Source: a bacterium (GTDB taxonomy: Bacteria > UBA6262 > WVXT01). Taken from it: DNA of 52,022 nucleotides. Positions 1 through 52,022 of this stretch are shown here, piece after piece (position 1 is the first letter of the stretch; the number at the start of each line of letters is the position of its first letter). Both the position numbers and the translations under genes were made by a program. Location: positions 1 to 52,022 of the forward strand of contig JBHIBS010000010.1 in NCBI GenBank assembly GCA_046759165.1, in the 5' to 3' direction. The notes under the pieces are model-generated. The model had not been told where the DNA came from, made no database searches, and saw only the letters and a list, made by a program, of their open reading frames with translations.

Positions 1-117
1 CCTTTCGCTTCGCTCAATCCGACCGGGGCGCTCACCGTCTCGCGCCCGCGCCTTTCCCTCGCTTTGCTCGGTCGTTGCTCCTTATTCGTCGCAACCGGCG
101 CCCTTTTTGACTGAATT

Positions 118-1287
118 CTATTTCTTTTTCCCATAGGTGGGTGACATACTACGCAACCTTTCCACTATCTCGGGTAAGACTTTAAGAACATAATTAATGT
201 CTTCTTCAGTATTCTCCTTTCCTAACGTGAAGCGAAGCGAACTATGGGCCACTTCAGGAGAGATACCGATAGCTGTTAGAACGTGTGAGGGTTCCAAGAT
301 GCTGGAAGTACAGGCTGAACCACTCGAAGCACAGACCCCCGCTAAATCTAACTGCAGAAGCATGGATTCTCCTTCTATGCCTTCCACGCTCACATTTACA
401 TTTCCAGGAAGTCTCTTTTTTGGATGACCGTTAAGCCTGCTATTTTCGATTCTTTTCAATATACCTTCTATCAATTTATCTCTTAGATAGGCCAAACGTT
501 TTTCTTCATTTGCCATATCTTTTTGGGCAAGTGAACAGGCCTCCCCGAATCCTACAATTCCAGCAACGTTTTCTGTGCTTGCCCGGCGCTTACTCTCCTG
601 TTCACCACCATAGAGAAAAGGAACTATCTTTGTCCCTCTCTTGATATAGAGAGCCCCTACTCCCTTGGGTCCGTAGAGTTTGTGTGCAGACATAGCCAAC
701 AGGTCAACTTTAAATTTATCGACATCTATGGGAAGATGCCCCACAGTCTGAACCGCATCTGTGTGAAAATAGACCCCTTTCTCCTTGGCAATCTCTGCAA
801 TCTCCTCTATCGGTTCCACTGTCCCGATTTCATTATTAGCATGCATTACTGATACCAATATAGTTCTATCAGTAATTGCTCTCTTTACTTCCAGAGGATC
901 TACCAGTCCATTCCTATCTACCGCCAGATAAGTGACTTTAAATCCCCTTTTTTCCAGAAACTTGCAGACATTAATTACAGCATGGTGCTCAATAGAAGTA
1001 GTAATAATATGGTTTCCTTTCCCTTGATTGGCCCAAGCTACTCCGCATAATGCAAAATTATCGGCCTCTGTTCCACCGCTGGTAAAAACGATCTCTTCGG
1101 GCTCTTTAGCCCCTATCACTCGAGCCACTTTTGCTCTTGTCTCTTCCAGAGCTCCTTTAGCTTCTCTTCCATAAGAATAGAGGGTTGAAGGATTACCGAA
1201 ATCCTTACTGAAGTAAGGAGCCATAGCTTCGGTTACTTCTGGATGGACAGGCGTAGTGGCTGCATGGTCAAGATATATCCTTTTCAT
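118..1287 (-). CDS. iscS: Cysteine desulfurase (IscS/NifS type I)
   Basis: YLDHAATTP start, FTSGGTEADN, HTDAVQ, PLP lysine in SAHKLYGPKG, catalytic loop SSGSACTS. Confidence 0.96.
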   Translation of the reverse strand: MKRIYLDHAATTPVHPEVTEAMAPYFSKDFGNPSTLYSYGREAKGALEETRAKVARVIGAKEPEEIVFTSGGTEADNFALCGVAWANQGKGNHIITTSIEHHAVINVCKFLEKRGFKVTYLAVDRNGLVDPLEVKRAITDRTILVSVMHANNEIGTVEPIEEIAEIAKEKGVYFHTDAVQTVGHLPIDVDKFKVDLLAMSAHKLYGPKGVGALYIKRGTKIVPFLYGGEQESKRRASTENVAGIVGFGEACSLAQKDMANEEKRLAYLRDKLIEGILKRIENSRLNGHPKKRLPGNVNVSVEGIEGESMLLQLDLAGVCASSGSACTSSILEPSHVLTAIGISPEVAHSSLRFTLGKENTEEDINYVLKVLPEIVERLRSMSPTYGKKK

Positions 1288-1300
1288 CTTATTCTCCTTT

Positions 1301-2566
1301 TCATCTTACCTCGTATCCCTTTGCTAAAATAGCCTCCTTGATTTTTCCCAAATCTACCTTATTATCATCATAGTCAACCTCAACTCTCTTTTCTTTCAGG
1401 CTAACCCACACATCATTAACTCCCTGTAAAGAGCCCAGAGCACTGGTGATTATCGTTACACAATGCTGACATACCATTCCTTCAACTCTTATTACCCCTT
1501 TTCTAGGGATCACCTTTAACCGTCTCTTCAATTTGAGCCTAGGCAAAAAATTTAATAAGATCAAGCTGAAAAGTACCACTGCTCCTGAAATTCTTATCCA
1601 GGGAGAAAGCATGCTCGACTTTCCAACTAATATTTCTTGATGCACTCTACTAAAATATGACCAGAGAAGATTCAGTAACCATCCCATAAACAGTGCCGAC
1701 AAAGCAATCGATAACAGATAGATTGCCACTATCCTTTTCCCAAGATTTTTTGCCATAACAGTTATTGTAACTGCGTTGGTAGCCGGGCCTGCCATCAGAA
1801 AGACCAAGCTGGCTCCCGGAGATAGACCCTTAATCATAAGGCTTGCCGCAATGGGGATTGAACCTGTGGCACATACGTAGAGAGGGATACCCACAATTAG
1901 CATTGCCAACATTGAGAGGAAGTCGGATTTTAAATATCTCTCTATCAAACTGGCTGGAATGGTGTAAGAAATAACGCCCGCTATGAAGGTTCCCCAAAGC
2001 AGCCACTTGGCTATCGATTTCAAAAGATCAAAATATCCATAAGTAAATGTTGTGTGCAATTTTTCCCGAAGGCTATGTTTATGCTCACCTTCCTCATGCC
2101 ATAACTTACTGTTAATTATTTTCGGATTAGTCTCTTTTACCCCTTGACGTTGAAAAAAATTGACCAGGGTGCCACCCAACAGGCCGCTAATGAAGGTGGC
2201 AACGGGCCGGAAGACCGCAAATAAAGGCCCCATGAGCCCGTAGGTTGCCAGAATGGAATCAGCACCTGTCGCTGGAGTAGAAACGAGGAAAGAGACAGTG
2301 GCTCCATCAGAAGCGCCCTTTCTTTTCAGGGAGAGAGCTGCTGGAATAACTCCACAAGAGCAGAGCGGCAAAGGAATACCAAAAATTGCTGCATTGACCA
2401 CCGATTTAATGTTTCGCCTACCCAAGTGTTTGATTACTTTCTCTTCTGAGAAAAAAGCATAGAGGAACCCTGCCAAGAGAAGTCCCACCAGAAGATAGAT
2501 TGCCATATCTTGAAATATTTTAACCGCTTCTAGAAATATTCCTAGAAAAAACTCAAGTATATTCAA
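1301..2566 (-). CDS. DUF318/ArsP-family permease (SO_0444-like metal efflux) with C-terminal HMA domain
   Basis: PLPLCSCGVIP and PLYVCATGS repeats, many TM helices, His-rich loop HEEGEHKH, C-terminal GMVCQHC metal-binding motif. Confidence 0.85.
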   Translation of the reverse strand: MNILEFFLGIFLEAVKIFQDMAIYLLVGLLLAGFLYAFFSEEKVIKHLGRRNIKSVVNAAIFGIPLPLCSCGVIPAALSLKRKGASDGATVSFLVSTPATGADSILATYGLMGPLFAVFRPVATFISGLLGGTLVNFFQRQGVKETNPKIINSKLWHEEGEHKHSLREKLHTTFTYGYFDLLKSIAKWLLWGTFIAGVISYTIPASLIERYLKSDFLSMLAMLIVGIPLYVCATGSIPIAASLMIKGLSPGASLVFLMAGPATNAVTITVMAKNLGKRIVAIYLLSIALSALFMGWLLNLLWSYFSRVHQEILVGKSSMLSPWIRISGAVVLFSLILLNFLPRLKLKRRLKVIPRKGVIRVEGMVCQHCVTIITSALGSLQGVNDVWVSLKEKRVEVDYDDNKVDLGKIKEAILAKGYEVR

Positions 2567-2571
2567 TTCCG

Positions 2572-2976
2572 TTATCTTTTCATTACGCGAATAATTTTTC
2601 CCTGTCCACTCTGTTGAGCTTTTAACCTCTTATCGTATTGGTAGAGGAAGAAGAGAGCACCCAAAAATCCTACTCCTGCAAAAAGAATGCCTGTCCTCTC
2701 CGTTCCAAATACTGTTCGACCAAAAAAATACCCGGCGACTAAGCCAACCAATGGAAAAAGATAGATCAGAAATGCTGCTTTTAATACCTCTTTACTCTCC
2801 ACTGAAAGGAGCACTTCGTCCCCGGGATGGGCTCCTAGAGAATCTTTTACATACAAAATCGGCTTATCCCCGGAACTTTGCAAACATATCCCACATCGGG
2901 CACAAGCAGAAGTCCGTTCCATCTCTACCTGGGCCACCCCATTCTCAACTTTCACTACTTTACCTTTTTCTTCCAT
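2572..2976 (-). CDS. rseC: RseC/MucC-family membrane protein
   Basis: MEEKGKVV...TSACARCGIC Cys motif, YLFPL followed by two TM helices. Confidence 0.8.
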   Translation of the reverse strand: MEEKGKVVKVENGVAQVEMERTSACARCGICLQSSGDKPILYVKDSLGAHPGDEVLLSVESKEVLKAAFLIYLFPLVGLVAGYFFGRTVFGTERTGILFAGVGFLGALFFLYQYDKRLKAQQSGQGKIIRVMKR

Positions 2977-3037
2977 TTCAAAATGGTGGGTTTCTCTCTA
3001 AAATCTCCTCTTTTGGAATGTAAGGGCTATAGCATTG

Positions 3038-3212
3038 AAAGATAGTTTGTGAAAAGCTATTGCAATTTTAGTCAAAAAACGAGGACAGCTCCTTCTCTTC
3101 CAAGCAAATCATTGTTTGATCCCGATTTATCGGGAGAGTTTTGATTTGCGCCCTGCAGAGTCCGAAGTTTTTTGGCGTTAAGAAGTTCCTTAGCGATGAA
3201 CAAACTATCTTT
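3038..3212. repeat. Intergenic element bounded by a 13-bp perfect inverted repeat, with internal palindrome (MITE-like)
   Basis: aaagatagtttgt (3038-3050) vs acaaactatcttt (3200-3212); internal cccgatttatcggg at 3121-3134. Confidence 0.4.
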
Positions 3213-3251
3213 TAAAAGCCTATGCGACCTTCCATCTCGAACTCTAGCTTT

Positions 3252-4175
3252 TCACCTAAAAAGGTCCGTGCTTAGATATCTGTCACCACTATCAGCCAGG
3301 ACAGTAACCACCGTCTTACCTTTACCCAGCTTCTTGGCAACCTGCAACGACGCCCAGACATTGGCTCCAGAGGAGATTCCCACCAGTAACCCCTCCTCCC
3401 TGGCCAATCTCTTTGCCATTCTCTTTGCATCTTCTCCGCTAACTTTAATTACACCATCCAATAGCTCTACATCCAGAACTTCTGGTACAAATCCTGCCCC
3501 AATCCCTTGAATTTTATGTGGACCGGGCTTGCCTCCTGATAATACTGAGCAGTCCTCTGGTTCCACTGCAATAATTTTTATTCCGGGGTTCTTCCTTTTC
3601 AACAATCTCCCCACGCCAGTTAAAGTCCCCCCTGTTCCCACTCCTGCTACAAAAGCATCTATTCTTCCCCCGATCTGCCTCCAGATTTCCTCGCCTGTGG
3701 TCCTGTAATGGATATGGGGATTGGCAGGATTATTGAACTGCTGAGGCATAAAATAGTCTCGATTTTCCCTAACCAACTCTTCAGCCTTCTTTACTGCTCC
3801 TAACATCCCTTGACTTCCAGGGGTGAGAAGAATCTTTGCTCCATATGCCTGAAATAGTTGTCTTCGTTCGATGCTCATATTGTCCGGCATTACCAGAATA
3901 AGCCTGTATCCTTTCACTGCAGCGACCAATGCCAAACCAATCCCCGTATTTCCGCTTGTAGGTTCAACAATGGTTGCTCCTCTTTTCAAATAGCCATTCC
4001 TTTCAGCAGCTTCCACCATAGAAAGTCCGATTCTATCCTTAACGCTGCCTCCAGGATTTGCTAATTCAAGTTTCCCCAAGATATGAGCTCCACGGACAGC
4101 TCCAACGCGATCTAGCTTAACCATGGGTGTGGAACCAATCAATTCTATAACATTATCTACAACCTTAAGACTCAT
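3252..4175 (-). CDS. cysK: Cysteine synthase A (O-acetylserine sulfhydrylase)
   Basis: NPGGSVKDR (PLP Lys), [24 protein letters not shown]; overlaps cysE stop. Confidence 0.95.
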
Positions 4176-4902
4176 TCTTCCTTCTCTCTCTTTCCTCAGT
4201 AAATTCTTTTTTTATCTCTTTCTTTTTTCTTTCGACATATCTATCTATTTCCCCCGTGATGCCTTCCAAATTCTCTAATTTACTCAGCCTCTTCTCCAAT
4301 AAGTCCTGTCCTCTCAAAACAAGGCGAATTGCATCAGCAACCGGGTCTGGAAGTTTAGAGTGTTCCAGTGCCTGAATCTCTTTCCCACTGAAACCCAGCC
4401 CAATCCTTCCAGGTATTCCCACCACAGTTGCCTTTGGGGGAACATCGCTTAGAACCACTGACCCGGCTCCGATACGAGCATTGTCTCCAACTTTGATTGC
4501 TCCCAACAGTGTAGCTCCTGCACCTACAACTACATTATTTCCCAGAGTGGGGTGGCGTTTCTTTTTCTCCAGGCTCGTTCCTCCCAGCACCACACCCTGA
4601 TAAAGGAGACAATCGTTTCCAATCTCTGCAGTCTCGCCGATTACTACACCCATCCCGTGGTCAATGAAAAACTTCCTTCCAATAGTCGCTCCTGGATGAA
4701 TCTCGATTCCCGTGATCCATCGACTAATGTGAGAAATTAAACGGGCAATCACATATTCCTTCCTCTTATAGAAAAAATGGCCAATCCGATGAAACCACAA
4801 AGCATGGAGTCCAGGATAGCACAATATTACCTCAATAACGTTCTTTGCAGCCGGATCCTTCTCAAAGACTGTTCGAACATCCTCTATAATAGTTTTAAAC
4901 AT
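4165..4902 (-). CDS. cysE: Serine O-acetyltransferase
   Basis: DPAA...[33 protein letters not shown] hexapeptide repeats. Confidence 0.95.
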
Positions 4903-4925
4903 GTAACTTTTACTCCAATCTCCAA

Positions 4926-5318
4926 TTATTTATCGCTCTTTTTCTGTTTCTTAAGATAATCCTCTATAGCCAATTTCAAAGCATCCTCAGCCAGCATAGA
5001 ACAATGCATCTTTACGGGAGGTAAACCATCCAGCGCTTCAGCCACAGTTCTATTCGAAATCTTGAGCGCCTTTTCAATAGTTTCCCCCTTAACCAATTCA
5101 GTAACCATGGAGCTTGTGGCAATAGCTGCTCCACACCCGAAGGTCTTAAACTTGGCATCAACGATTATATTCTCCTTAACCTTAATATAAAGTTCCATGA
5201 TATCTCCACATATTGGATTGCCCACATGGCCGACTCCGTCAGGATTTTCGATCTCCCCCACATTTCTGGGATGCATAAAATGTTCCATTACTTTCTGGCT
5301 ATATGATTGAGTTGCCAT
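4926..5318 (-). CDS. iscU: Fe-S cluster scaffold IscU/NifU
   Basis: [38 protein letters not shown]. Confidence 0.95.
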
Positions 5319-5354
5319 TTTTTGCTCCTTTCACATAAAGTGTAATTTCAAATT

Positions 5355-5816
5355 TCAAATTTGGAAGGAAAGGGGATGGACCAATCTGTGCTTTGAAAGT
5401 TTCATGCCCTCTCTGCATAAGTCTTCCAAGGTGGTAGAGTCCAGCACTTCATTTATCTTGTTGGTTAATTTCTTCCATAATATATATGGAACACAGGTAG
5501 ATATGCGCTTACATAAATCTTTCGAATTTTGCGGCTGAACACAATGTGCTGCACCTATAGGCCCCTCCAGAGCCCTAACAATATCACCAATTTTAACCCC
5601 TCTTGGCTGGGAAGTTAGTAGATAGCCTCCCTTTGGACCACGCACGCTCCTAATTAGTTTGGCATGCCGAAGACGGACAAATAGTTGTTCAATGTAATTC
5701 TTTGAAATACCTTCTCGCTTAGATATGTCCCGGATAGAAACCGGCCCTTGCCCATAGTGGATGGCAAGGTCGAGCATACACCTTACTCCATACTCTCCCC
5801 TAGAAGATAACAACAT
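5355..5816 (-). CDS. Rrf2-family regulator, IscR-like
   Basis: Winged HTH with SVRGPKGGY; three Cys in C-terminal half (HCVQ, LCKR, TCVP); IscR-like box upstream. Confidence 0.88.
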   Translation of the reverse strand: MLLSSRGEYGVRCMLDLAIHYGQGPVSIRDISKREGISKNYIEQLFVRLRHAKLIRSVRGPKGGYLLTSQPRGVKIGDIVRALEGPIGAAHCVQPQNSKDLCKRISTCVPYILWKKLTNKINEVLDSTTLEDLCREGMKLSKHRLVHPLSFQI

Positions 5817-5894
5817 AACTCTTTCTCCCTTCCATCTCTTTTTTGAAGATAAGCACTCTTATCAGATTTTTCCACTATTTTTAAATGCTAAAAT

Positions 5895-5927
5895 AATTTA
5901 ACATATCTGACTAATTTTGTCAAGTAT
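5895..5927 (-). promoter_or_regulatory. Sigma70 promoter overlapped by an IscR type-1-like operator
   Basis: Minus strand TTGACA (5918-5923)-N17-TAAATT (5895-5900); 25-bp palindrome ATACTTGACAAAATTAGTCAGATAT at 5903-5927. Confidence 0.75.
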
Positions 5928-5959
5928 AAAATTAAAAAATTTAGCTGATAGATAAATTC

Positions 5960-6982
5960 TTAGCTTATCAATTGCTTTCGAATCTTCTCTTCTTCAGGGA
6001 TACCATATGTCTTGAGGACAATTTCAGAAGGACCCTTTATGCCCAGACCCAATTCAACTGCTCTTTTGATTTGAGGCTGGTCCCAGACACTCCTTCTCTG
6101 AATTTCCTCAATGGTACCCAGTGTCTTAAGTAATGCAAGTCCAGTAACATCATTAGCCACTAAATCAGAAGAGGCAATCACCAAACCGGGCTCTGCCAAA
6201 TCTCCATGAGAAGGTCCGCCTGAAAGGAAGACCTTTGTGGCATCCATCACCAGAAAAGTAGGTTTCTTTCCCAAATGGATCTCGCTTATCATGCTACCAA
6301 AATGCTCCTTCTCTCTTTCCTTAAGATGAAGAAACTTTCTGTCAGAAGGGGGTATCAAGCCTACCCAATTCTTTATACCCATAGTGAAGTCAGCAATAAT
6401 ATGAGTTTTTGCTACGGGCAGGCTAATGATATGGTCTACTTGTCTCACCAAATCGGGCAGGTAAAACCCCTGGGGCCAATGGTAAGAATTTTCCGGATTA
6501 ACTTTCACATAATCTCCTTTACTGAAAACAACTACCTCTGCGCCTCCTTGAACAGCAGCTTCATATATACCCACTTTCTTCATCGCCTTTAAAGTATCCC
6601 ACCAGGGATTTGAACGGTCGGCAACGATTATTATTTGGGGATCCTTCTCTCTGACCATGTTCACAACCTCAAAGACTAACTCTGGATTGGTTGTTCCAGG
6701 ATAGGGGTCGTCGGAATTAACGTTTGGCTTAACCAGGACAGACTGTCCGGATTTGATAAAGTCTAAACTCCCAGCTAACTTTATAGCTCGACGAACTGAA
6801 TCGGCTACCGAATCACCTCTGGCCATACCCACTGGGACAACCGGGTCTATTTCCCTCTCCATCTTCTCTTTTGACTTCTGTCTTAAAGCAAAAAAGTCTC
6901 CAAGGAAAACAGTGGTTCCCAAGAGAGATACCATTTTCAAGAAGTCTCTTCTGGAAAAATTTTTTTCAAAAATGTCACTCAT
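5960..6982 (-). CDS. DUF362-domain protein with twin-arginine signal
   Basis: FSRRDFLK plus hydrophobic stretch; VLVKPNVN, TTNP, LPVAKTH, GIKNWVG. Confidence 0.8.
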   Translation of the reverse strand: MSDIFEKNFSRRDFLKMVSLLGTTVFLGDFFALRQKSKEKMEREIDPVVPVGMARGDSVADSVRRAIKLAGSLDFIKSGQSVLVKPNVNSDDPYPGTTNPELVFEVVNMVREKDPQIIIVADRSNPWWDTLKAMKKVGIYEAAVQGGAEVVVFSKGDYVKVNPENSYHWPQGFYLPDLVRQVDHIISLPVAKTHIIADFTMGIKNWVGLIPPSDRKFLHLKEREKEHFGSMISEIHLGKKPTFLVMDATKVFLSGGPSHGDLAEPGLVIASSDLVANDVTGLALLKTLGTIEEIQRRSVWDQPQIKRAVELGLGIKGPSEIVLKTYGIPEEEKIRKQLIS

Positions 6983-9270
6983 AGGACTACCCTCAATCTG
7001 CTCCCAGCCCCTCTTAAAAGAAGGACCAGGCTTGCCAGATTCAATAGCGCCACCAAAAAACAGACCACTGGAATACCCAAAATGGGCAGAAGGAAAACGC
7101 TCACTAAAAGAGCTCCCAAGCAGGAACCTAAAAGGTCAACACCATAAGTAAGTCCTGCTGCCCTGACTAAACCTTCCCTAGACTGGAGATATAATTTATT
7201 GGCTAGCGGAAACTGGAAACCGCCAATGAAACCAGCAATTATCGGAAGGAAAGGCAAAATAATATTTGAACCCAGATAAGTACTAAATTTTCCAGATGAG
7301 CCCGAAAAACCTAAAAATATGAGCGGGAGAATCAGCGGATAAATGCATATACAAATCTGAGCCTGTATGAAATTGAGAAAATTGCCCCGACCTTTTTCAA
7401 TAATTTTGGTAGCCCACCAGCCACCAAAAATTAGCCCAATCATAAAAGAAGTAAGAATTATACTCAACTTATAATAAACATACCCGTAGATAATCTGGAA
7501 AGAGAGCAAAGTTAAAACCTGGAAGGTTATCTCAGCAAAGCCTGTGGTTGCCACAGCGGTGAGCACAGCTACAGGTCGAACTTCATCACTTGCCTTTCTC
7601 AACCAGATGGGCAAAAGAATGAGACAATAAATAATGAGGGCAGTAAGATAGATTCCTTTGGGAGAAATCTTCTTAAGAATTTTGCCTAAGGTGAACCTGA
7701 ATTGGGTGGACCAGAGCACCATATCATAATAGTAAGATATCGGACGAAAGTCATAATTGAGCATAATCTTTGGTAAAGGCTGAAGTTTGCCTTCCAAATA
7801 GGCAATCCTTTCCTCCGATAACTCGCTCGCCAAATAGTATTCTCGGACATATTTTGCCTTCACTTTCCTCTCATTTAATCTTTCCATAAGCCTTCGATAA
7901 TCGAGAGTAAGAATCCCCTTACTATTGCAAGCCAAAAAATAGTTCGTATACCCCGGAATAACTTTCGCTTCAGCAAAAACTTTCTTTAAGGATTCATTAA
8001 GCGAGACCAGAAGATTCCGTTGCTCTTCACTGATGTAATTGGGTGAGGACGTAATTCCAAAAAAGAGTATTCCTTTCTCTCTTAGAATTTTTCTTGCGGT
8101 TCTAAAAAATTCAACAGTATAGAATCTATTTATCTGGGCAGTAAATGGTTCAGGAAGATTGACGATAATGAGGTCATACTTATTGGAAGTTCGCCTCACA
8201 AATAGCCTGCCGTCTATATTTCTCACTTCCACCCTTTTATCATTCAAGGCATACTCTTTTGAGGAAGAAAGGTATTCTTTTGCCAGTGTAATCACCAAAG
8301 GGTCCAGTTCGACATAATCAACCTTGTCTACAGGATGCTTGAGAATCTCCTTTAAAACTCCGCTTACTCCTCCCCCGATAAGTAGAACCTTTCTTGGTTG
8401 TGGGTGCTCCAGAAGGGTAAAATGTGCAATGCTCTCGCTGGTAAGCTTATCGGGAACAGTAAAGTTGTAAAGTCCATTGTTGAAGAAACTGTAGGTGGTA
8501 TCCTTCCTGGTAACAGTAATATTTCCGTATATAGAATTTCGAGAGGTCAATAAATCGTAAGCTCTCCATCTCAAGTTCAGAGAAACCTCACGCAAATCCC
8601 CGACTTTACCAAAAGAAAAAAAGCTCAGCGACAGAAGAATCAATATAGAAGTTGGAACAAGGATAAGAGGCTTTTTCCTCTCCACGAACCACGCTAAGGA
8701 AAAGGCAACTACTAGATTAACAAGACCTATTCCCAGCATAATATAAAGTGGCGACAGTATTCGGATTAAAAGAAGGCCGGATAAAAGTCCACCAGATGTA
8801 GCACCTATTGCCTCAAGCACGTAGACATAGCCGATCTGTTCTGCCCTTTCTCCTCTTTTGGGAGCGTAGATGCGACATCCCAGAACGAAGAGAAACCCTA
8901 AAAGCAGGCAAGTGGGAGCCAGAATAGCCAGACTCGAATAAGTCATGGGAAGAAGCCCGATGATTTCGCCAGGTGATGTATTGAGGAAGATAGGTATGGC
9001 TCTGGCAGCAAAAATAGTTAAAGGAAGGAATAATGCTAAAAGGAGCTCTGCAAGAGCAAAAAAAGCAAGTTTATACTTGATTCTCTCAACAAAGAACCTG
9101 CCGATTCCCCAACTTCCCATAGCTACCCAGAAGAGCCAGCCCGCAAGAGTAATACCTAGAGAGAGTTCGTTGCCATAAAAGACAACCATTAACTCCCTCA
9201 TTAGCACAATCTGGGCAGCCATGGAGGTAAAGCCTATGAGAATCAAGCCCAAAATGAGGTATTTTTTCAC
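6979..9270 (-). CDS. Membrane protein with central spermidine-synthase-like SAM-binding domain
   Basis: Two multi-TM bundles flanking VLLIGGGVSG, VELDP, DGRLF, YDLIIVNLPEP. Confidence 0.8.
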   Translation of the reverse strand: MKKYLILGLILIGFTSMAAQIVLMRELMVVFYGNELSLGITLAGWLFWVAMGSWGIGRFFVERIKYKLAFFALAELLLALFLPLTIFAARAIPIFLNTSPGEIIGLLPMTYSSLAILAPTCLLLGFLFVLGCRIYAPKRGERAEQIGYVYVLEAIGATSGGLLSGLLLIRILSPLYIMLGIGLVNLVVAFSLAWFVERKKPLILVPTSILILLSLSFFSFGKVGDLREVSLNLRWRAYDLLTSRNSIYGNITVTRKDTTYSFFNNGLYNFTVPDKLTSESIAHFTLLEHPQPRKVLLIGGGVSGVLKEILKHPVDKVDYVELDPLVITLAKEYLSSSKEYALNDKRVEVRNIDGRLFVRRTSNKYDLIIVNLPEPFTAQINRFYTVEFFRTARKILREKGILFFGITSSPNYISEEQRNLLVSLNESLKKVFAEAKVIPGYTNYFLACNSKGILTLDYRRLMERLNERKVKAKYVREYYLASELSEERIAYLEGKLQPLPKIMLNYDFRPISYYYDMVLWSTQFRFTLGKILKKISPKGIYLTALIIYCLILLPIWLRKASDEVRPVAVLTAVATTGFAEITFQVLTLLSFQIIYGYVYYKLSIILTSFMIGLIFGGWWATKIIEKGRGNFLNFIQAQICICIYPLILPLIFLGFSGSSGKFSTYLGSNIILPFLPIIAGFIGGFQFPLANKLYLQSREGLVRAAGLTYGVDLLGSCLGALLVSVFLLPILGIPVVCFLVALLNLASLVLLLRGAGSRLRVVL

Positions 9271-9276
9271 TTCTCA

Positions 9277-10500
9277 CTATCCCAAGTATTCCGATACCTT
9301 TGGTGAGGGAAGGTCTGTCTTTTTCTTGACCTTTTCTTCAGACCAAACGCCTGGAATCGGCTCCCCGCAAAATCTACACTTCCCCTTTTCTATATTATTT
9401 TCTAAGACCTTAAAACCAATCCTCCGGACTAAAAGTTTCCCATCCTTTGGACAATAAGTGTTCTCACCAGGATGGCCGGGCACGTTACCAATGTAAACAT
9501 ACTGCAGACCTACTTTCTGGGCAACCTCTCTGGCTTTCTCCAATGTACTTACAGGAGTTGGCGAGAGATTCTTCAATTTATAGAGTGGATAGAACCTGGA
9601 AAAATGGAGAGGCACATCCATTCCCAAATTATCCCTTAACCACTCGCACATCGCTTTAATCATTTTCGGATCATCATTAAAAGGTGGAACGACGAGGTTA
9701 GTAATTTCTAAATGGACTCTGTTTTTTCTTAATGTTTTTATTGTGTTAAGAACTGTTTTCAAGAATCCTTGAGAAATCTCTGAGTAAAATTTTTGACTGA
9801 ATCCTTTAAGGTCGATATTAGCACCATCGAGGTATTGAGATAGTTGTTCTGCTGGCTCGGGATTGAGAGAACCGTTAGAATGGTAAATATTCTTTATACC
9901 TCTTTTTTTAGCAATCTTGGCTGTTTCCAACATGTATTCATAGAATATTGAGGGTTCTGTATAGGTATAAGCAATGGTGGGACAACCGTATTTCATTGCC
10001 AAGTTCACCACTTCTTCTGGAGGCAAATAGATATTCACCGTATCCTCTGGACGGAACTGAGCAATCTGCCAATTTTGACAATACTTACACCTGAAATTAC
10101 AACCTGCGGTAGCGATGGAAAAAGCTGTGGTAGCCGGGAGAAAATGGAAGAGGGGCTTCTTTTCAATGGGATCGATATGCACAGCAGTAGGATTGCCATA
10201 AACTAACGAATAGTGTTTACCATTATGTGGCTCCCTTGCACGACAGAACCCTCTCATACCTTCTGAAAGGGTACACCTCCTGGGACAGAGCTGACACTGA
10301 ATTGTCTCTTCTCCCAGATTTTTGTAAAACATCGCCTCCCTCTTGGAGATAAAACCTTTCTCGCCACTTTTTGGGCTCAAGGCAGCGGCTTTCAAAACAT
10401 CAACGAGTAAAGGAACTGAAGCCAGAGCAACACCACTAAAAGCACATACTTTAAAAAATTCTCTTCTGGATAATTCCCTTTTATAAAAATCCCTTTTCAT
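9277..10500 (-). CDS. amrS: AmmeMemoRadiSam-type radical SAM enzyme with twin-arginine signal
   Basis: GCNFRCKYCQNW, N-terminal CQLCPRRC, DPIEKKPLFHF, YTYTEP, LHFSRFYP, YIGNV; LSRREFFK signal; ATG 10500 preferred over TTG 10506. Confidence 0.88.
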   Translation of the reverse strand: MKRDFYKRELSRREFFKVCAFSGVALASVPLLVDVLKAAALSPKSGEKGFISKREAMFYKNLGEETIQCQLCPRRCTLSEGMRGFCRAREPHNGKHYSLVYGNPTAVHIDPIEKKPLFHFLPATTAFSIATAGCNFRCKYCQNWQIAQFRPEDTVNIYLPPEEVVNLAMKYGCPTIAYTYTEPSIFYEYMLETAKIAKKRGIKNIYHSNGSLNPEPAEQLSQYLDGANIDLKGFSQKFYSEISQGFLKTVLNTIKTLRKNRVHLEITNLVVPPFNDDPKMIKAMCEWLRDNLGMDVPLHFSRFYPLYKLKNLSPTPVSTLEKAREVAQKVGLQYVYIGNVPGHPGENTYCPKDGKLLVRRIGFKVLENNIEKGKCRFCGEPIPGVWSEEKVKKKTDLPSPKVSEYLG

Positions 10501-10513
10501 TTTCAAATACCCC

Positions 10514-11260
10514 CTATAACTTCAACTTTGGCACGACTTCTCTTTCGCTTCTATTACTGGCAACTATCTTCGTAAGCCAGATGCTCACTTCATAGAGAAT
10601 TAATAGAGGTCCTGCCAGGAGAATTTGAGTGAAAACATCAGGCGGGGTAAGAATGGCAGCTAAAACAAAAATGGCTATAATAAATACCTTTCTCTTTTTT
10701 GCCAAAAACTGTGGACTCACTACGCCTATTCTGGCTAGAAACATCAGCACCAATGGTAACTCAAATACGATACCAAATGCAAGAATCATTAACGTAATGA
10801 AAGATAGGTATTTGCTTATGGAAATCATTGGTTGCAAAGAACCGCCACCGAAACTGAGTAAGAATCTTAAACCTACTGGGACGACCAGAAAGTAAGCAAA
10901 ACTTGCCCCGCTCAAGAATAGAAGTAGCGAAAATGGACTGTAGAAGAATAGATATCTTTTTTCTTTCTCTTTTAAACCCGAGGAAATGAATTGCCAAGCT
11001 TGATAGGCTATCATGGGCAAAGCAAATATAATCCCACCAAATAGGGCAATCTTCAAAGTTATAACAAATGGTTCTTGGGGCGCTATAAACACTAAGGAAT
11101 GTGGGAAAGGCCTTTTCAAAATGGCGAGAATCTTATCAGAATAGAAGTAACTGAAGATTGAACACGCCAGAACCGTAAGTACGCAAACGATGAGTCTTCT
11201 CCTCAGTTCTTCCATATGCCCTATCAGACTCATCTTCCTATCTTGCAATCTCTTCTCCAT
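10514..11260 (-). CDS. tatC: Twin-arginine translocase subunit TatC
   Basis: HMEELRRRL, YQAWQFISSGL, FELP, AAILTPPDVFTQ. Confidence 0.95.
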   Translation of the reverse strand: MEKRLQDRKMSLIGHMEELRRRLIVCVLTVLACSIFSYFYSDKILAILKRPFPHSLVFIAPQEPFVITLKIALFGGIIFALPMIAYQAWQFISSGLKEKEKRYLFFYSPFSLLLFLSGASFAYFLVVPVGLRFLLSFGGGSLQPMISISKYLSFITLMILAFGIVFELPLVLMFLARIGVVSPQFLAKKRKVFIIAIFVLAAILTPPDVFTQILLAGPLLILYEVSIWLTKIVASNRSEREVVPKLKL

Positions 11261-11301
11261 TCTATTCTCTTAGTGAGAAAACCAAAATAGATTTTTTAAA
11301 A

Positions 11302-11330
11302 ATTATAGCACAGAGGTCGTGAGATTGCAA
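11302..11330 (-). promoter_or_regulatory. Sigma70 promoter of the tatC operon
   Basis: Minus strand TTGCAA-N17-TATAAT with extended -10 TG, about 40 bp upstream of tatC. Confidence 0.65.
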
Positions 11331-11536
11331 GAAAGTTAATTGCTAAATTAACATCATCTTCATCAAAATGGGCGGTTTAAGCTCCTACCCAAGATCCGAG
11401 CCAGTGGCCTTCAGCACAGTGGCCTACTCCCGGAACCATAAAACGCACTCTCATGCCCACCCCACTCCTTCAATCAATCTTCGTGCCCTTCACAAAATTA
11501 TTTTCTCGTCGGAAAACTCTAAAATCACCTTTCTTT

Positions 11537-11724
11537 TTGACCCCCGCCCTCTATGCATTCTAAAATATCTCTCCTCGCTTAGAGGGCGGGGTCAATTTTT
11601 GCCTCTTAACGCCTCTCCCCTATAGGGGAGAGCCCCCTCACCCCTTTCCCCATTTAACTCCCCTCCTTTTTCCTCCCCCTCCAGGGGGAGGAGCAGAGGA
11701 GGGGTATTGGGGTCGCAATGACAG
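11537..11724. repeat. Cluster of GC-rich palindromes; 11652-11724 is an inverted homologue of 34188-34276
   Basis: ccccgccctcta/tagagggcgggg arms, ctctcccctataggggagag hairpin; 14-mer ggggaggagcagag (11685-11698) and gcaatgacag (11715-11724) recur inverted at 34215-34228 and 34188-34197. Confidence 0.6.
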
Positions 11725-11889
11725 ACCAAAAGCAAAGCTTTTTCAGAGCTCTCTTTAAATAGTTAGAGTCAAGAACTCTAACGCATTTTTAGTAAAGATG
11801 CTTTTTAGAAGTTCTCAGTAGGACTCAACACTCACTTCTACCGCGGCCTATCCTTGCTGGAGCCCATACACGAAGTAGCTCTGCGTGTA

Positions 11890-12735
11890 TTATCCTTCTG
11901 TTTTTGAATTCTTTTGATTTGTGGGACTCGAATTCCTTAAACTACAAAATTCCTCATAATCAATCAATTTTTTTATTGTGGGCTTGTCTCCACAAACCAA
12001 GCAGTCCTTATCTCTGACAAATTTAACACTTCTAAAGCTCATCTCCAAAGCGTCAAAAATAAGGAGTCTCCCAATCAATAACTCGCCCTTGCCAAGAATT
12101 AGTTTCAGAACCTCGCTAGCTTGAATTATGCCCAGAACGCCGGCAACCACACCCAGAATGCCCGCTTCCTGACAAGAAGGTACCAATCCCGGGGGAGGTG
12201 GCTCGGGAAAGAGACAACGGTAACAAGGTCCCTGCTGAGGGAGCACAGTAGTTGCTTGGCCATCAAAGCGTAAGATTCCAGCATGGGAGAATGGTTTATT
12301 CAATAAGACACAAGCATCGTTTACCAAATACCGTGTGGGAAAATTATCACTTCCATCAACAATTATATCATAATCTTTAATTATATCCAGAATGTTATCC
12401 GAATTAAGCCTCAGTTGGTAAGTAGCTACTTCTATATCAGTATTAAGATTCTGCAATTTATTTTTTGCCGACTCTGTTTTTGGCACACCAATATCCTTTG
12501 TGGAGTGGAGAATTTGACGTTGTAAATTGTTTAGCTCCACCTTATCACTATCCACCAGTCCGATCTTTCCTACCCCGGCTCCTGCCAGGTAGAAAGCGCA
12601 GGGGGAACCCAAACCACCACAACCAATAATGAGAACCTTAGCTTTCATAATCTTCTCCTGACCTTTTCCTCCTACCTCTGGTAAAATTATCTGTCTGCTG
12701 TATCTTTCGATTTGATCATTTTTGAAACTAACCAT
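11890..12735 (-). CDS. moeB: MoeB/ThiF-family sulfur-carrier adenylyltransferase (E1-like)
   Basis: ERYSRQI, GCGGLG, NLQRQ, DGSDNF, CYRC and CLVC zinc motifs, SCQEAG; ATG 12735 has GGAGG RBS (track start 12789 probably too long). Confidence 0.9.
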   Translation of the reverse strand: MVSFKNDQIERYSRQIILPEVGGKGQEKIMKAKVLIIGCGGLGSPCAFYLAGAGVGKIGLVDSDKVELNNLQRQILHSTKDIGVPKTESAKNKLQNLNTDIEVATYQLRLNSDNILDIIKDYDIIVDGSDNFPTRYLVNDACVLLNKPFSHAGILRFDGQATTVLPQQGPCYRCLFPEPPPPGLVPSCQEAGILGVVAGVLGIIQASEVLKLILGKGELLIGRLLIFDALEMSFRSVKFVRDKDCLVCGDKPTIKKLIDYEEFCSLRNSSPTNQKNSKTEG

Positions 12736-12809
12736 ATCTTTACCTCCTATGTAAATCAGTAAGTCACCTTTTTCCTCGAGATCTCGCAATTAAATTCGGG
12801 GAACCAGAG

Positions 12810-13046
12810 TTATACCTTTCTGATTAGAAGTCTAAAAGCACCTTCAATTCTTTTCACCCCTATAATTTCGTGACCTTCCTCCTTTACGCTTCGAGGAACA
12901 TTTTTAATTGGTTCACCCTCATCAATGAGTACTTCTAGTATTTGTCCTTTATTCATTTCTTCGAGTTTAAGCTTTGTCTTGACAAAATTAATTGGACATA
13001 CCACACCTCGCAAATCGAGCTTTTCATCAGCTTTTATTTCATTCAC
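12810..13046 (-). CDS. TusA/SirA-family sulfurtransferase
   Basis: LDLRGVVCPINFVKTKLKLEEM...GEPIKNVPRS. Confidence 0.9.
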   Translation of the reverse strand: MNEIKADEKLDLRGVVCPINFVKTKLKLEEMNKGQILEVLIDEGEPIKNVPRSVKEEGHEIIGVKRIEGAFRLLIRKV

Positions 13047-13894
13047 TTTATTTTCTCCTTAAAATAATCTATTCCCACACGGTCCAGTGTCTCGCGGAAG
13101 CGTTCGCCCTTTTTACCTTCTTTTCGATAGAACTCCAATGTCTTTTCTACAGTTTCAAACAGCTTATCTTCGGAAGGAACAAAGTCAAAAACTTTCTGGC
13201 CAAGGGCTGGAAACTTTCCCATTTTACCTCCCACATAAACCGCATAACCGTCCTGCTTCTTCTCCCAGGCTCCAGTGGGACAGACCAAAACACACTCCGC
13301 ACAACCAATGCATTTAGCCTCCTCGTATAAGAGCTTTTCCCCATTAACAGTGATTGCCTTCACAGGACATACTTCTGCACAAAGTCCACAGTAATTGCAG
13401 AGTTCTTCGTTGAAGTTTTTCTCGATTTTTCCCATAACCCCAAAGTCATTTTCTAAAGGCTTTACGCAAGCGTTGGGGCACCCTGTAATACCAATTTTGA
13501 ACTTCTGAGGCAACCCTCCCCTGCCAAAAAACTTCTTGTCAACTTTCTTCCCAATTGCCTGGGCATCGATAAGGCCATGGGAACATATGCCACCCTGGCA
13601 GGCAGTCACTGTCCTCACCCGAGGACCACAAGCACCGACCTCCAGTCCCACTTTTGATAATTCCTTCTTTACCTTATCAAAATCATTAAAGTGTACGTAG
13701 GGAATCTCAATTCCCTGACGAGTAGTAAGATGCATATGTCCACGACCATATTTATTGGCGATTTCAGCTAATTTAGGTAATTGATCGCTACGCACATAGC
13801 CACCAGCACAACGGAGTCTCACTGAAAAGAGATCCTTTTCCTTCTGTTTCATAAAACCACCAGCTTTTAGTTCTTTAATATTGTACTCTGCCAT
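13043..13894 (-). CDS. Small siroheme-[4Fe-4S] sulfite reductase with inserted ferredoxin domain
   Basis: HLTTRQG, VTACQGGIC and GCPNAC siroheme-cluster ligands, two CxxCxxCxxxCP motifs, GERF; sits in sulfate assimilation operon. Confidence 0.85.
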   Translation of the reverse strand: MAEYNIKELKAGGFMKQKEKDLFSVRLRCAGGYVRSDQLPKLAEIANKYGRGHMHLTTRQGIEIPYVHFNDFDKVKKELSKVGLEVGACGPRVRTVTACQGGICSHGLIDAQAIGKKVDKKFFGRGGLPQKFKIGITGCPNACVKPLENDFGVMGKIEKNFNEELCNYCGLCAEVCPVKAITVNGEKLLYEEAKCIGCAECVLVCPTGAWEKKQDGYAVYVGGKMGKFPALGQKVFDFVPSEDKLFETVEKTLEFYRKEGKKGERFRETLDRVGIDYFKEKIK

Positions 13895-13905
13895 TTTCCG
13901 CTCCT

Positions 13906-15099
13906 TTAAATTTCAAAATATTGTTGTATACTGAAGTACCTCTCTCCAGTATCGGGAAGGATAACTATGACCCTTTTCCCTTTCCCCAAATCTTTGGCAA
14001 TTTTTAGGGCAGCAAAAGCAGCTGCTCCCGAAGATATTCCTGCAAATATGCCTTCTTCTTTAGCTAACCTCTGAGTTGTATTGTAGGCTTCTTCATCTCT
14101 CACCGTAACTATCTCATCGATTATTTTCCGGTTCAATACATCGGGAACGAACCCTGCGCCAATACCTTGAATCTTGTGAGGTCCACATGGTTCGCCGGAA
14201 AGAACAGCTGAACTATGTGGTTCAACAGCAATTATCTTTACTTGGGGATATTCCCTTTTGATAACTTCTCCCACACCAGTTATAGTTCCTCCTGTGCCTA
14301 CTCCAGCTACTAAAGCATCCAATTCTCCATTAGTAGCTACTAAGATTTCTCGGGCAGTAGTTTGGCGATGGATTTCTGGATTAGCAGGATTTTTAAACTG
14401 TTGGGGTAGAAAAACATCTGGATTTTTAGCTGCAATCTCCTCAGCTTTTTTTACCGCTCCCATCATTCCTTTAATTGCCGGAGTAAGTACTATTTCGGCA
14501 CCAAAACTTTTGAGGATATAAATTCTTTCTAAACTCATCGACTCAGGCATAGTGAGAATACATTTATATCCTTTAACAGCACATACCATAGCCAGACCAA
14601 TCCCTGTGTTTCCACTTGTAGGTTCAACGACAATTGAACCTGGTCTTAATTTTCCTTCTTTTTCTGCCGCCTCCATCATACTGAGTGCTATTCTATCTTT
14701 AACACTTCCTCCCGGGCTATAGGATTCAAGTTTTGCATAAATTTCGGCCATCTTATCACTAACTATTCGGTTTAACCTTACCACCGGCGTATTTCCAATT
14801 AAATGCAATATGCTTTGGGCAACTCTTCTCCCACATTTTCCATCACTTTGATTAAAACTTCCCACTTGCGTGTTGGCTTTTTCTCTTTCTTCTCGGCCGC
14901 CGCCTATGAAGAACACTATTTCTACCCTATCCCCGTTTTTCAGAAAAACTGAATCGTAATCCTTGCGCTCGATAACCTCATCGTTAACTTCTACTGTGAC
15001 AATACTGGGTCGAATATTCTTTTTCTGAAGAAACTGAGAGATATTCATCTCACCTTCTAATATTTTTTCTTTTCCATTAACAAAAATTTTTCCTGTCAT
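13906..15099 (-). CDS. ThiS-like sulfur carrier fused N-terminally to cysteine synthase
   Basis: aa 1-68 beta-grasp pattern (IFVNG...VEVN...GDRVEIVFFIGGG), linker of about 24 aa, then CysK motifs IGNTP, SVKDR, TSGNTG, HKIQGIG. Confidence 0.88.
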   Translation of the reverse strand: MTGKIFVNGKEKILEGEMNISQFLQKKNIRPSIVTVEVNDEVIERKDYDSVFLKNGDRVEIVFFIGGGREEREKANTQVGSFNQSDGKCGRRVAQSILHLIGNTPVVRLNRIVSDKMAEIYAKLESYSPGGSVKDRIALSMMEAAEKEGKLRPGSIVVEPTSGNTGIGLAMVCAVKGYKCILTMPESMSLERIYILKSFGAEIVLTPAIKGMMGAVKKAEEIAAKNPDVFLPQQFKNPANPEIHRQTTAREILVATNGELDALVAGVGTGGTITGVGEVIKREYPQVKIIAVEPHSSAVLSGEPCGPHKIQGIGAGFVPDVLNRKIIDEIVTVRDEEAYNTTQRLAKEEGIFAGISSGAAAFAALKIAKDLGKGKRVIVILPDTGERYFSIQQYFEI

Positions 15100-15101
15100 T
15101 A

Positions 15102-16514
15102 TTAGTACCTCCTATATGGATCCCCTTGTGAACCATGGAGAAAATTAGAATTTCCCTCGCTGGTAATCGTTGCCTTCAGCTTGCCACTAAAGCCTTTCCT
15201 AAAAGATGTACTTTTTGCAATTTCTCGCAAGGCGAAGTTAGCCGCATGAATAGTCTTGTCAATATCTTCCTTTGTGTGACTTAAGGAAATAAAACATGAC
15301 TCAAATTGTGAAGGAGGGAAATAAATTCCTTCCTTTAGCATTTTTCTAAAGAATTGAGCATACTTTTCTGTATTTGCTTTTCCAGCTGTATTATAATCTG
15401 TTACCTCTTCCTTAGCAAAGAAAACAGTGAATATAGAACCGATTCGGTTAATCCTGATTTTCACTCCCAACTTTTCTGCATTTTTCTTCAGTCCTTGACA
15501 GAGAAGTTTCGTTCGTTCCTCAAGTAACTTATATACTTTATTTTGGGAGAGGATTTTTAGAGTTGCTAAACCTGCTGTAACTGCTACGAGATTACCGGAA
15601 AGAGTTCCCGCTTGATATACTTTACCCAAGGGTGAGATATATTTCATAATTTCTTTTTTTCCCCCATAAGCACCTACGGGGAATCCACCTCCAATTATTT
15701 TTCCCAAACAAGTTAAATCTGGTTTTACTTTGTAAATTTCCTGTGCCCCTCCATAGGCTACTCTGAAACCAGTAATTACTTCATCGAAAATAAGAACTAT
15801 TTTATACTGGTCGCAAATCTCACGCAATCCCTGTAAAAAACCTGGTTTGGGCAAGACTACTCCCATATTTCCCGCAATTGGTTCAACAATGATACAGGCT
15901 ATATCCTGATGATACTTTTTGACCGTTTTCTCTACTGCGGTTAGATCGTTATAAGCCAATACCAAAGTATGCTTGACAAAGTCTTTCGGTACGCCAAGGC
16001 TGTTTGGTACACCAAAAGTAGTAGCTCCGGACCCCGCGCCAACCAAAAAATAATCGGCGTGACCGTGGTAACACCCTTCAAATTTTATGATTTTTGCTCT
16101 CCCAGTATAACCTCTGGCCAGCCTAATTGCACTCATAGTAGCTTCAGTCCCTGAGTTTACTAACCGCACCAACTTGATTGAGGGAAATGTTTTACAGATT
16201 TCTTTAGCTAATTCAGTCTCTTCTTTAGTGGGAGCGCCAAAACTCGTTCCTTTAGAAACAGCCCTGCTAACCGCCTTAATCACTTCTGGATGAAGGTGTC
16301 CTAAAATTAATGGCCCCCAAGACATCATGTAATCAACATATTCTTTGCCTTCCACATCATAAATTCTCGAACCCTTAGCGTGACTAATAAATACAGGTTC
16401 GCTGTTCACCGCCCGGAAAGCACGAACTGGACTATTTACTCCACCAGGAATATATTTCTGTGCTTCATAATAGAAACTCTTATTTAAATTAGACTTCCTT
16501 AAGATTTTAACCAT
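15102..16514 (-). CDS. hemL: Glutamate-1-semialdehyde 2,1-aminomutase
   Basis: [53 protein letters not shown]. Confidence 0.95.
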
Positions 16515-17473
16515 TTTGCTACTTCCTTAGCCCAGTAGGTGATAATAATATCTGCTCCTGCTCGTTTTATGCTCGTTAGCATTTCCAAAACTATTTTCTT
16601 CTCCTCCAACCATCCTCTCTGGCTGGCAGCTTTAACCATTGCGTATTCTCCACTCACGTTGTAAGCAGCTATTGGCACAGTAAACTCATCTCTTACTCGC
16701 GAAATAATATCCAAATATGCTAAAGCTGGCTTGACCATAACAATATCTGCTCCTTCTTCTACGTCTAACTTTATTTCAGAAATAGCCTCGTCACTATTGG
16801 CTGGGTTCATCTGGTACAATTTACGGTCACCAAACTGCGGTGAAGAATTGGCTGCCTCGCGGAAAGGACCGTAGAATGAAGAAGCATATTTAGCAGAATA
16901 GGACATAATAGCAGTTTTTCTATATCCATTATTATCCAAATTTTCTCGAATTGTTTTTACTTGTCCATCCATCATTGCTGAGGGAGCAACAATGTCAGCG
17001 CCAGCTTGAGCATGAGACAACGCTGTTCTTGCTAATAGTTCTATAGTAGAATCATTATCGATTTCCCCGTCTTTAACTATTCCGCAATGTCCATGAACAG
17101 TGTAACTACATAGACATACATCAGTAATTATCGTAAGAGCGGGAATTTCTTTTTTGACCTCTCTTACAGCCCGTTGAACAATGCCGTCCTTAACATAGGC
17201 TTGAGAACCCAGTGCATCTTTCTTCTCTGGAATTCCAAAAAGTAATATCGCAGGAATTCCCACTTGTTCCACTTCTTTTGTTTCTTTAATCAAATTATCA
17301 ATGGAAATCCTGCATATTCCTGGCATGGACTCAATTGGTTCTATAGCTTTCTTACCAGTAATTATAAAATATGGCATGATTAAATCATCAATAGATATAC
17401 GTGTTTCGCCAATCATTCTTCGTAATCGTTCGTTCTTTCGCAGTCTGCTTAGTCTATGTAAAGGATAACCCAT
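16499..17473 (-). CDS. hemB: Porphobilinogen synthase (Zn-type)
   Basis: [42 protein letters not shown]. Confidence 0.96.
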
Positions 17474-17475
17474 TA

Positions 17476-18861
17476 TTAAATCACCTTCGCATTAAGTCCA
17501 TAACTTTTAGCCTGTGCTTGTGTAATTTCACCAATACATTTAACCTTTACCCGTCTGGGTAGCTTCTTGTACTCTTTCATAAAATTATTCACTGTTGATG
17601 GACTGGTGAATATAATTTCTTCAATATCGTCGAGATTGATTTTACTAACCTTAGGTTTTATATTTCGATAGACTGTTATAGTGTCAACATTAGCCCCTAA
17701 GTCTTCCAGTGCTTTAGAAAGATAATTGCCGGCAAGATTAGAACGCGGTATGAGGATATTTTTACCCCGTATATCGAAATTCCTGAATGCTTCTACAATT
17801 CCTGTTGAAGACTCTTTTTCTGGAATAAAATTTACAGTGATTCCGTACTTTTTCAGCCTTTTACCGGTAGCACTGCCGACGGCACAAATTTTTATTCCTC
17901 TTAAAGCTTTCATATCTTTTATATTTTTCTTAAATCTCTTAAAGAAAAATTCTACGCCATGAACACTGAGAAATATTACCCAGTGATATTTTTTAATATC
18001 TTGTATTTTCTGATCGGTCTCTCTGTAATTATCTAAAGGGACAATTTTTATCATCGGCTGATGAATGATCTCGCCTAGAGATTCAAATTTTTTTGGATTG
18101 GTACCAGTCACTAAAATTTTTGGTCTCCTTAAGCTCACTACCTCTCCTACTAAAATGACCGCTGGTGGTTCAAACTTCTCTTTCTTTGCTTTTCCAACAA
18201 TGTCTTTTAAATTCCCCATAACTACTCTTTGCCCAGGTAGAGTGGCTTTTTCAACTATAGCTACAGGCATATCGTTTTTTAAGCCTGCTTTTTTAAGCCT
18301 CGTAATGATTCGGGGTAGATTTTCCATTCCCATATAAAAGACCAGTGTGCCTTGGCGAGGGATACTCTTCCAGGCGATGAAACTCGTCTTTCGATTCGCT
18401 TCGTGACCGGCAATCAAGGTAACCAGCGAAGCATATCTTCGATCAGTGAGGGGTATATTTAGTGAAGCGGCTACTGCCTGGGCAGCAGTTATTCCGGGGA
18501 TAACTTCATATGGAATGCCAGCATTATTTAAAGCTTCTATCTCCTGTCCTCCTCTACCAAAGATAAAGGGATCGCCGTTTTTCAACCGGCAAATAATTTT
18601 ACCTTCTCTGGCACTTCTAATCATTAATTGGTTTATCTTCTTTTGAGCCACAATAAAGCCATCCGAATAATGTTTGCCTCCTAAACTGGCAGTACAGATT
18701 TTTTCTGCTTGCGGACGAGCGGACTTTAAAAATTCTCCATTCACTAAATAGTCATAAATTATGATATCTGCTCCCTGGAGACACTTTTTTCCTTTAATGG
18801 TAATCAATTCCGGCTCTCCCGGACCAGCACCCACTAAATAAACTTTACCCGTCTTACTCAT
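17476..18861 (-). CDS. cobA: Uroporphyrinogen-III C-methyltransferase / uroporphyrinogen-III synthase fusion (CobA-HemD)
   Basis: [28 protein letters not shown]-domain; HemD motifs [31 protein letters not shown]. Confidence 0.88.
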
Positions 18862-18878
18862 CGACTAATCCTTCCACC

Positions 18879-20627
18879 TTACTGCTTCAGCCATCTGACT
18901 CCGGCAAACGTTTTCTGGACAGAGGAAATAATCTTTTTGCGACTATATATTTTCTTCACTATTTCTTTAGTTCGTTCATCTTTTTCTCTTATTTCCAGAG
19001 CAAGTGACCCCTGTAATGGGTGAGGTTGTAAAATATCAAATGGAATCCTCTGGACTATTCTTTTCTCCAAACCTAAACGCACAAGGCCAATAGCGGCAAT
19101 TACAATAGCGTCTAAATCACTGTTATCTAACTTCCTTAATCGCTCTTCAATATTGCCTCGAATATCCACTATCTTAAAATCATTTCTGTAAGCCTGCAAT
19201 TGGGTTTTCCGACGTAAACTACTCGTGCCTATCCTCGCTCTATAAGGAAGTTCATCTAACTTTAGATTTCTCTTAGAAACCAGAACGTCGTAAGAATCTA
19301 CGGATTCACTTATAGCTGCAATAGTTAAACCGTTAGGGATCGACTCTGGCAAGTCTTTAGCACTATGTACGGCTAAATCGATTTCTCGGTTAATGAGTGC
19401 TTGTTCAATTTCTCTTGTGAAAAAGTCCGTACCTTCCAATTTCTCTAAAGGCGTCTCTTTATCCCCATCACCTGTAGTTTCAATCTCGATAATTTCAAAT
19501 TTCTGATGAGGATTTATTCTTTTTAATAGAGCTATTATTTCCCCTACCTGTTTAAGAGCTAAAGGGCTGGGTCTGGTGCCAATTCTAATAATACTGTTTA
19601 TGTGTGGCATACTACTCCTACCAAAATTATCGACAAATTTCTCCGTTTCCTCTTCCACAATTTTCTCGGCACGTTTTGCCTCTTCTTTTCTTTGTTTATG
19701 ATTACTTTCGATTATTGAGTTCAAGTCATCTAAGTTATATAAAATTACATTACTGACATTCTTTACTTCAGGATCTACATCCCGCGGTAAGGCAAGATCC
19801 ATTATAACCAAAGTTTTTCTTCGTAACTCCATTATCTCTGAAATTATTTCCCTTTTTATAATTAAGTGAGGACTTGCCGTAGCACTAATAACAATGTCCG
19901 CTTCTTTCAATTCCTCTTTTAATCTATCAAACCTGACTGCTTTCCCTCCCACTTTTGAAGCCAACAGGCAAGCATTTTCGTAAGTTCTATTGGCAATAAA
20001 CACCCCGGAGACTTCTCTATCTTTCAGATATTTAGTTACTAATTCGCCAATTTTGCCTGTGCCAATAATTAAAATTTTCTTTCCTGTTAACCTTTGCCAA
20101 AACTCCTCGAGCATTTTCAAAGCTACCTTACCTATAGATAGGTTACCCTGGGATATTCTTGTCTTTGTCCTCACAAGTTTTCCTACTGCGCTTGCTTTCT
20201 GGAATAATCTATTAAACAGCCCATTTGTTGTTCCCATTTCCTTCGCTTGTAGATATGCTGATTTCACTTGACCTAAAATTTGGTTCTCTCCGATAACTTG
20301 AGAATCTAAACCACTAGCTACACGAAAAAGATGCTTAATAGCTTCTTTATCTTTTAAAAGATAGAGATATTTACTATTTCTATTTTCTTCGAGGTGATGA
20401 TAGTTTACAAGAAAATTCCGTAATTCTACCTGTCCCATCTCCATATCATTAATACAAGTATAAATCTCCACCCGGTTACAGGTGGAAAGGATTACTGCCT
20501 CATCAATTGATTCCATCTCCAGCAATTTAGATAAAGCTTCTCCCAGTCTTTTTCTGGAAAAGGCAAACCTCTCTCTTATTTTTAAGGGCGCGGTCTTATG
20601 ACTTATTCCTATTAGAATCAGATTCAT
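18879..20627 (-). CDS. hemA: Glutamyl-tRNA reductase / truncated hydroxymethylbilane synthase fusion (HemA-HemC)
   Basis: STCNRVE, GLDSQVIGENQI, DLALPRD; then IRIGTRPSPLA, VHSAKD, GTSSLRR, IRGNI; ends before HemC domain 3. Confidence 0.88.
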   Translation of the reverse strand: MNLILIGISHKTAPLKIRERFAFSRKRLGEALSKLLEMESIDEAVILSTCNRVEIYTCINDMEMGQVELRNFLVNYHHLEENRNSKYLYLLKDKEAIKHLFRVASGLDSQVIGENQILGQVKSAYLQAKEMGTTNGLFNRLFQKASAVGKLVRTKTRISQGNLSIGKVALKMLEEFWQRLTGKKILIIGTGKIGELVTKYLKDREVSGVFIANRTYENACLLASKVGGKAVRFDRLKEELKEADIVISATASPHLIIKREIISEIMELRRKTLVIMDLALPRDVDPEVKNVSNVILYNLDDLNSIIESNHKQRKEEAKRAEKIVEEETEKFVDNFGRSSMPHINSIIRIGTRPSPLALKQVGEIIALLKRINPHQKFEIIEIETTGDGDKETPLEKLEGTDFFTREIEQALINREIDLAVHSAKDLPESIPNGLTIAAISESVDSYDVLVSKRNLKLDELPYRARIGTSSLRRKTQLQAYRNDFKIVDIRGNIEERLRKLDNSDLDAIVIAAIGLVRLGLEKRIVQRIPFDILQPHPLQGSLALEIREKDERTKEIVKKIYSRKKIISSVQKTFAGVRWLKQ

Positions 20628-21067
20628 AAAATCACCTTTATTTCATCTCTGATTCTCTTAGCCAGACTTGGCGATTTTCCATTTGTTGATACACTAATTA
20701 CTGACTTCTTCTTCCTCATAATTGCTGGTAAAATAAAACTTGAATCCTTCGCTGAATCGGCTACATTGACTAAAATTCCTAACCTCTTTGCATCTCTGGC
20801 TATTTGGGCATTAACTTTTCGTTGGGAAGTCGCCGCATAGACAAGAAAGGCTCCCTTAAGCATATCCGGTGAGTATTCAAGTTTAACATATCTTATCTTC
20901 TTTGTCCTGTAAAGTTTCCTTAGCCCGGTGGTCAATTCCGGGCTAATTATCTTTACTTTCCCATCAAAGGAGAGAATATTCTTCGCTTTCCTCTCAGCAA
21001 CTTTCCCGCCACCAACAATTACACATTTTCTATTTTTGATGTTAAGATTTATAGGATAAAAAATCAT
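20624..21067 (-). CDS. Precorrin-2 dehydrogenase (SirC/Met8/CysG-N family), short form
   Basis: YPINL, VGGGKVAERK, NVAD, FILPA, ISVSTNGKSPSLA; only 147 aa. Confidence 0.85.
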   Translation of the reverse strand: MIFYPINLNIKNRKCVIVGGGKVAERKAKNILSFDGKVKIISPELTTGLRKLYRTKKIRYVKLEYSPDMLKGAFLVYAATSQRKVNAQIARDAKRLGILVNVADSAKDSSFILPAIMRKKKSVISVSTNGKSPSLAKRIRDEIKVIL

Positions 21068-21070
21068 TTT

Positions 21071-21478
21071 TTATTCTCTTATTATTTTTAATTCGTCTTC
21101 GCTAATTTTCCCTTCCTCTATTCTGAAGGATTTCACCTGTGATACTTCTCTATTGATTAAAGATACAATCAAATAGGAAACCTCTGGATAAAAAGCTAAT
21201 TCCAAATCTTTCCCTGATGGATGAGCGGGAACATTAATATGAGAATGATAGATAGCTAACATCTCCATTCCCAACTCTCTAATCTCCTTGAAAACTTTTA
21301 GCTGTTCAGTAGGTTCCATAAAATAACACGTAACCGGGGCCTCAGAGACATTCCTCATCTGGTAGACTTTCTCTATTCTTCCTTCTCTCCCCGCAAGTAT
21401 TCCACATGCTTCATGTGGATACTCTTTTTTACTGTGTTCTATTATCTGATTAAGCAAATTTTCAGTTAAAGAAATCAT
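21071..21478 (-). CDS. JAMM/MPN+ (M67) metalloprotease, Mec/HcyD-like
   Basis: PHEACG and YHSH..PAHPS..D JAMM motif; ATG 21478 overlaps upstream TGA (ATGA). Confidence 0.9.
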   Translation of the reverse strand: MISLTENLLNQIIEHSKKEYPHEACGILAGREGRIEKVYQMRNVSEAPVTCYFMEPTEQLKVFKEIRELGMEMLAIYHSHINVPAHPSGKDLELAFYPEVSYLIVSLINREVSQVKSFRIEEGKISEDELKIIRE

Positions 21479-22437
21479 CCGAATATAGTAAGTAATAAGA
21501 AAGATAGAGACATGGCTATTAAGGGACTGATTAGCCATACCATTAAAGTTTTTTTCGCTATGGAACGTCTTATAGTATAGTTATGACCATTCTTCAAACT
21601 AGAAATTCCAAATAGAGCAGCGATCTTCAAATGGACAAATGACTGAGGCACACCTAATGCTGAAGCAATAATCATCAGCGTGCCGGTAACGAAACAGACC
21701 AACACAGCAGTGAATACACCTAAGGGGACAATTTCTTTGCCTGCAGCTTCAATGGGTTTTCTGAAAACAGCCCCTCCTATTCCAAATAGAGGTGCGATTA
21801 GAAGTAGTCCCCACATTTGGTCCAAAATCTTTGCCCCCGCCAAAGGACCAACAGCATTGGCCACGTTATTCGTGCCTACAGCAAAAGCGCTATAGCAACT
21901 ACTTAATATAACAAAGATTTTTAGCCGTTTCTGGTGACTAAAAATCTTTTCATATAACCTGAAGTTTTTATCTCGCGGCGGATAAAAAAATTTGCCTAAG
22001 TAGAGCGTTAAAGTATAAGCAATGACTGGCAGAATTATCCACATAGGAATCAGAAACGCAAATGTACGGCCTAAAAGCTTACCGAAATGCAAACCAGCTC
22101 CTACGATTGCTCCTACCGTTACCAAACTCGTGGATTGGGGAACTTTTAATAAGTTAGCCAGAAACAGGCTGGAAGTGGCCGAGAAAAGTATGATTAAACA
22201 GACATTAAAATCTATAAGTTCTTCGAGGATGATTCCTTTACTTAATGTCTTACTCACAAATTTACCTAAAAGAAGTGCTCCCAGAATAACAAATATTCCA
22301 AATAATAGTATAGCCCTTTTTCTTTTAATTATATTGCTTCCATAAGCGCCTCCGAAGGCAGCGGCAATGTTAGCCCCTCCCATATTCAGAGCAAAAAATA
22401 TTACTATGGCTATTAACAGTACAACTTTAATGAGCAT
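21475..22437 (-). CDS. PiT-family anion permease, probable sulfate permease (CysP-like)
   Basis: NMGGANIA and GTNNVANAVGP repeats, about 10 TM helices, directly downstream of sat; alternative start 22455. Confidence 0.8.
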   Translation of the reverse strand: MLIKVVLLIAIVIFFALNMGGANIAAAFGGAYGSNIIKRKRAILLFGIFVILGALLLGKFVSKTLSKGIILEELIDFNVCLIILFSATSSLFLANLLKVPQSTSLVTVGAIVGAGLHFGKLLGRTFAFLIPMWIILPVIAYTLTLYLGKFFYPPRDKNFRLYEKIFSHQKRLKIFVILSSCYSAFAVGTNNVANAVGPLAGAKILDQMWGLLLIAPLFGIGGAVFRKPIEAAGKEIVPLGVFTAVLVCFVTGTLMIIASALGVPQSFVHLKIAALFGISSLKNGHNYTIRRSIAKKTLMVWLISPLIAMSLSFLLLTIFG

Positions 22438-23596
22438 TCTTTCGCCACCATTCAATCAAAATATTAGCTACTTCCGGACGAGTAAATTCTCTTGGAGGTA
22501 TCTCGCCTGCCCTCAATAGTTCTCTTACCTGGGTGCCACTTAAGGAAAAATGTTCACTTTCTGGGTGGGGACAGGTTCTATAAGAGACCATTCCTTGACA
22601 TTTTCTGCAATAAAAGGTTACACCAAAAAAAAGTGGCGTTATCCCTATTTCTTCAAAGGAAAATTCATCGAAAATATCTTGGGCAGCAAAAGGTTTATAA
22701 TAATTTCCTACCCCGGCGTGGTCTCTTCCCACGATAAAATGCGTGCAGCCATAATTTTTTCTTACTATGGCATGAAAGATTGCTTCCCGAGGTCCGGCAT
22801 ACCTCATGGCTGCTGGATTAACTGCAAGAACAACCCGATCTTTAGGATAATATTTCTCCAACAACACCTCGTAACATTTCATTCGAACTTCAACGGGAAT
22901 GTCGTCTTTTTTGGTCTCCCCCACTATGGGATGAAGGAGGAGACCATCGACTATCTCCAAGGCACATTTCTGGATATATTCATGGGCTCGATGAATGGGA
23001 TTCCTCGTCTGGAATCCTACAATCCTTCTCCAGCCTCTTTCTCGAAATATTCTTCGCGTATCCACAGGGTCAAGACGATACTTGGGCCAACTATCGTGTT
23101 TGGGACGTTGAATCATGGTAATCTTACCGGAAAGGAGAACTTCTCCTTTTTGGTAAACAGCCTTCACTCCTGGGTGAGCTTCTTCCTCTGTTCCGTAGAC
23201 CGATTCCGCCTCTCTCTTCTTATCATACCTATATTTCTCTGTAAGGTGAAAGATAGCTAAAATATTATTGCTCTCATCTAATAAACTAACATCTTCTCCC
23301 TCTCTTAGCACCTCAGCCTCTTCCTTGGTCACCGCCAGAGTTATGGGAATAGTCCATGGCAACCCGGAGACCAATCTCATATTGTTTATCACGCTCTCAT
23401 AATCTTCTTTGCTCATAAATCCTTCCAGGGGACTAAATCCACCGATGGCAATTAGCTCCAGGTCAGAGACTTCTCTCTCAGTAAGGTAGATTTTCTTCAA
23501 TGCTTGGGCCTTCCTGAAATAGTCTTCTCTTTTTTTCTCTTCTACCATTCTATTTATGAGCACCCCTCCATGGGGAGCGACTTCTGTATCTGCCAT
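22427..23596 (-). CDS. sat: Sulfate adenylyltransferase
   Basis: PHGG, GGFSPLEGFM, FQTRNPIHRAHE, MRYAGPREA, VGRDHAG, SGTQVRE; ATG 23596 has GAGGTG RBS. Confidence 0.96.
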   Translation of the reverse strand: MADTEVAPHGGVLINRMVEEKKREDYFRKAQALKKIYLTEREVSDLELIAIGGFSPLEGFMSKEDYESVINNMRLVSGLPWTIPITLAVTKEEAEVLREGEDVSLLDESNNILAIFHLTEKYRYDKKREAESVYGTEEEAHPGVKAVYQKGEVLLSGKITMIQRPKHDSWPKYRLDPVDTRRIFRERGWRRIVGFQTRNPIHRAHEYIQKCALEIVDGLLLHPIVGETKKDDIPVEVRMKCYEVLLEKYYPKDRVVLAVNPAAMRYAGPREAIFHAIVRKNYGCTHFIVGRDHAGVGNYYKPFAAQDIFDEFSFEEIGITPLFFGVTFYCRKCQGMVSYRTCPHPESEHFSLSGTQVRELLRAGEIPPREFTRPEVANILIEWWRKNAH

Positions 23597-23635
23597 TTTA
23601 AGCACCTCTTTGAATTGTAAACTAAAGTTAAATTT

Positions 23636-24364
23636 TTATTTACTTTTCTTGGGGTGTAAACCGCACTCTTTTTGTTCCGGCTTCTCCCACCACCAACGTC
23701 CAGCCCTTATATTCTCTCCCGGCTTAATAGCTCTGGTACAGGGAGCACAACCCATGCTGGGGTAATTCTGGTCGTGTAAGGCATTATAAGGGACACACTT
23801 AGCCCTAATATAGTCCCACACCTGTCTTTCACTCCAATCAGCCAGTGGATTTACTTTGATAATCGCCCCATGTGCTTCATCGAGCTCGACTTTCTTAATC
23901 TGGGTCCGGGTTATTGATTGCTCTCTGCGCAAACCAGAAATCCAGGCAGAGAGCTTTGATAAGGCTCTGTTTAAAGGCTCTATCTTTCTCACTTTACAGC
24001 ATAACTGTCGAAGGTCGATACTCCTATAGAAAAGATTGGGACCATGCTCGGCTACCATTTTTTCCAGCGCGCCAGCATCAGGACAGTAGACTTCAAACCT
24101 TACTCCGTATTTCTGTTTAATCTTTTCCATTACATCATATGTTTCCTGAGGAAGTCTTCCCGTATCTAAAGTAAAAATACGAGCTTGGGGGTCGATTTTC
24201 ACCATCATATCAATCAACACTACATCTTCCGCCCCAAAACTTGATGCCAAGGCTATCTTTTCTTTGTATTTGCCCAACGCCCACTGCAAAACTTCCTCAG
24301 CACTTTTATTCTCCAGTTCTTTCGCTATTTTCTCTAATTCCGCTTCTATCCTCTCCTTTTCCAT
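23636..24364 (-). CDS. cysH: Assimilatory APS reductase (Fe-S type CysH)
   Basis: SSFGAED, LDTG, LCCKVRK and SMGCAPCT cluster ligands, RAGRW, C-terminal ECGLH; ATG 24364 has GAGGAGG RBS. Confidence 0.92.
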   Translation of the reverse strand: MEKERIEAELEKIAKELENKSAEEVLQWALGKYKEKIALASSFGAEDVVLIDMMVKIDPQARIFTLDTGRLPQETYDVMEKIKQKYGVRFEVYCPDAGALEKMVAEHGPNLFYRSIDLRQLCCKVRKIEPLNRALSKLSAWISGLRREQSITRTQIKKVELDEAHGAIIKVNPLADWSERQVWDYIRAKCVPYNALHDQNYPSMGCAPCTRAIKPGENIRAGRWWWEKPEQKECGLHPKKSK

Positions 24365-24455
24365 TCTGAGATCCTCCTCTGAAATTTTTTTCATTCCTCC
24401 AAAGCAGCCGGGCAATTAATCACTGTCTCCAAACACAGTCTTCAGGACTTCCAAA

Positions 24456-24899
24456 TTAGATATAGTACATACTTCCCTTCATTTTCTGGGTTATGTTGCA
24501 AATATCTTCAAATGATACATGGTCAATGACTCCAGCCATCGCCTCCTGGACTTCTTTCCAGATTAACTTGAACCCACAGGAGGCCTCTTTAGAACACCGC
24601 TCCCGCGGAGCATCCTCCAGGCAGACTAGCGCCACCAATGGGCCCTCGATGACTCTTATAACCTCACCCAACATTATCCGGCTGGGAGGCTGAGTTAAAA
24701 AATAGCCCCCTTCGCGACCTTTCCTGCTTCCCACCAATCCAGCCTGCCGAAGTTGGGACAATATTTGGACAAGGAATTTTCTAGGGATTTTCTGCCTCTC
24801 TGCAATTATACGAATGGGCACAGGCCTGTTTCTTCGATACCGAAAGGCCAATTCTAATAGAGCCATACAGGCATATTCTCCCTTTGCTGAAATCTTCAT
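24456..24899 (-). CDS. Rrf2-family regulator, CymR-like
   Basis: MKISAKGEYA, GSRKGREGGY, three Cys, C-terminal MYYI; heads sulfate assimilation operon. Confidence 0.88.
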   Translation of the reverse strand: MKISAKGEYACMALLELAFRYRRNRPVPIRIIAERQKIPRKFLVQILSQLRQAGLVGSRKGREGGYFLTQPPSRIMLGEVIRVIEGPLVALVCLEDAPRERCSKEASCGFKLIWKEVQEAMAGVIDHVSFEDICNITQKMKGSMYYI

Positions 24900-24914
24900 G
24901 GTTTTAACCCTAAA

Positions 24915-24972
24915 TAAAAGACTACTATGTTAATCAATTTACTATTATATAATAATAAAAAAATTTTGTCAA
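24915..24972 (-). promoter_or_regulatory. Consensus sigma70 promoter plus downstream imperfect palindrome (candidate Rrf2 operator)
   Basis: Minus strand TTGACA (24967-24972)-N17-TATAAT (24944-24949); taaaagacta-N6-taatcaattta at about 24915-24941. Confidence 0.75.
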
Positions 24973-25005
24973 GTGTTTTTTACTGTAAGGCGAACAACTT
25001 TGATT

Positions 25006-25644
25006 TCAATCAGTCTCCTCTTTCTCCCATCCACAGGCTTCTCCTTCGGTTTCCTTCTTAAGGAATAATTCCTCATAAAGGACAATCACCTTCTTTACTG
25101 CAAAACAGGTGGCATCTGACGATATAGTCGCTCCACTGATGGCACGAATATCCTTACGCACTTTTATACTATCCTCACTGCTTTTACCAACGAACTGCTT
25201 CAGGAAATTACGCCGGGCAATAGGGCGTCCCCTTTTTTCCTTATATGACATCACTGCTAAGTTCTTAACTTTTGCTGTAGCAGTATCCAGAGCAATGATG
25301 AATTTCACTGGACCCCATTTGCCGGGTTGTTCTTCAATCACTGCCACTCCAGTTTTCTGATTATCTTTTAGACCAAAATAAAATGTATATTTGACCTTTT
25401 CTTCCACTTCTTCTGACTTTGAACCTTTTTGATAATGAACCAAACTTCCACCCAACCTCTCCTTAATTCTTGCTGTTTCTGTAGAAGTCAGTACTCGGGT
25501 CTCAGTCACTATTTCCTCCGCTTCAGGGAACATTTTTTCTAACGCTTGTTCCTGAGTGAGCAATTGTACTGCAAGGCAATTTTTAGAAAACACAACAATA
25601 CTAAGAACTAATAATACTCCTATTGCAACCTTTCTAATAATCAT
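25006..25644 (-). CDS. Exported FMN-binding protein (flavinylation target)
   Basis: Signal peptide, AISGATISS flavinylation motif, adjacent to apbE. Confidence 0.85.
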   Translation of the reverse strand: MIIRKVAIGVLLVLSIVVFSKNCLAVQLLTQEQALEKMFPEAEEIVTETRVLTSTETARIKERLGGSLVHYQKGSKSEEVEEKVKYTFYFGLKDNQKTGVAVIEEQPGKWGPVKFIIALDTATAKVKNLAVMSYKEKRGRPIARRNFLKQFVGKSSEDSIKVRKDIRAISGATISSDATCFAVKKVIVLYEELFLKKETEGEACGWEKEETD

Positions 25645-26660
25645 TTCTTGCCCCCTTTGCTAATAATCTCAAGGTTTTCTTTCAACCCTGAAGAATATAA
25701 AATCTCTCCCTCGGTGGTAACCATTAATGTTTCCGTATCTGGTGTTTTTTCTACAAGTTCCAGTCCTTTCTCTTTTCCCATCACGAAAAGTGCTGTTGAC
25801 CAGGCATCAGCAAACACAGGGTCAGGAGAGATTACAGTAACACTGGTTAATCCTCTTGCCGGATAGCCAGTTTTTGGGTTAAGTATGTGATGGTATTTTA
25901 CGCCGTCTTTTTCAAAAAATCTCTCATAGTCACCAGAAGTAACCACAGCCAAATCCGATACTTCAATAACACCAATAACTCCTTCGCCCCGGGGATTCCG
26001 AATACCCACTTTCCAATCTTTCCCTTTTAACTTCCCCAAAGCATAAATATCACCTCCGGCATCAACTAATGCTGATTTTATTCCTTCTTCTTTTAGGACC
26101 TTTATTGCTTCACTTACAGCGTATCCTTTGGCGATTCCTCCTAAATCAATTTTAATATCTTCTTTGAGTTTTGTAAGTTTACCATTTTTAATAAATAGTT
26201 TTTTATATCCAATCTTCTTTAAATACTCGCTGATTTTCTGCTTCCCCGGTAGAGCAGGAGAATCACCATAGAATCCCCAAAGTGTTATTAGAGGATAAAT
26301 TGTAATATCAAAGGCACCAATGCTTTCCTTACTAACCTGTTGTGCTATTTTCAATAAATCAAGTATTTCCTGATCGGTGGTAGGTATATTTTTATTATTG
26401 AATTCGTAGAGCGGACTATTTGGATCTAGCACATTGAATTTTTTGTCAATTTCCTCCATTCTATCAAGAGCCAAACTGATAGCCCTGTTAACCACTTTCT
26501 TCGGTCCCACAGCTTGTATAGTGCAGTAGGTGTCCATAAGAAAGCGGGTTTGTTTCTGTATCTTTTCTTCAGTTACTATAAATGACCGCCCTGCAAGAAA
26601 AAATATCACTGCCAAAATTATAACTAACCCACCAATGGAGAGCAATTTCTTTTTTTGCAT
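25641..26660 (-). CDS. apbE: FAD:protein FMN transferase (ApbE/FmnB)
   Basis: N-terminal anchor, LMDT, AFDITI, DLGGIAKGYA, AGGDI, TSGDYER, HHILNPKTG, ADAWSTA. Confidence 0.95.
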   Translation of the reverse strand: MQKKKLLSIGGLVIILAVIFFLAGRSFIVTEEKIQKQTRFLMDTYCTIQAVGPKKVVNRAISLALDRMEEIDKKFNVLDPNSPLYEFNNKNIPTTDQEILDLLKIAQQVSKESIGAFDITIYPLITLWGFYGDSPALPGKQKISEYLKKIGYKKLFIKNGKLTKLKEDIKIDLGGIAKGYAVSEAIKVLKEEGIKSALVDAGGDIYALGKLKGKDWKVGIRNPRGEGVIGVIEVSDLAVVTSGDYERFFEKDGVKYHHILNPKTGYPARGLTSVTVISPDPVFADAWSTALFVMGKEKGLELVEKTPDTETLMVTTEGEILYSSGLKENLEIISKGGKK

Positions 26661-26886
26661 TTATAAAATCCTCCCTTGAAGGCGAAAGGGGCCTTCGTTT
26701 CCGTAGTGAGATTTGTCTCACTTTTTTACAGAGACCTCTCCTTCTCAATTACTGTCCGCCAATGTGGCTGCCAAAGCGGAGAAGTGAAGGCTATCACACC
26801 AGACAGAAGTCTCCCTGGGCGCTAAACGCTAAATTTTTGTCCCTGGCGCCTCACGAATAGCTTCAGTGTAGTGATTCTGTCTATAA

Positions 26887-27978
26887 TTAGAAAGTAGTTC
26901 TCCAGCCCACGGTTAGCCGGTTGAAGTCTAACTTGTTACTCCCATCCTTTCTTTTCCAGTCGGCAATATCGTACTGAATCAGAATAATGGAACTACTGGA
27001 AGCATAGAGCTGTAAACCTGGGGTGACGGTTATATACTTCTCGCCTCCAGGTGCAGTGTAAAAGAAACCATTGAAGTTATGGTCAGCCACATTGTAGTGC
27101 AACATTGCTCTACCCCAAGGGGCAAAACGGTAAAATACCTTAGCATAGAAGCCAAAAGGTTTGGCATCTCCTGTACCAGCAATACTATTCTTCCATATAC
27201 CACCAGCATATTCACTTCTAATGGAAAGTTCTTTCCATGTATAGGCTGCACCTACTGCCCAGCGAGTCATATTATATTTGTTGTTATCATCCCATTTCCC
27301 TGTAGCAAGTGAAGCCAGGAACTTAACCGCACCGACTTCAGGTTCGGCGTGGAGCATTACCACGGGCCCCTTATTGTTATCAGAAAACTCGTATCCTCCA
27401 TTCAGGAGATACAGGTACGCTGGGAGGGAGACCTCGCCTAATTCAAAGGACTTATAGACTTCAATCCCGGTATCGTGCATTGCTCCCAGATAGTTGTTGC
27501 AGGCAAATTTACTGCCATTGTATTCGTCTTCCCAGAAGAGTTCTGCACCGTAGTCCCAGGTGAAGCGGGGCTTCACAATCCCAGCAGCTATCTCATACCC
27601 TTGCGGTAAAACTGCCTTAACGACAGCCTTTACCCAGCCGTGGAATTCTCCTTCCACATCCTTGGCTGCTGTTTTCTGTTCTCCAATCTCTTTCCCAAAT
27701 TTAGGTGTTGCTCCACTACTGGCAGACCACATAGGCTGAAGGTCAACAGAGATCTTTTCCGTCAGTTCCTGAGAGACATAGAGAATCATTTCTCTGAAAC
27801 CTATTCCAGTGTAATCGTTACCAGAGACACCATCGCTTTTACCAACACTGCCGTCAAAAAGAGTAAGTTTAATATGGCTACCTACTCTTGTTTCTCCTGC
27901 CTGTAACAGGGAAACTGACCCAAAAATCAAACAGCCAATTACTAAAAGCATTAGACATTTCTTTGTCATTTTTGTCAT
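26887..27978 (-). CDS. Probable outer-membrane beta-barrel (porin-like) protein
   Basis: Signal peptide ending LQA, alternating aromatic beta-strand pattern, C-terminal LTVGWRTTF; start 27978 or 27969. Confidence 0.7.
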   Translation of the reverse strand: MTKMTKKCLMLLVIGCLIFGSVSLLQAGETRVGSHIKLTLFDGSVGKSDGVSGNDYTGIGFREMILYVSQELTEKISVDLQPMWSASSGATPKFGKEIGEQKTAAKDVEGEFHGWVKAVVKAVLPQGYEIAAGIVKPRFTWDYGAELFWEDEYNGSKFACNNYLGAMHDTGIEVYKSFELGEVSLPAYLYLLNGGYEFSDNNKGPVVMLHAEPEVGAVKFLASLATGKWDDNNKYNMTRWAVGAAYTWKELSIRSEYAGGIWKNSIAGTGDAKPFGFYAKVFYRFAPWGRAMLHYNVADHNFNGFFYTAPGGEKYITVTPGLQLYASSSSIILIQYDIADWKRKDGSNKLDFNRLTVGWRTTF

Positions 27979-28113
27979 TTCACCCCTTTTTATTTGATTT
28001 ATTGCCCCTTCTATCGGGACATAATTTGTCTTTATCGTCGCCAAATGTAAAGAAAGACCAACTTAAAAAGTTCCCACCTCCTTTCTAGCGATAAGTTGAA
28101 CCAATAATTTTTA

Positions 28114-28134
28114 ACGCAGACCAAGGTCTGCTAC
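28114..28134. repeat. Single GTAG-type REP-like palindrome
   Basis: acgcagaccaaggtctgctac, identical to 30820-30840; its CTA is the stop codon of the 28131 gene. Confidence 0.7.
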
Positions 28135-28589
28135 CTCGTTGCTTTTCTTAACCATATGTCGTACAGGTTAAGAACAAAGAGCGATAAAAAAGTTAAAGCC
28201 AAAAAAGTGCCAGCAAGCCACAAAACATAGGCGAATCCTCTCCATAAATAAGGTATTAGGTACATTGAACCAATATCAGCCACAATTACAAGAAAAGGGA
28301 AGATTGCAAAAAATCTTTTCAGTTTTTCAGGATACGAGGTGAACATAAACATAATAATCGGTAAAGCAAAAAGATAAACCGAATAGTAAGGCAGATATTT
28401 GTGTGCATGATCAGTCAGTTCAATGTATTCCATTCCTCCATAAGCCTCAGCGACCAGAGATGGTTTCATCTGGGTATCTATCCAGATATGTACGAGTAGA
28501 GTAATGTAGATTAGCCCTATTGTGCAAAGTAATGCTGTTACCAGTAACTTAGCACTAGTCGGTGCATTTGAAAGCCTAAAATTATCCAT
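28131..28589 (-). CDS. Uncharacterised 4-TM membrane protein with His residues (possible heme/quinone-linked redox protein)
   Basis: GGAGG RBS, four hydrophobic segments, VHIW and DHAHKY; function inferred only from context. Confidence 0.6.
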   Translation of the reverse strand: MDNFRLSNAPTSAKLLVTALLCTIGLIYITLLVHIWIDTQMKPSLVAEAYGGMEYIELTDHAHKYLPYYSVYLFALPIIMFMFTSYPEKLKRFFAIFPFLVIVADIGSMYLIPYLWRGFAYVLWLAGTFLALTFLSLFVLNLYDIWLRKATR

Positions 28590-28630
28590 AGCTTTTTCCC
28601 TCCTCTTTTAATTGTGAATTTCGGATTACA

Positions 28631-28727
28631 GATTCGACCCTCCGGGCTATTGCTAGTCCCGATGAATCGTGGCTTCGGTTGTGGAGTTTATCCCACACAT
28701 TTAATGTGCGGGGCTCCCTGGCAATGA
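28631..28727. repeat. Intergenic palindromic mosaic (REP-like)
   Basis: cccgatgaatcg (as in 34382/36316 elements), cccacacatttaatgtgcggg hairpin, gcaatga tail. Confidence 0.4.
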
Positions 28728-28749
28728 TATTTCAATTCCCAATTTGTAA

Positions 28750-28932
28750 TCATTTGTCCCTATCTTTCATTATTTTTCCAGCAATTAATAATGTGGGAAT
28801 CCAGAGCCCAATAAAGATTCCAAACCTTTCAGCATATGCCGGGTCTATTCTCTTATAATAAAACCAGATAACATAAACCAAAAGCAGTGAAATACCTGCA
28901 CCAATGTACAACCAAGTTGAAATTTTCTTCAT
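28750..28932 (-). CDS. Small two-TM hypothetical membrane protein
   Basis: ATG 28932 with AGGGGG RBS; two hydrophobic helices, AERFGIFIGLWIPT. Confidence 0.6.
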   Translation of the reverse strand: MKKISTWLYIGAGISLLLVYVIWFYYKRIDPAYAERFGIFIGLWIPTLLIAGKIMKDRDK

Positions 28933-28986
28933 AATAACCCCCCTTTGCTCTATATCGTTCATAGTTTTACACTCCTGCCGCAACCA

Positions 28987-30183
28987 TTATATCTCCTCTG
29001 TGCTTTCGTCCGTTTGCTGATATAGTTTAACAATCAAACCACTTAAAGCAGGAATCAGTTTTTTCATGGATTTCCCATTAAGTTTCTGGTTTTGTATAAA
29101 AGAACGAGTCCTTTCCCAAAAAACAGGAATAGATAACCAGGATGATGTTACTATTGCTCCTATTCTATCTCCCGATATACCGAATAATTTCAAAGGTGAC
29201 AGAATTCTTTTTAAACCTGCTGCCAGGTCATCAGGAGAAGTGGTTCTAATCAGCAAAGAAGCGCTCAACATCAAAAGGACAAGTCGAAAAACAAACATGC
29301 TTCCCATAGATAGTCCTCCCTGAGTAATTTTCAAGAAGCCCAAATTTGATAAAATTTCTCCGTTTCTATTAAAGAAAACAGGTATGGCGAAAGAAAAAAA
29401 CAAGAATGAAGATAACTTTCTAATCCCGGAAAACAAATGAGAAAAAGAAATTTTTGCCAAATAAGCGACGCAAAACAAGAAAAATAACACTACAGTATAA
29501 CTTAAAAAGTTGTCCAAGAATAAAACTATCAATGCCAAAATAAATACAGATATTATTTTTAGGGCGGGGGATAACAAATGGATGCGTGAATTCAGATGAA
29601 TATAGTGTTGGGGCATAAAAGAAGAAACACCGGTAGTTTTGTTTTCTTTTAGAGACACTCCGATACAGGAATTTTCTAATTTCTGGCATACCTGCGAAGC
29701 AACTAATCCGGTAATCCAACCCATTATAACAGCACTGATTCCCAGCCAGGGCAAAAGTAAAAAAATTCCTTGATGTCTGATTAGCAAGAGATAAACCAAA
29801 CTAATTTGAACTAAGTTATGCGTAATTGCGCCAAGTAGACTTATGCCAATAAGGCTGAAATATAGTTTATGGTTTAAAGTCGATAGTTTATAGAAAAGGC
29901 CCATAATTAAAGTACTTATCAAAGCGCCTGTGAAACTCAAAATGAAAGAAGGAGAAAGAAAAGTCCCTAAAATGAAGGAACTGATTATAGTGCGTAAGAC
30001 CGCTATCTCCACCGCAGCCCTAAAACCGAGAGTAACCAGAGCTACTAAAGTAATCATATTAGCCAAACCCAAGCGAACACCGGGAACAGGATGAGGGATA
30101 AGACTCTCGGCAATCTGTAAAACAGCAGCACAAGAAACCAAAAGTGCTATTTTTTTAATTTGTTTATCTTTTTCTACTTCCAT
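28987..30183 (-). CDS. Gx transporter (heptaprenyl diphosphate synthase component I-like) fused to ECF transporter T (CbiQ/EcfT-like) domain
   Basis: ESLIPHPVPGVRLGLANMITL, GAITHNLVQ in N-half; SRIHLLSPALK and LLIRTTSPDDLAAGLKRILSPL in C-half. Confidence 0.8.
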   Translation of the reverse strand: MEVEKDKQIKKIALLVSCAAVLQIAESLIPHPVPGVRLGLANMITLVALVTLGFRAAVEIAVLRTIISSFILGTFLSPSFILSFTGALISTLIMGLFYKLSTLNHKLYFSLIGISLLGAITHNLVQISLVYLLLIRHQGIFLLLPWLGISAVIMGWITGLVASQVCQKLENSCIGVSLKENKTTGVSSFMPQHYIHLNSRIHLLSPALKIISVFILALIVLFLDNFLSYTVVLFFLFCVAYLAKISFSHLFSGIRKLSSFLFFSFAIPVFFNRNGEILSNLGFLKITQGGLSMGSMFVFRLVLLMLSASLLIRTTSPDDLAAGLKRILSPLKLFGISGDRIGAIVTSSWLSIPVFWERTRSFIQNQKLNGKSMKKLIPALSGLIVKLYQQTDESTEEI

Positions 30184-30203
30184 ACCATAGACCTCGTCTT
30201 TTC

Positions 30204-30581
30204 TCAGTAACTTATAGCATTATATTCCGCATTGGATATTCCAACAATTTCTATCAATACTTTATTCGGCACACAAATGATTGTTTGACCAGGTTTTGAT
30301 ATCCAGCCTGTCTGCACACATATTTTCTGAGGACAATCAGATTTTAATACTCTTATACGTCCTTCTTTGACTTCTATTTCCATATCAGCATAATTTATGA
30401 TTTTCTCTTCTGATAAGTTAACCTCTTTTATTAACTTTCCATTCTCATAGATAAAAGCCTTCTCGCCACCATTAGACCTGAAGTTCTTGAACGAGAGAAG
30501 AGAACTAACAGAAAATATTAATATTATTCCAGCAAGAATAAAATCATATTTAGATACTTGATAGAGATTTCGTCTGTTCAT
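30204..30581 (-). CDS. NusG domain II (DUF1312)-like extracytoplasmic protein
   Basis: N-terminal TM, SDCPQKICVQTGWI...IICVPNKV. Confidence 0.88.
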   Translation of the reverse strand: MNRRNLYQVSKYDFILAGIILIFSVSSLLSFKNFRSNGGEKAFIYENGKLIKEVNLSEEKIINYADMEIEVKEGRIRVLKSDCPQKICVQTGWISKPGQTIICVPNKVLIEIVGISNAEYNAISY

Positions 30582-31449
30582 GTTTTCTGCTCACTACATA
30601 TTCAGATAAATTTTTTAAACTTTCTTTGTGCTTTGAGTTTGAGTTATTGAAAAATGCAATGTTTTCTTTAGCTCGCAGGGCATATTCTTTCGCCTTTTCC
30701 AGCATATCTATCTTGAAAGTAAATGGAGAGTCGCCATCCAGATAGTCATCCATTATCTGATAAGAAATTCCAAAATTATGACCAAATTTTTGGAGTAGCG
30801 AAACTTGTTTCGCGTTTTGACGCAGACCAAGGTCTGCTACTCCTTGAAGTACTAATATTGACCCAGCCTGGCAACAGACAGACATAAAACCTGCAGTTTT
30901 GTTCTCAATTATCTTCAAATATTCTTCAAAAGAAGAGATAGGTCTTCTTAATTCATCGATTTCACCACGGCACATTTTTTCTACACATTGGGATAGAATC
31001 CTCACTATTTTCTTATCAAGTTTATTGGTCAGAAGTGAAAAAGCGCGAGCATATAACATATCGCCTGCCAAGACAGCAATTTGATTACCAAATTGTTTAT
31101 TTAAGCTTGGCTGTTCTCTCCGCTGTAGCGCGTTATCTACTATGTCGTCGTGTATCAAAGTTGCGTTATGAATGAGTTCAACTGCAGTAGCCAAATGAAT
31201 CAGGTTCTCGGTTATCCGTTTTTGGGGCTCGTTAACGGTTTTAGCAGATAGTAAAACTAATGCCGGCCGGAGGCGTTTGCCCGGAACATTGAAGAAATAA
31301 CTGATAATTTCGCTCACCCCCGCCCATCGTTGATGGACAGGGTTCACAAATTTTTGATTTTCGCTAACTGAATTTACCTGTTCTTTTAATTCTGTCTCAA
31401 CCTGAGATAACTCTTTGGATATTGGTTGATAGATTTCTTTAAGTTCCAT
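30550..31449 (-). CDS. Polyprenyl diphosphate synthase (HepT/IspB/DmkB-like)
   Basis: GKRLRP, ELIHNATLIHDDIVD..RR, AVLAGD, KTA, YQIMDDYLD; alternative start 31461. Confidence 0.9.
   Translation of the reverse strand: MELKEIYQPISKELSQVETELKEQVNSVSENQKFVNPVHQRWAGVSEIISYFFNVPGKRLRPALVLLSAKTVNEPQKRITENLIHLATAVELIHNATLIHDDIVDNALQRREQPSLNKQFGNQIAVLAGDMLYARAFSLLTNKLDKKIVRILSQCVEKMCRGEIDELRRPISSFEEYLKIIENKTAGFMSVCCQAGSILVLQGVADLGLRQNAKQVSLLQKFGHNFGISYQIMDDYLDGDSPFTFKIDMLEKAKEYALRAKENIAFFNNSNSKHKESLKNLSEYVVSRKHEQTKSLSSI
30792..30843. repeat. 52-bp REP doublet embedded in frame in the polyprenyl synthase
   Basis: ggagtagc/gctactcc terminal arms around hairpins gcgaaacttgtttcgc and gcagaccaaggtctgc; same layout and length as 34352-34403. 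Confidence 0.75.
31314..31347. mobile_element. 30-nt in-frame hairpin insertion with 4-bp direct repeat
   Basis: Minus strand GTGA-accctgtccatc-aac-gatgggcgggg-GTGA; encodes NPVHQRWAGV. Confidence 0.55.
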
Positions 31450-31450
31450 T

Positions 31451-31906
31451 TTATTCTTCATTTGGTTCTTTCCGTTTTTCTGGCCAATTTACCCACTTGC
31501 TTATTTTCATTTTCAAGAGCTTTTCTACTTTTTGAACCAAATCTTCCGGCTGGGCTGGTTTATCGATAAAATCATCAACAGGAAGATACTCACCATCGGT
31601 TTTAGGCGAAAAGCCAAAATCAGGATTTTGAACATTGACTGCCGTGACCATCAATATCGGTATAGGTGCAAGCATCTTATCTTGTTTCATTTTGACAGCA
31701 TAATCAAAGCCTTTTGTCTGTTTTTTACTGCCAAACATTACATCAAGAATAATTAAATCAGGCTTTTCTTCTTTTGCCTTTCGGAAACCCTCATCAGGAC
31801 TAAAAGCAGAATCCACCTGATAATTCTTTGCTTCTAATGTAATTTTCATTGCTTCAACCATATCAATATCGTCCTCAATAATAAGAATTTTTGGCTTATC
31901 AGTCAT
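31451..31906 (-). CDS. Single-domain response regulator (receiver only)
   Basis: ILIIEDD, PDLIILDVM, ILMVTA, FIDKP; no output domain. Confidence 0.9.
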   Translation of the reverse strand: MTDKPKILIIEDDIDMVEAMKITLEAKNYQVDSAFSPDEGFRKAKEEKPDLIILDVMFGSKKQTKGFDYAVKMKQDKMLAPIPILMVTAVNVQNPDFGFSPKTDGEYLPVDDFIDKPAQPEDLVQKVEKLLKMKISKWVNWPEKRKEPNEE

Positions 31907-33252
31907 CTTGTTCCTCCTTTTGGCAGAGTAAAGATAAACCTACTACCTTTTCCTACTTGACTCTCAACCCAGATTTCTCCTTTATGAGCCTCAATAATTT
32001 GTTTAACAATTGACAAACCAAGTCCTGTCCCATCTTTTTCCATCTGTTCAGCATTTTTTGCGCGATAAAAATCTTCAAAAATATGGGATAAATCTTCTTG
32101 AGGAATACCAATACCAGTATCCGAAACCACAGTTTGAAAACAATCTGGTTGTTCTATTGTTTGGATTCCAACATTCCCGCCCCAGGGTGTATATTTAATG
32201 GCATTTACTATTAAATTAACCAGTAATTGTTCCAAGGCATCAGGATTAGCAGAAATTAAAGAACTAGTAGTAGAATTTTCTAATGACAGGGTGAGTCCTT
32301 TCTCTTCCGCCCTCCCTTTCAGTTGTTCAATTACTTTTTTTACTATTTCAGAAAATGATATAAGTTTTTTCTCCAACTCTTTGGTTGCTCTAATCTTGGA
32401 AAGGTCCAAAAGGTCCTTGACAAAATGTAATACCTGCCGACTACGCTGTTCAGCACGAGCAACCATTTCTCTTGACTTTTCAGAAATTGAGCCTGTTAAA
32501 TCGCTTAAGACAACTTTGAGACAACTTTGAATTGTGGAAAGAGAGGCCTGCAATTCATGAGATACAGTCTGTACATATTGTGATTTTAGACGATCTTGTT
32601 CTGCCAATTTCTCATTCACTACTGCCAGTTCTCTTTCTCCTTTCCTTAATCTATTAACAATACAAGTTGCCATATAAATGGTTAAATATAATGTACTGAC
32701 AAAAACAGAAAATACACCTAACAGATAGCGAGGATGTAAACATAATTCTTCATGAATAAATCCCCCTAAGTGATAATGGGGCAGAATCCTCAGACATTCT
32801 CCTAATATAACTCCCCCAAAAAGAACTATAGCTAAAGTAGCCTGAAGATAGGCTGCTCTATTTGATAAAAGAATGCTGGCAATAACCATATGAAAGATAA
32901 AGTAAAATATAAAAGGATTTTCTGCGCCACCGGAAAAATGAATTAAATAAGTAAGCATAATCAAATCCAATGAAATCTGAAGATTAGCAAAACGGTTTGC
33001 CTTCTTGAACCATTCATTTCTATCTTTCTGAGATTCGAGTCGTTGCTTATAAAAGAAAAATAAAATATTGTAAAAAACCAATGCTACATTTCCCAAATAG
33101 AGAGGAAATAAAGGTAACTTTACCCTTAAAATATACGTCGTGACAGTGATTACAATAAATACACCAATAGCCGCAAACCATCTCAAATCAATGAGCCATT
33201 TTATTCTTTGTCTAAGTTCTCTTTCTGAGGCAATTTGTTTTAATTCATTCAT
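31903..33252 (-). CDS. Membrane sensor histidine kinase
   Basis: About six TM helices, VSHELQASL H-box, NLIVNAIKYT, DTGIGI, GTGLGL; ATG 33252 follows menA stop. Confidence 0.9.
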   Translation of the reverse strand: MNELKQIASERELRQRIKWLIDLRWFAAIGVFIVITVTTYILRVKLPLFPLYLGNVALVFYNILFFFYKQRLESQKDRNEWFKKANRFANLQISLDLIMLTYLIHFSGGAENPFIFYFIFHMVIASILLSNRAAYLQATLAIVLFGGVILGECLRILPHYHLGGFIHEELCLHPRYLLGVFSVFVSTLYLTIYMATCIVNRLRKGERELAVVNEKLAEQDRLKSQYVQTVSHELQASLSTIQSCLKVVLSDLTGSISEKSREMVARAEQRSRQVLHFVKDLLDLSKIRATKELEKKLISFSEIVKKVIEQLKGRAEEKGLTLSLENSTTSSLISANPDALEQLLVNLIVNAIKYTPWGGNVGIQTIEQPDCFQTVVSDTGIGIPQEDLSHIFEDFYRAKNAEQMEKDGTGLGLSIVKQIIEAHKGEIWVESQVGKGSRFIFTLPKGGTR

Positions 33253-33253
33253 C

Positions 33254-34174
33254 TTATTTAACCAATAGGTCGAGTAGATAGCTACCACTCAACAATAGTC
33301 CAATTGTTAAATGCAAACCAATAGTTGCTGCATTAGCTGGAAGTAATTCATAAATCTTATCGTAGCTTGACTTAGCCACCCTAATCGCCTTAATGCATAA
33401 AGGAAGAGTAATGAAAATTATTAAAGCAAAGTAAGGAAAATTTTTTGTAATGACTCCTAAAATAACCCACAAATAAATGAATCCTAAGAGTAGATAATAA
33501 ACTTTAATCGCTTTTTTCTTTCCTAAGATTACTACCAATGTCCTTTTGCCTGCTTGTTTATCTGCTTCGTAATCAGGGAATTCGTTGATATAGAGAACCA
33601 GAGCAATGAGAATACCTATCGGGATTGAGGCAAAAAATGGTAACCAAGATAATTGATGGGCCTGGACATAATATGAACCTAAAACCATAACTGGACCAAA
33701 CCCTAAACCTACAGATAGTTCACCAAATCCTGTATATCCAATTCGAATAGGAGCAGCATTATAAAAGAATGCTAAAAATATTCCAATGATGCCTATAATT
33801 AAAAGAACATTTCCAGGCAAAACAAAATTCAGGTATAGACCAATAGTAATGCCTACCAAGAAACAGAAAATACTACCCCGAAGTACCTGGTGAGGCGCAA
33901 GAAGCCTTTCTTGTATTACCCTACTTCCACCACTAAAAGGCGTAGAGAAACGATTTATTTCATCAACCCCTGATTTATGGTCAAAATAGTCATTTGCTAA
34001 ATCTAATCCTGCGTGGATGAAAAGTCCCCCAATTAAGGCAAACAGGAAAAACAACCAATTAAACTTACCGAACTGATGCCAGGCTATCACTGCGCCCAGT
34101 GTTATGGGAACCAAAGTGGCAGTAAAAAATTGTGGTCTGATTGCCTTTAACCAAATCATCATCTTGCTCATCAT
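33254..34174 (-). CDS. menA: 1,4-dihydroxy-2-naphthoate prenyltransferase (MenA/DmkA, UbiA family)
   Basis: WLKAIRP, LANDYFDHKSGVD, FSGGSR, INEFPDYEADKQAGKRTL. Confidence 0.88.
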   Translation of the reverse strand: MMSKMMIWLKAIRPQFFTATLVPITLGAVIAWHQFGKFNWLFFLFALIGGLFIHAGLDLANDYFDHKSGVDEINRFSTPFSGGSRVIQERLLAPHQVLRGSIFCFLVGITIGLYLNFVLPGNVLLIIGIIGIFLAFFYNAAPIRIGYTGFGELSVGLGFGPVMVLGSYYVQAHQLSWLPFFASIPIGILIALVLYINEFPDYEADKQAGKRTLVVILGKKKAIKVYYLLLGFIYLWVILGVITKNFPYFALIIFITLPLCIKAIRVAKSSYDKIYELLPANAATIGLHLTIGLLLSGSYLLDLLVK

Positions 34175-34187
34175 CTATTACCTCTTC

Positions 34188-34346
34188 CTGTCATTGCAAG
34201 ATCCATACCCCCTTCTCTGCTCCTCCCCACACCCAGTTTGCTGGGTGTGGGGAAGGAAATCAGGGGGGAAATAAATTAGGTCGTAGTAATCGACCCACAG
34301 AGTTCCCGATTGAAAATCGGGATGAGACTGAAGGTCGTGGCAATCC
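34188..34346. repeat. Composite palindromic intergenic element, partly homologous to 11652-11724
   Basis: ctgtcattgc start, ctctgctcctcccc, nested hairpins cacacccag-tttg-ctgggtgtg and cccgatt-gaa-aatcggg, gtggcaatc end. Confidence 0.6.
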
Positions 34347-34351
34347 AGTAT

Positions 34352-34403
34352 GGAGTAGCACCGCTCGCGGTGCGTTGACGCTCCGATGAATCGGAGCTAC
34401 TCC
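34352..34403. repeat. 52-bp REP doublet (GTAG type)
   Basis: ggagtagc-accgctcgcggtgc-gttgac-gctccgatgaatcggagc-tactcc; extra tggagtagca at 34411-34420. Confidence 0.75.
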
Positions 34404-34465
34404 GGACTAATGGAGTAGCAAATTGCCAGACAAGCAAACATACTCTGGATGTATGTCATATGTCA

Positions 34466-35299
34466 TTAGAGTTTTTCTGTAAATTCCTTAATCTGGGCGT
34501 AAGTAAAAACAGGCCCATCTTTACAGACATAAAGATGACTAATCATACAATGTCCACATTTGCCGATACCACATTGCATCTGTCTTTCTAATGTAGTGAT
34601 AATTTGTTCTGGCGAGAACTTCATTTTTTCTAAAGATAACAAAGTAAACTTAATCATAATCGGTGGCCCACAAGTAACTACTATGGAATCCTTCGGTGAA
34701 GGATTCACTTCTTCTAAAATCTTTGGCACAAGACCAATCTTTTCTTTCCAGTCTGATGTTTCACCGCCTGGATCAACTGTAAGTACGGTTTTTACTCTGG
34801 GCATCTGTTCCCATTTTTTTAATTCTTCCTTATAGACCAAATCACCAACTGTACGTGCACCATAAATTATGGTTATATCACGAAAGTCTTTCCGATTATC
34901 TAAACAATACCAGATTAGAGACCTCAGTGGAGCAACCCCTATGCCTCCTGCAACAAAAATCAAATTCTTACCCCACATATCTTCAACCGGGAATCCATTC
35001 CCGTAGGGACCGCGTATTCCTACAATATCTCCTTCTTCTAATTCGTGAACTGCCTGAGTGACCTTGCCTAGTCTCTTAATACTGCATTCAATATATCCTT
35101 GCCTGGTCGGTGAAGAAGATAAACAAAACGGGGCTTCACCAATTCCATATACTGAAAGCTCAATAAACTGTCCCGGACGATAAGAGAAATCTTTACAGAG
35201 TTTTTTATTTAGGAATACTATTTTAAGAGTTCTAATATCCTCTGTTTCTTCGGTTATCTTTTCAATTTTAGCTGAATTAGGAATGTATGGATTCTGCAT
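34466..35299 (-). CDS. flxA: FlxA: FAD/NAD-binding [2Fe-2S] oxidoreductase subunit (AsrB/HydG-like)
   Basis: PGQF, GEAPF, RGPYGNGF, AGGIGVAPL, CGPPIM, MQCGIGKCGHC...VCKDGPVF; last gene of hdrCBA-flxDCBA order. Confidence 0.85.
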   Translation of the reverse strand: MQNPYIPNSAKIEKITEETEDIRTLKIVFLNKKLCKDFSYRPGQFIELSVYGIGEAPFCLSSSPTRQGYIECSIKRLGKVTQAVHELEEGDIVGIRGPYGNGFPVEDMWGKNLIFVAGGIGVAPLRSLIWYCLDNRKDFRDITIIYGARTVGDLVYKEELKKWEQMPRVKTVLTVDPGGETSDWKEKIGLVPKILEEVNPSPKDSIVVTCGPPIMIKFTLLSLEKMKFSPEQIITTLERQMQCGIGKCGHCMISHLYVCKDGPVFTYAQIKEFTEKL

Positions 35300-36266
35300 C
35301 TTTTAATACCTCAGTAAAATCTATCTTTACTGGACAGTTCCTTATACAACGACCACAGCCTACACAAAGATATTCACCATAATTTTTTTTGTGATAACTA
35401 AATTTATGATAATACCACTGTTTATATCTGGCAACTTTCTTCTCCCGAGGATTTGTTCCTGCTGCTTCTTTGGTAAACGAGGGAAAACTACAAGCAGCCC
35501 AGAATCTTATTCGTTTTCTTTCTTCATCTACTAAACTAAAACAGTGGCAGGTAGCACAGAGATAACGACAAATTCCACAGCTGATGCATTTCCGAGAGAT
35601 TTTATCCCAAAAGTCATTTTCAAATATTGCTTCTAAGTTTTCAGGAACTCTTAAATCCTTAACTATTTTCTTTTGAACTTCCTGAATCAATTCCTGCTTT
35701 TCTTTTCTATGAGATTCTTTTACATCTTTACCATAATCTTTTAGAAGATTTTTTCCCTTCTCAGTAATTATTTGAGCAAAGTAAGTCTCGTTTTTTAATT
35801 TTGTAAACAGAACATCCAGGCCCTGTGTTGAAAAAGGACCCTTCTCATCCAAGGAGTAACAAAAACAGGTATTATCGGGATTTTCACAGGTTAATCCCAC
35901 CAGAATAGTTTTTTCTCTTTTTTCTAAATAATAGGTATCTTTATAGTCTCCATCAAAGATTTTATCTAAAAGAGCTAAACTCCGTGCATCGCAGGGACGT
36001 ATGCCCCAAATGACAGTAGTTCGTAGCTCGTGGGGTGTGGCTTGTGGTTCATTATTAGAATAAGTGAATAAAATTTCTCGTGGTGAGAAAAAGAGTTCTT
36101 TTGCTGGTTTTAACGAATTCGTATAATCCCAGAAAATTTCTTCTCTTTTTTTTATTGCCTTGAATAAGACAAGCTCCTCTTCTTTAATAGGAGCGATGAT
36201 TTCATAATTATTCATCAAATCAGAAATTAGTCTATTTATCTCTGTTTTTGTAATAATCTTTTCCAT
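35277..36266 (-). CDS. flxB: FlxB: 4Fe-4S dicluster subunit (AsrA-like)
   Basis: GIRPCD, TCFC, CISCGICRYLCATCHCF, CVGCGRCIRNCP. Confidence 0.82.
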   Translation of the reverse strand: MEKIITKTEINRLISDLMNNYEIIAPIKEEELVLFKAIKKREEIFWDYTNSLKPAKELFFSPREILFTYSNNEPQATPHELRTTVIWGIRPCDARSLALLDKIFDGDYKDTYYLEKREKTILVGLTCENPDNTCFCYSLDEKGPFSTQGLDVLFTKLKNETYFAQIITEKGKNLLKDYGKDVKESHRKEKQELIQEVQKKIVKDLRVPENLEAIFENDFWDKISRKCISCGICRYLCATCHCFSLVDEERKRIRFWAACSFPSFTKEAAGTNPREKKVARYKQWYYHKFSYHKKNYGEYLCVGCGRCIRNCPVKIDFTEVLKDAESIHS

Positions 36267-36283
36267 AAGGCATACATTAAGGA

Positions 36284-36337
36284 TAGCCGCACCTTCTACA
36301 GGTGCGGATTAACGCTCCGATGAATCGGAGCGACTAC
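36284..36337. repeat. REP doublet overlapping the flxC stop codon
   Basis: ccgcacc/ggtgcgg and cgctccgatgaatcggagcg hairpins; 20-mer 36312-36331 identical to 34378-34397. Confidence 0.7.
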
Positions 36338-37206
36338 CGAATAAAATCCTGAGAATCTTCCTCCTTAAAGTCATCAAGAGGAGGTTTTGCTTCCCAACTT
36401 TCTCCTGGAGAATAATCAAATAGTTCTTTTATTTCCTTAGACATTTTCTTGTTCAGTTTTGATAAAGGAATATTCACAGGACAAACTCGTTCGCACTCAC
36501 CACAATCAATACATCGACCGGCTAAATGGTAGGCTCTGACAATATTCCAGGCAACATTCCCTTTTAGAGATGGAGAAGAAAGAATCCATTGAGGAATATT
36601 CTGGTCAGTAATACATTCTTGACAATAACATAAAGGACAAACTTGACGGCAGGCATAACAGCGAATACATTTCTCAAACTGTTTCTTCCAGAAGTCCCAT
36701 TTTTCTTTAACTTTCTTTATTTCAAATTCGGCAATATCCGCATAAGGGTCTTTTCCCTGATTCTCGGTGCTTGGCGCTATATTCGGGTTCTTAATAAGAA
36801 TATCGTAAACCTTAGGGATATGTGCTTGGCAATATTGACATTTATCCAATACCTTCTCATCGATTACTTGTTTTTCGCACTCTACACCGATAATCACAAT
36901 GTTTTCTCGTTTTATTTGATTTTCCTGAATAAGACCAACGATCGATTTGACATCGCAACCTTTGGTAACAATCCCAATCCGTTTTCGATTCTCGATTTTC
37001 AGTTTTAATAACTCGGGCAAATAGACAGAAAGATTATAGACACAATATTCGTTCCAAATAAGTTTTTCAATTTCATTCTCATCGTCAACAAAACATGGAG
37101 TGGCGGAAAAACCATCTTTTCCTTTTCCATACCCAATAATTAAATCAACTTTTCTGTGTTGAAATAATTTTTTTGCTTCCTGTTGAAGTTGTTTTAACTG
37201 TTCCAT
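36334..37206 (-). CDS. flxC: FlxC: 4Fe-4S dicluster subunit
   Basis: KGCD, CIRCYACRQVCPLCYCQEC, HLAGRCIDCGECERVCP. Confidence 0.82.
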   Translation of the reverse strand: MEQLKQLQQEAKKLFQHRKVDLIIGYGKGKDGFSATPCFVDDENEIEKLIWNEYCVYNLSVYLPELLKLKIENRKRIGIVTKGCDVKSIVGLIQENQIKRENIVIIGVECEKQVIDEKVLDKCQYCQAHIPKVYDILIKNPNIAPSTENQGKDPYADIAEFEIKKVKEKWDFWKKQFEKCIRCYACRQVCPLCYCQECITDQNIPQWILSSPSLKGNVAWNIVRAYHLAGRCIDCGECERVCPVNIPLSKLNKKMSKEIKELFDYSPGESWEAKPPLDDFKEEDSQDFIR

Positions 37207-37219
37207 ATTAACTATTCAC

Positions 37220-37669
37220 CTAATCACTTATCCACTGCTTGTTTGGCCCAGCATCCTTTACTTCTTCGGTAATTTTTGAGGCAACTTCTGCCCATTTTTT
37301 ATCTTCAGCAGCGGAAACCCAACTTACTTGAAATCGGCGAGGGTCGATACCGACAAACTCCAAAAGTTTCTTGAATATAGCAAACCTGCGGCGAGCATAA
37401 TAGTTTCCTTCAGTATAATGACAATCACCAGGATGGCAACCCGAAAGTAAGACACCATCCGCACCTCTTTCTAATGCTTTAAGAACAAATAAAGGATTCA
37501 TTCTTCCGGAACAGGTTACCCGAATGATTCGAAGATTAGCTGGATATTTTAGTCTACTCCCTCCGGCTAAGTCTGCTCCAGCATAAGAGCACCAATTACA
37601 TAAAAAACCAATAATTTTAGGCTGCCACTCTTCTGGTTTATTGTTTATGGCTGATGGTTTATTGTTCAT
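37220..37669 (-). CDS. flxD: FlxD/MvhD [2Fe-2S] subunit
   Basis: FLCNWCSYAGAD, VTCSGR, GADGV, GCHPGDCHY, WVSAAE. Confidence 0.92.
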   Translation of the reverse strand: MNNKPSAINNKPEEWQPKIIGFLCNWCSYAGADLAGGSRLKYPANLRIIRVTCSGRMNPLFVLKALERGADGVLLSGCHPGDCHYTEGNYYARRRFAIFKKLLEFVGIDPRRFQVSWVSAAEDKKWAEVASKITEEVKDAGPNKQWISD

Positions 37670-37687
37670 TTTTCTATTAACTATCGG

Positions 37688-39637
37688 CTAAATTGTAGCT
37701 ACCTCAGCAAATATTTGTTCATCAGTAAAACTTGCAAGGTCAATTGCTCCTACCCGGCAGGCAGAGACACAATTTCCACAACCATGACAGACGCTTTCAA
37801 TTACTTTAGCAACTGTTCTTTTATCTCTGGTAATTTCTTCTTCAATAGCACTAAAAGGACAGACTACTTTACAATCAAAACAACCGTTACAAATACGTTG
37901 ATTAACTTGCGCAACAACTGGTTCAACAGTCAAATAATCGTGAGTAAATAATCCCAATGCTTTAACTGAACCAGCAGAAGCAGTAGCCACGGTATCAGGA
38001 ATATCCTTTGGTGATTGACAGGCACCAGTTAAGAATACACCTGTGGTTACTGTTTCCACTGGAGCAAGTTTCGTATGTAATTCAGTGAATAGTCTATTCT
38101 TATCATAAGGGATACCCAGCATTTGTGCTACCTTGACCGCATCTGGTCGGGCAATCAAACCAGTAGCTAAAACAACCAAATCAGCGTCTATTTCAATCTG
38201 CGTCCCGGAAAGCGAATCTGCTCCACGGACAATTAACTTGTCACCGCGAGGGAAAATTTTTGATACACGACCACGCAGGTAAAGAACTCTATATTCATCC
38301 TGTACTCTTTCGATAAATTCTTCATAATTTTTCCCTGCTGCTCGAATATCAATATAGAAAACATAAGCTTGCGCATTAGGATTGTGTTCCTTTAATAGTA
38401 AAGCGTGTTTGGCAGTATACATACAACAAAGTCTTGAACAATAGGGCACCCCTTTGGATTCATCTCGCGAACCAACACATTGAATGAAAACCACATTCTT
38501 TGCTTCTTTTCCATCTGAAGGGCGAATGATTCTACCACCAGTTGGGCCTGAAGAATTAACCATTCTCTCATATTGTAATCCCGTGATTATATTCTTATAT
38601 TTCCCTCCACCATATTCGCCATACACCGACCAGTCGAAGAGGGTAAAACCAGTAGCTACAATAATTGCACCGAATTTCTCTTCGATGGTTTCGTCTTGTT
38701 GCTCATAATCTATTGCTTCTGCGGGACACATTTTTTGACAAACTTTACATTTACCAGTAGTAAAATAACGACAGTTTTTTCGGTCAATAACCGGAATATT
38801 TGGGACTGCTTGGGGAAAAGGCACATAAATCGCTTTGCGCATACCCAAGCCCTGATCAAACTCTGAGGGCACTTTAATCGGACATTTCTGCCAGCAAATC
38901 CCACAACCAGTACATTTGGACATATCCACAGAACGAGCACGCTTACGGATTTTTACTGTAAAGTTTCCTACATAACCGGAGACTTCTTCTACTTCTGAAT
39001 ATGTATAAATTTGAATATTTTCATCTTGGGCTACTGTAACCATTTTAGGTGTCAGGATACAAGCCGCACAATCCAATGTAGGAAAAGTTTTATCAAACTG
39101 CGCCATTCTGCCACCAATACTGGGTTCTCTTTCCACAATTACTGCTTTATACCCAGCAATCCCGATATCAATAGCAGCTTGAATTCCTGATATTCCACCA
39201 CCGATTATTAACGCTTTCTTTTCTACAGAAACCTTCATTTTAAATAAAGGCTTGTTTTTGTTTACTTTAGCTATAGCTAATTTCACCAAATCGCAACCCT
39301 TTTCGGTTGCTTCTTCTTTATCTTCATGTACCCATGAACATTGTTCCCGGATATTGGCCATTTCCACTAAATAGGGATTTAAACCATTATTTTCTAAACA
39401 TCGTTGGAAAGTACGTTCATGTAATCGAGGGGAACAGGCAGCTACAACGACTCGATCAAGTCTTTCTTTTTTAATGGTTTCACTAATTAATAGTTGCCCA
39501 GGGTCAGAGCACATATATTTGTAATCACAGGCTTTTACTACATGTGGCAATTTAGCCATTTCTCTGGTTACTTTTTCTACATCCACAGTAGCAGCAATAT
39601 TGGTTCCACAATGACAAACAAATACACCTACCCTCAT
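37688..39637 (-). CDS. hdrA: Heterodisulfide reductase subunit A-like flavoprotein
   Basis: VGVFVCHCG (true start ATG 39637), AACSPRLHE, NIREQCSWVH, GGGISG, KTFPTLDC, QCVGSRD, CSRLCCMY, ferredoxin motifs. Confidence 0.95.
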   Translation of the reverse strand: MRVGVFVCHCGTNIAATVDVEKVTREMAKLPHVVKACDYKYMCSDPGQLLISETIKKERLDRVVVAACSPRLHERTFQRCLENNGLNPYLVEMANIREQCSWVHEDKEEATEKGCDLVKLAIAKVNKNKPLFKMKVSVEKKALIIGGGISGIQAAIDIGIAGYKAVIVEREPSIGGRMAQFDKTFPTLDCAACILTPKMVTVAQDENIQIYTYSEVEEVSGYVGNFTVKIRKRARSVDMSKCTGCGICWQKCPIKVPSEFDQGLGMRKAIYVPFPQAVPNIPVIDRKNCRYFTTGKCKVCQKMCPAEAIDYEQQDETIEEKFGAIIVATGFTLFDWSVYGEYGGGKYKNIITGLQYERMVNSSGPTGGRIIRPSDGKEAKNVVFIQCVGSRDESKGVPYCSRLCCMYTAKHALLLKEHNPNAQAYVFYIDIRAAGKNYEEFIERVQDEYRVLYLRGRVSKIFPRGDKLIVRGADSLSGTQIEIDADLVVLATGLIARPDAVKVAQMLGIPYDKNRLFTELHTKLAPVETVTTGVFLTGACQSPKDIPDTVATASAGSVKALGLFTHDYLTVEPVVAQVNQRICNGCFDCKVVCPFSAIEEEITRDKRTVAKVIESVCHGCGNCVSACRVGAIDLASFTDEQIFAEVATI

Positions 39638-39638
39638 A

Positions 39639-40508
39639 CTAACTCTCTCTCTCTTTAAATAGATTTTGTGGGCTGACAATATGTTTCTGCAAACCCAATT
39701 TTTTCGCTTCAATTCCCAAGGCTAAACCTACCAATTGAGTGAAGTAAAGAATGGGAAGATTAAATTTAGTGTTGTATTTCCTTTCCGTCTCTCTTTGTCT
39801 TAAGTCAAGATTTGATTGACAAAGTGGACAGGCGACAACAAGACAGTCTGCCTCTGCTTCCTTAGCCATTTGTAATATGTCTTTACACAATTTCAACACT
39901 ATGTCGGTCTTAGTCAAAGAAAAACTCGCTCCACAACATTCTACTTTATAAGGCCACTCCACTGATTCCGCGCCCAAAGCGCCCATTAGTCGGTCCATCA
40001 TCTGAGGATTTTCGGCATCATCAAATTCCATTATTTTAGATGGACGTACAAGCAGACAGCCATAATAACAGGCTACTTTTATTCCTGTAAGTTTATGGGT
40101 AACTTTTTGAGAAATCTTTTCTAAACCGTATTCTTTGACTAAGATCTCTAAAAAATGTTTTGTTTCCACCTCACCTTCATACCGGTCTTTGAGGAGTTCA
40201 TTTATTTTCTCCCGTTTCTCTTCATCTGTTCGGATAATATGATTAGCAATTTTTAACCGATTGAAACAAGCAGCGCAACAGACTGCCAATTCACTGGCTC
40301 CGGTAGATCGTGTAATAAGTAAATTCTTTGTTGGTAAAACCAGAGAAAGATAGTGAAGTGTTACATGTGCCGGAGTAGCACCGCAACAAATCCAATCGGG
40401 AATCTCGCACAATTCTATACCTAACTGTTCAGCTACGGCTCTGGTGGAAATGTCATATTCCTTGGATGTAGAATGAAGGGCGCAACCGGGGAAATAGGCA
40501 TATTTCAT
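39639..40508 (-). CDS. hdrB: Heterodisulfide reductase subunit B-like (CCG domains)
   Basis: YFPGC, WICCGA, CAACF, YYGCL, ECCGA, ACPLCQ. Confidence 0.93.
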   Translation of the reverse strand: MKYAYFPGCALHSTSKEYDISTRAVAEQLGIELCEIPDWICCGATPAHVTLHYLSLVLPTKNLLITRSTGASELAVCCAACFNRLKIANHIIRTDEEKREKINELLKDRYEGEVETKHFLEILVKEYGLEKISQKVTHKLTGIKVACYYGCLLVRPSKIMEFDDAENPQMMDRLMGALGAESVEWPYKVECCGASFSLTKTDIVLKLCKDILQMAKEAEADCLVVACPLCQSNLDLRQRETERKYNTKFNLPILYFTQLVGLALGIEAKKLGLQKHIVSPQNLFKERES

Positions 40509-41155
40509 TTTTCTACGATTCCTTTTACCAGAGGCAATTTGTTTATAAGACCTTTAATCATAAACCTGAATGTTAATAATTCTTTTCTGCGAACCTTTTC
40601 CATTTTTCCTGAATTTTTAAATATGGACTTTAGTTCTTTTAATCCTTTGACCCGGGCAGGAAAAATATTTATTTTTCCTTTCGAGAACATTTTTGGCGCA
40701 TGAACAAAATCTTTAAAGAAGTTTCCACTTAAAGTATTGAACATTCCGATTAATCCGAATTCATATAGCCTTCCAAAAAGTTCAATGTTTCTTAAAAATA
40801 TTCGATTGAATAAGGGAATATATGTATGCAGTTTTGGAAAAATATTTCTGCGATAGGCAATCCTTCTTAACACGTCCATAACTTCGGCAATCTCTATCTC
40901 TCGCGGACAACGAACACTGCAGGTAATGCAGGAGGCACAAAGCCATATTGTGTTACTGGAAAGGACAGTATCCTTCATTCCTAATTGAATCATTCTGATG
41001 ATTTGATTAGGAGTATAGTCCATTTCGTAGGCGATTGGACAACCGGCTGAGCATTTACCGCATTGGTAACAATGAAAAATTCTTGTCTTACTTTCCGCTT
41101 CTATCTCACGGACAAATTTTGCTTTTAGAGTATCTGAGTGGATAAACCATTTCAT
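40505..41155 (-). CDS. hdrC: Heterodisulfide reductase subunit C-like
   Basis: CYQCGKCSAGCP and WLCASCITCSVRCP. Confidence 0.93.
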   Translation of the reverse strand: MKWFIHSDTLKAKFVREIEAESKTRIFHCYQCGKCSAGCPIAYEMDYTPNQIIRMIQLGMKDTVLSSNTIWLCASCITCSVRCPREIEIAEVMDVLRRIAYRRNIFPKLHTYIPLFNRIFLRNIELFGRLYEFGLIGMFNTLSGNFFKDFVHAPKMFSKGKINIFPARVKGLKELKSIFKNSGKMEKVRRKELLTFRFMIKGLINKLPLVKGIVEK

Positions 41156-41200
41156 GACTTTTCCTTACCTTGTAAGATATAATCTCTACATTATATATTG

Positions 41201-41217
41201 AGCAACAAACTTGCCAA
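41201..41217 (-). promoter_or_regulatory. Sigma54 (-24/-12) promoter of the hdr-flx operon
   Basis: Minus strand TTGGCAAGTTTGTTGCT = GG-N10-GC, about 45 bp upstream of hdrC. Confidence 0.8.
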
Positions 41218-41222
41218 CTTAC

Positions 41223-41263
41223 AAAAAAAATAGACTACTCGACGAGAAGTCGAGTAGCCTATT
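41223..41263 (-). terminator. Intrinsic terminator between the SQR-like gene and the sigma54 promoter
   Basis: Minus strand taggctactcgac-ttctc-gtcgagtagtcta followed by T8. Confidence 0.75.
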
Positions 41264-41289
41264 AAAATTCCTCTAAGTTTCTATTCCTT

Positions 41290-41386
41290 AAGCATTACCT
41301 TTTAGTAATGCTTTTTACTTCAAAAACTTACTTTTCCGACGCAAAAAAGAACATTACCAAAAGGTAATGTTTTACAAAAAGGTAAT
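41290..41386. promoter_or_regulatory. Three TTAC-N6-GTAA palindromes, candidate enhancer sites for a sigma54 activator
   Basis: aagcattac-N6-gtaatgctt (41290-41313), aacattacc-aaaa-ggtaatgtt (41350-41371), ttac-aaaaag-gtaat (41372-41386). Confidence 0.65.
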
Positions 41387-41387
41387 T

Positions 41388-42536
41388 TCAAAACCAATGC
41401 CAGAGCCACCATTTTTCAAAAATTACTTTTCCCCAATGCCAGAACCTACTAGGTTTTCGCATCTTAACTTCTGGTGCAGGGGAAGTATAGAAGTTACCAC
41501 TGGCGAAACCCGCTTTCCCCTCACCAATTTCGAGAAAGCAGTATCCTTTCCCATTAAATTCTTTTTCCGCTCTTTCCCTCTTGATTTCATTGGCTATATT
41601 ATGAGCGACCACTTCGGCTTGATAATGAGCAAAAACGCCCGCTTTAGGCAGCATCTTACCCACAGGCAATTTTATAGTAGCTACATCTCCTAAAGCATAA
41701 ACATCATCATAACCTGTTTTCAAAGTTCCTTTATCCACGGGTATCCAACCGCTCTCGTTTGTTAAGCCAGCTTCTTTAACAACAGCAGGACTCCGATGAG
41801 GTGGAACCCCGATAAGAAGGTCAAACTTTACTTTTTGACCATTCTCAAAATTAAGTTCGCTATCTTTTGAATTAATGGAAGACAACTTGAAATTAGGATT
41901 GTAGATAATGCCATGTCCTTCTACCATTTGTCTTACCATATTACTGAGAACGGGTCCGGCAACACCCATAGGTGCTGCTTCGGGTGTGAAAATTTTCAAT
42001 TCAATTTTTTCTCTTATCCCTTTTTTCCTGAAGAGATAATCAAGGAGAAGACCTGCCTCATAAGGAGCAGCCGGACACTTGAAAGGAAGAGCAGAAACTG
42101 CAATTATTATTGTTCCACCAGAGAACTTACTAAGAACATGCCTGAGTCTTATTGCTCCGTCTAAATCATAAAGATTATAGGCAGTTTCAGAAAAACCAGT
42201 CATCATTTCCGGAGCGAGTTCAGCACCAAGAGCAATAACAAGATAATCATAGGTAAAATCACCTGAATTTGTTTTTATAACCTTAGTTGATAGATTAATA
42301 TTTGATACTTCAGCGTGGATATATTCGATTCCTTTTTTATTTAATAAACTTAGTTCTTTTTGAATCTGCAATGGTTCTCTCCATCCTACCATAACCCAGA
42401 GATTGGAGGGAAAAGTATGTTTTGTATTTCGATCAAGCAATACTATTCTATGTTTTTTACTCAACATATGTCTAAGTTTGTTAGCAGTTACAAGTCCACC
42501 TACCCCTCCACCAAGAATGAGAATAGTTTTACCCAT
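41388..42536 (-). CDS. Sulfide:quinone oxidoreductase-like FAD-dependent oxidoreductase
   Basis: GGGVGG FAD motif, FKCPAAPYE and GYCFLE redox Cys pair, KAGVFA, amphipathic C-terminus KVIFEKWWL. Confidence 0.8.
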   Translation of the reverse strand: MGKTILILGGGVGGLVTANKLRHMLSKKHRIVLLDRNTKHTFPSNLWVMVGWREPLQIQKELSLLNKKGIEYIHAEVSNINLSTKVIKTNSGDFTYDYLVIALGAELAPEMMTGFSETAYNLYDLDGAIRLRHVLSKFSGGTIIIAVSALPFKCPAAPYEAGLLLDYLFRKKGIREKIELKIFTPEAAPMGVAGPVLSNMVRQMVEGHGIIYNPNFKLSSINSKDSELNFENGQKVKFDLLIGVPPHRSPAVVKEAGLTNESGWIPVDKGTLKTGYDDVYALGDVATIKLPVGKMLPKAGVFAHYQAEVVAHNIANEIKRERAEKEFNGKGYCFLEIGEGKAGFASGNFYTSPAPEVKMRKPSRFWHWGKVIFEKWWLWHWF

Positions 42537-42542
42537 TTTCTT

Positions 42543-43307
42543 TTACCTCCTTTCTTCCTTGTATTTTTCGGCAATGAGTTCGGCTATCTTGGGATATACC
42601 TCCTTGAAATTAGTCCAATAAGCTGATTCACCGTGCCCTTCGATCCATTCACCTAAACACGCTCCACAGATTTCTCTGCCAGCCTTTAAATCTTCTTTAC
42701 AGGTACATTGAGCTCCTTCGCCATGCTTAGGTGATTTCTGAATGCAATACAGACAATCTTCTTCTAAGGCACATTCATATTTTACTTCTTCTCTTATAGC
42801 ATCAGTTTCTTTTATCCATTCATCTCTTAAATATTCAATAAATCTGCTTCGGTAAGGAAAACCCCGCATCATCATCCCCCCACCCGTCATCGGACATTCT
42901 CCTCGCATACCCATCATTGGATATCCGATTTTACCTTCATATTTTTTAGATATAAGTTTAGCCAAATCAGGATAAACTTCACTGAAAGCATTCCAGAAAA
43001 ATGGATTACCGTGACCTTCAATCCATTCCCCTAAACATTCGCCACATATTTCTTCACCCAACATAAGTTCCATTCTACACTTACAACTTGCTCCTGAACC
43101 ATGCTTCGGACTTTTTTTGATGCAGTACCAACAAGGCTCCTCCAGGCAGCAGGCATACATAACACTGTCTCTTATGACTTCAGCCTTCCCCATCCATTCT
43201 TCTCTCCGTTGTTCTACATTTTTAGAACCTGCCCAAGCTAACGCTCCAATAATAACTACCACTAAAGTTAGTGCCAACTCAATTCCTTTAATTTTTTTCA
43301 TCTCCAT
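42543..43307 (-). CDS. Exported Cys-rich protein with two tandem homologous domains
   Basis: Signal peptide; repeats CCLEEPCWYCIKKSPKHG..CKC..ICGECLGEWIEGHG and CALEEDCLYCIQKSPKHG..CTC..ICGACLGEWIEGHG; Met/Gly-rich linker. Confidence 0.75.
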   Translation of the reverse strand: MEMKKIKGIELALTLVVVIIGALAWAGSKNVEQRREEWMGKAEVIRDSVMYACCLEEPCWYCIKKSPKHGSGASCKCRMELMLGEEICGECLGEWIEGHGNPFFWNAFSEVYPDLAKLISKKYEGKIGYPMMGMRGECPMTGGGMMMRGFPYRSRFIEYLRDEWIKETDAIREEVKYECALEEDCLYCIQKSPKHGEGAQCTCKEDLKAGREICGACLGEWIEGHGESAYWTNFKEVYPKIAELIAEKYKEERR

Positions 43308-43319
43308 TCCTCTTATTCT

Positions 43320-43670
43320 TTAAAAAGTAATTACTCGGTCTGCTTCAGCAGTCCAGTTGATTAAATCCTTCATCCCAGCGGGCCAGCTTTTATCAAGCAA
43401 ATCGCCTTTGGCGATGCCACAACGATTGATACAGGTTGTGCAAAGTTTTATCTCTCCCCCTTTATTTTGTATCTCTAAAAGCATCTTACCTAAATCGAAC
43501 TCTGCATTTTCAGGTTTTGTCTGTTGGCGTGCTAAATCAACTCCATCGTTCATAAGAAAAATTTTTACTTCATAACCACTGGCAAGAGCAGTATCAGCCA
43601 TTCTTACTGCATTCCAGACAACATCACTACCATCATAAGGCTGGCGATTAATAATAAGTAAAAACTTCAC
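43320..43670 (-). CDS. DsrE/YchN-family sulfur relay protein
   Basis: PYDG, IFLMNDGV, LCTTCINRCG, ADRVITF; GTG start with GAGG RBS. Confidence 0.85.
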   Translation of the reverse strand: MKFLLIINRQPYDGSDVVWNAVRMADTALASGYEVKIFLMNDGVDLARQQTKPENAEFDLGKMLLEIQNKGGEIKLCTTCINRCGIAKGDLLDKSWPAGMKDLINWTAEADRVITF

Positions 43671-43753
43671 AACTTACATCCTCTTTTCTACAGATTTATT
43701 TACTCCCTTTTGCTTTTTTATTACTCTTACAGGTAATTCTTTATTTCATATCA

Positions 43754-45088
43754 TTAAAACTCATATCTTAAGGTTAAATAGAGATTATCATTCTTGTTCA
43801 GTTGGCCAAAGAAGGTATTATCGACTTTGCCACCAAAGACGTTTCCTCCTATAGAAATCCACATTTCATCGCTGATATTGTATTTAATTTCAGGAATGAT
43901 GAAATAATCCTCGTCATTAGGGCTATAGAAAGCAAAAAGGGAAAGTTTTAAAGTCTGATATTTAAGAAACTGGGTTAGCCTGAATGTTATATATTGTCTC
44001 AGTTTGTCTTGCTTGGGAAAAGATTGGGGCAAACTTTTTTCATAATTATCGTATTTATGCATATATTCTCCATAATATTGTAGCCCGATGTTAAACTCTT
44101 TCCACAGTAATGGCCTTTGATATCCCACTAGAAACATAGTTTGAGAATTCACTATTAAAGGATCTGTCCCATCTTGGTCATCAAGGGAATCGTAATATCC
44201 TCCTTCTATACTGAGCAGTCCATTCACAGCATTTCCTTGAGCGCTGAAACCATAGACAGCAAGTTCAGGAAAGAAAAAGCTAATTTTAGATGGAGAGGTT
44301 AAATTATCCGGACGCATTCCTGGAAAATGGGAAAATCCCTTATAGGCATAGAGTGATGTATCAAAACCCAAAACATTCCGGTAAAACCGTAAAGCCAGTT
44401 CCATATTTTCAAACTCTGGAGATGGTTTTAATGTTTCTCTATCCTGGATTTCGGAAAAGGGATCAAAAATAAATAACCTTTGCCCGGTAGGCAGATTATT
44501 AGGTTCAAAAAATGGAATAACCACAACTTCAGCAGAAAGAAAACCCGGAAAAAAATCTATCTTAAATGCATCAGAACCTATTTTCAAATATTCCAAAGGT
44601 CTGCCGGTAAAAAAAGCGAAGTAGTCCTTTGGAAAAACATCGTTAATAAAGAGCAGATCTCCTACACCCCAGGTAATTATCTGACGTCCTATTCTAAAGG
44701 AATACAGTTGTGAGGAATAATCTAGATATGCTTCCCGTATATCAATGTCCGTATTATTCTCAATAGAATCACGAAAAAAATCAACCTTTACAAAATACCC
44801 GGCATCACCTGATGAAGAATAATCTGAAAGTTTCAACTGAACTCTTTCTTCGGCAAGAAGAAAATCACTTTCACCTTCAGTTTTAAGTTTCTCACCAGTA
44901 ACTCGGGGAGTGTAGTTCCCTTGCAGAAAACCATGCAGAGAAACCTCTGCTATGAGTAATGATGGCCAGATAAGGAATATTACTAAAGAACTTATAAGAG
45001 CTTTCACCCTGTTAGAAATCACACTTTCCCTGTTTTTATTTTTTCTTTCCATATTACTACTATCTCCAAAATTTCTAACTGGGTTCAT
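43754..45088 (-). CDS. Outer-membrane beta-barrel protein (DUF1302-like)
   Basis: Signal peptide, IREAYLD, RIGRQIITWG, C-terminal LYLTLRYEF; ATG 45088 coupled to upstream TGA. Confidence 0.75.
   Translation of the reverse strand: MNPVRNFGDSSNMERKNKNRESVISNRVKALISSLVIFLIWPSLLIAEVSLHGFLQGNYTPRVTGEKLKTEGESDFLLAEERVQLKLSDYSSSGDAGYFVKVDFFRDSIENNTDIDIREAYLDYSSQLYSFRIGRQIITWGVGDLLFINDVFPKDYFAFFTGRPLEYLKIGSDAFKIDFFPGFLSAEVVVIPFFEPNNLPTGQRLFIFDPFSEIQDRETLKPSPEFENMELALRFYRNVLGFDTSLYAYKGFSHFPGMRPDNLTSPSKISFFFPELAVYGFSAQGNAVNGLLSIEGGYYDSLDDQDGTDPLIVNSQTMFLVGYQRPLLWKEFNIGLQYYGEYMHKYDNYEKSLPQSFPKQDKLRQYITFRLTQFLKYQTLKLSLFAFYSPNDEDYFIIPEIKYNISDEMWISIGGNVFGGKVDNTFFGQLNKNDNLYLTLRYEF
45003..45087. mobile_element. 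MITE-like insertion (77 bp plus TGAA duplication) in frame at the 5' end of the OM barrel gene
   Basis: Minus strand TGAA-cccagttagaaat...atttctaacaggg-TGAA: 13-bp inverted ends with one mismatch, net 81 nt. Confidence 0.7.
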
Positions 45089-45897
45089 TTTATCCACCTT
45101 TGGGACGGTCTTCTGAGGTAGCGTTCAGTAAATAGGCTATTACTGATTTCTATATTATATTTAACCTCATGGAAAGTCACCTCAGTACGATGTCCGCTTT
45201 TCACATTTTTCATTGTTCTTTTGGTCACCGTCCAAAAACCACCAATCTCTCTTATTTCCTCAACAGTAAACACCTTGTATAATTCACCTCGAAGATCGTA
45301 ATATTTCTCTCGTAAAGGAAGAAAGTTTGCTTTGTCAATCCAGGCAATCTTTTTATCATAATCAGCCTCGTTTTTAGGAACACTCTCTACTACATAGCAA
45401 TTTTTTCCCTCTACCTTTTCTTCCCTAAGAAGTGAGTGAGTATCTGCTCCCACATCTCTACCTGAAATATCTTCATAGCTGAAGTCAGAACCCACAAAAC
45501 TGGAGCGACTGTCCCTAGCAGATATACGGGTGACTAGTTTGATAGCCGGGATAAAAAGCCAACGGCTATCGTTTTTCTGCGGATACTTCCAGACCATAAA
45601 TGTAGTGCTTCTTACATCAGCCGGGTTGTGGAAATAGATAAAGTATTTTTGTTGGCCTTTATCGTAGTTCTTCCTAATCATGGTAAGTTCTCTTATTCGC
45701 TCTTTCCCTTCCTTGTTAATGAGTCTCATGACTACCCGGATTTTTAAATCATTTCCCGGATAAAAAAATGCTAGATGTGATTTTTCAATCACCGTTACTG
45801 CTTTGATTTTCTCTTCGGCAACAAGTCCAGTTTGAATTAACACTTCTAAAACAAACAGGACAGCAAAAATGGTAACCGCTTTTTTTAAAATACTCAT
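45085..45897 (-). CDS. Outer membrane lipoprotein-sorting protein-like (LolA-like) periplasmic protein
   Basis: Signal peptide, YFHNPADVRST, WLFIPA, SFVGSDFSYED, FTERYL. Confidence 0.82.
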   Translation of the reverse strand: MSILKKAVTIFAVLFVLEVLIQTGLVAEEKIKAVTVIEKSHLAFFYPGNDLKIRVVMRLINKEGKERIRELTMIRKNYDKGQQKYFIYFHNPADVRSTTFMVWKYPQKNDSRWLFIPAIKLVTRISARDSRSSFVGSDFSYEDISGRDVGADTHSLLREEKVEGKNCYVVESVPKNEADYDKKIAWIDKANFLPLREKYYDLRGELYKVFTVEEIREIGGFWTVTKRTMKNVKSGHRTEVTFHEVKYNIEISNSLFTERYLRRPSQRWIK

Positions 45898-48197
45898 CGC
45901 ACCCCTCCTTTTAAAAGTTTATTTCCCAACATCTTCATCAGTGCTGGCAGGAGAACAAGAGTAGCTATAGTGCTGAAAATCATCAGGGAAGCAAAGAATA
46001 CCCCTACAGTTATATAAGGTGTTAGAGTGGAAACTGCCAGAGGCAGGAAGCCAAAGATAATCACAATAGCATTTCTTAAAATAGCTCGCCCAGGTCCGCT
46101 AAAGATATATCTATTTGTTTCCCCAATATCATCTGATAGTTTATATCTTTCACGAAATCTCTGAATGAAGTGAATGGCAAAGTCAATAGCCAGGCCAAGA
46201 CTTAAAGAGGAACAAATTGCAATGGGCATATCGTAGTCTTTGCCAATTAAACCAACTATTCCGTAGGAAAGTAGAATAGCAAAGGTTAGAGGCAACATAG
46301 CAATGAAACCCAAGCCAGGGGACCTAAAGAGAAAAACCATCAGGAAAAAAACCACTACAAAACTTCCAAGTATTGCCTTAAGCATTCCAGATACCATTAG
46401 ATCCTGCCAGATTTTGTTGATGTAGGTTAAGCCTGACCACTGGAACTTTATCCCACCGGGAAGAGGATTCTGTTGGGTGAACTCCTTTACATCAAGTACC
46501 ACTCTCTCCATTGATTTGTTATCTCCACTTTTTAACTGAACCCAGATGTTCGCCTTCTGAAAGTTATAATCTACGAAATTATCCAGAGCATCGGGATCAC
46601 TGGAGTTTAAGAAAAGAAATAGATACTGGGCAATTTCTTCCAAGGATTTAGGGACTACCTCGTAATTCTTATCTTCTCCGTGCAGAACATAATTTATTCG
46701 CTTGATAATGTCTGCTACTGAAGAGGTCTTGCCGACAGTTTCTTTTTCTTCAAGGAAGCGCTGGAGTTTGTCAATATACCCAATCACCTCCGGTCTTTTA
46801 ATCTCATTCTCTTTTTCACCTTCAAGCACTAGAGAAGCCATATAAGTACCGCCAAAAAGACGATTCATCGCTGTATCCGCTATTCTAATTTTATGACTCT
46901 TCTTGAACCATTTTACTGGATTATCATTAACCACTACTTTGCTTACACCCCAGATACCTAAGGCAAGCATTAGAACCCCGGCTAAAACCACTGTTTTACT
47001 TCTGGTAAAGGTAAAATTTCCTACCGCAGGTAAAATTCCTCCAATCCAGGACTTCTTTTCTCTTTCTTTAGTCAGACTTTTCTCAAGTTTTTCTTCCCGG
47101 ATAAGCATTATTGTAGCTGGAATAAAAGTAATCGTAAGCAACCACGCTGCCATTATCCCGAAAGCCACAAAGATACCAAAAACCCTTACCGGAGGAATAG
47201 GAGCTAATGCCAGGGAGCCAAACCCAATTGCTGAGGTTAGTGAAGTATAAAGCATAGGAGAAAAAAGTTCATCCATTGCAGCCAAAATAGTTTTCTTTCT
47301 GTCTTTCAGGGAAGGATATCTGTCATAAAATTCACTGAGGATATGTACCGAGTCAAGAACAGCTATGGGCATAAGAAATATAGGAATCATCGAACTCATA
47401 ATGTGCACAGTAAATCCTAAACCGATTAAAAGTCCCATTCCCCAGGCAACACTGAACATTGCTACAATCATGGAAGAAATAATCAAGGAAAATTTACGAA
47501 ATAACAGAAATAAAAGCAGAAAGATAACCATTCCAGTTAGAGGAGCAGTGATCCCCATCTGCTTAAACATCTCATGCCCGAAAGTATCTTCAGCTACAGG
47601 AAGCCCGGCAATATAGTATTTTTGTTTATTATCTAATTCTTTTTCTACAATTGCTTCGATATCCTTAGATATACGGTAGCTCATATTCTTCTCTTCAATG
47701 GGAATGTAAATGGCGACACCCTTACTGTCTAGGGAGACTATCTTTTCCAGAAAGAGCGGGTTATCAAAAATGTCTTTCTTAAGATCATTTATCTCTTCAG
47801 GACTCTTGGGTACTCCTTCCATAATTCGGTTTACCTCTAACAAACCACCCCTGAATTTCACATTATCCGTAGTAGTGAAACTGATTACATCTTTAATTAT
47901 TACCCCTTTGACTTTCAAAATTTCTGTAGTTATACGGGATAACTTATCTAAAGTCTGGGAATTGAATATCCCTTTTTCATCTGTTATTCCCAAAACAATC
48001 ATATCGCGAATACCAAAATCACGCTTGAGCTGACTGTAAAACACCCTATCTGGCTCCTTTTTCGATAGCATATTTTCAGGATCAGTATCTATTTTTACCT
48101 TAGGAAACTGCAAGCCGAATAGGAACGTGGCTATCAATGTAAAAAATATGACGGTTTTAGGATACTCAACTGAAATATGAACTAATTTTTTCAACAT
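45894..48197 (-). CDS. MMPL/RND-family transporter
   Basis: Two repeats of TM-periplasmic domain-5TM; DTDPENML, AVLDSVH, GLAIDFAIHF; ATG 48197 with AGGAG RBS. Confidence 0.9.
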   Translation of the reverse strand: MLKKLVHISVEYPKTVIFFTLIATFLFGLQFPKVKIDTDPENMLSKKEPDRVFYSQLKRDFGIRDMIVLGITDEKGIFNSQTLDKLSRITTEILKVKGVIIKDVISFTTTDNVKFRGGLLEVNRIMEGVPKSPEEINDLKKDIFDNPLFLEKIVSLDSKGVAIYIPIEEKNMSYRISKDIEAIVEKELDNKQKYYIAGLPVAEDTFGHEMFKQMGITAPLTGMVIFLLLFLLFRKFSLIISSMIVAMFSVAWGMGLLIGLGFTVHIMSSMIPIFLMPIAVLDSVHILSEFYDRYPSLKDRKKTILAAMDELFSPMLYTSLTSAIGFGSLALAPIPPVRVFGIFVAFGIMAAWLLTITFIPATIMLIREEKLEKSLTKEREKKSWIGGILPAVGNFTFTRSKTVVLAGVLMLALGIWGVSKVVVNDNPVKWFKKSHKIRIADTAMNRLFGGTYMASLVLEGEKENEIKRPEVIGYIDKLQRFLEEKETVGKTSSVADIIKRINYVLHGEDKNYEVVPKSLEEIAQYLFLFLNSSDPDALDNFVDYNFQKANIWVQLKSGDNKSMERVVLDVKEFTQQNPLPGGIKFQWSGLTYINKIWQDLMVSGMLKAILGSFVVVFFLMVFLFRSPGLGFIAMLPLTFAILLSYGIVGLIGKDYDMPIAICSSLSLGLAIDFAIHFIQRFRERYKLSDDIGETNRYIFSGPGRAILRNAIVIIFGFLPLAVSTLTPYITVGVFFASLMIFSTIATLVLLPALMKMLGNKLLKGGVR

Positions 48198-48421
48198 CCG
48201 TTTTCTCCTTTTAATTCCTTTACCTCTTTTTCTAAACTTTTGAGTCCGCATAGTTTAAGAATGCTCATCATCGGGCGCCAATTCGTAAACCCCGACTGAA
48301 ATAAACTGAAACCAACAGCAAAGGTCATAAGAATCCAATATTTAGAGTGAACATAGAAAAGGGTTAAAGAAACAAGGACAAAAAATCCTGCCACTAATCT
48401 CAAAGTTCTTTCCAGTTTCAT
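48191..48421 (-). CDS. DUF2892/YgaP-like small membrane protein
   Basis: ERTLRLVAG...LFQSGFTNW-x-PM pattern, two TM helices, GGAGG RBS. Confidence 0.8.
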   Translation of the reverse strand: MKLERTLRLVAGFFVLVSLTLFYVHSKYWILMTFAVGFSLFQSGFTNWRPMMSILKLCGLKSLEKEVKELKGENGC

Positions 48422-48479
48422 AACCTATCACCTCCTTTTTTGTCGTCTATAGAGACGCATATGAAAATAAAGAGTTACA

Positions 48480-48818
48480 CTATTTTTTATACTTCTTTAA
48501 CAATTGATTATTCTCAGCTAACTGTTCAAATAAAACTTCTCTGATTATGTCGCAGGCTTTTATCATTTTTGGTCTGGCAAGACGGTAATAGACATTAAGT
48601 CCTTCTCTTCTTGTAGAAACAATTTTTTGTTTTCTTAAGACGGTCAGATGTTGTGATAGATTTGCTTTATTTGTCTTGACCTGTTCTAGTAGTTCTTTTA
48701 CTGATTTTTCTCCATCACGCAATAAATTCAAAATCTTTAAACGTCTGGGATGAGATAAAGCGCTACAGAGTTCAGCATGAACCTCATAAATTTTTTCTTC
48801 TACAGAATTGTTTTTCAT
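48480..48818 (-). CDS. ArsR/SmtB-family repressor with two Cys
   Basis: LCSALSHPRRLKIL, NLSQHL, RREG..VYY, KACD; ATG 48818 with GGGAG RBS. Confidence 0.9.
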   Translation of the reverse strand: MKNNSVEEKIYEVHAELCSALSHPRRLKILNLLRDGEKSVKELLEQVKTNKANLSQHLTVLRKQKIVSTRREGLNVYYRLARPKMIKACDIIREVLFEQLAENNQLLKKYKK

Positions 48819-48840
48819 CTCTTGGCTCCCTACTGTCAAT

Positions 48841-48887
48841 TAGTTTCGCTATATCTCAACTATATAATATCTTTACAAATATCTCAA
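48841..48887 (-). promoter_or_regulatory. Sigma70 promoter with overlapping imperfect inverted repeat (candidate ArsR operator)
   Basis: Minus strand TTGAGA (48882-48887)-N17-TATAGT (48859-48864); tagtt...aacta arms at 48841-48862. Confidence 0.55.
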
Positions 48888-48971
48888 GTGTTTTTTTAAA
48901 AATTTTCTAAGCAATCGAGGTGGTATCAATATGGAGGATAAACTAGGACTGCGGTTTCCAGATGGTAGTTT

Positions 48972-50309
48972 TTATTCGATGCCATACTCTTTCATTTTCT
49001 GCCAGAGAGTTTTGGGGGTAATTCCTAATATTTTAGCTGCATCCTTCTTACGACCTTTTGTCTGGGCCAGCACTTTGAGCAAATAATCTTTTTCTGATTC
49101 TTCTACTACCTCCTGAATGGTTCTTGTTTTACCTTCCTTCTCTTCTGTTTTCAAGAAAGAAGGTAAATCTTTAGGAAGAATTTCCTCTCTATCAGAAAGA
49201 GCAATGACTCGTTCAATTACATTCTCCAATTCTCTTATATTCCCTGGCCAATCATACCAAACTAACAATTGAAGTGCCTGGGGAGAAATTTCTTTTTTTG
49301 ACTCACCTTTATATTTTTCAATAAAATGTCCCACTAAAAGTGGAATATCATCTTTTCTTTCCCGAAGAGGTGGCATGAATATAGGAATAACGTTAACCCG
49401 ATAATAGAGGTCTTCACGAAATTTACCTTCCTGAACTAATTCTAATAGGTCTCTCTTGGCAGCAGCGATAAGACGAACATCAACTTGCAATGTTTCTGTC
49501 CCTCCTACTCGTTCAAATTTTCTTTCTTGTAAAACGCGAAGTAACTTCACTTGAGCTTCCAGTTTAATTTCATCCACATCGTCAATAAATAAAGTGCCCC
49601 CTTCAGCCATTTCAAAACGACCAATTTTACGAGAAATAGCATCAGTGAAAGCTCCTCTCTCATGACCAAATAGCTCACTCTCTATAAGTGTTTCGGATAA
49701 AGCAGCACAGCTAACTTTGATTAAAGGTTTATTTTTACGCGGACTTAAGTTGTGAATTGCTTCCGCAACTAATTCTTTCCCGGTTCCAGTTTCTCCATAA
49801 ACAACCACAGTGGCAGTAGTTTTAGCCACAGTCGTGATTAGTTGGTATACTTCTTGCATCTTCTCATTTGCACCAACTAGACCTTCTAATCTACATCGCC
49901 CTTTTAATTTCTCACGCAAAAGTCGATTTTCCTCTCTTAAATCATAAACCTCAAGAGCTCTTTTTACTAAAAGAACCATATCTTCAGGAAGAAAAGGTTT
50001 AGTAATGTAATCATAAGCACCTAATTTCATTGCTTGAACTGCTGATTCTATTGTTCCATAACCGGTCATCATAATTACCATTGTTTCTGGCGAAATCTCT
50101 TTGATTTTTTCTAATAAACCGATACCATCTATTCCGGGCATTTTAAGGTCAGCTAAGATTAATGCTGGATATACTTCTTTAAATTTTTTCCACCCTTCCT
50201 CACCATCACAGGCTACAGTTACTTCATATCCTTCCTTCTTTAAACTGTCCCGAAGAGTAATCTGCATAAGCTCTTCATCGTCAACTATCAGTATTCTTTT
50301 ATCGGTCAT
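48972..50309 (-). CDS. Sigma54-dependent response regulator (NtrC family)
   Basis: Receiver domain, GETGTGKE, ESELFGHERGAFTDA, FREDLYYR, WPGNIREL, Fis-type HTH. Confidence 0.95.
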   Translation of the reverse strand: MTDKRILIVDDEELMQITLRDSLKKEGYEVTVACDGEEGWKKFKEVYPALILADLKMPGIDGIGLLEKIKEISPETMVIMMTGYGTIESAVQAMKLGAYDYITKPFLPEDMVLLVKRALEVYDLREENRLLREKLKGRCRLEGLVGANEKMQEVYQLITTVAKTTATVVVYGETGTGKELVAEAIHNLSPRKNKPLIKVSCAALSETLIESELFGHERGAFTDAISRKIGRFEMAEGGTLFIDDVDEIKLEAQVKLLRVLQERKFERVGGTETLQVDVRLIAAAKRDLLELVQEGKFREDLYYRVNVIPIFMPPLRERKDDIPLLVGHFIEKYKGESKKEISPQALQLLVWYDWPGNIRELENVIERVIALSDREEILPKDLPSFLKTEEKEGKTRTIQEVVEESEKDYLLKVLAQTKGRKKDAAKILGITPKTLWQKMKEYGIE

Positions 50310-50315
50310 AATTAA

Positions 50316-51413
50316 TCACCTTATTGGTAAAGTAATGGTTACAGTTGTTCCTTCGTTTTCCTTACTTTTTATACCAATTTTACCACGATATTGCTGAATT
50401 ATAGTGTAACTGATGGAAAGCCCCAAACCCACACCTTTGCCAACTTCTTTAGTAGTATAAAAAGGATCAAAAATTTTATCTAATTCTTCCTGTTTGATTC
50501 CTTTTCCATTGTCAATGAATTTAATCTCTATGTTTTTTCCTTTAGTAGCAGTGGTAATACTTAAACTTCCGCCTGGTGGTAAAGCATCTAAAGCATTACC
50601 TATCACGTTCATGAATACCTGCTGCAGTTGATGAGGATCAACTAAAATGGGGGGCAAAGATTCAGTCAAATTCTGTTGAAGAATAATTTGTTGTTCCAAT
50701 AAACGATGTTTAGTAAACAACAAAGCTTCTTTGATTAACTGATTAATATCAGTTAATCTCGGTTTAAATTCTTGACGACCGGAGAAACTCAAGATTTGTC
50801 CAATCGTATTTTCAATACGCATTAATCCTTTCAAAGCTAATTCCAGGTATCCTCTTCTTTGTCCTTTAATTTCGGGATCACCTAAAAGACTGCGGACACA
50901 ATTTAAGATTCCTGCCAAAGGATTATTAATTTCATGGGCAATACCTGCAGAAAATCTCCCCATTGCCGCCATCTTGGCCGACTGAATTAACTGCATTTGA
51001 ATACCGCGAAGTTCTTTGGTTTTTTCTTCCACTCTCTTTTCTAAATTTTCTCGCTCCCTAAGTAGTTCATTACTCTTTTTATCCAACTCCCTGAGTAAAT
51101 ATATGCTGGTAATTTTGAAGTCAGTAAGCTTCTTTCTTGCTTTCTCAAGTTCTTCTGTTTTCTCCTGAACCTTTCCTTTGTAACTTTCAAATTGCTTATT
51201 TACAAGAAATATAGTTTCTTTCCAGTCTTTTTCTTTAAAATTTTTTTCAAATACTTCGCATTCAAGACATGCTTCCATCTTTTCCAGCCAGGTTCCCTGA
51301 ATTTCATCGTGACAATGGGTTCCACATTGTAACCAGCAGCGCAAGTCGTCTGAGTTGTATGAAGGACATCCTGACTTCTTACAGTTAAAATATTCCCAGC
51401 ATTTTAACATCAT
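50316..51413 (-). CDS. Cytoplasmic histidine kinase with N-terminal Cys-rich (two-CW-type) domain
   Basis: CWEYFNC..CP..CWLQCGTHC..CLEC, coiled coil, AHEINNPL, DNGKGI, PFYTTK, GVGLGL; no TM helix. Confidence 0.88.
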   Translation of the reverse strand: MMLKCWEYFNCKKSGCPSYNSDDLRCWLQCGTHCHDEIQGTWLEKMEACLECEVFEKNFKEKDWKETIFLVNKQFESYKGKVQEKTEELEKARKKLTDFKITSIYLLRELDKKSNELLRERENLEKRVEEKTKELRGIQMQLIQSAKMAAMGRFSAGIAHEINNPLAGILNCVRSLLGDPEIKGQRRGYLELALKGLMRIENTIGQILSFSGRQEFKPRLTDINQLIKEALLFTKHRLLEQQIILQQNLTESLPPILVDPHQLQQVFMNVIGNALDALPPGGSLSITTATKGKNIEIKFIDNGKGIKQEELDKIFDPFYTTKEVGKGVGLGLSISYTIIQQYRGKIGIKSKENEGTTVTITLPIR

Positions 51414-51417
51414 TAGT

Positions 51418-51882
51418 TTAGAATTCTAAAACTGTTGGTGGCATACCTTCTAATGCTTCTTTATAAAGTCTAAACCTAACAACATTAGGGATAAGTTTTA
51501 TTAAATCAAACTGTCCGGTGATTCCTGATTCTATGGCTACATCTGCAAAAGGATTACGTCCTTTAAGTTTTTCCAAGGCATAATTTACTTCTTCTTTTTC
51601 TTTCAAAAGTTCAGCCTTTCCATCAATTTCCACTTCCCAGGAATTGTCATACGGATCCTCCAGCCCAAACACAATAAACGAAACATTAAAAGTAGTTAGA
51701 ATTTGGCCTATCTTGGGACTTCCTTTGGTGGACATAAGATAACAGTTAAACTTGCTCTCAACACCATAATACATTACCCTTAGTCTAATGTTTCCTGTCT
51801 CTTTATCCAATGTGCCAAGTATCCCTACCGTCTTCTTTTCTAAATGAGAAAGAATTTCCTGAACATTATGTTGCTTGTTCAT
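51418..51882 (-). CDS. Pyridoxamine 5'-phosphate oxidase-like (FMN split-barrel) protein
   Basis: GILGT, RLRVMYY, STKGSPK, NVSF, VEIDGKAE pattern; GAGGAGG RBS. Confidence 0.7.
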   Translation of the reverse strand: MNKQHNVQEILSHLEKKTVGILGTLDKETGNIRLRVMYYGVESKFNCYLMSTKGSPKIGQILTTFNVSFIVFGLEDPYDNSWEVEIDGKAELLKEKEEVNYALEKLKGRNPFADVAIESGITGQFDLIKLIPNVVRFRLYKEALEGMPPTVLEF

Positions 51883-52022
51883 CTCAAGAGCCTCCTCTTG
51901 TAACTTGCAGGGATTTTTAATTCATTTCTGTACATAGTGATAGACCTTCTAGAAATAGAAAAATTTAATCTCCGTTCCAATTCAAGTTTAAGTTTTTGGT
52001 CTGAAATATTATTTTTTTGTTC

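What the first reader, a model, noticed from the sequence alone, without database searches (positions are those of the whole stretch)
11890..21478. Possible polyprotein-type sulfur relay: ThiS carrier capped by a fused cysteine synthase, with JAMM protease, E1-like enzyme, TusA and sulfite reductase in one operon
Seen: ORF 13906-15099 has a ThiS-like domain ending FFIGGG (aa 66-68, 14896-14904) that reads through a linker into a full CysK. A JAMM protease, MoeB, TusA and a siroheme sulfite reductase lie in the same operon, and no free ThiS/MoaD gene is visible. Known: thiocarboxylate carriers need a free C-terminal Gly-Gly. In Wolinella, JAMM HcyD trims HcyS before adenylation by HcyF; in M. 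tuberculosis, CysO/CysM/Mec make cysteine on a carrier. Inference: the fusion is a ubiquitin-like precursor that the JAMM protease cuts after Gly-Gly, giving carrier and synthase 1:1 and channelling sulfide into cysteine. A second, ordinary cysE-cysK pair at 3252-4902 suggests the fused copy is specialised. Caveat: the codon after GGG is CGA (14893-14895), one change from TGA.
Basis: partly seen in the sequence, partly recalled or inferred. Interest (0 to 1): 0.82.

Follow-up and report, generated by a model that had tools for sequence, protein, structure and literature searches.

The report
Sulfur-carrier protein fused to cysteine synthase
A small ubiquitin-like sulfur-carrier domain is made as one protein with a cysteine synthase inside a sulfate-assimilation operon, and comparison with many relatives suggests the operon's JAMM protease cuts it free so that it can carry sulfur into cysteine.

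Summary
ORF 13906-15099 (-) encodes 397 aa: a ThiS domain (aa 5-68, ending GGG), an unconserved 24-aa linker, and a full CysK.

It is not an assembly error. Contigs from three runs agree, and a related strain reads AGG (Arg) in place of CGA. In addition, 47 of 80 related loci carry the same in-frame fusion.

Thirty of the 80 are split into thiS + cysK, and 27 of those ThiS proteins carry 1-28 extra residues after GGG. Fused and split forms interleave on the CysK tree (at least 4 well-supported switches, 15 by parsimony). GGG is invariant and linker length varies.

A JAMM gene sits in 17 of 18 fused loci with long flanks, and it is the only JAMM in this genome. A complex model places G66-E70 across the JAMM catalytic residues (0.92; best control 0.00).

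Best reading (0.7): cysteine synthesis through a protein thiocarboxylate, like M. tuberculosis CysO/CysM/Mec and Wolinella HcyS/HcyD. The carrier is released from its synthase by JAMM, as shown for MoaD-MoaE fusions. Cleavage itself is inferred, not shown.

This is a new variant of known kinds, of moderate interest.

The parts
24944..24972 (-). Promoter-like site (TTGACA-17-TATAAT, 12 of 12) upstream of the Rrf2 gene. Probable start of the operon.
   Evidence: This is a consensus match only.
24456..24899 (-). Rrf2-family regulator, first gene of the cluster.
   Evidence: Pfam Rrf2, E 4.7e-37.
23636..24415 (-). APS/PAPS reductase (CysH type).
   Evidence: PAPS_reduct, E 3.1e-53. TIGR02055 scores 271 bits against a cut-off of 235.
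22427..23605 (-). ATP sulfurylase (Sat).
   Evidence: Pfam ATP-sulfurylase + PUA_2. NF003166 scores 589 bits.
21475..22455 (-). PiT/PHO4-family permease, CysP-like sulfate permease.
   Evidence: PHO4, E 2e-40. NF053884 SulfPermCysPBac scores 246 bits, below its cut-off of 400.
21071..21478 (-). JAMM/MPN+ metalloprotease (the ORF is open to 21538; probable start at M21). The only Prok-JAB in the genome. Proposed to cut after G68 of the fusion and to release cysteine from the carrier.
   Evidence: Prok-JAB, E 1.6e-23. One hit in the genome. E23, H78, S79, H80, S88 and D91 are invariant in 25 of 25 sequences. Complex model.
20624..21067 (-). SirC-like precorrin-2 dehydrogenase / sirohaem synthase N-terminal module.
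   Evidence: NAD_binding_7 + Sirohm_synth_M.
18879..20627 (-). HemA-HemC fusion (glutamyl-tRNA reductase + hydroxymethylbilane synthase, the latter covering profile positions 1-221 of 293).
   Evidence: TIGR01035 at aa 4-334 and TIGR00212 at aa 347-567.
17476..18861 (-). CobA-HemD fusion (uroporphyrinogen-III methyltransferase + synthase).
   Evidence: TIGR01469 at aa 5-245; NF004593 at aa 248-459.
16499..17473 (-). HemB, porphobilinogen synthase.
   Evidence: NF006762, 517 bits.
15102..16514 (-). HemL-type class-III aminotransferase (glutamate-1-semialdehyde aminomutase-like).
   Evidence: Aminotran_3, E 3.4e-78.
14896..15099 (-). ThiS sulfur-carrier domain of the fusion (aa 1-68), ending FFIGGG. 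An AGGAGG sequence lies 8 nt upstream of the ATG.
   Evidence: G66, G67 and G68 are invariant in 29 of 29 sequences.
14827..14895 (-). Linker (aa 69-91, REEREKANTQVGSFNQSDGKCGR), unconserved and predicted disordered. The proposed scissile bond is G68|R69.
   Evidence: The linker columns are unaligned or absent in relatives. pLDDT is below 50 for aa 62-93. Residues 62-70 lie in the modelled JAMM interface.
13906..14826 (-). CysK (O-acetylserine sulfhydrylase type) domain of the fusion, aa 92-397.
   Evidence: TIGR01139, 456.9 bits. The best PDB matches are CysK-type. It belongs to the ThiS-linked CysK clade.
13043..13894 (-). Small sirohaem-type sulfite reductase with a ferredoxin insert (AsrC/DsrB-like, 283 aa).
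   Evidence: NIR_SIR, NIR_SIR_ferr and Fer4. TIGR02912 scores 168 bits, below its cut-off.
12810..13046 (-). TusA/SirA-family sulfurtransferase.
   Evidence: TusA, E 2.8e-23.
11890..12789 (-). MoeB/ThiF-type E1-like adenylyltransferase without a rhodanese domain (probable start M18).
   Evidence: ThiF, E 2.8e-87. NF004281 scores 290 bits against a cut-off of 266.
3252..4902 (-). Separate ordinary cysE (4165-4902) and cysK (3252-4175) pair in an Rrf2-NifU-...-cysteine desulfurase cluster. Probable source of O-acetylserine.

Best explanation
The cluster from about 24972 to 11890 (-) is a self-contained operon that takes sulfate to cysteine.

Gene content:
- An Rrf2 regulator.
- APS/PAPS reductase, ATP sulfurylase and a CysP-like permease.
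- JAMM protease.
- A full sirohaem pathway.
- ThiS-CysK.
- A small sulfite reductase, TusA and MoeB.

Proposed mechanism:
1. The 397-aa ThiS-CysK protein is a precursor.
2. The JAMM protease hydrolyses the G68-R69 bond. This gives a 68-aa carrier ending in Gly-Gly-Gly and a CysK enzyme in a 1:1 ratio.
3. MoeB adenylates the freed glycine carboxylate.
4. Sulfur from the sulfite reductase, directly as sulfide or through a TusA persulfide, converts the acyl-adenylate to a thiocarboxylate.
5. The CysK domain adds the thiocarboxylate to the aminoacrylate made from O-acetylserine. CysE at 4165-4902 supplies the O-acetylserine.
6. After S-to-N acyl shift, the same JAMM hydrolyses the Gly-Cys bond, releasing cysteine and recycling the carrier.

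The pathway already needs a protease that cuts 'GG-X'. Any C-terminal extension of the carrier is therefore tolerated, whether one residue, a tail made by gene overlap, or the whole downstream enzyme. This would explain why fused, tailed and exact-end forms alternate among relatives.

Shown here: the domains, the reading frame, conservation, gene linkage and the fused/split pattern.

Inferred: cleavage, adenylation, thiocarboxylation, the substrate, and product release.
For: 1. The fusion is real. The frame is open. Contigs of X1-X3 are identical at the junction, and X4 reads AGG (Arg). All of the best 120 of 8000 scored homologues carry PF02597 + PF00291.

2. The carrier end is under selection. 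G66, G67 and G68 are invariant in 29 of 29 sequences, and GGG is present in 80 of 80 loci. The segment after it is unconserved. The part after GGG is 301-322 aa in the 45 complete fused loci and 329 aa in the window. It is predicted disordered, with pLDDT below 50 for aa 62-93.

3. The best 80 of 143 relatives of the ThiS subfamily in species-representative genomes divide as follows:
- 47 fused to CysK.
- 30 split with cysK immediately downstream.
- 2 fused to TusA.
- 1 other.

Among the 30 split carriers, 27 have 1-28 residues after GGG and 3 end at GGG. The split cysK genes have their own starts: spacers of 15-95 nt with GGAGG-like sites, or ATGA overlaps. Identical split forms recur in independent assemblies (L117/L118, L123/L125, L151/L160).

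4. G018 (CysK 69% identical) has ThiS 'FFMGGGR' + TAA TAA, followed by a separate cysK.

5. The tree of 73 ThiS-linked CysK domains needs 15 fused/split changes, and at least 4 are forced by starred branches.

6. JAMM linkage. It is found in 17 of 18 fused and 7 of 9 split loci with at least 6 kb on both sides. In 21 loci it ends within 65 nt of the ThiS start. Five of 5 genomes whose locus showed no JAMM have one elsewhere. It is the only Prok-JAB in this genome. The catalytic motif is invariant in 25 of 25 sequences.

7. The complex model of JAMM with ThiS aa 1-82 scores 0.92 in each of three runs, best of 3 controls 0.00. That mark was reached by 58 of 80 solved complexes and 2 of 110 mismatched pairs. 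Contact agreement is at least 89% and partner pLDDT at least 82. The interface holds JAMM residues 23, 25, 27, 78 and 88-91 and ThiS residues 62-70. JAMM-Ubl complexes have been solved (recalled), so the pass may reflect likeness to them.

8. Precedents in print (passages read):
- HvJAMM1 cuts a SAMP1-MoaE linear fusion exactly after the last Gly and is needed for its activity (PMC4443979).
- DRJAMM cuts the natural MoaD-MoaE fusion DR2607 (PMC8832034).
- Mec+ hydrolyses the CysO-cysteine adduct (PMC3227635).
- The neighbourhood ThiS/MoaD + JAB + E1 without rhodanese + SirA + sulfate-assimilation genes is Iyer et al.'s type 4e (PMC1779556).
Against: - Nothing here shows cleavage, a thiocarboxylate, or use of the carrier by the CysK domain.
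- The CysK domain looks like an ordinary sulfide-using CysK. It scores over the cysK cut-off and under the cysM cut-offs. Its best solved relatives are CysK-type. Only 2 positions (I195, F395) separate the ThiS-linked clade from plain CysKs at my thresholds.
- The genome also has two plain CysKs and three free ThiS/MoaD proteins.
- JAMM was not detected in 20 of 47 fused and 9 of 30 split loci. Most of these are short contigs, but absence cannot be excluded there.
- JAMM genes are fairly common anyway: 6 of 21 genomes counting G000 (5 of the 20 relatives) and 6-8 of 14 control genomes.
- Some 'split' forms with long tails could be frameshift errors in metagenome assemblies.
- The AF2 model is only moderate (mean pLDDT 71, 29 sequences).
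- An in-frame GTG at V80 in the linker could in principle start a separate CysK. I see no GGAGG-like site before it (read).
- The tree is a quick LG+G4 search.
Confidence: 0.7

Rival explanations
1. The fusion stays intact. The ThiS domain is not a sulfur carrier but a docking or regulatory module, for example recruiting CysK to MoeB, TusA or sulfite reductase. CysK uses free sulfide.
For: The CysK domain is indistinguishable from ordinary CysK by family scores and has almost no clade-specific residues. Iyer et al. describe Ub-like domains fused to ThiF that co-occur with stand-alone ThiS and are thought to play a different role (PMC1779556).
Against: GGG is invariant in 29 of 29 and 80 of 80 sequences, although a docking domain would not need it. 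Close relatives make the same domain as a free 64-70-aa protein (30 of 80 loci). Repeated fused/split switches argue that the two forms do the same job. JAMM and MoeB would have no substrate in the operon. The junction docks in the JAMM active site in the model.
Confidence: 0.12
2. The carrier system is real but feeds a product other than cysteine, such as homocysteine, a thio-cofactor or tRNA thiolation. Alternatively, JAMM acts only at product release and another protease or internal initiation separates the two halves.
For: The characterised member of the 4e neighbourhood type makes homocysteine with MetY (Wolinella; PMC8191291 passage, further details recalled). ThiS of this subfamily is also found fused to TusA (L132, L156) or next to no CysK (L164). 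An in-frame GTG lies at V80.
Against: CysK directly follows or is fused to this ThiS in 77 of 80 loci. TIGR01139 cysK is an equivalog model passed with 457 bits. The operon holds no MetY. Mec-type JAMM chemistry (GG-X hydrolysis) is the same for product release and precursor trimming (PMC3227635).
Confidence: 0.1
3. The fusion is an assembly or sequencing artefact: a lost stop codon or a frameshift between separate thiS and cysK genes.
For: CGA is one change from TGA. 30 of 80 related loci are split.
Against: Contigs from three runs are identical at the junction, and a related strain from another study reads AGG. A 91%-identical, 397-aa homologue and 119 further top hits have both domains in one protein. 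47 of 80 loci from many phyla are fused in frame. The window's linker has no ATG, and I see no start with a ribosome-binding site for a separate cysK.
Confidence: 0.01

Closest known systems
M. tuberculosis CysO / CysM / Mec+ / MoeZR cysteine pathway
   Same: A small beta-grasp carrier with a C-terminal GG, a PLP cysteine synthase and a JAMM protease are encoded side by side. In many relatives the order is JAMM-carrier-synthase, the same as mec-cysO-cysM (order recalled). The JAMM hydrolyses a GG-Cys bond (PMC3227635).
   Different: The carrier is ThiS-type (TIGR01683), not the MoaD-like CysO. The synthase is CysK-type: cysK 457 bits over its cut-off, cysM 298 bits under it. The E1 lacks a rhodanese domain and a TusA gene is present instead. 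The carrier is translated fused to the synthase. The cluster sits in a full sulfate-reduction + sirohaem operon.
Wolinella succinogenes HcyS / HcyD / HcyF / MetY methionine pathway, i.e. Iyer-Burroughs-Aravind neighbourhood type 4e
   Same: ThiS/MoaD + JAB + E1 without rhodanese + SirA/TusA + sulfite reductase, ATP sulfurylase, PAPS reductase and a sulfate transporter (PMC1779556). The carrier is made with extra C-terminal residues that a JAMM must remove (HcyS-Ala; recalled, the paper is not held).
   Different: The synthase is CysK (cysteine), not O-acetylhomoserine sulfhydrylase. The 'extra residues' are a 24-aa linker plus a whole 306-aa enzyme.
JAMM-cleaved MoaD-MoaE linear fusions (D. 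radiodurans DR2607/DR0402, M. tuberculosis MoaX, engineered SAMP1-MoaE/HvJAMM1)
   Same: The carrier is N-terminal to its partner enzyme, with GG at the junction. The fusion is inactive until cut exactly after Gly, and the cut is made by a JAMM/MPN+ protease (PMC4443979; PMC8832034; PMC4326299, title and abstract start only).
   Different: A different pathway (molybdopterin versus cysteine) and a different partner fold (MoaE versus a PLP enzyme). Here the protease is encoded in the same operon and would also be needed at every catalytic turnover.

Membership tests
ThiS sulfur-carrier family (PF02597 / TIGR01683) | Beta-grasp domain matching the family profile over its whole length. | tested here: met
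   TIGR01683 covers aa 5-68 = profile 1-64 of 64, 63.6 bits against a cut-off of 37.45. PF02597 scores 37.8 bits against 22.5. The best true PDB match is ThiS 2k5p/3cwi, E 1.2e-16.
ThiS sulfur-carrier family (PF02597 / TIGR01683) | A free C-terminal Gly-Gly carboxylate available for adenylation. | tested here: not met
   In the primary translation product GGG (aa 66-68) is internal and followed by 329 residues. A free end would exist only after proteolysis, which is inferred.
ThiS sulfur-carrier family (PF02597 / TIGR01683) | Formation of a C-terminal thiocarboxylate. | not testable with these tools
   Needs mass spectrometry of the processed protein with MoeB, ATP and a sulfur donor.
CysK, O-acetylserine sulfhydrylase A (TIGR01139) | Score over the equivalog cut-off across the full profile. 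| tested here: met
   456.9 bits against 350.95; aa 99-393 = profile 3-297 of 298.
CysK, O-acetylserine sulfhydrylase A (TIGR01139) | Conserved PLP-lysine and substrate (Asn) loop. The roles of these motifs are recalled. | tested here: met
   K134 in S132-V-K-D-R and T161-S-G-N-T-G166 are invariant in 29 of 29 fusions.
M. tuberculosis-type CysM (O-phosphoserine / CysO-dependent) | Sequence membership of the cysM families. | tested here: not met
   TIGR01138 cysM scores 298 bits against a cut-off of 394. NF008735 scores 287 against 413. These models are built largely on enterobacterial CysM, so the test is indirect for the mycobacterial enzyme.
Type 4e ThiS/JAB/E1 sulfur-assimilation neighbourhood (Iyer et al. 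2006) | ThiS/MoaD + JAB + E1 lacking rhodanese + SirA/TusA together with sulfate-assimilation genes. | tested here: met
   All of these lie in one co-directional cluster, 11890-24899. Definition from PMC1779556.
Type 4e ThiS/JAB/E1 sulfur-assimilation neighbourhood (Iyer et al. 2006) | O-acetylhomoserine sulfhydrylase as the thiol-forming enzyme, as in the characterised Wolinella member. | tested here: not met
   No such gene is in the cluster. The PLP enzyme is CysK.
JAMM-processed carrier-enzyme linear fusions (MoaD-MoaE type) | Carrier N-terminal to the partner enzyme, conserved GG at the junction, and a JAMM/MPN+ gene with an intact motif in the genome. | tested here: met
JAMM-processed carrier-enzyme linear fusions (MoaD-MoaE type) | Cleavage after the last Gly by the JAMM protease. 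| not testable with these tools
   There is only a structure-model pass: 0.92, best control 0.00, with the mark reached by 58 of 80 solved complexes and 2 of 110 mismatched pairs. That supports binding but does not show cleavage.

The most novel reading that the evidence does not exclude
The fusion and the tailed split forms are obligatory pro-forms, a bacterial counterpart of ubiquitin precursors. Ubiquitin too is always translated fused to something and freed by a deubiquitinase. One JAMM enzyme would both mature the carrier and turn over the product. Its activity, perhaps sensitive to metal or redox state, would then gate sulfur flux from sulfite reductase into cysteine. The carrier would be born docked on its own synthase, so that free sulfide never leaves the complex. 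In that case carrier-partner fusions (CysK, TusA, MoaE) are a general, selected design principle of prokaryotic Ubl sulfur relays and not neutral gene-overlap accidents.
Probability: 0.2. Interest if true: 0.7.

Novelty: new variant of a known kind. Interest (0 to 1): 0.5.

Why it matters
Protein-thiocarboxylate routes to cysteine and methionine have each been characterised biochemically in one organism. This locus and its roughly 80 relatives come from Omnitrophota, Planctomycetota, Elusimicrobiota, Margulisiibacteriota, Nitrospirota and other phyla.

They suggest that a CysK-based version is widespread in uncultured anaerobes. It comes bundled with its own sulfate reduction and sirohaem synthesis.

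The natural series of exact-end, tailed and fused carriers gives a ready-made test of JAMM substrate rules. It is also a bacterial parallel to ubiquitin precursor processing.

For annotation, these genes are currently named only 'cysteine synthase A', which hides the carrier.

Tried and rejected
- **Literature.** The first search was useless because 'ThiS' matches the word 'this'. Searches found no paper describing a ThiS-CysK fusion. Supplements are closed. Additional data file 1 of PMC1779556 and S1 Table of PMC4443979 could list this architecture and I could not see them. Krishnamoorthy & Begley 2011 and Tran et al. 2011 are not held, so the Wolinella details are recalled.
- **First locus scan.** The search for related loci with the whole-fusion alignment returned mostly plain CysKs. 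I therefore repeated it with a ThiS-domain alignment.
- **PDB search with the ThiS profile.** It listed designer pentatricopeptide proteins first. These are repeated weak matches of about 27 residues with no stretch passing on its own, and I rejected them as spurious.
- **Clade-specific residues.** The search for active-site residues specific to the ThiS-linked CysK clade gave only I195 and F395, so there is no evidence of a remodelled active site.
- **Base composition.** The operon shows no distinct composition: 0.39-0.41 GC against 0.36-0.44 elsewhere. The absence of the cassette from 8 of 8 same-family genomes cannot be tied to recent transfer this way.
- **RNA.** No RNA holder was listed among the sequencing runs. 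Only contigs, not raw reads, could be laid.

Full report
**What is there**

On the minus strand, ORF 13906-15099 is open for 397 codons.
- Residues 5-68 match the ThiS sulfur-carrier family end to end (TIGR01683, profile 1-64 of 64, 63.6 bits; Pfam ThiS E 2.9e-9). They end in FFIGGG (G66-G68 = 14896-14904).
- Residues 92-397 are a complete cysteine synthase A (TIGR01139, 456.9 bits against a cut-off of 350.95; PALP E 9.5e-79).
- Between them lie about 24 residues (REEREKANTQVGSFNQSDGKCGRR) with no family match.

**The surrounding genes form one co-directional cluster**

A perfect sigma-70 consensus at 24972-24944 is followed by these genes:
- an Rrf2 regulator
- APS/PAPS reductase, ATP sulfurylase and a CysP-like PiT permease
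- a Prok-JAB (JAMM) protease
- a SirC-like module, a HemA-HemC fusion, a CobA-HemD fusion, HemB and HemL
- ThiS-CysK
- a 283-aa sirohaem sulfite reductase with a ferredoxin insert
- TusA
- a MoeB/ThiF E1-like enzyme without a rhodanese domain

This is sulfate uptake, activation and reduction, synthesis of the sirohaem that the reductase needs, and a ubiquitin-like sulfur relay. An ordinary cysE-cysK pair lies at 3252-4902.

**Is the fusion real?**

Yes.
- Contigs of three runs cover the junction without a difference. X1 and X2 may be the source; X3 is another sample of the same study.
- A contig about 94% alike from a different study changes both 14893 and 14895, so that the codon reads AGG, still arginine. 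Only contigs, not raw reads, were available.
- The best 120 of 8000 scored homologues all carry ThiS + PALP in one protein of 371-417 aa (two of 514 aa). One is 91% identical and has the same length.
- The window's linker holds no ATG. I see no start with a ribosome-binding site for a separate cysK.

**Conservation at the junction**

In an alignment of 29 fusions, G66, G67 and G68 are invariant. The columns after them are unalignable, and the linker shrinks to nothing in P0064 and P0070. An AlphaFold2 model (29 sequences, mean pLDDT 71) gives pLDDT below 50 for residues 62-93, between two folded domains.

**Relatives: fused, tailed and exact-end carriers alternate**

A scan of one genome per species with a ThiS-domain alignment gave 143 relatives, and the best 80 were kept. 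They divide as follows:

| Form | Loci |
|---|---|
| ThiS-CysK fusion | 47 |
| Separate thiS with cysK directly downstream | 30 |
| ThiS-TusA fusion | 2 |
| Other | 1 |

All 80 have GGG. Of the 30 free carriers only 3 end at GGG; 27 run on for 1-28 residues.

The split cysK genes are genuine. They have spacers of 15-95 nt with GGAGG-like sites, or ATGA stop/start overlaps, and the same split form recurs in independent assemblies. Some long-tailed cases may still be assembly frameshifts.

Among 41 genomes sampled around the window's own, G012 has the fusion (69% identity). G018 has 'FFMGGGR' + TAA TAA followed by a separate cysK.

A quick maximum-likelihood tree of 73 ThiS-linked CysK domains (5 short rows left out) needs 15 fused/split changes, at least 4 of them forced by starred branches. 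The window groups (95*) with three fused and two split loci. Fused and split forms therefore appear interchangeable. Most split carriers also cannot be adenylated until something trims them.

**The protease**

Using the window's JAMM as a tblastn query, a homologue is present in 27 of 47 fused and 21 of 30 split loci. Among loci with at least 6 kb on both sides it is present in 17 of 18 fused and 7 of 9 split. In 21 loci it ends within 65 nt of the ThiS start.

Five genomes whose locus showed none all have a Prok-JAB elsewhere (5 of 5). For comparison, 5 of the 20 relatives' genomes have one (6 of 21 counting G000).

In the window's genome it is the only Prok-JAB. None was found in the 8 same-family, 2 same-order and 1 same-class genomes, which also lack the fusion. 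The catalytic residues E23, H78, S79, H80, S88 and D91 are invariant in 25 of 25 homologues.

A complex prediction of JAMM with ThiS residues 1-82 and zinc gave these results:
- It scored 0.92 in each of three runs, best of 3 controls 0.00.
- That mark was reached by 58 of 80 solved complexes and 2 of 110 mismatched pairs.
- Contact agreement is at least 89% and partner pLDDT at least 82.
- The confident interface holds JAMM residues 23, 25, 27, 78 and 88-91 and ThiS residues 62-70, that is, the GGG-R-E junction.

JAMM-Ubl complexes have been solved (recalled), so the pass may partly reflect likeness to them. It supports binding and does not show cleavage.

**The synthase**

The ThiS-linked CysK domains form nearly one clade. 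In a FastTree of 154 CysKs, one starred set holds 72 of the 75 ThiS-linked rows plus one row that was not scored as ThiS-linked (the two groups came from different scans). The Nitrospirota fusions L027 and L036 lie elsewhere, which suggests independent fusions.

The domain is otherwise ordinary. Its best solved relatives are CysK-type (2egu, 2q3b), and the cysM models score under their cut-offs. Only I195 and F395 distinguish the clade at my thresholds. I therefore cannot say from sequence that it prefers a thiocarboxylate to sulfide, or O-acetylserine to O-phosphoserine.

**Mechanism proposed**

1. JAMM cuts G68|R69.
2. MoeB adenylates the new carboxylate.
3. Sulfur from the sulfite reductase, perhaps through TusA, makes the thiocarboxylate.
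4. CysK joins it to O-acetylserine-derived aminoacrylate.
5. JAMM then hydrolyses the Gly-Cys bond of the rearranged adduct.

The last step is what Mec+ does in M. tuberculosis (PMC3227635, passages). Cutting a carrier-enzyme linear fusion exactly after Gly is what HvJAMM1 and DRJAMM do with MoaD-MoaE (PMC4443979 and PMC8832034, passages). Because both cuts are 'GG-X' hydrolysis, a pathway that needs the second gets the first for free. That would explain the drift between exact-end, tailed and fused carriers, including tails created by ATGA gene overlaps. All of these steps are inferred.

**Comparison with what is known**

The neighbourhood is type 4e of Iyer, Burroughs and Aravind: ThiS/MoaD, JAB, E1 without rhodanese, SirA and sulfate-assimilation genes. 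They noted ThiS fused to the C-terminus of sulfite reductase, but the passages I read mention no ThiS-CysK fusion (PMC1779556).

The characterised 4e member, Wolinella, makes homocysteine with MetY and trims one residue from HcyS (recalled; the papers are not held). The mycobacterial pathway uses a MoaD-like carrier, a CysM-type synthase and a rhodanese-bearing E1.

This system combines a ThiS-type carrier, a CysK-type synthase and a TusA/MoeB pair, and translates carrier and synthase as one chain. Six targeted literature searches found no description of it. Supplements that might list the architecture were closed.

**Verdict**

It is a new variant of known kinds (thiocarboxylate amino-acid synthesis; JAMM-processed carrier fusions), widespread in uncultured phyla and hidden under the name 'cysteine synthase A'. 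Interest is moderate at 0.5, and confidence in the mechanism is 0.7.

Noticed in passing
L132:10001-10462 and L156:10001-10438: ThiS of the same subfamily is fused in frame to TusA instead of CysK (..GGGM/S.. followed by the TusA CPxxF motif region). In L156 cysK lies upstream. The carrier thus gets fused to whichever gene follows it.
   Followed up: partly
Own genome contig C20 (L007:45-3708, with a CysK at G000:C20:15665-16576): A second possible carrier system: a threonine-synthase-like PLP enzyme, a 90-aa MoaD-like protein ending AIAGG, a 79-aa protein that looks NIL-domain-like (by eye), a 344-aa ThiF-family E1, a class-V aminotransferase (cysteine desulfurase-like) and a plain CysK. The same ThrC-like + MoaD-like + MoeB module lies just downstream of the ThiS cassette in L132 and L164, and the ThrC-like gene alone is visible at the end of L015. 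In L132 the MoaD-like protein is fused to MoeB.
   Followed up: partly
Own genome contigs C11 (L002:1498-1737) and C4 (L004:1471-1743): Two further free MoaD/ThiS-family genes (ending IIAGG and FLGGG). Each lies beside a gene that resembles aldehyde:ferredoxin oxidoreductase (judged by eye from the translation, not scanned).
   Followed up: no
window 18879-20627 (-): A HemA-HemC fusion in which the HemC part covers only profile positions 1-221 of 293, so the C-terminal domain of hydroxymethylbilane synthase seems to be missing. CobA-HemD is also fused (17476-18861).
   Followed up: partly
P0011 and P0014: 514-aa variants carry an extra N-terminal PF04304 (DUF454, membrane) domain ahead of ThiS-CysK. 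This would tether the precursor to the membrane.
   Followed up: no
window 13906-13926 (aa 391-397 of the fusion): The C-terminal motif QQYFE(I/A) is typical of ThiS-linked CysKs. F395 is present in 99% of 73 linked rows against 13% of 78 plain CysKs, many of which end earlier.
   Followed up: partly
window 15102-15230 (-), C-terminus of HemL: The HemL-like protein has about 45 residues beyond the Aminotran_3 match (aa 36-423 of 470). Its stop lies 2 nt before the ThiS-CysK start codon.
   Followed up: no
G001-G011 (same family, order and class as the window's genome): None of these 11 genomes showed a Prok-JAB or a ThiS-CysK fusion, whereas distant phyla do. The cassette is patchily distributed. 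Base composition gives no sign of recent transfer.
   Followed up: partly
G017:C67:8691-9964 and G012:C7:728-1956: JAMM genes lie directly next to more distant CysK/CysM homologues (43% identity to the window's domain), with no ThiS of this subfamily detected between them. These may be other mec-cysM-like arrangements.
   Followed up: no

Follow-up and report, generated by a model that had tools for sequence, protein, structure and literature searches.

Flavin-based extracellular electron transfer (EET) is established in Gram-positive bacteria; an equivalent system in diderms would need some way past the outer membrane. A gene cluster of a diderm bacterium (GTDB lineage UBA6262; WVXT01) raises the question of how this could be done. 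It lies in a 52,022-nucleotide stretch of contig JBHIBS010000010.1, here called the window, and an earlier note had read it as a FLEET-like locus with a porin added and with Hdr-Flx in place of the NADH dehydrogenase Ndh2. Which of these genes belong together, and could they bring electrons to the cell surface? Gene families were assigned by Pfam and NCBIfam profile searches of the window ORFs, which found each gene named in the earlier note where it had been placed, all on the minus strand:

40505..41155, minus strand, hdrC (Pfam, NCBIfam)
39639..40508, minus strand, hdrB with CCG domains (Pfam, NCBIfam)
37688..39712, minus strand, hdrA (Pfam, NCBIfam; start uncertain; with the TTG start, 74 nt are shared with hdrB)
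37220..37669, minus strand, flxD, FlpD/MvhD-like (Pfam, NCBIfam)
36334..37206, minus strand, flxC, 4Fe-4S protein (Pfam)
35277..36266, minus strand, flxB, Fer4_22, AsrA/HydB-like (Pfam, NCBIfam)
34466..35299, minus strand, flxA, FAD/NAD-binding, DHODB Fe-S (Pfam, NCBIfam)
33254..34174, minus strand, MenA/DmkA-like DHNA prenyltransferase, UbiA (TIGR00751, 142.7 bits, cut-off 102)
31903..33288, minus strand, RegB/PrrB-like membrane histidine kinase (NF033792, residues 24-441)
31451..31906, minus strand, receiver-only response regulator (Pfam)
30550..31461, minus strand, polyprenyl diphosphate synthase, DmkB/HepT-like (Pfam, NCBIfam)
30204..30581, minus strand, EetA (NusG_II, PF07009; N-terminal anchor; Pfam E=4.8e-30)
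28987..30183, minus strand, EetB::FmnA fusion, ECF-S-like PF07456 (E=1.4e-39) plus ECF-T CbiQ (residues 199-384)
28750..28932, minus strand, 60-aa ORF preceded by a good RBS and encoding two hydrophobic helices (ORF scan)
28131..28589, minus strand, Aq_1264_TM four-helix inner-membrane protein (ESM Atlas)
26887..27978, minus strand, 16-strand OprO/P-like porin, 363 aa, signal peptide, C-terminal Phe (AF2 model, PDB fold matches)
27706..27717, minus strand, SGAT motif of the porin, where ApbE may flavinylate Thr91 (codon 27706-27708)
25641..26660, minus strand, ApbE/FmnB flavin transferase with N-terminal membrane anchor (Pfam E=1.9e-90)
25006..25644, minus strand, secreted RnfG-like FMN-binding protein (Pfam, NCBIfam, profile match to RnfG)
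25126..25137, minus strand, SGAT motif of the FMN-binding protein, residues 170-173

In the direction of the genes, hdrCBA-flxDCBA (41155-34466) is followed by menA, the RegB-like kinase and its receiver, the polyprenyl synthase, EetA, EetB::FmnA, Aq_1264_TM, the porin, ApbE and FMN_bind. The two-component pair between menA and the polyprenyl synthase (31903-33288, kinase; 31451-31906, receiver) was absent from the earlier list. One of the two membrane proteins called unknown there is a probable member of the Aq_1264_TM family (28131-28589); the 60-aa two-helix ORF (28750-28932) comes in addition, and was not seen in relatives. The genes do share one strand, but this is uninformative, since each long ORF of the window scanned against Pfam lies on the minus strand. 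GC skew is likewise negative in 26 of 26 windows.

At the family level, the gene content agrees with the claim of seven out of eight FLEET functions. Common to the window and the locus of Listeria monocytogenes (dmkA, dmkB, eetA, eetB, fmnA, fmnB, pplA, ndh2) are a MenA-like protein and a polyprenyl synthase, a NusG_II EetA, a PF07456 EetB, an ECF-T FmnA, ApbE, and an FMN_bind protein that is secreted and carries an SGAT site. Ndh2 is indeed the missing function, as Pfam scans of the window ORFs detected no Ndh2, Rnf or Nqr genes. Further differences are the fusion of EetB with FmnA and the flavoprotein itself, which is single-domain, RnfG-like and carries an ordinary signal peptide, whereas PplA of Listeria is a two-domain surface lipoprotein with FMN_bind domains. 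In addition, the locus belongs to a diderm cell and includes a porin of its own, a RegB-like kinase and an Aq_1264_TM protein.

The pairing of EetA with NusG_II and of EetB with PF07456, as given in the earlier note, is that of Rivera-Lugo et al. 2023 (PMC9973259). Their main text names PF07456, their Data Set S1 has EetA as the label of PF07009 and EetB as that of PF07456, and the fusion of EetB to ECF-T is also described. EetA and EetB are adjacent in the window (Pfam). Going by the roles of homologues in the same paper, EetB::FmnA would be the core of a FAD exporter, with ECF ATPases encoded elsewhere. For Meheust et al. 2021 (PMC8238504), a flavinylation cluster counts as FLEET/EET when it includes a type II NADH dehydrogenase (K03885) that has a transmembrane helix. 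The window falls outside this definition: it has no K03885-type gene, and Pyr_redox_2 occurs in just two of its proteins, HdrA and an SQR-like one whose gene lies behind a terminator.

For the secreted flavoprotein, a profile of RnfG (9eri_G) matched nearly the full length (E=2.2e-7). The protein consists of a single RnfG-like domain behind its signal peptide, lacks a lipobox, and carries the site I-R-A-I-S-G-A-T173, in which G171, A172 and T173 do not vary across 43 sequences. ApbE recognizes D-x-x-[S/T]-G-A-[S/T] and modifies the last residue, and a change of the Asp to Ala has a minor effect (PMC12052999). The site fits this motif, except that the Asp at -6 is absent. As in published homologues, the membrane-anchored periplasmic ApbE would transfer FMN to the Thr of [S/T]GA[S/T], and Thr173 of the RnfG-like protein would be flavinylated.

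A synteny survey by gene matrix and Pfam covered 19 related loci from at least 8 groups, with 17 or 18 evaluable loci for some genes; these are distant relatives, whose porins share at most 59% identity with that of the window. The unit conserved across the 19 loci is eetA - eetB::fmnA - (Aq_1264_TM) - porin - apbE - FMN_bind, and, as far as can be judged from sequence, this core is kept in many uncultured diderm lineages. In 17/17 evaluable loci, the porin is followed by FMN_bind at a distance of no more than about 2.1 kb. The module includes apbE in 15/18 loci (not found in 3/18), eetA with eetB::fmnA in 12/17 and Aq_1264_TM in 12/18 (missing or replaced in 6/18). A FAD synthetase gene is inserted in 3/19 loci, and a RegB-like kinase is present in 4/19, with GGXXNPF in three of the four. 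Rather than being added to a FLEET set, the porin is a core component and the most constant partner of FMN_bind. We consider that 25006-34174 probably encodes a quinone-coupled, ApbE-based envelope flavinylation system, composed of eetA, eetB::fmnA, Aq_1264_TM, porin, apbE and the RnfG-like FMN_bind.

The survey also bears on a different interpretation, a cofactor-maturation cassette. EetA, EetB::FmnA and ApbE would then work for an Rnf or Nqr complex whose genes lie elsewhere, menA and the polyprenyl synthase would be the ordinary menaquinone genes of the cell, and neither the porin nor the RnfG-like protein would have its own part in electron transfer. Nqr/Rnf-type operons adjoin the module in 3/19 loci (L003, L006, L012), L006 has identical sigma-54-like sites 5' of eetA and of an RnfC-like gene, and eetB co-localises most often with Rnf and EET clusters (PMC9973259, in part). 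However, the surveyed stretch of 16/19 loci contained no Nqr/Rnf genes, and L006 and L012 encode their own RnfG/NqrC besides the orphan RnfG-like gene. The porin and orphan FMN_bind stay together throughout the evaluable loci, in L013 and L017 even with eetAB and apbE absent nearby, and the conserved flavinylation-type motif of the porin, described below, would have no place in a cassette of this kind. We regard the cassette as improbable. Rnf/Nqr complexes have the RnfG-like fold in common with the window, which lacks RnfA-E and NqrA-F, and loci with Rnf/Nqr have the RnfG-like gene as an additional copy. Rnf/Nqr-associated flavinylation clusters are defined by RnfB or NqrF, neither of which is in the window.

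Coupling of the flavinylation system to quinones is indicated by the sensor kinase. GGXXNPF is the quinone-binding motif of RegB-type kinases (PMC3000548), and the RegB-like kinase carries GGAENPF (residues 120-126) in a multi-helix membrane domain; its NF033792 match (E=2.8e-34) is below the cut-off of that model. The presence of such a kinase inside the operon strengthens the quinone link, and by comparison with published homologues it would sense the quinone pool. MenA and the polyprenyl synthase would supply the naphthoquinone. These two could be housekeeping genes, given that menA accompanies the module in 1/19 loci and the polyprenyl synthase in 4/19.

In the model of the earlier note, NADH-linked Hdr-Flx, the SQR-like enzyme or both would take the place of Ndh2 and supply electrons to a dedicated naphthoquinone pool, by which the periplasmic flavoprotein is reduced; 41155-25006 would then be one FLEET-like unit. 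All seven subunit types of FlxABCD-HdrABC are indeed contiguous, in the order hdrCBA-flxDCBA (Pfam, NCBIfam; known from genes alone), and by sequence the set does not differ from FlxABCD-HdrABC of anaerobes. Five further features bear on its relation to the module:

41229..41263, minus strand, terminator-like hairpin (15 pairs plus T run) between the SQR-like gene and hdrC
41201..41216, minus strand, sigma-54-like promoter TGGCAAGTTTGTTGCT, 46 nt 5' of hdrC (consensus match only, one mismatch)
34175..34465, minus strand, flxA-menA gap of 291 nt, with strong predicted RNA structure (z = -8.07, 0/200 shuffles fold as well)
48972..51882, minus strand, PNPOx-like protein, histidine kinase and sigma-54 response regulator (Pfam)
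24456..24899, minus strand, Rrf2-family regulator (Pfam) with its own 12-of-12 sigma-70-like promoter (24972-24944)

Some of these features favor a single unit. The hdr-flx genes lie directly upstream on the same strand, and the 291-nt gap, which matched no Rfam family, has no strong terminator, only a weak 7-pair terminator-like hairpin (34297-34277). The site before hdrC is the best intergenic sigma-54-like site of the region, and similar sites are found 5' of the module in L003, L005 and L006, where the PNPOx-like/kinase/sigma-54 regulator trio or pair is also directly 5' of the module. These sites make it possible that hdr-flx and the flavin module share regulation, or that transcription reads through 34175-34465. 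Moreover, L006 has an NqrF-like gene just 5' of menA and the RegB-like kinase, the position equivalent to that of flxA in the window, and hdrABC adjoins the module in L012 and L016.

However, the tempting reading of Hdr-Flx as the donor is corrected by the synteny survey, which the earlier note had itself called for. The adjacency is not kept: flxB, flxC and flxD occur near the flavin module in 0/19 related loci, and hdrABC in 2/19, in both cases convergent, on the opposite strand and without flx. The NADH-linked complex that adjoins the module in 3/19 loci is of Nqr/Rnf type. Furthermore, no membrane or quinone-binding subunit was found among the hdr-flx genes (Pfam, NCBIfam), and Flx-Hdr is described as a soluble ferredoxin/DsrC-linked complex. 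The SQR-like gene is cut off by the strong terminator, and shared orientation means nothing in a one-strand window. A donor role of Hdr-Flx is thus unsupported, and the single-unit reading has little probability. hdrCBA-flxDCBA looks like a separate Flx-Hdr unit of known type, at most co-regulated with the flavin module.

The Aq_1264_TM protein (PF27139) of the flavinylation system was assigned from the ESM Atlas (feature score 0.93, structure TM 0.90). One natural fusion to ApbE (P0286) was found among the 11 longer matches scanned, of 150 listed. A fold search found no solved structural relative (best E=3), so any role is a guess; it would be an inner-membrane partner of ApbE and the flavoprotein, perhaps the quinol-side contact or the point of FAD hand-over.

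What could happen at the outer membrane? The barrel noted earlier at 26887-27978 is a real porin. Its model is a 16-strand barrel (AF2 pLDDT 92.8), the fold search gave 251 PDB matches at E<=0.001, with PorB and OprP among them, and it has the 16 strands, long L3 loop, signal peptide and C-terminal Phe of classical porins. The Porin_O_P profile matches 22/67 members of the family. The flavinylated family DUF3570 (PF12094) was also considered, and 0/67 members match it at E<=0.01. DUF3570 (about 420 aa) and DUF2271 have been shown to be flavinylated at [S/T]GA[S/T]-type motifs (PMC8238504, in part).

The most conserved stretch of the porin family is x[S/T]GATP. At one alignment column, [S/T]GA[S/T] is found in 48/67 porins, and the strict four-residue form is absent from 19/67. 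Position by position, A stands at -1 in 66/67, T or S at 0 in 67/67 and P at +1 in 67/67; [G/S]A[S/T] is present in 64/67 and the full D-x-x-[S/T]-G-A-[S/T] in 11/67. Only 3 four-column windows are at least 68% conserved in every column, and two of these are TGAT and GATP. The AlphaFold model puts the motif at the start (base) of extracellular loop L2. Thr91 of this dedicated porin is a predicted second ApbE target, a reasonable possibility that falls short of an even chance. As the motif is extracellular and ApbE periplasmic, flavinylation would have to precede barrel assembly.

The motif could also be purely structural. In that case, the flavinylated RnfG-like protein might be a periplasmic reductase of ferric chelates, flavins or a quinone shuttle, and the unmodified, anion-selective OprO/P-like porin a passive channel. 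The porin is related to the phosphate-selective OprO/OprP, and both FMN and FAD are anions with phosphate groups. A link to iron uptake is frequent among published flavinylation clusters (PMC8238504), and the module has an Rrf2 regulator beside it in the window and in 5/19 related loci. The 19 porins without the strict motif fit this explanation as well. On the other hand, Pfam revealed no iron or other transporter gene conserved in the module among the surveyed loci, and the fit of the porin's most conserved stretch to an ApbE site would be a coincidence. We hold the passive channel to be rather unlikely.

Returning to the envelope flavinylation system, the flavin module may deliver electrons in the direction of the cell surface. 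The flavoprotein does not fit into a 16-strand pore with an L3 loop, and a single flavin cannot bridge the porin. Electrons may pass from quinol to periplasmic FMN and on to a surface flavin, or to a shuttle or substrate via the porin. Tentatively, we suggest a porin flavinylated by ApbE at Thr91, with the tethered flavin at the outer face, which together with the RnfG-like flavoprotein, the quinone pool and a pore-crossing shuttle would form a haem-free diderm EET route.

MtrCAB-type porin-cytochrome conduits also keep a redox gene beside an outer-membrane barrel gene, and an outer-membrane electron step is conceivable for the window too. The cofactor in the window is flavin and not haem, and the barrel is a 16-strand general porin with a constriction loop instead of a wide cytochrome sheath. 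For Ca. Effluviviacota, a Gram-negative phylum, a NUO-DMK-EET-FMN gene set is claimed as flavin-based EET; it shares homologues of DmkAB, EetAB and FmnAB with the window, and the available part of PMC11323493 names no porin, outer-membrane step or gene order. The systems of Meheust et al. 2021 and the 2024 mSystems follow-up (NapH-, MsrQ-, PepSY-, DsbD-, NQR/RNF-like and DUF4405, with DUF2271 and DUF3570 as substrates; both papers in part) similarly combine ApbE, an extracytosolic substrate and a membrane partner, and their non-FMN_bind substrates are recognised by the conserved [S/T]GA[S/T]; the window has none of their defining membrane proteins. A count of the word "porin" in the main texts of the three Light-lab papers gave 0, and an Omnitrophota locus with the same layout is listed uncommented in Data Set S1 of PMC9973259. 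By gene content, the locus is a predicted FLEET-related, quinone-coupled envelope flavinylation system, of a subtype that we did not find discussed in the literature searched.

A porin kept with flavinylation genes across many uncultured diderm phyla is a concrete target for the outer-membrane question. Its flavinylation is cheaply testable, because the best-conserved motif of the porin matches an ApbE site, and, if true, would make the porin a new class of ApbE substrate. The module would also give roles to two function-less families, Aq_1264_TM and this clade of OprO/P-like porins.

Pfam and NCBIfam scans of the window bore out the gene identities and coordinates that the earlier note had assigned from the sequence. 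A membrane histidine kinase gene and a gene for a receiver-only response regulator, both located between menA and the polyprenyl synthase gene, were absent from its list. Two products, the porin and a 152-aa membrane protein, had no match in local Pfam.

Genes of the Hdr-Flx and flavinylation region, with the supporting database where one applies
41155-34466, - strand, hdrC, hdrB, hdrA, flxD, flxC, flxB and flxA (Pfam, NCBIfam)
33254-34174, - strand, MenA-like prenyltransferase (Pfam, NCBIfam; TIGR00751 above cut-off)
31903-33288, - strand, membrane histidine kinase
31451-31906, - strand, receiver-only response regulator
30550-31461, - strand, polyprenyl synthase (Pfam, NCBIfam)
30204-30581, - strand, NusG_II protein, EetA (Pfam, NCBIfam)
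28987-30183, - strand, PF07456+CbiQ fusion, EetB::FmnA (Pfam, NCBIfam)
28131-28589, - strand, 152-aa Aq_1264_TM protein
26887-27978, - strand, porin
25641-26660, - strand, ApbE (Pfam, NCBIfam)
25006-25644, - strand, FMN_bind protein with SGAT, RnfG-like (Pfam, NCBIfam)

All long ORFs scanned against Pfam lie on the - strand, and the GC skew is negative in 26 of 26 composition windows; co-orientation is therefore uninformative here. Between eetB::fmnA and the Aq_1264_TM gene, a 60-aa ORF (28750-28932) with a good ribosome-binding site encodes two hydrophobic helices. It has no Pfam match, and the loci of relatives have no space for a counterpart.

Genes for assimilatory sulfate reduction, cysteine synthesis and sirohaem/haem synthesis form a long block at 11890-24899. 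The block encodes an Rrf2 regulator, PAPS reductase, ATP sulfurylase, a PHO4-type permease and a JAB protease, together with sirohaem synthase, hemA::hemC, cobA::hemD, hemB and hemL, as well as a ThiS-fused PLP enzyme, a small sulfite-reductase-like protein and ThiF. An Fe-S cluster and cysteine set (1-5816) comprises IscS-like, NifU-like, serine acetyltransferase-like and RseC/MucC-like proteins, a second Rrf2 regulator, a cysteine synthase-like PLP enzyme and an ArsP-type permease fused to an HMA domain. The region 41388-48839 encodes an SQR-like flavoprotein, a 254-aa protein without family, a DsrE-like protein, a 447-aa probable outer-membrane protein, a LolA-like protein, an MMPL/RND transporter and an ArsR regulator. 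The SQR-like protein was considered as a substitute for Ndh2 and rejected: type III SQR is the family that it fits best (E=2e-80, below cut-off), and a strong terminator-like hairpin of 15 pairs (41263-41229) stands 3' of its gene.

To place the module among its relatives, genome contigs were scanned for the porin, which gave 19 loci whose porins are 33-59% identical to that of the window. Window proteins were placed on these loci by tblastn, and Pfam was run on 103, 79 and 12 ORFs. A close porin relative, P0001 (90% identical), lies on a 3.8-kb contig, and the surveyed loci are distant from the window; the groups named among them are Latescibacterota, Cloacimonadota, Armatimonadota, Goldiibacteriota, Spirochaetia, FCPU426, Fibrobacteres and Planctomycetota. 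The gene for the RnfG-like FMN_bind protein follows the porin gene within about 2.1 kb in all 17 evaluable loci (L004 and L011 end too early). Near the porin we also found apbE (15 of 18 loci; not found in L002, L013 and L017), eetA plus eetB::fmnA (12/17; not found nearby in three Latescibacterota loci) and Aq_1264_TM (12/18, 11 by tblastn and L010 by alignment). Other neighbours are rarer: Rrf2 (5/19), the RegB-like kinase (4/19), polyprenyl synthase (4/19), a FAD synthetase gene that separates porin from apbE (3/19) and menA (1/19). An Nqr/Rnf-type operon adjoins the porin locus, co-oriented, in three of the 19 (L003, L006, L012). Genes for hdrABC occur in only two (L012, L016), on the opposite strand and convergent, and flxB, flxC and flxD in none; the flxA matches in L003 and L006 are NqrF or NqrF-like genes. 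These neighbour counts define a conserved unit of flavinylation genes, porin and an orphan RnfG-like protein, with Hdr-Flx outside the unit.

Variants of the unit are also found. The Aq_1264_TM slot is filled by a CopD-like protein in L007 and L011 (weak Pfam match), and by a DUF4405-like membrane protein in L017 (E=5.4e-5, below cut-off). Both Fibrobacteres loci, L013 and L017, are reduced to porin and FMN_bind, preceded by a DUF2271-like gene (111-848 and 8744-9445; E=1.9e-4 and 8e-6, below the Pfam cut-off); DUF2271 proteins are known from published work as ApbE substrates (PMC8238504). In two of the three Latescibacterota loci without eetAB close by, L004 (5730-6707) and L014 (1800-2825), Aq_1264_TM - porin - apbE is preceded, at a distance of a few genes, by hemA and by multihaem cytochrome c genes with Cytochrome_C7 and MtrC/MtrF-like matches. 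A small CarboxypepD_reg-like secreted protein is encoded directly before Aq_1264_TM in L002, L004 and L014.

EetB is an ECF-S-like, FAD-binding protein which, with FmnA (ECF-T) and the EcfA/A' ATPases, exports FAD for ApbE (PMC9973259); it was searched there as PF07456, and natural EetB-ECF-T fusions were noted (Rivera-Lugo et al. 2023, PMC9973259). The mapping of EetA to NusG_II and of EetB to PF07456, given in the earlier note, was right, since Data Set S1 of PMC9973259 gives the same labels (PF07009 (NusG_II) for EetA, PF07456 for EetB). An EET cluster by the definition of Meheust et al. 2021 requires an Ndh2 with a membrane helix (PMC8238504). Pfam scans found none in the window, in agreement with the missing NADH dehydrogenase of the earlier note, and for lack of Ndh2 the module, although FLEET-related, falls outside the published definition of FLEET. 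A FLEET-like gene set has already been proposed for a Gram-negative phylum (PMC11323493); the part of that paper dealing with the set does not treat the outer-membrane step, whereas the module of the window has its own porin. Data Set S1 of PMC9973259 lists an Omnitrophota locus EetB::CbiQ - Porin_O_P - ApbE - FMN_bind, and the word 'porin' does not occur in the main texts of the three Light-lab papers. Our literature searches turned up no account of a porin that is flavinylated or linked to flavinylation.

The role of Hdr-Flx as electron donor in place of Ndh2, proposed from the sequence, is not supported, because the Hdr-Flx genes of the window include no membrane or quinone subunit and do not travel with the module, their adjacency not being conserved across the 19 loci. 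A looser connection is possible. A sigma-54-like site TGGCAAGTTTGTTGCT (41216-41201; one mismatch to the consensus) lies 46 nt before hdrC, in a window with 41 such matches versus about 18 expected by chance. Similar sites stand 38-64 nt 5' of the first module gene in L006, L005 and L003, and in L006 identical sites TGGCATAATTATTGCC precede both eetA (4025-4040) and the RnfC-like gene (9993-10008) of a Rnf/Nqr hybrid operon (RnfC, D, G, E, A and an NqrF-like gene, then menA and a RegB-like kinase). A trio of PNPOx, kinase and sigma-54 regulator is located directly 5' of the module in L005 and L006, with the kinase and regulator pair only in L003; the trio of the window (48972-51882) lies 17 kb upstream of eetA. 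The 291-nt gap between flxA and menA (34175-34465) folds far better than shuffles (z=-8.07) and has a 12-14-bp GC-rich hairpin just 5' of the menA ribosome-binding site, but contains only a weak terminator-like hairpin. Together, the site before hdrC, the similar sites in relatives and the weak gap hairpin mean that Hdr-Flx and the module may possibly be co-transcribed or belong to a common regulon. By eye, a short hairpin core CGATTCATCGG is common to this gap and to that at 28590-28750. Rfam gave no match at the gathering threshold over the whole window, and two chance eukaryotic matches only at E<=1 over 24800-34500; the structured gaps are not explained by a riboswitch.

The RnfG-like protein has 552 homologues. 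Its profile resembles, over nearly the full length, the RnfG subunit in Rnf complexes of known structure (9eri_G, E=2.2e-7; 7zc6_G), and G171, A172 and T173 are invariant across 43 sequences. Judged by eye, its N-terminus is a short signal peptide ending in C-L-A, without lipobox. The adjacent Rnf/Nqr operons in L006 and L012 have their own FMN_bind subunit, and the RnfG-like protein is therefore an orphan extra copy.

The porin starts at the ATG at 27978 (363 aa, ribosome-binding site GGGGTG), as does its closest homologue at the equivalent position, and ends in a C-terminal Phe. Searches gave 108 homologues at E<=0.001, of which 66 were aligned with it (67 sequences). Porin_O_P matches 22 of these, Porin_4 matches 13 and DUF3570 none, and the family profile matches OprO/OprP weakly. 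The Atlas model resembles Porin_O_P clusters (TM 0.80). An AF2 model built on the alignment (pLDDT 92.8, pTM 0.84) retrieved 251 PDB chains with Foldseek at E<=0.001, led by PorB (5.7e-12), Omp32, OprP (1.4e-10), OprO and OmpF/C. Strands were taken from this model, as alternating-hydrophobicity prediction was uninformative; it has 16, counting 52-58 and 61-72 as one kinked strand, with periplasmic turns of 2-5 residues, longer outer loops and an L3 of 33 residues with two short helices. By its predicted fold, the barrel protein is a classical porin.

The best-conserved stretch of the porin family, x-[S/T]-G-A-T-P-x-[F/L]-G, fits the ApbE tag D-x-x-[S/T]-G-A-[S/T], seven residues that function even in foreign proteins (PMC12052999). 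The tag hardly needs its Asp, and modification falls by roughly half when the Gly or the Ala is changed (PMC12052999). At this column, 48 of the 67 porins carry [S/T]GA[S/T], 11 the full form with Asp and 64 [G/S]A[S/T]; Ala precedes the site residue in 66, the residue itself is Thr in 64 and Ser in 3, and Pro follows in all 67. The only four-column windows at least 68% conserved per column are TGAT, GATP and ELFW, and a crude estimate puts the chance of conserved porin windows fitting the ApbE motif at about 2e-4; the motif occurred in 619 of 13,400 shuffled sequences. Across the surveyed loci, 11 of 19 porins have the strict form, L005 has TGAS and the rest AGATP, TSATP or TSASP; for L006 the site was taken from its cluster, P0060. 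In the window it reads SGAT, with the Thr91 codon at 27706-27708, and in the AF2 model strand 3 leads straight into it, where extracellular loop L2 begins. For DUF2271 and for DUF3570, which has roughly 420 aa, co-expression and mutation have demonstrated flavinylation at motifs of this kind (Meheust et al., PMC8238504). The conserved motif and this precedent lead us to predict, tentatively and at somewhat less than an even chance, that the porin is an ApbE substrate; the motif could also be purely structural. Since the site faces outward, flavinylation of the porin would need an unfolded precursor.

The 152-aa protein was assigned to Aq_1264_TM (PF27139) by the ESM Atlas (feature score 0.93, structure TM 0.90). 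Literature searches found neither a description of it nor 'Aq_1264' in any paper. A 12-member profile collected 999 representatives at E<=0.001 and 412 at E<=1e-10. The AF2 model shows four long helices (pLDDT 96.4), and Foldseek found no solved structural relative (best E=3). Across 103 sequences, Lys91 (93%), His63 (86%), Trp146 (83%) and Tyr50 (80%) are conserved, and position 65 is a second His in 81%, where the window has Tyr. A word-indexed search gave no fused relatives of greater length. Among 11 longer matches scanned, of 150 listed, one fusion was found: P0286 (531 aa), in which residues 8-168 form an Aq_1264_TM domain and residues 210-489 a complete ApbE domain, joined by a fifth hydrophobic segment. 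It could be a true fusion or a gene-calling read-through of two adjoining genes; even as a read-through, it places the Aq_1264_TM and ApbE genes as neighbours in a distant lineage. Given the fusion topology, His63 would lie in the periplasmic half of the membrane. As a guess, Aq_1264_TM may hand over FAD to ApbE, anchor the flavoprotein or make a quinol-side contact.

Over residues 24-441 the histidine kinase fits the RegB/PrrB model (E=2.8e-34, below the model cut-off), and residues 120-126 read GGAENPF. In RegB, GGXXNPF forms the quinone-binding loop (PMC3000548), and this motif also occurs in the kinase homologues of L003, L018 and L019. Judging from this motif, the kinase would be a stronger tie between the module and the quinone pool than menA by itself.

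We propose the following scheme. FAD would be exported by EetB::FmnA with ECF ATPases encoded elsewhere, as published for homologues. ApbE would then flavinylate Thr173 of the RnfG-like protein, as its motif strongly suggests, and may also modify the porin precursor at Thr91. A naphthoquinone would come from MenA and the polyprenyl synthase, and the RegB-like kinase may tune expression to the quinone pool. Electrons from NADH most likely enter by a quinone reductase encoded elsewhere, which in relatives is of the Nqr/Rnf type. From the quinol, electrons would reach the periplasmic flavin via a membrane contact, for which Aq_1264_TM is the candidate, and would pass on either to a substrate or shuttle using the porin, or to a porin-bound flavin at the cell surface.
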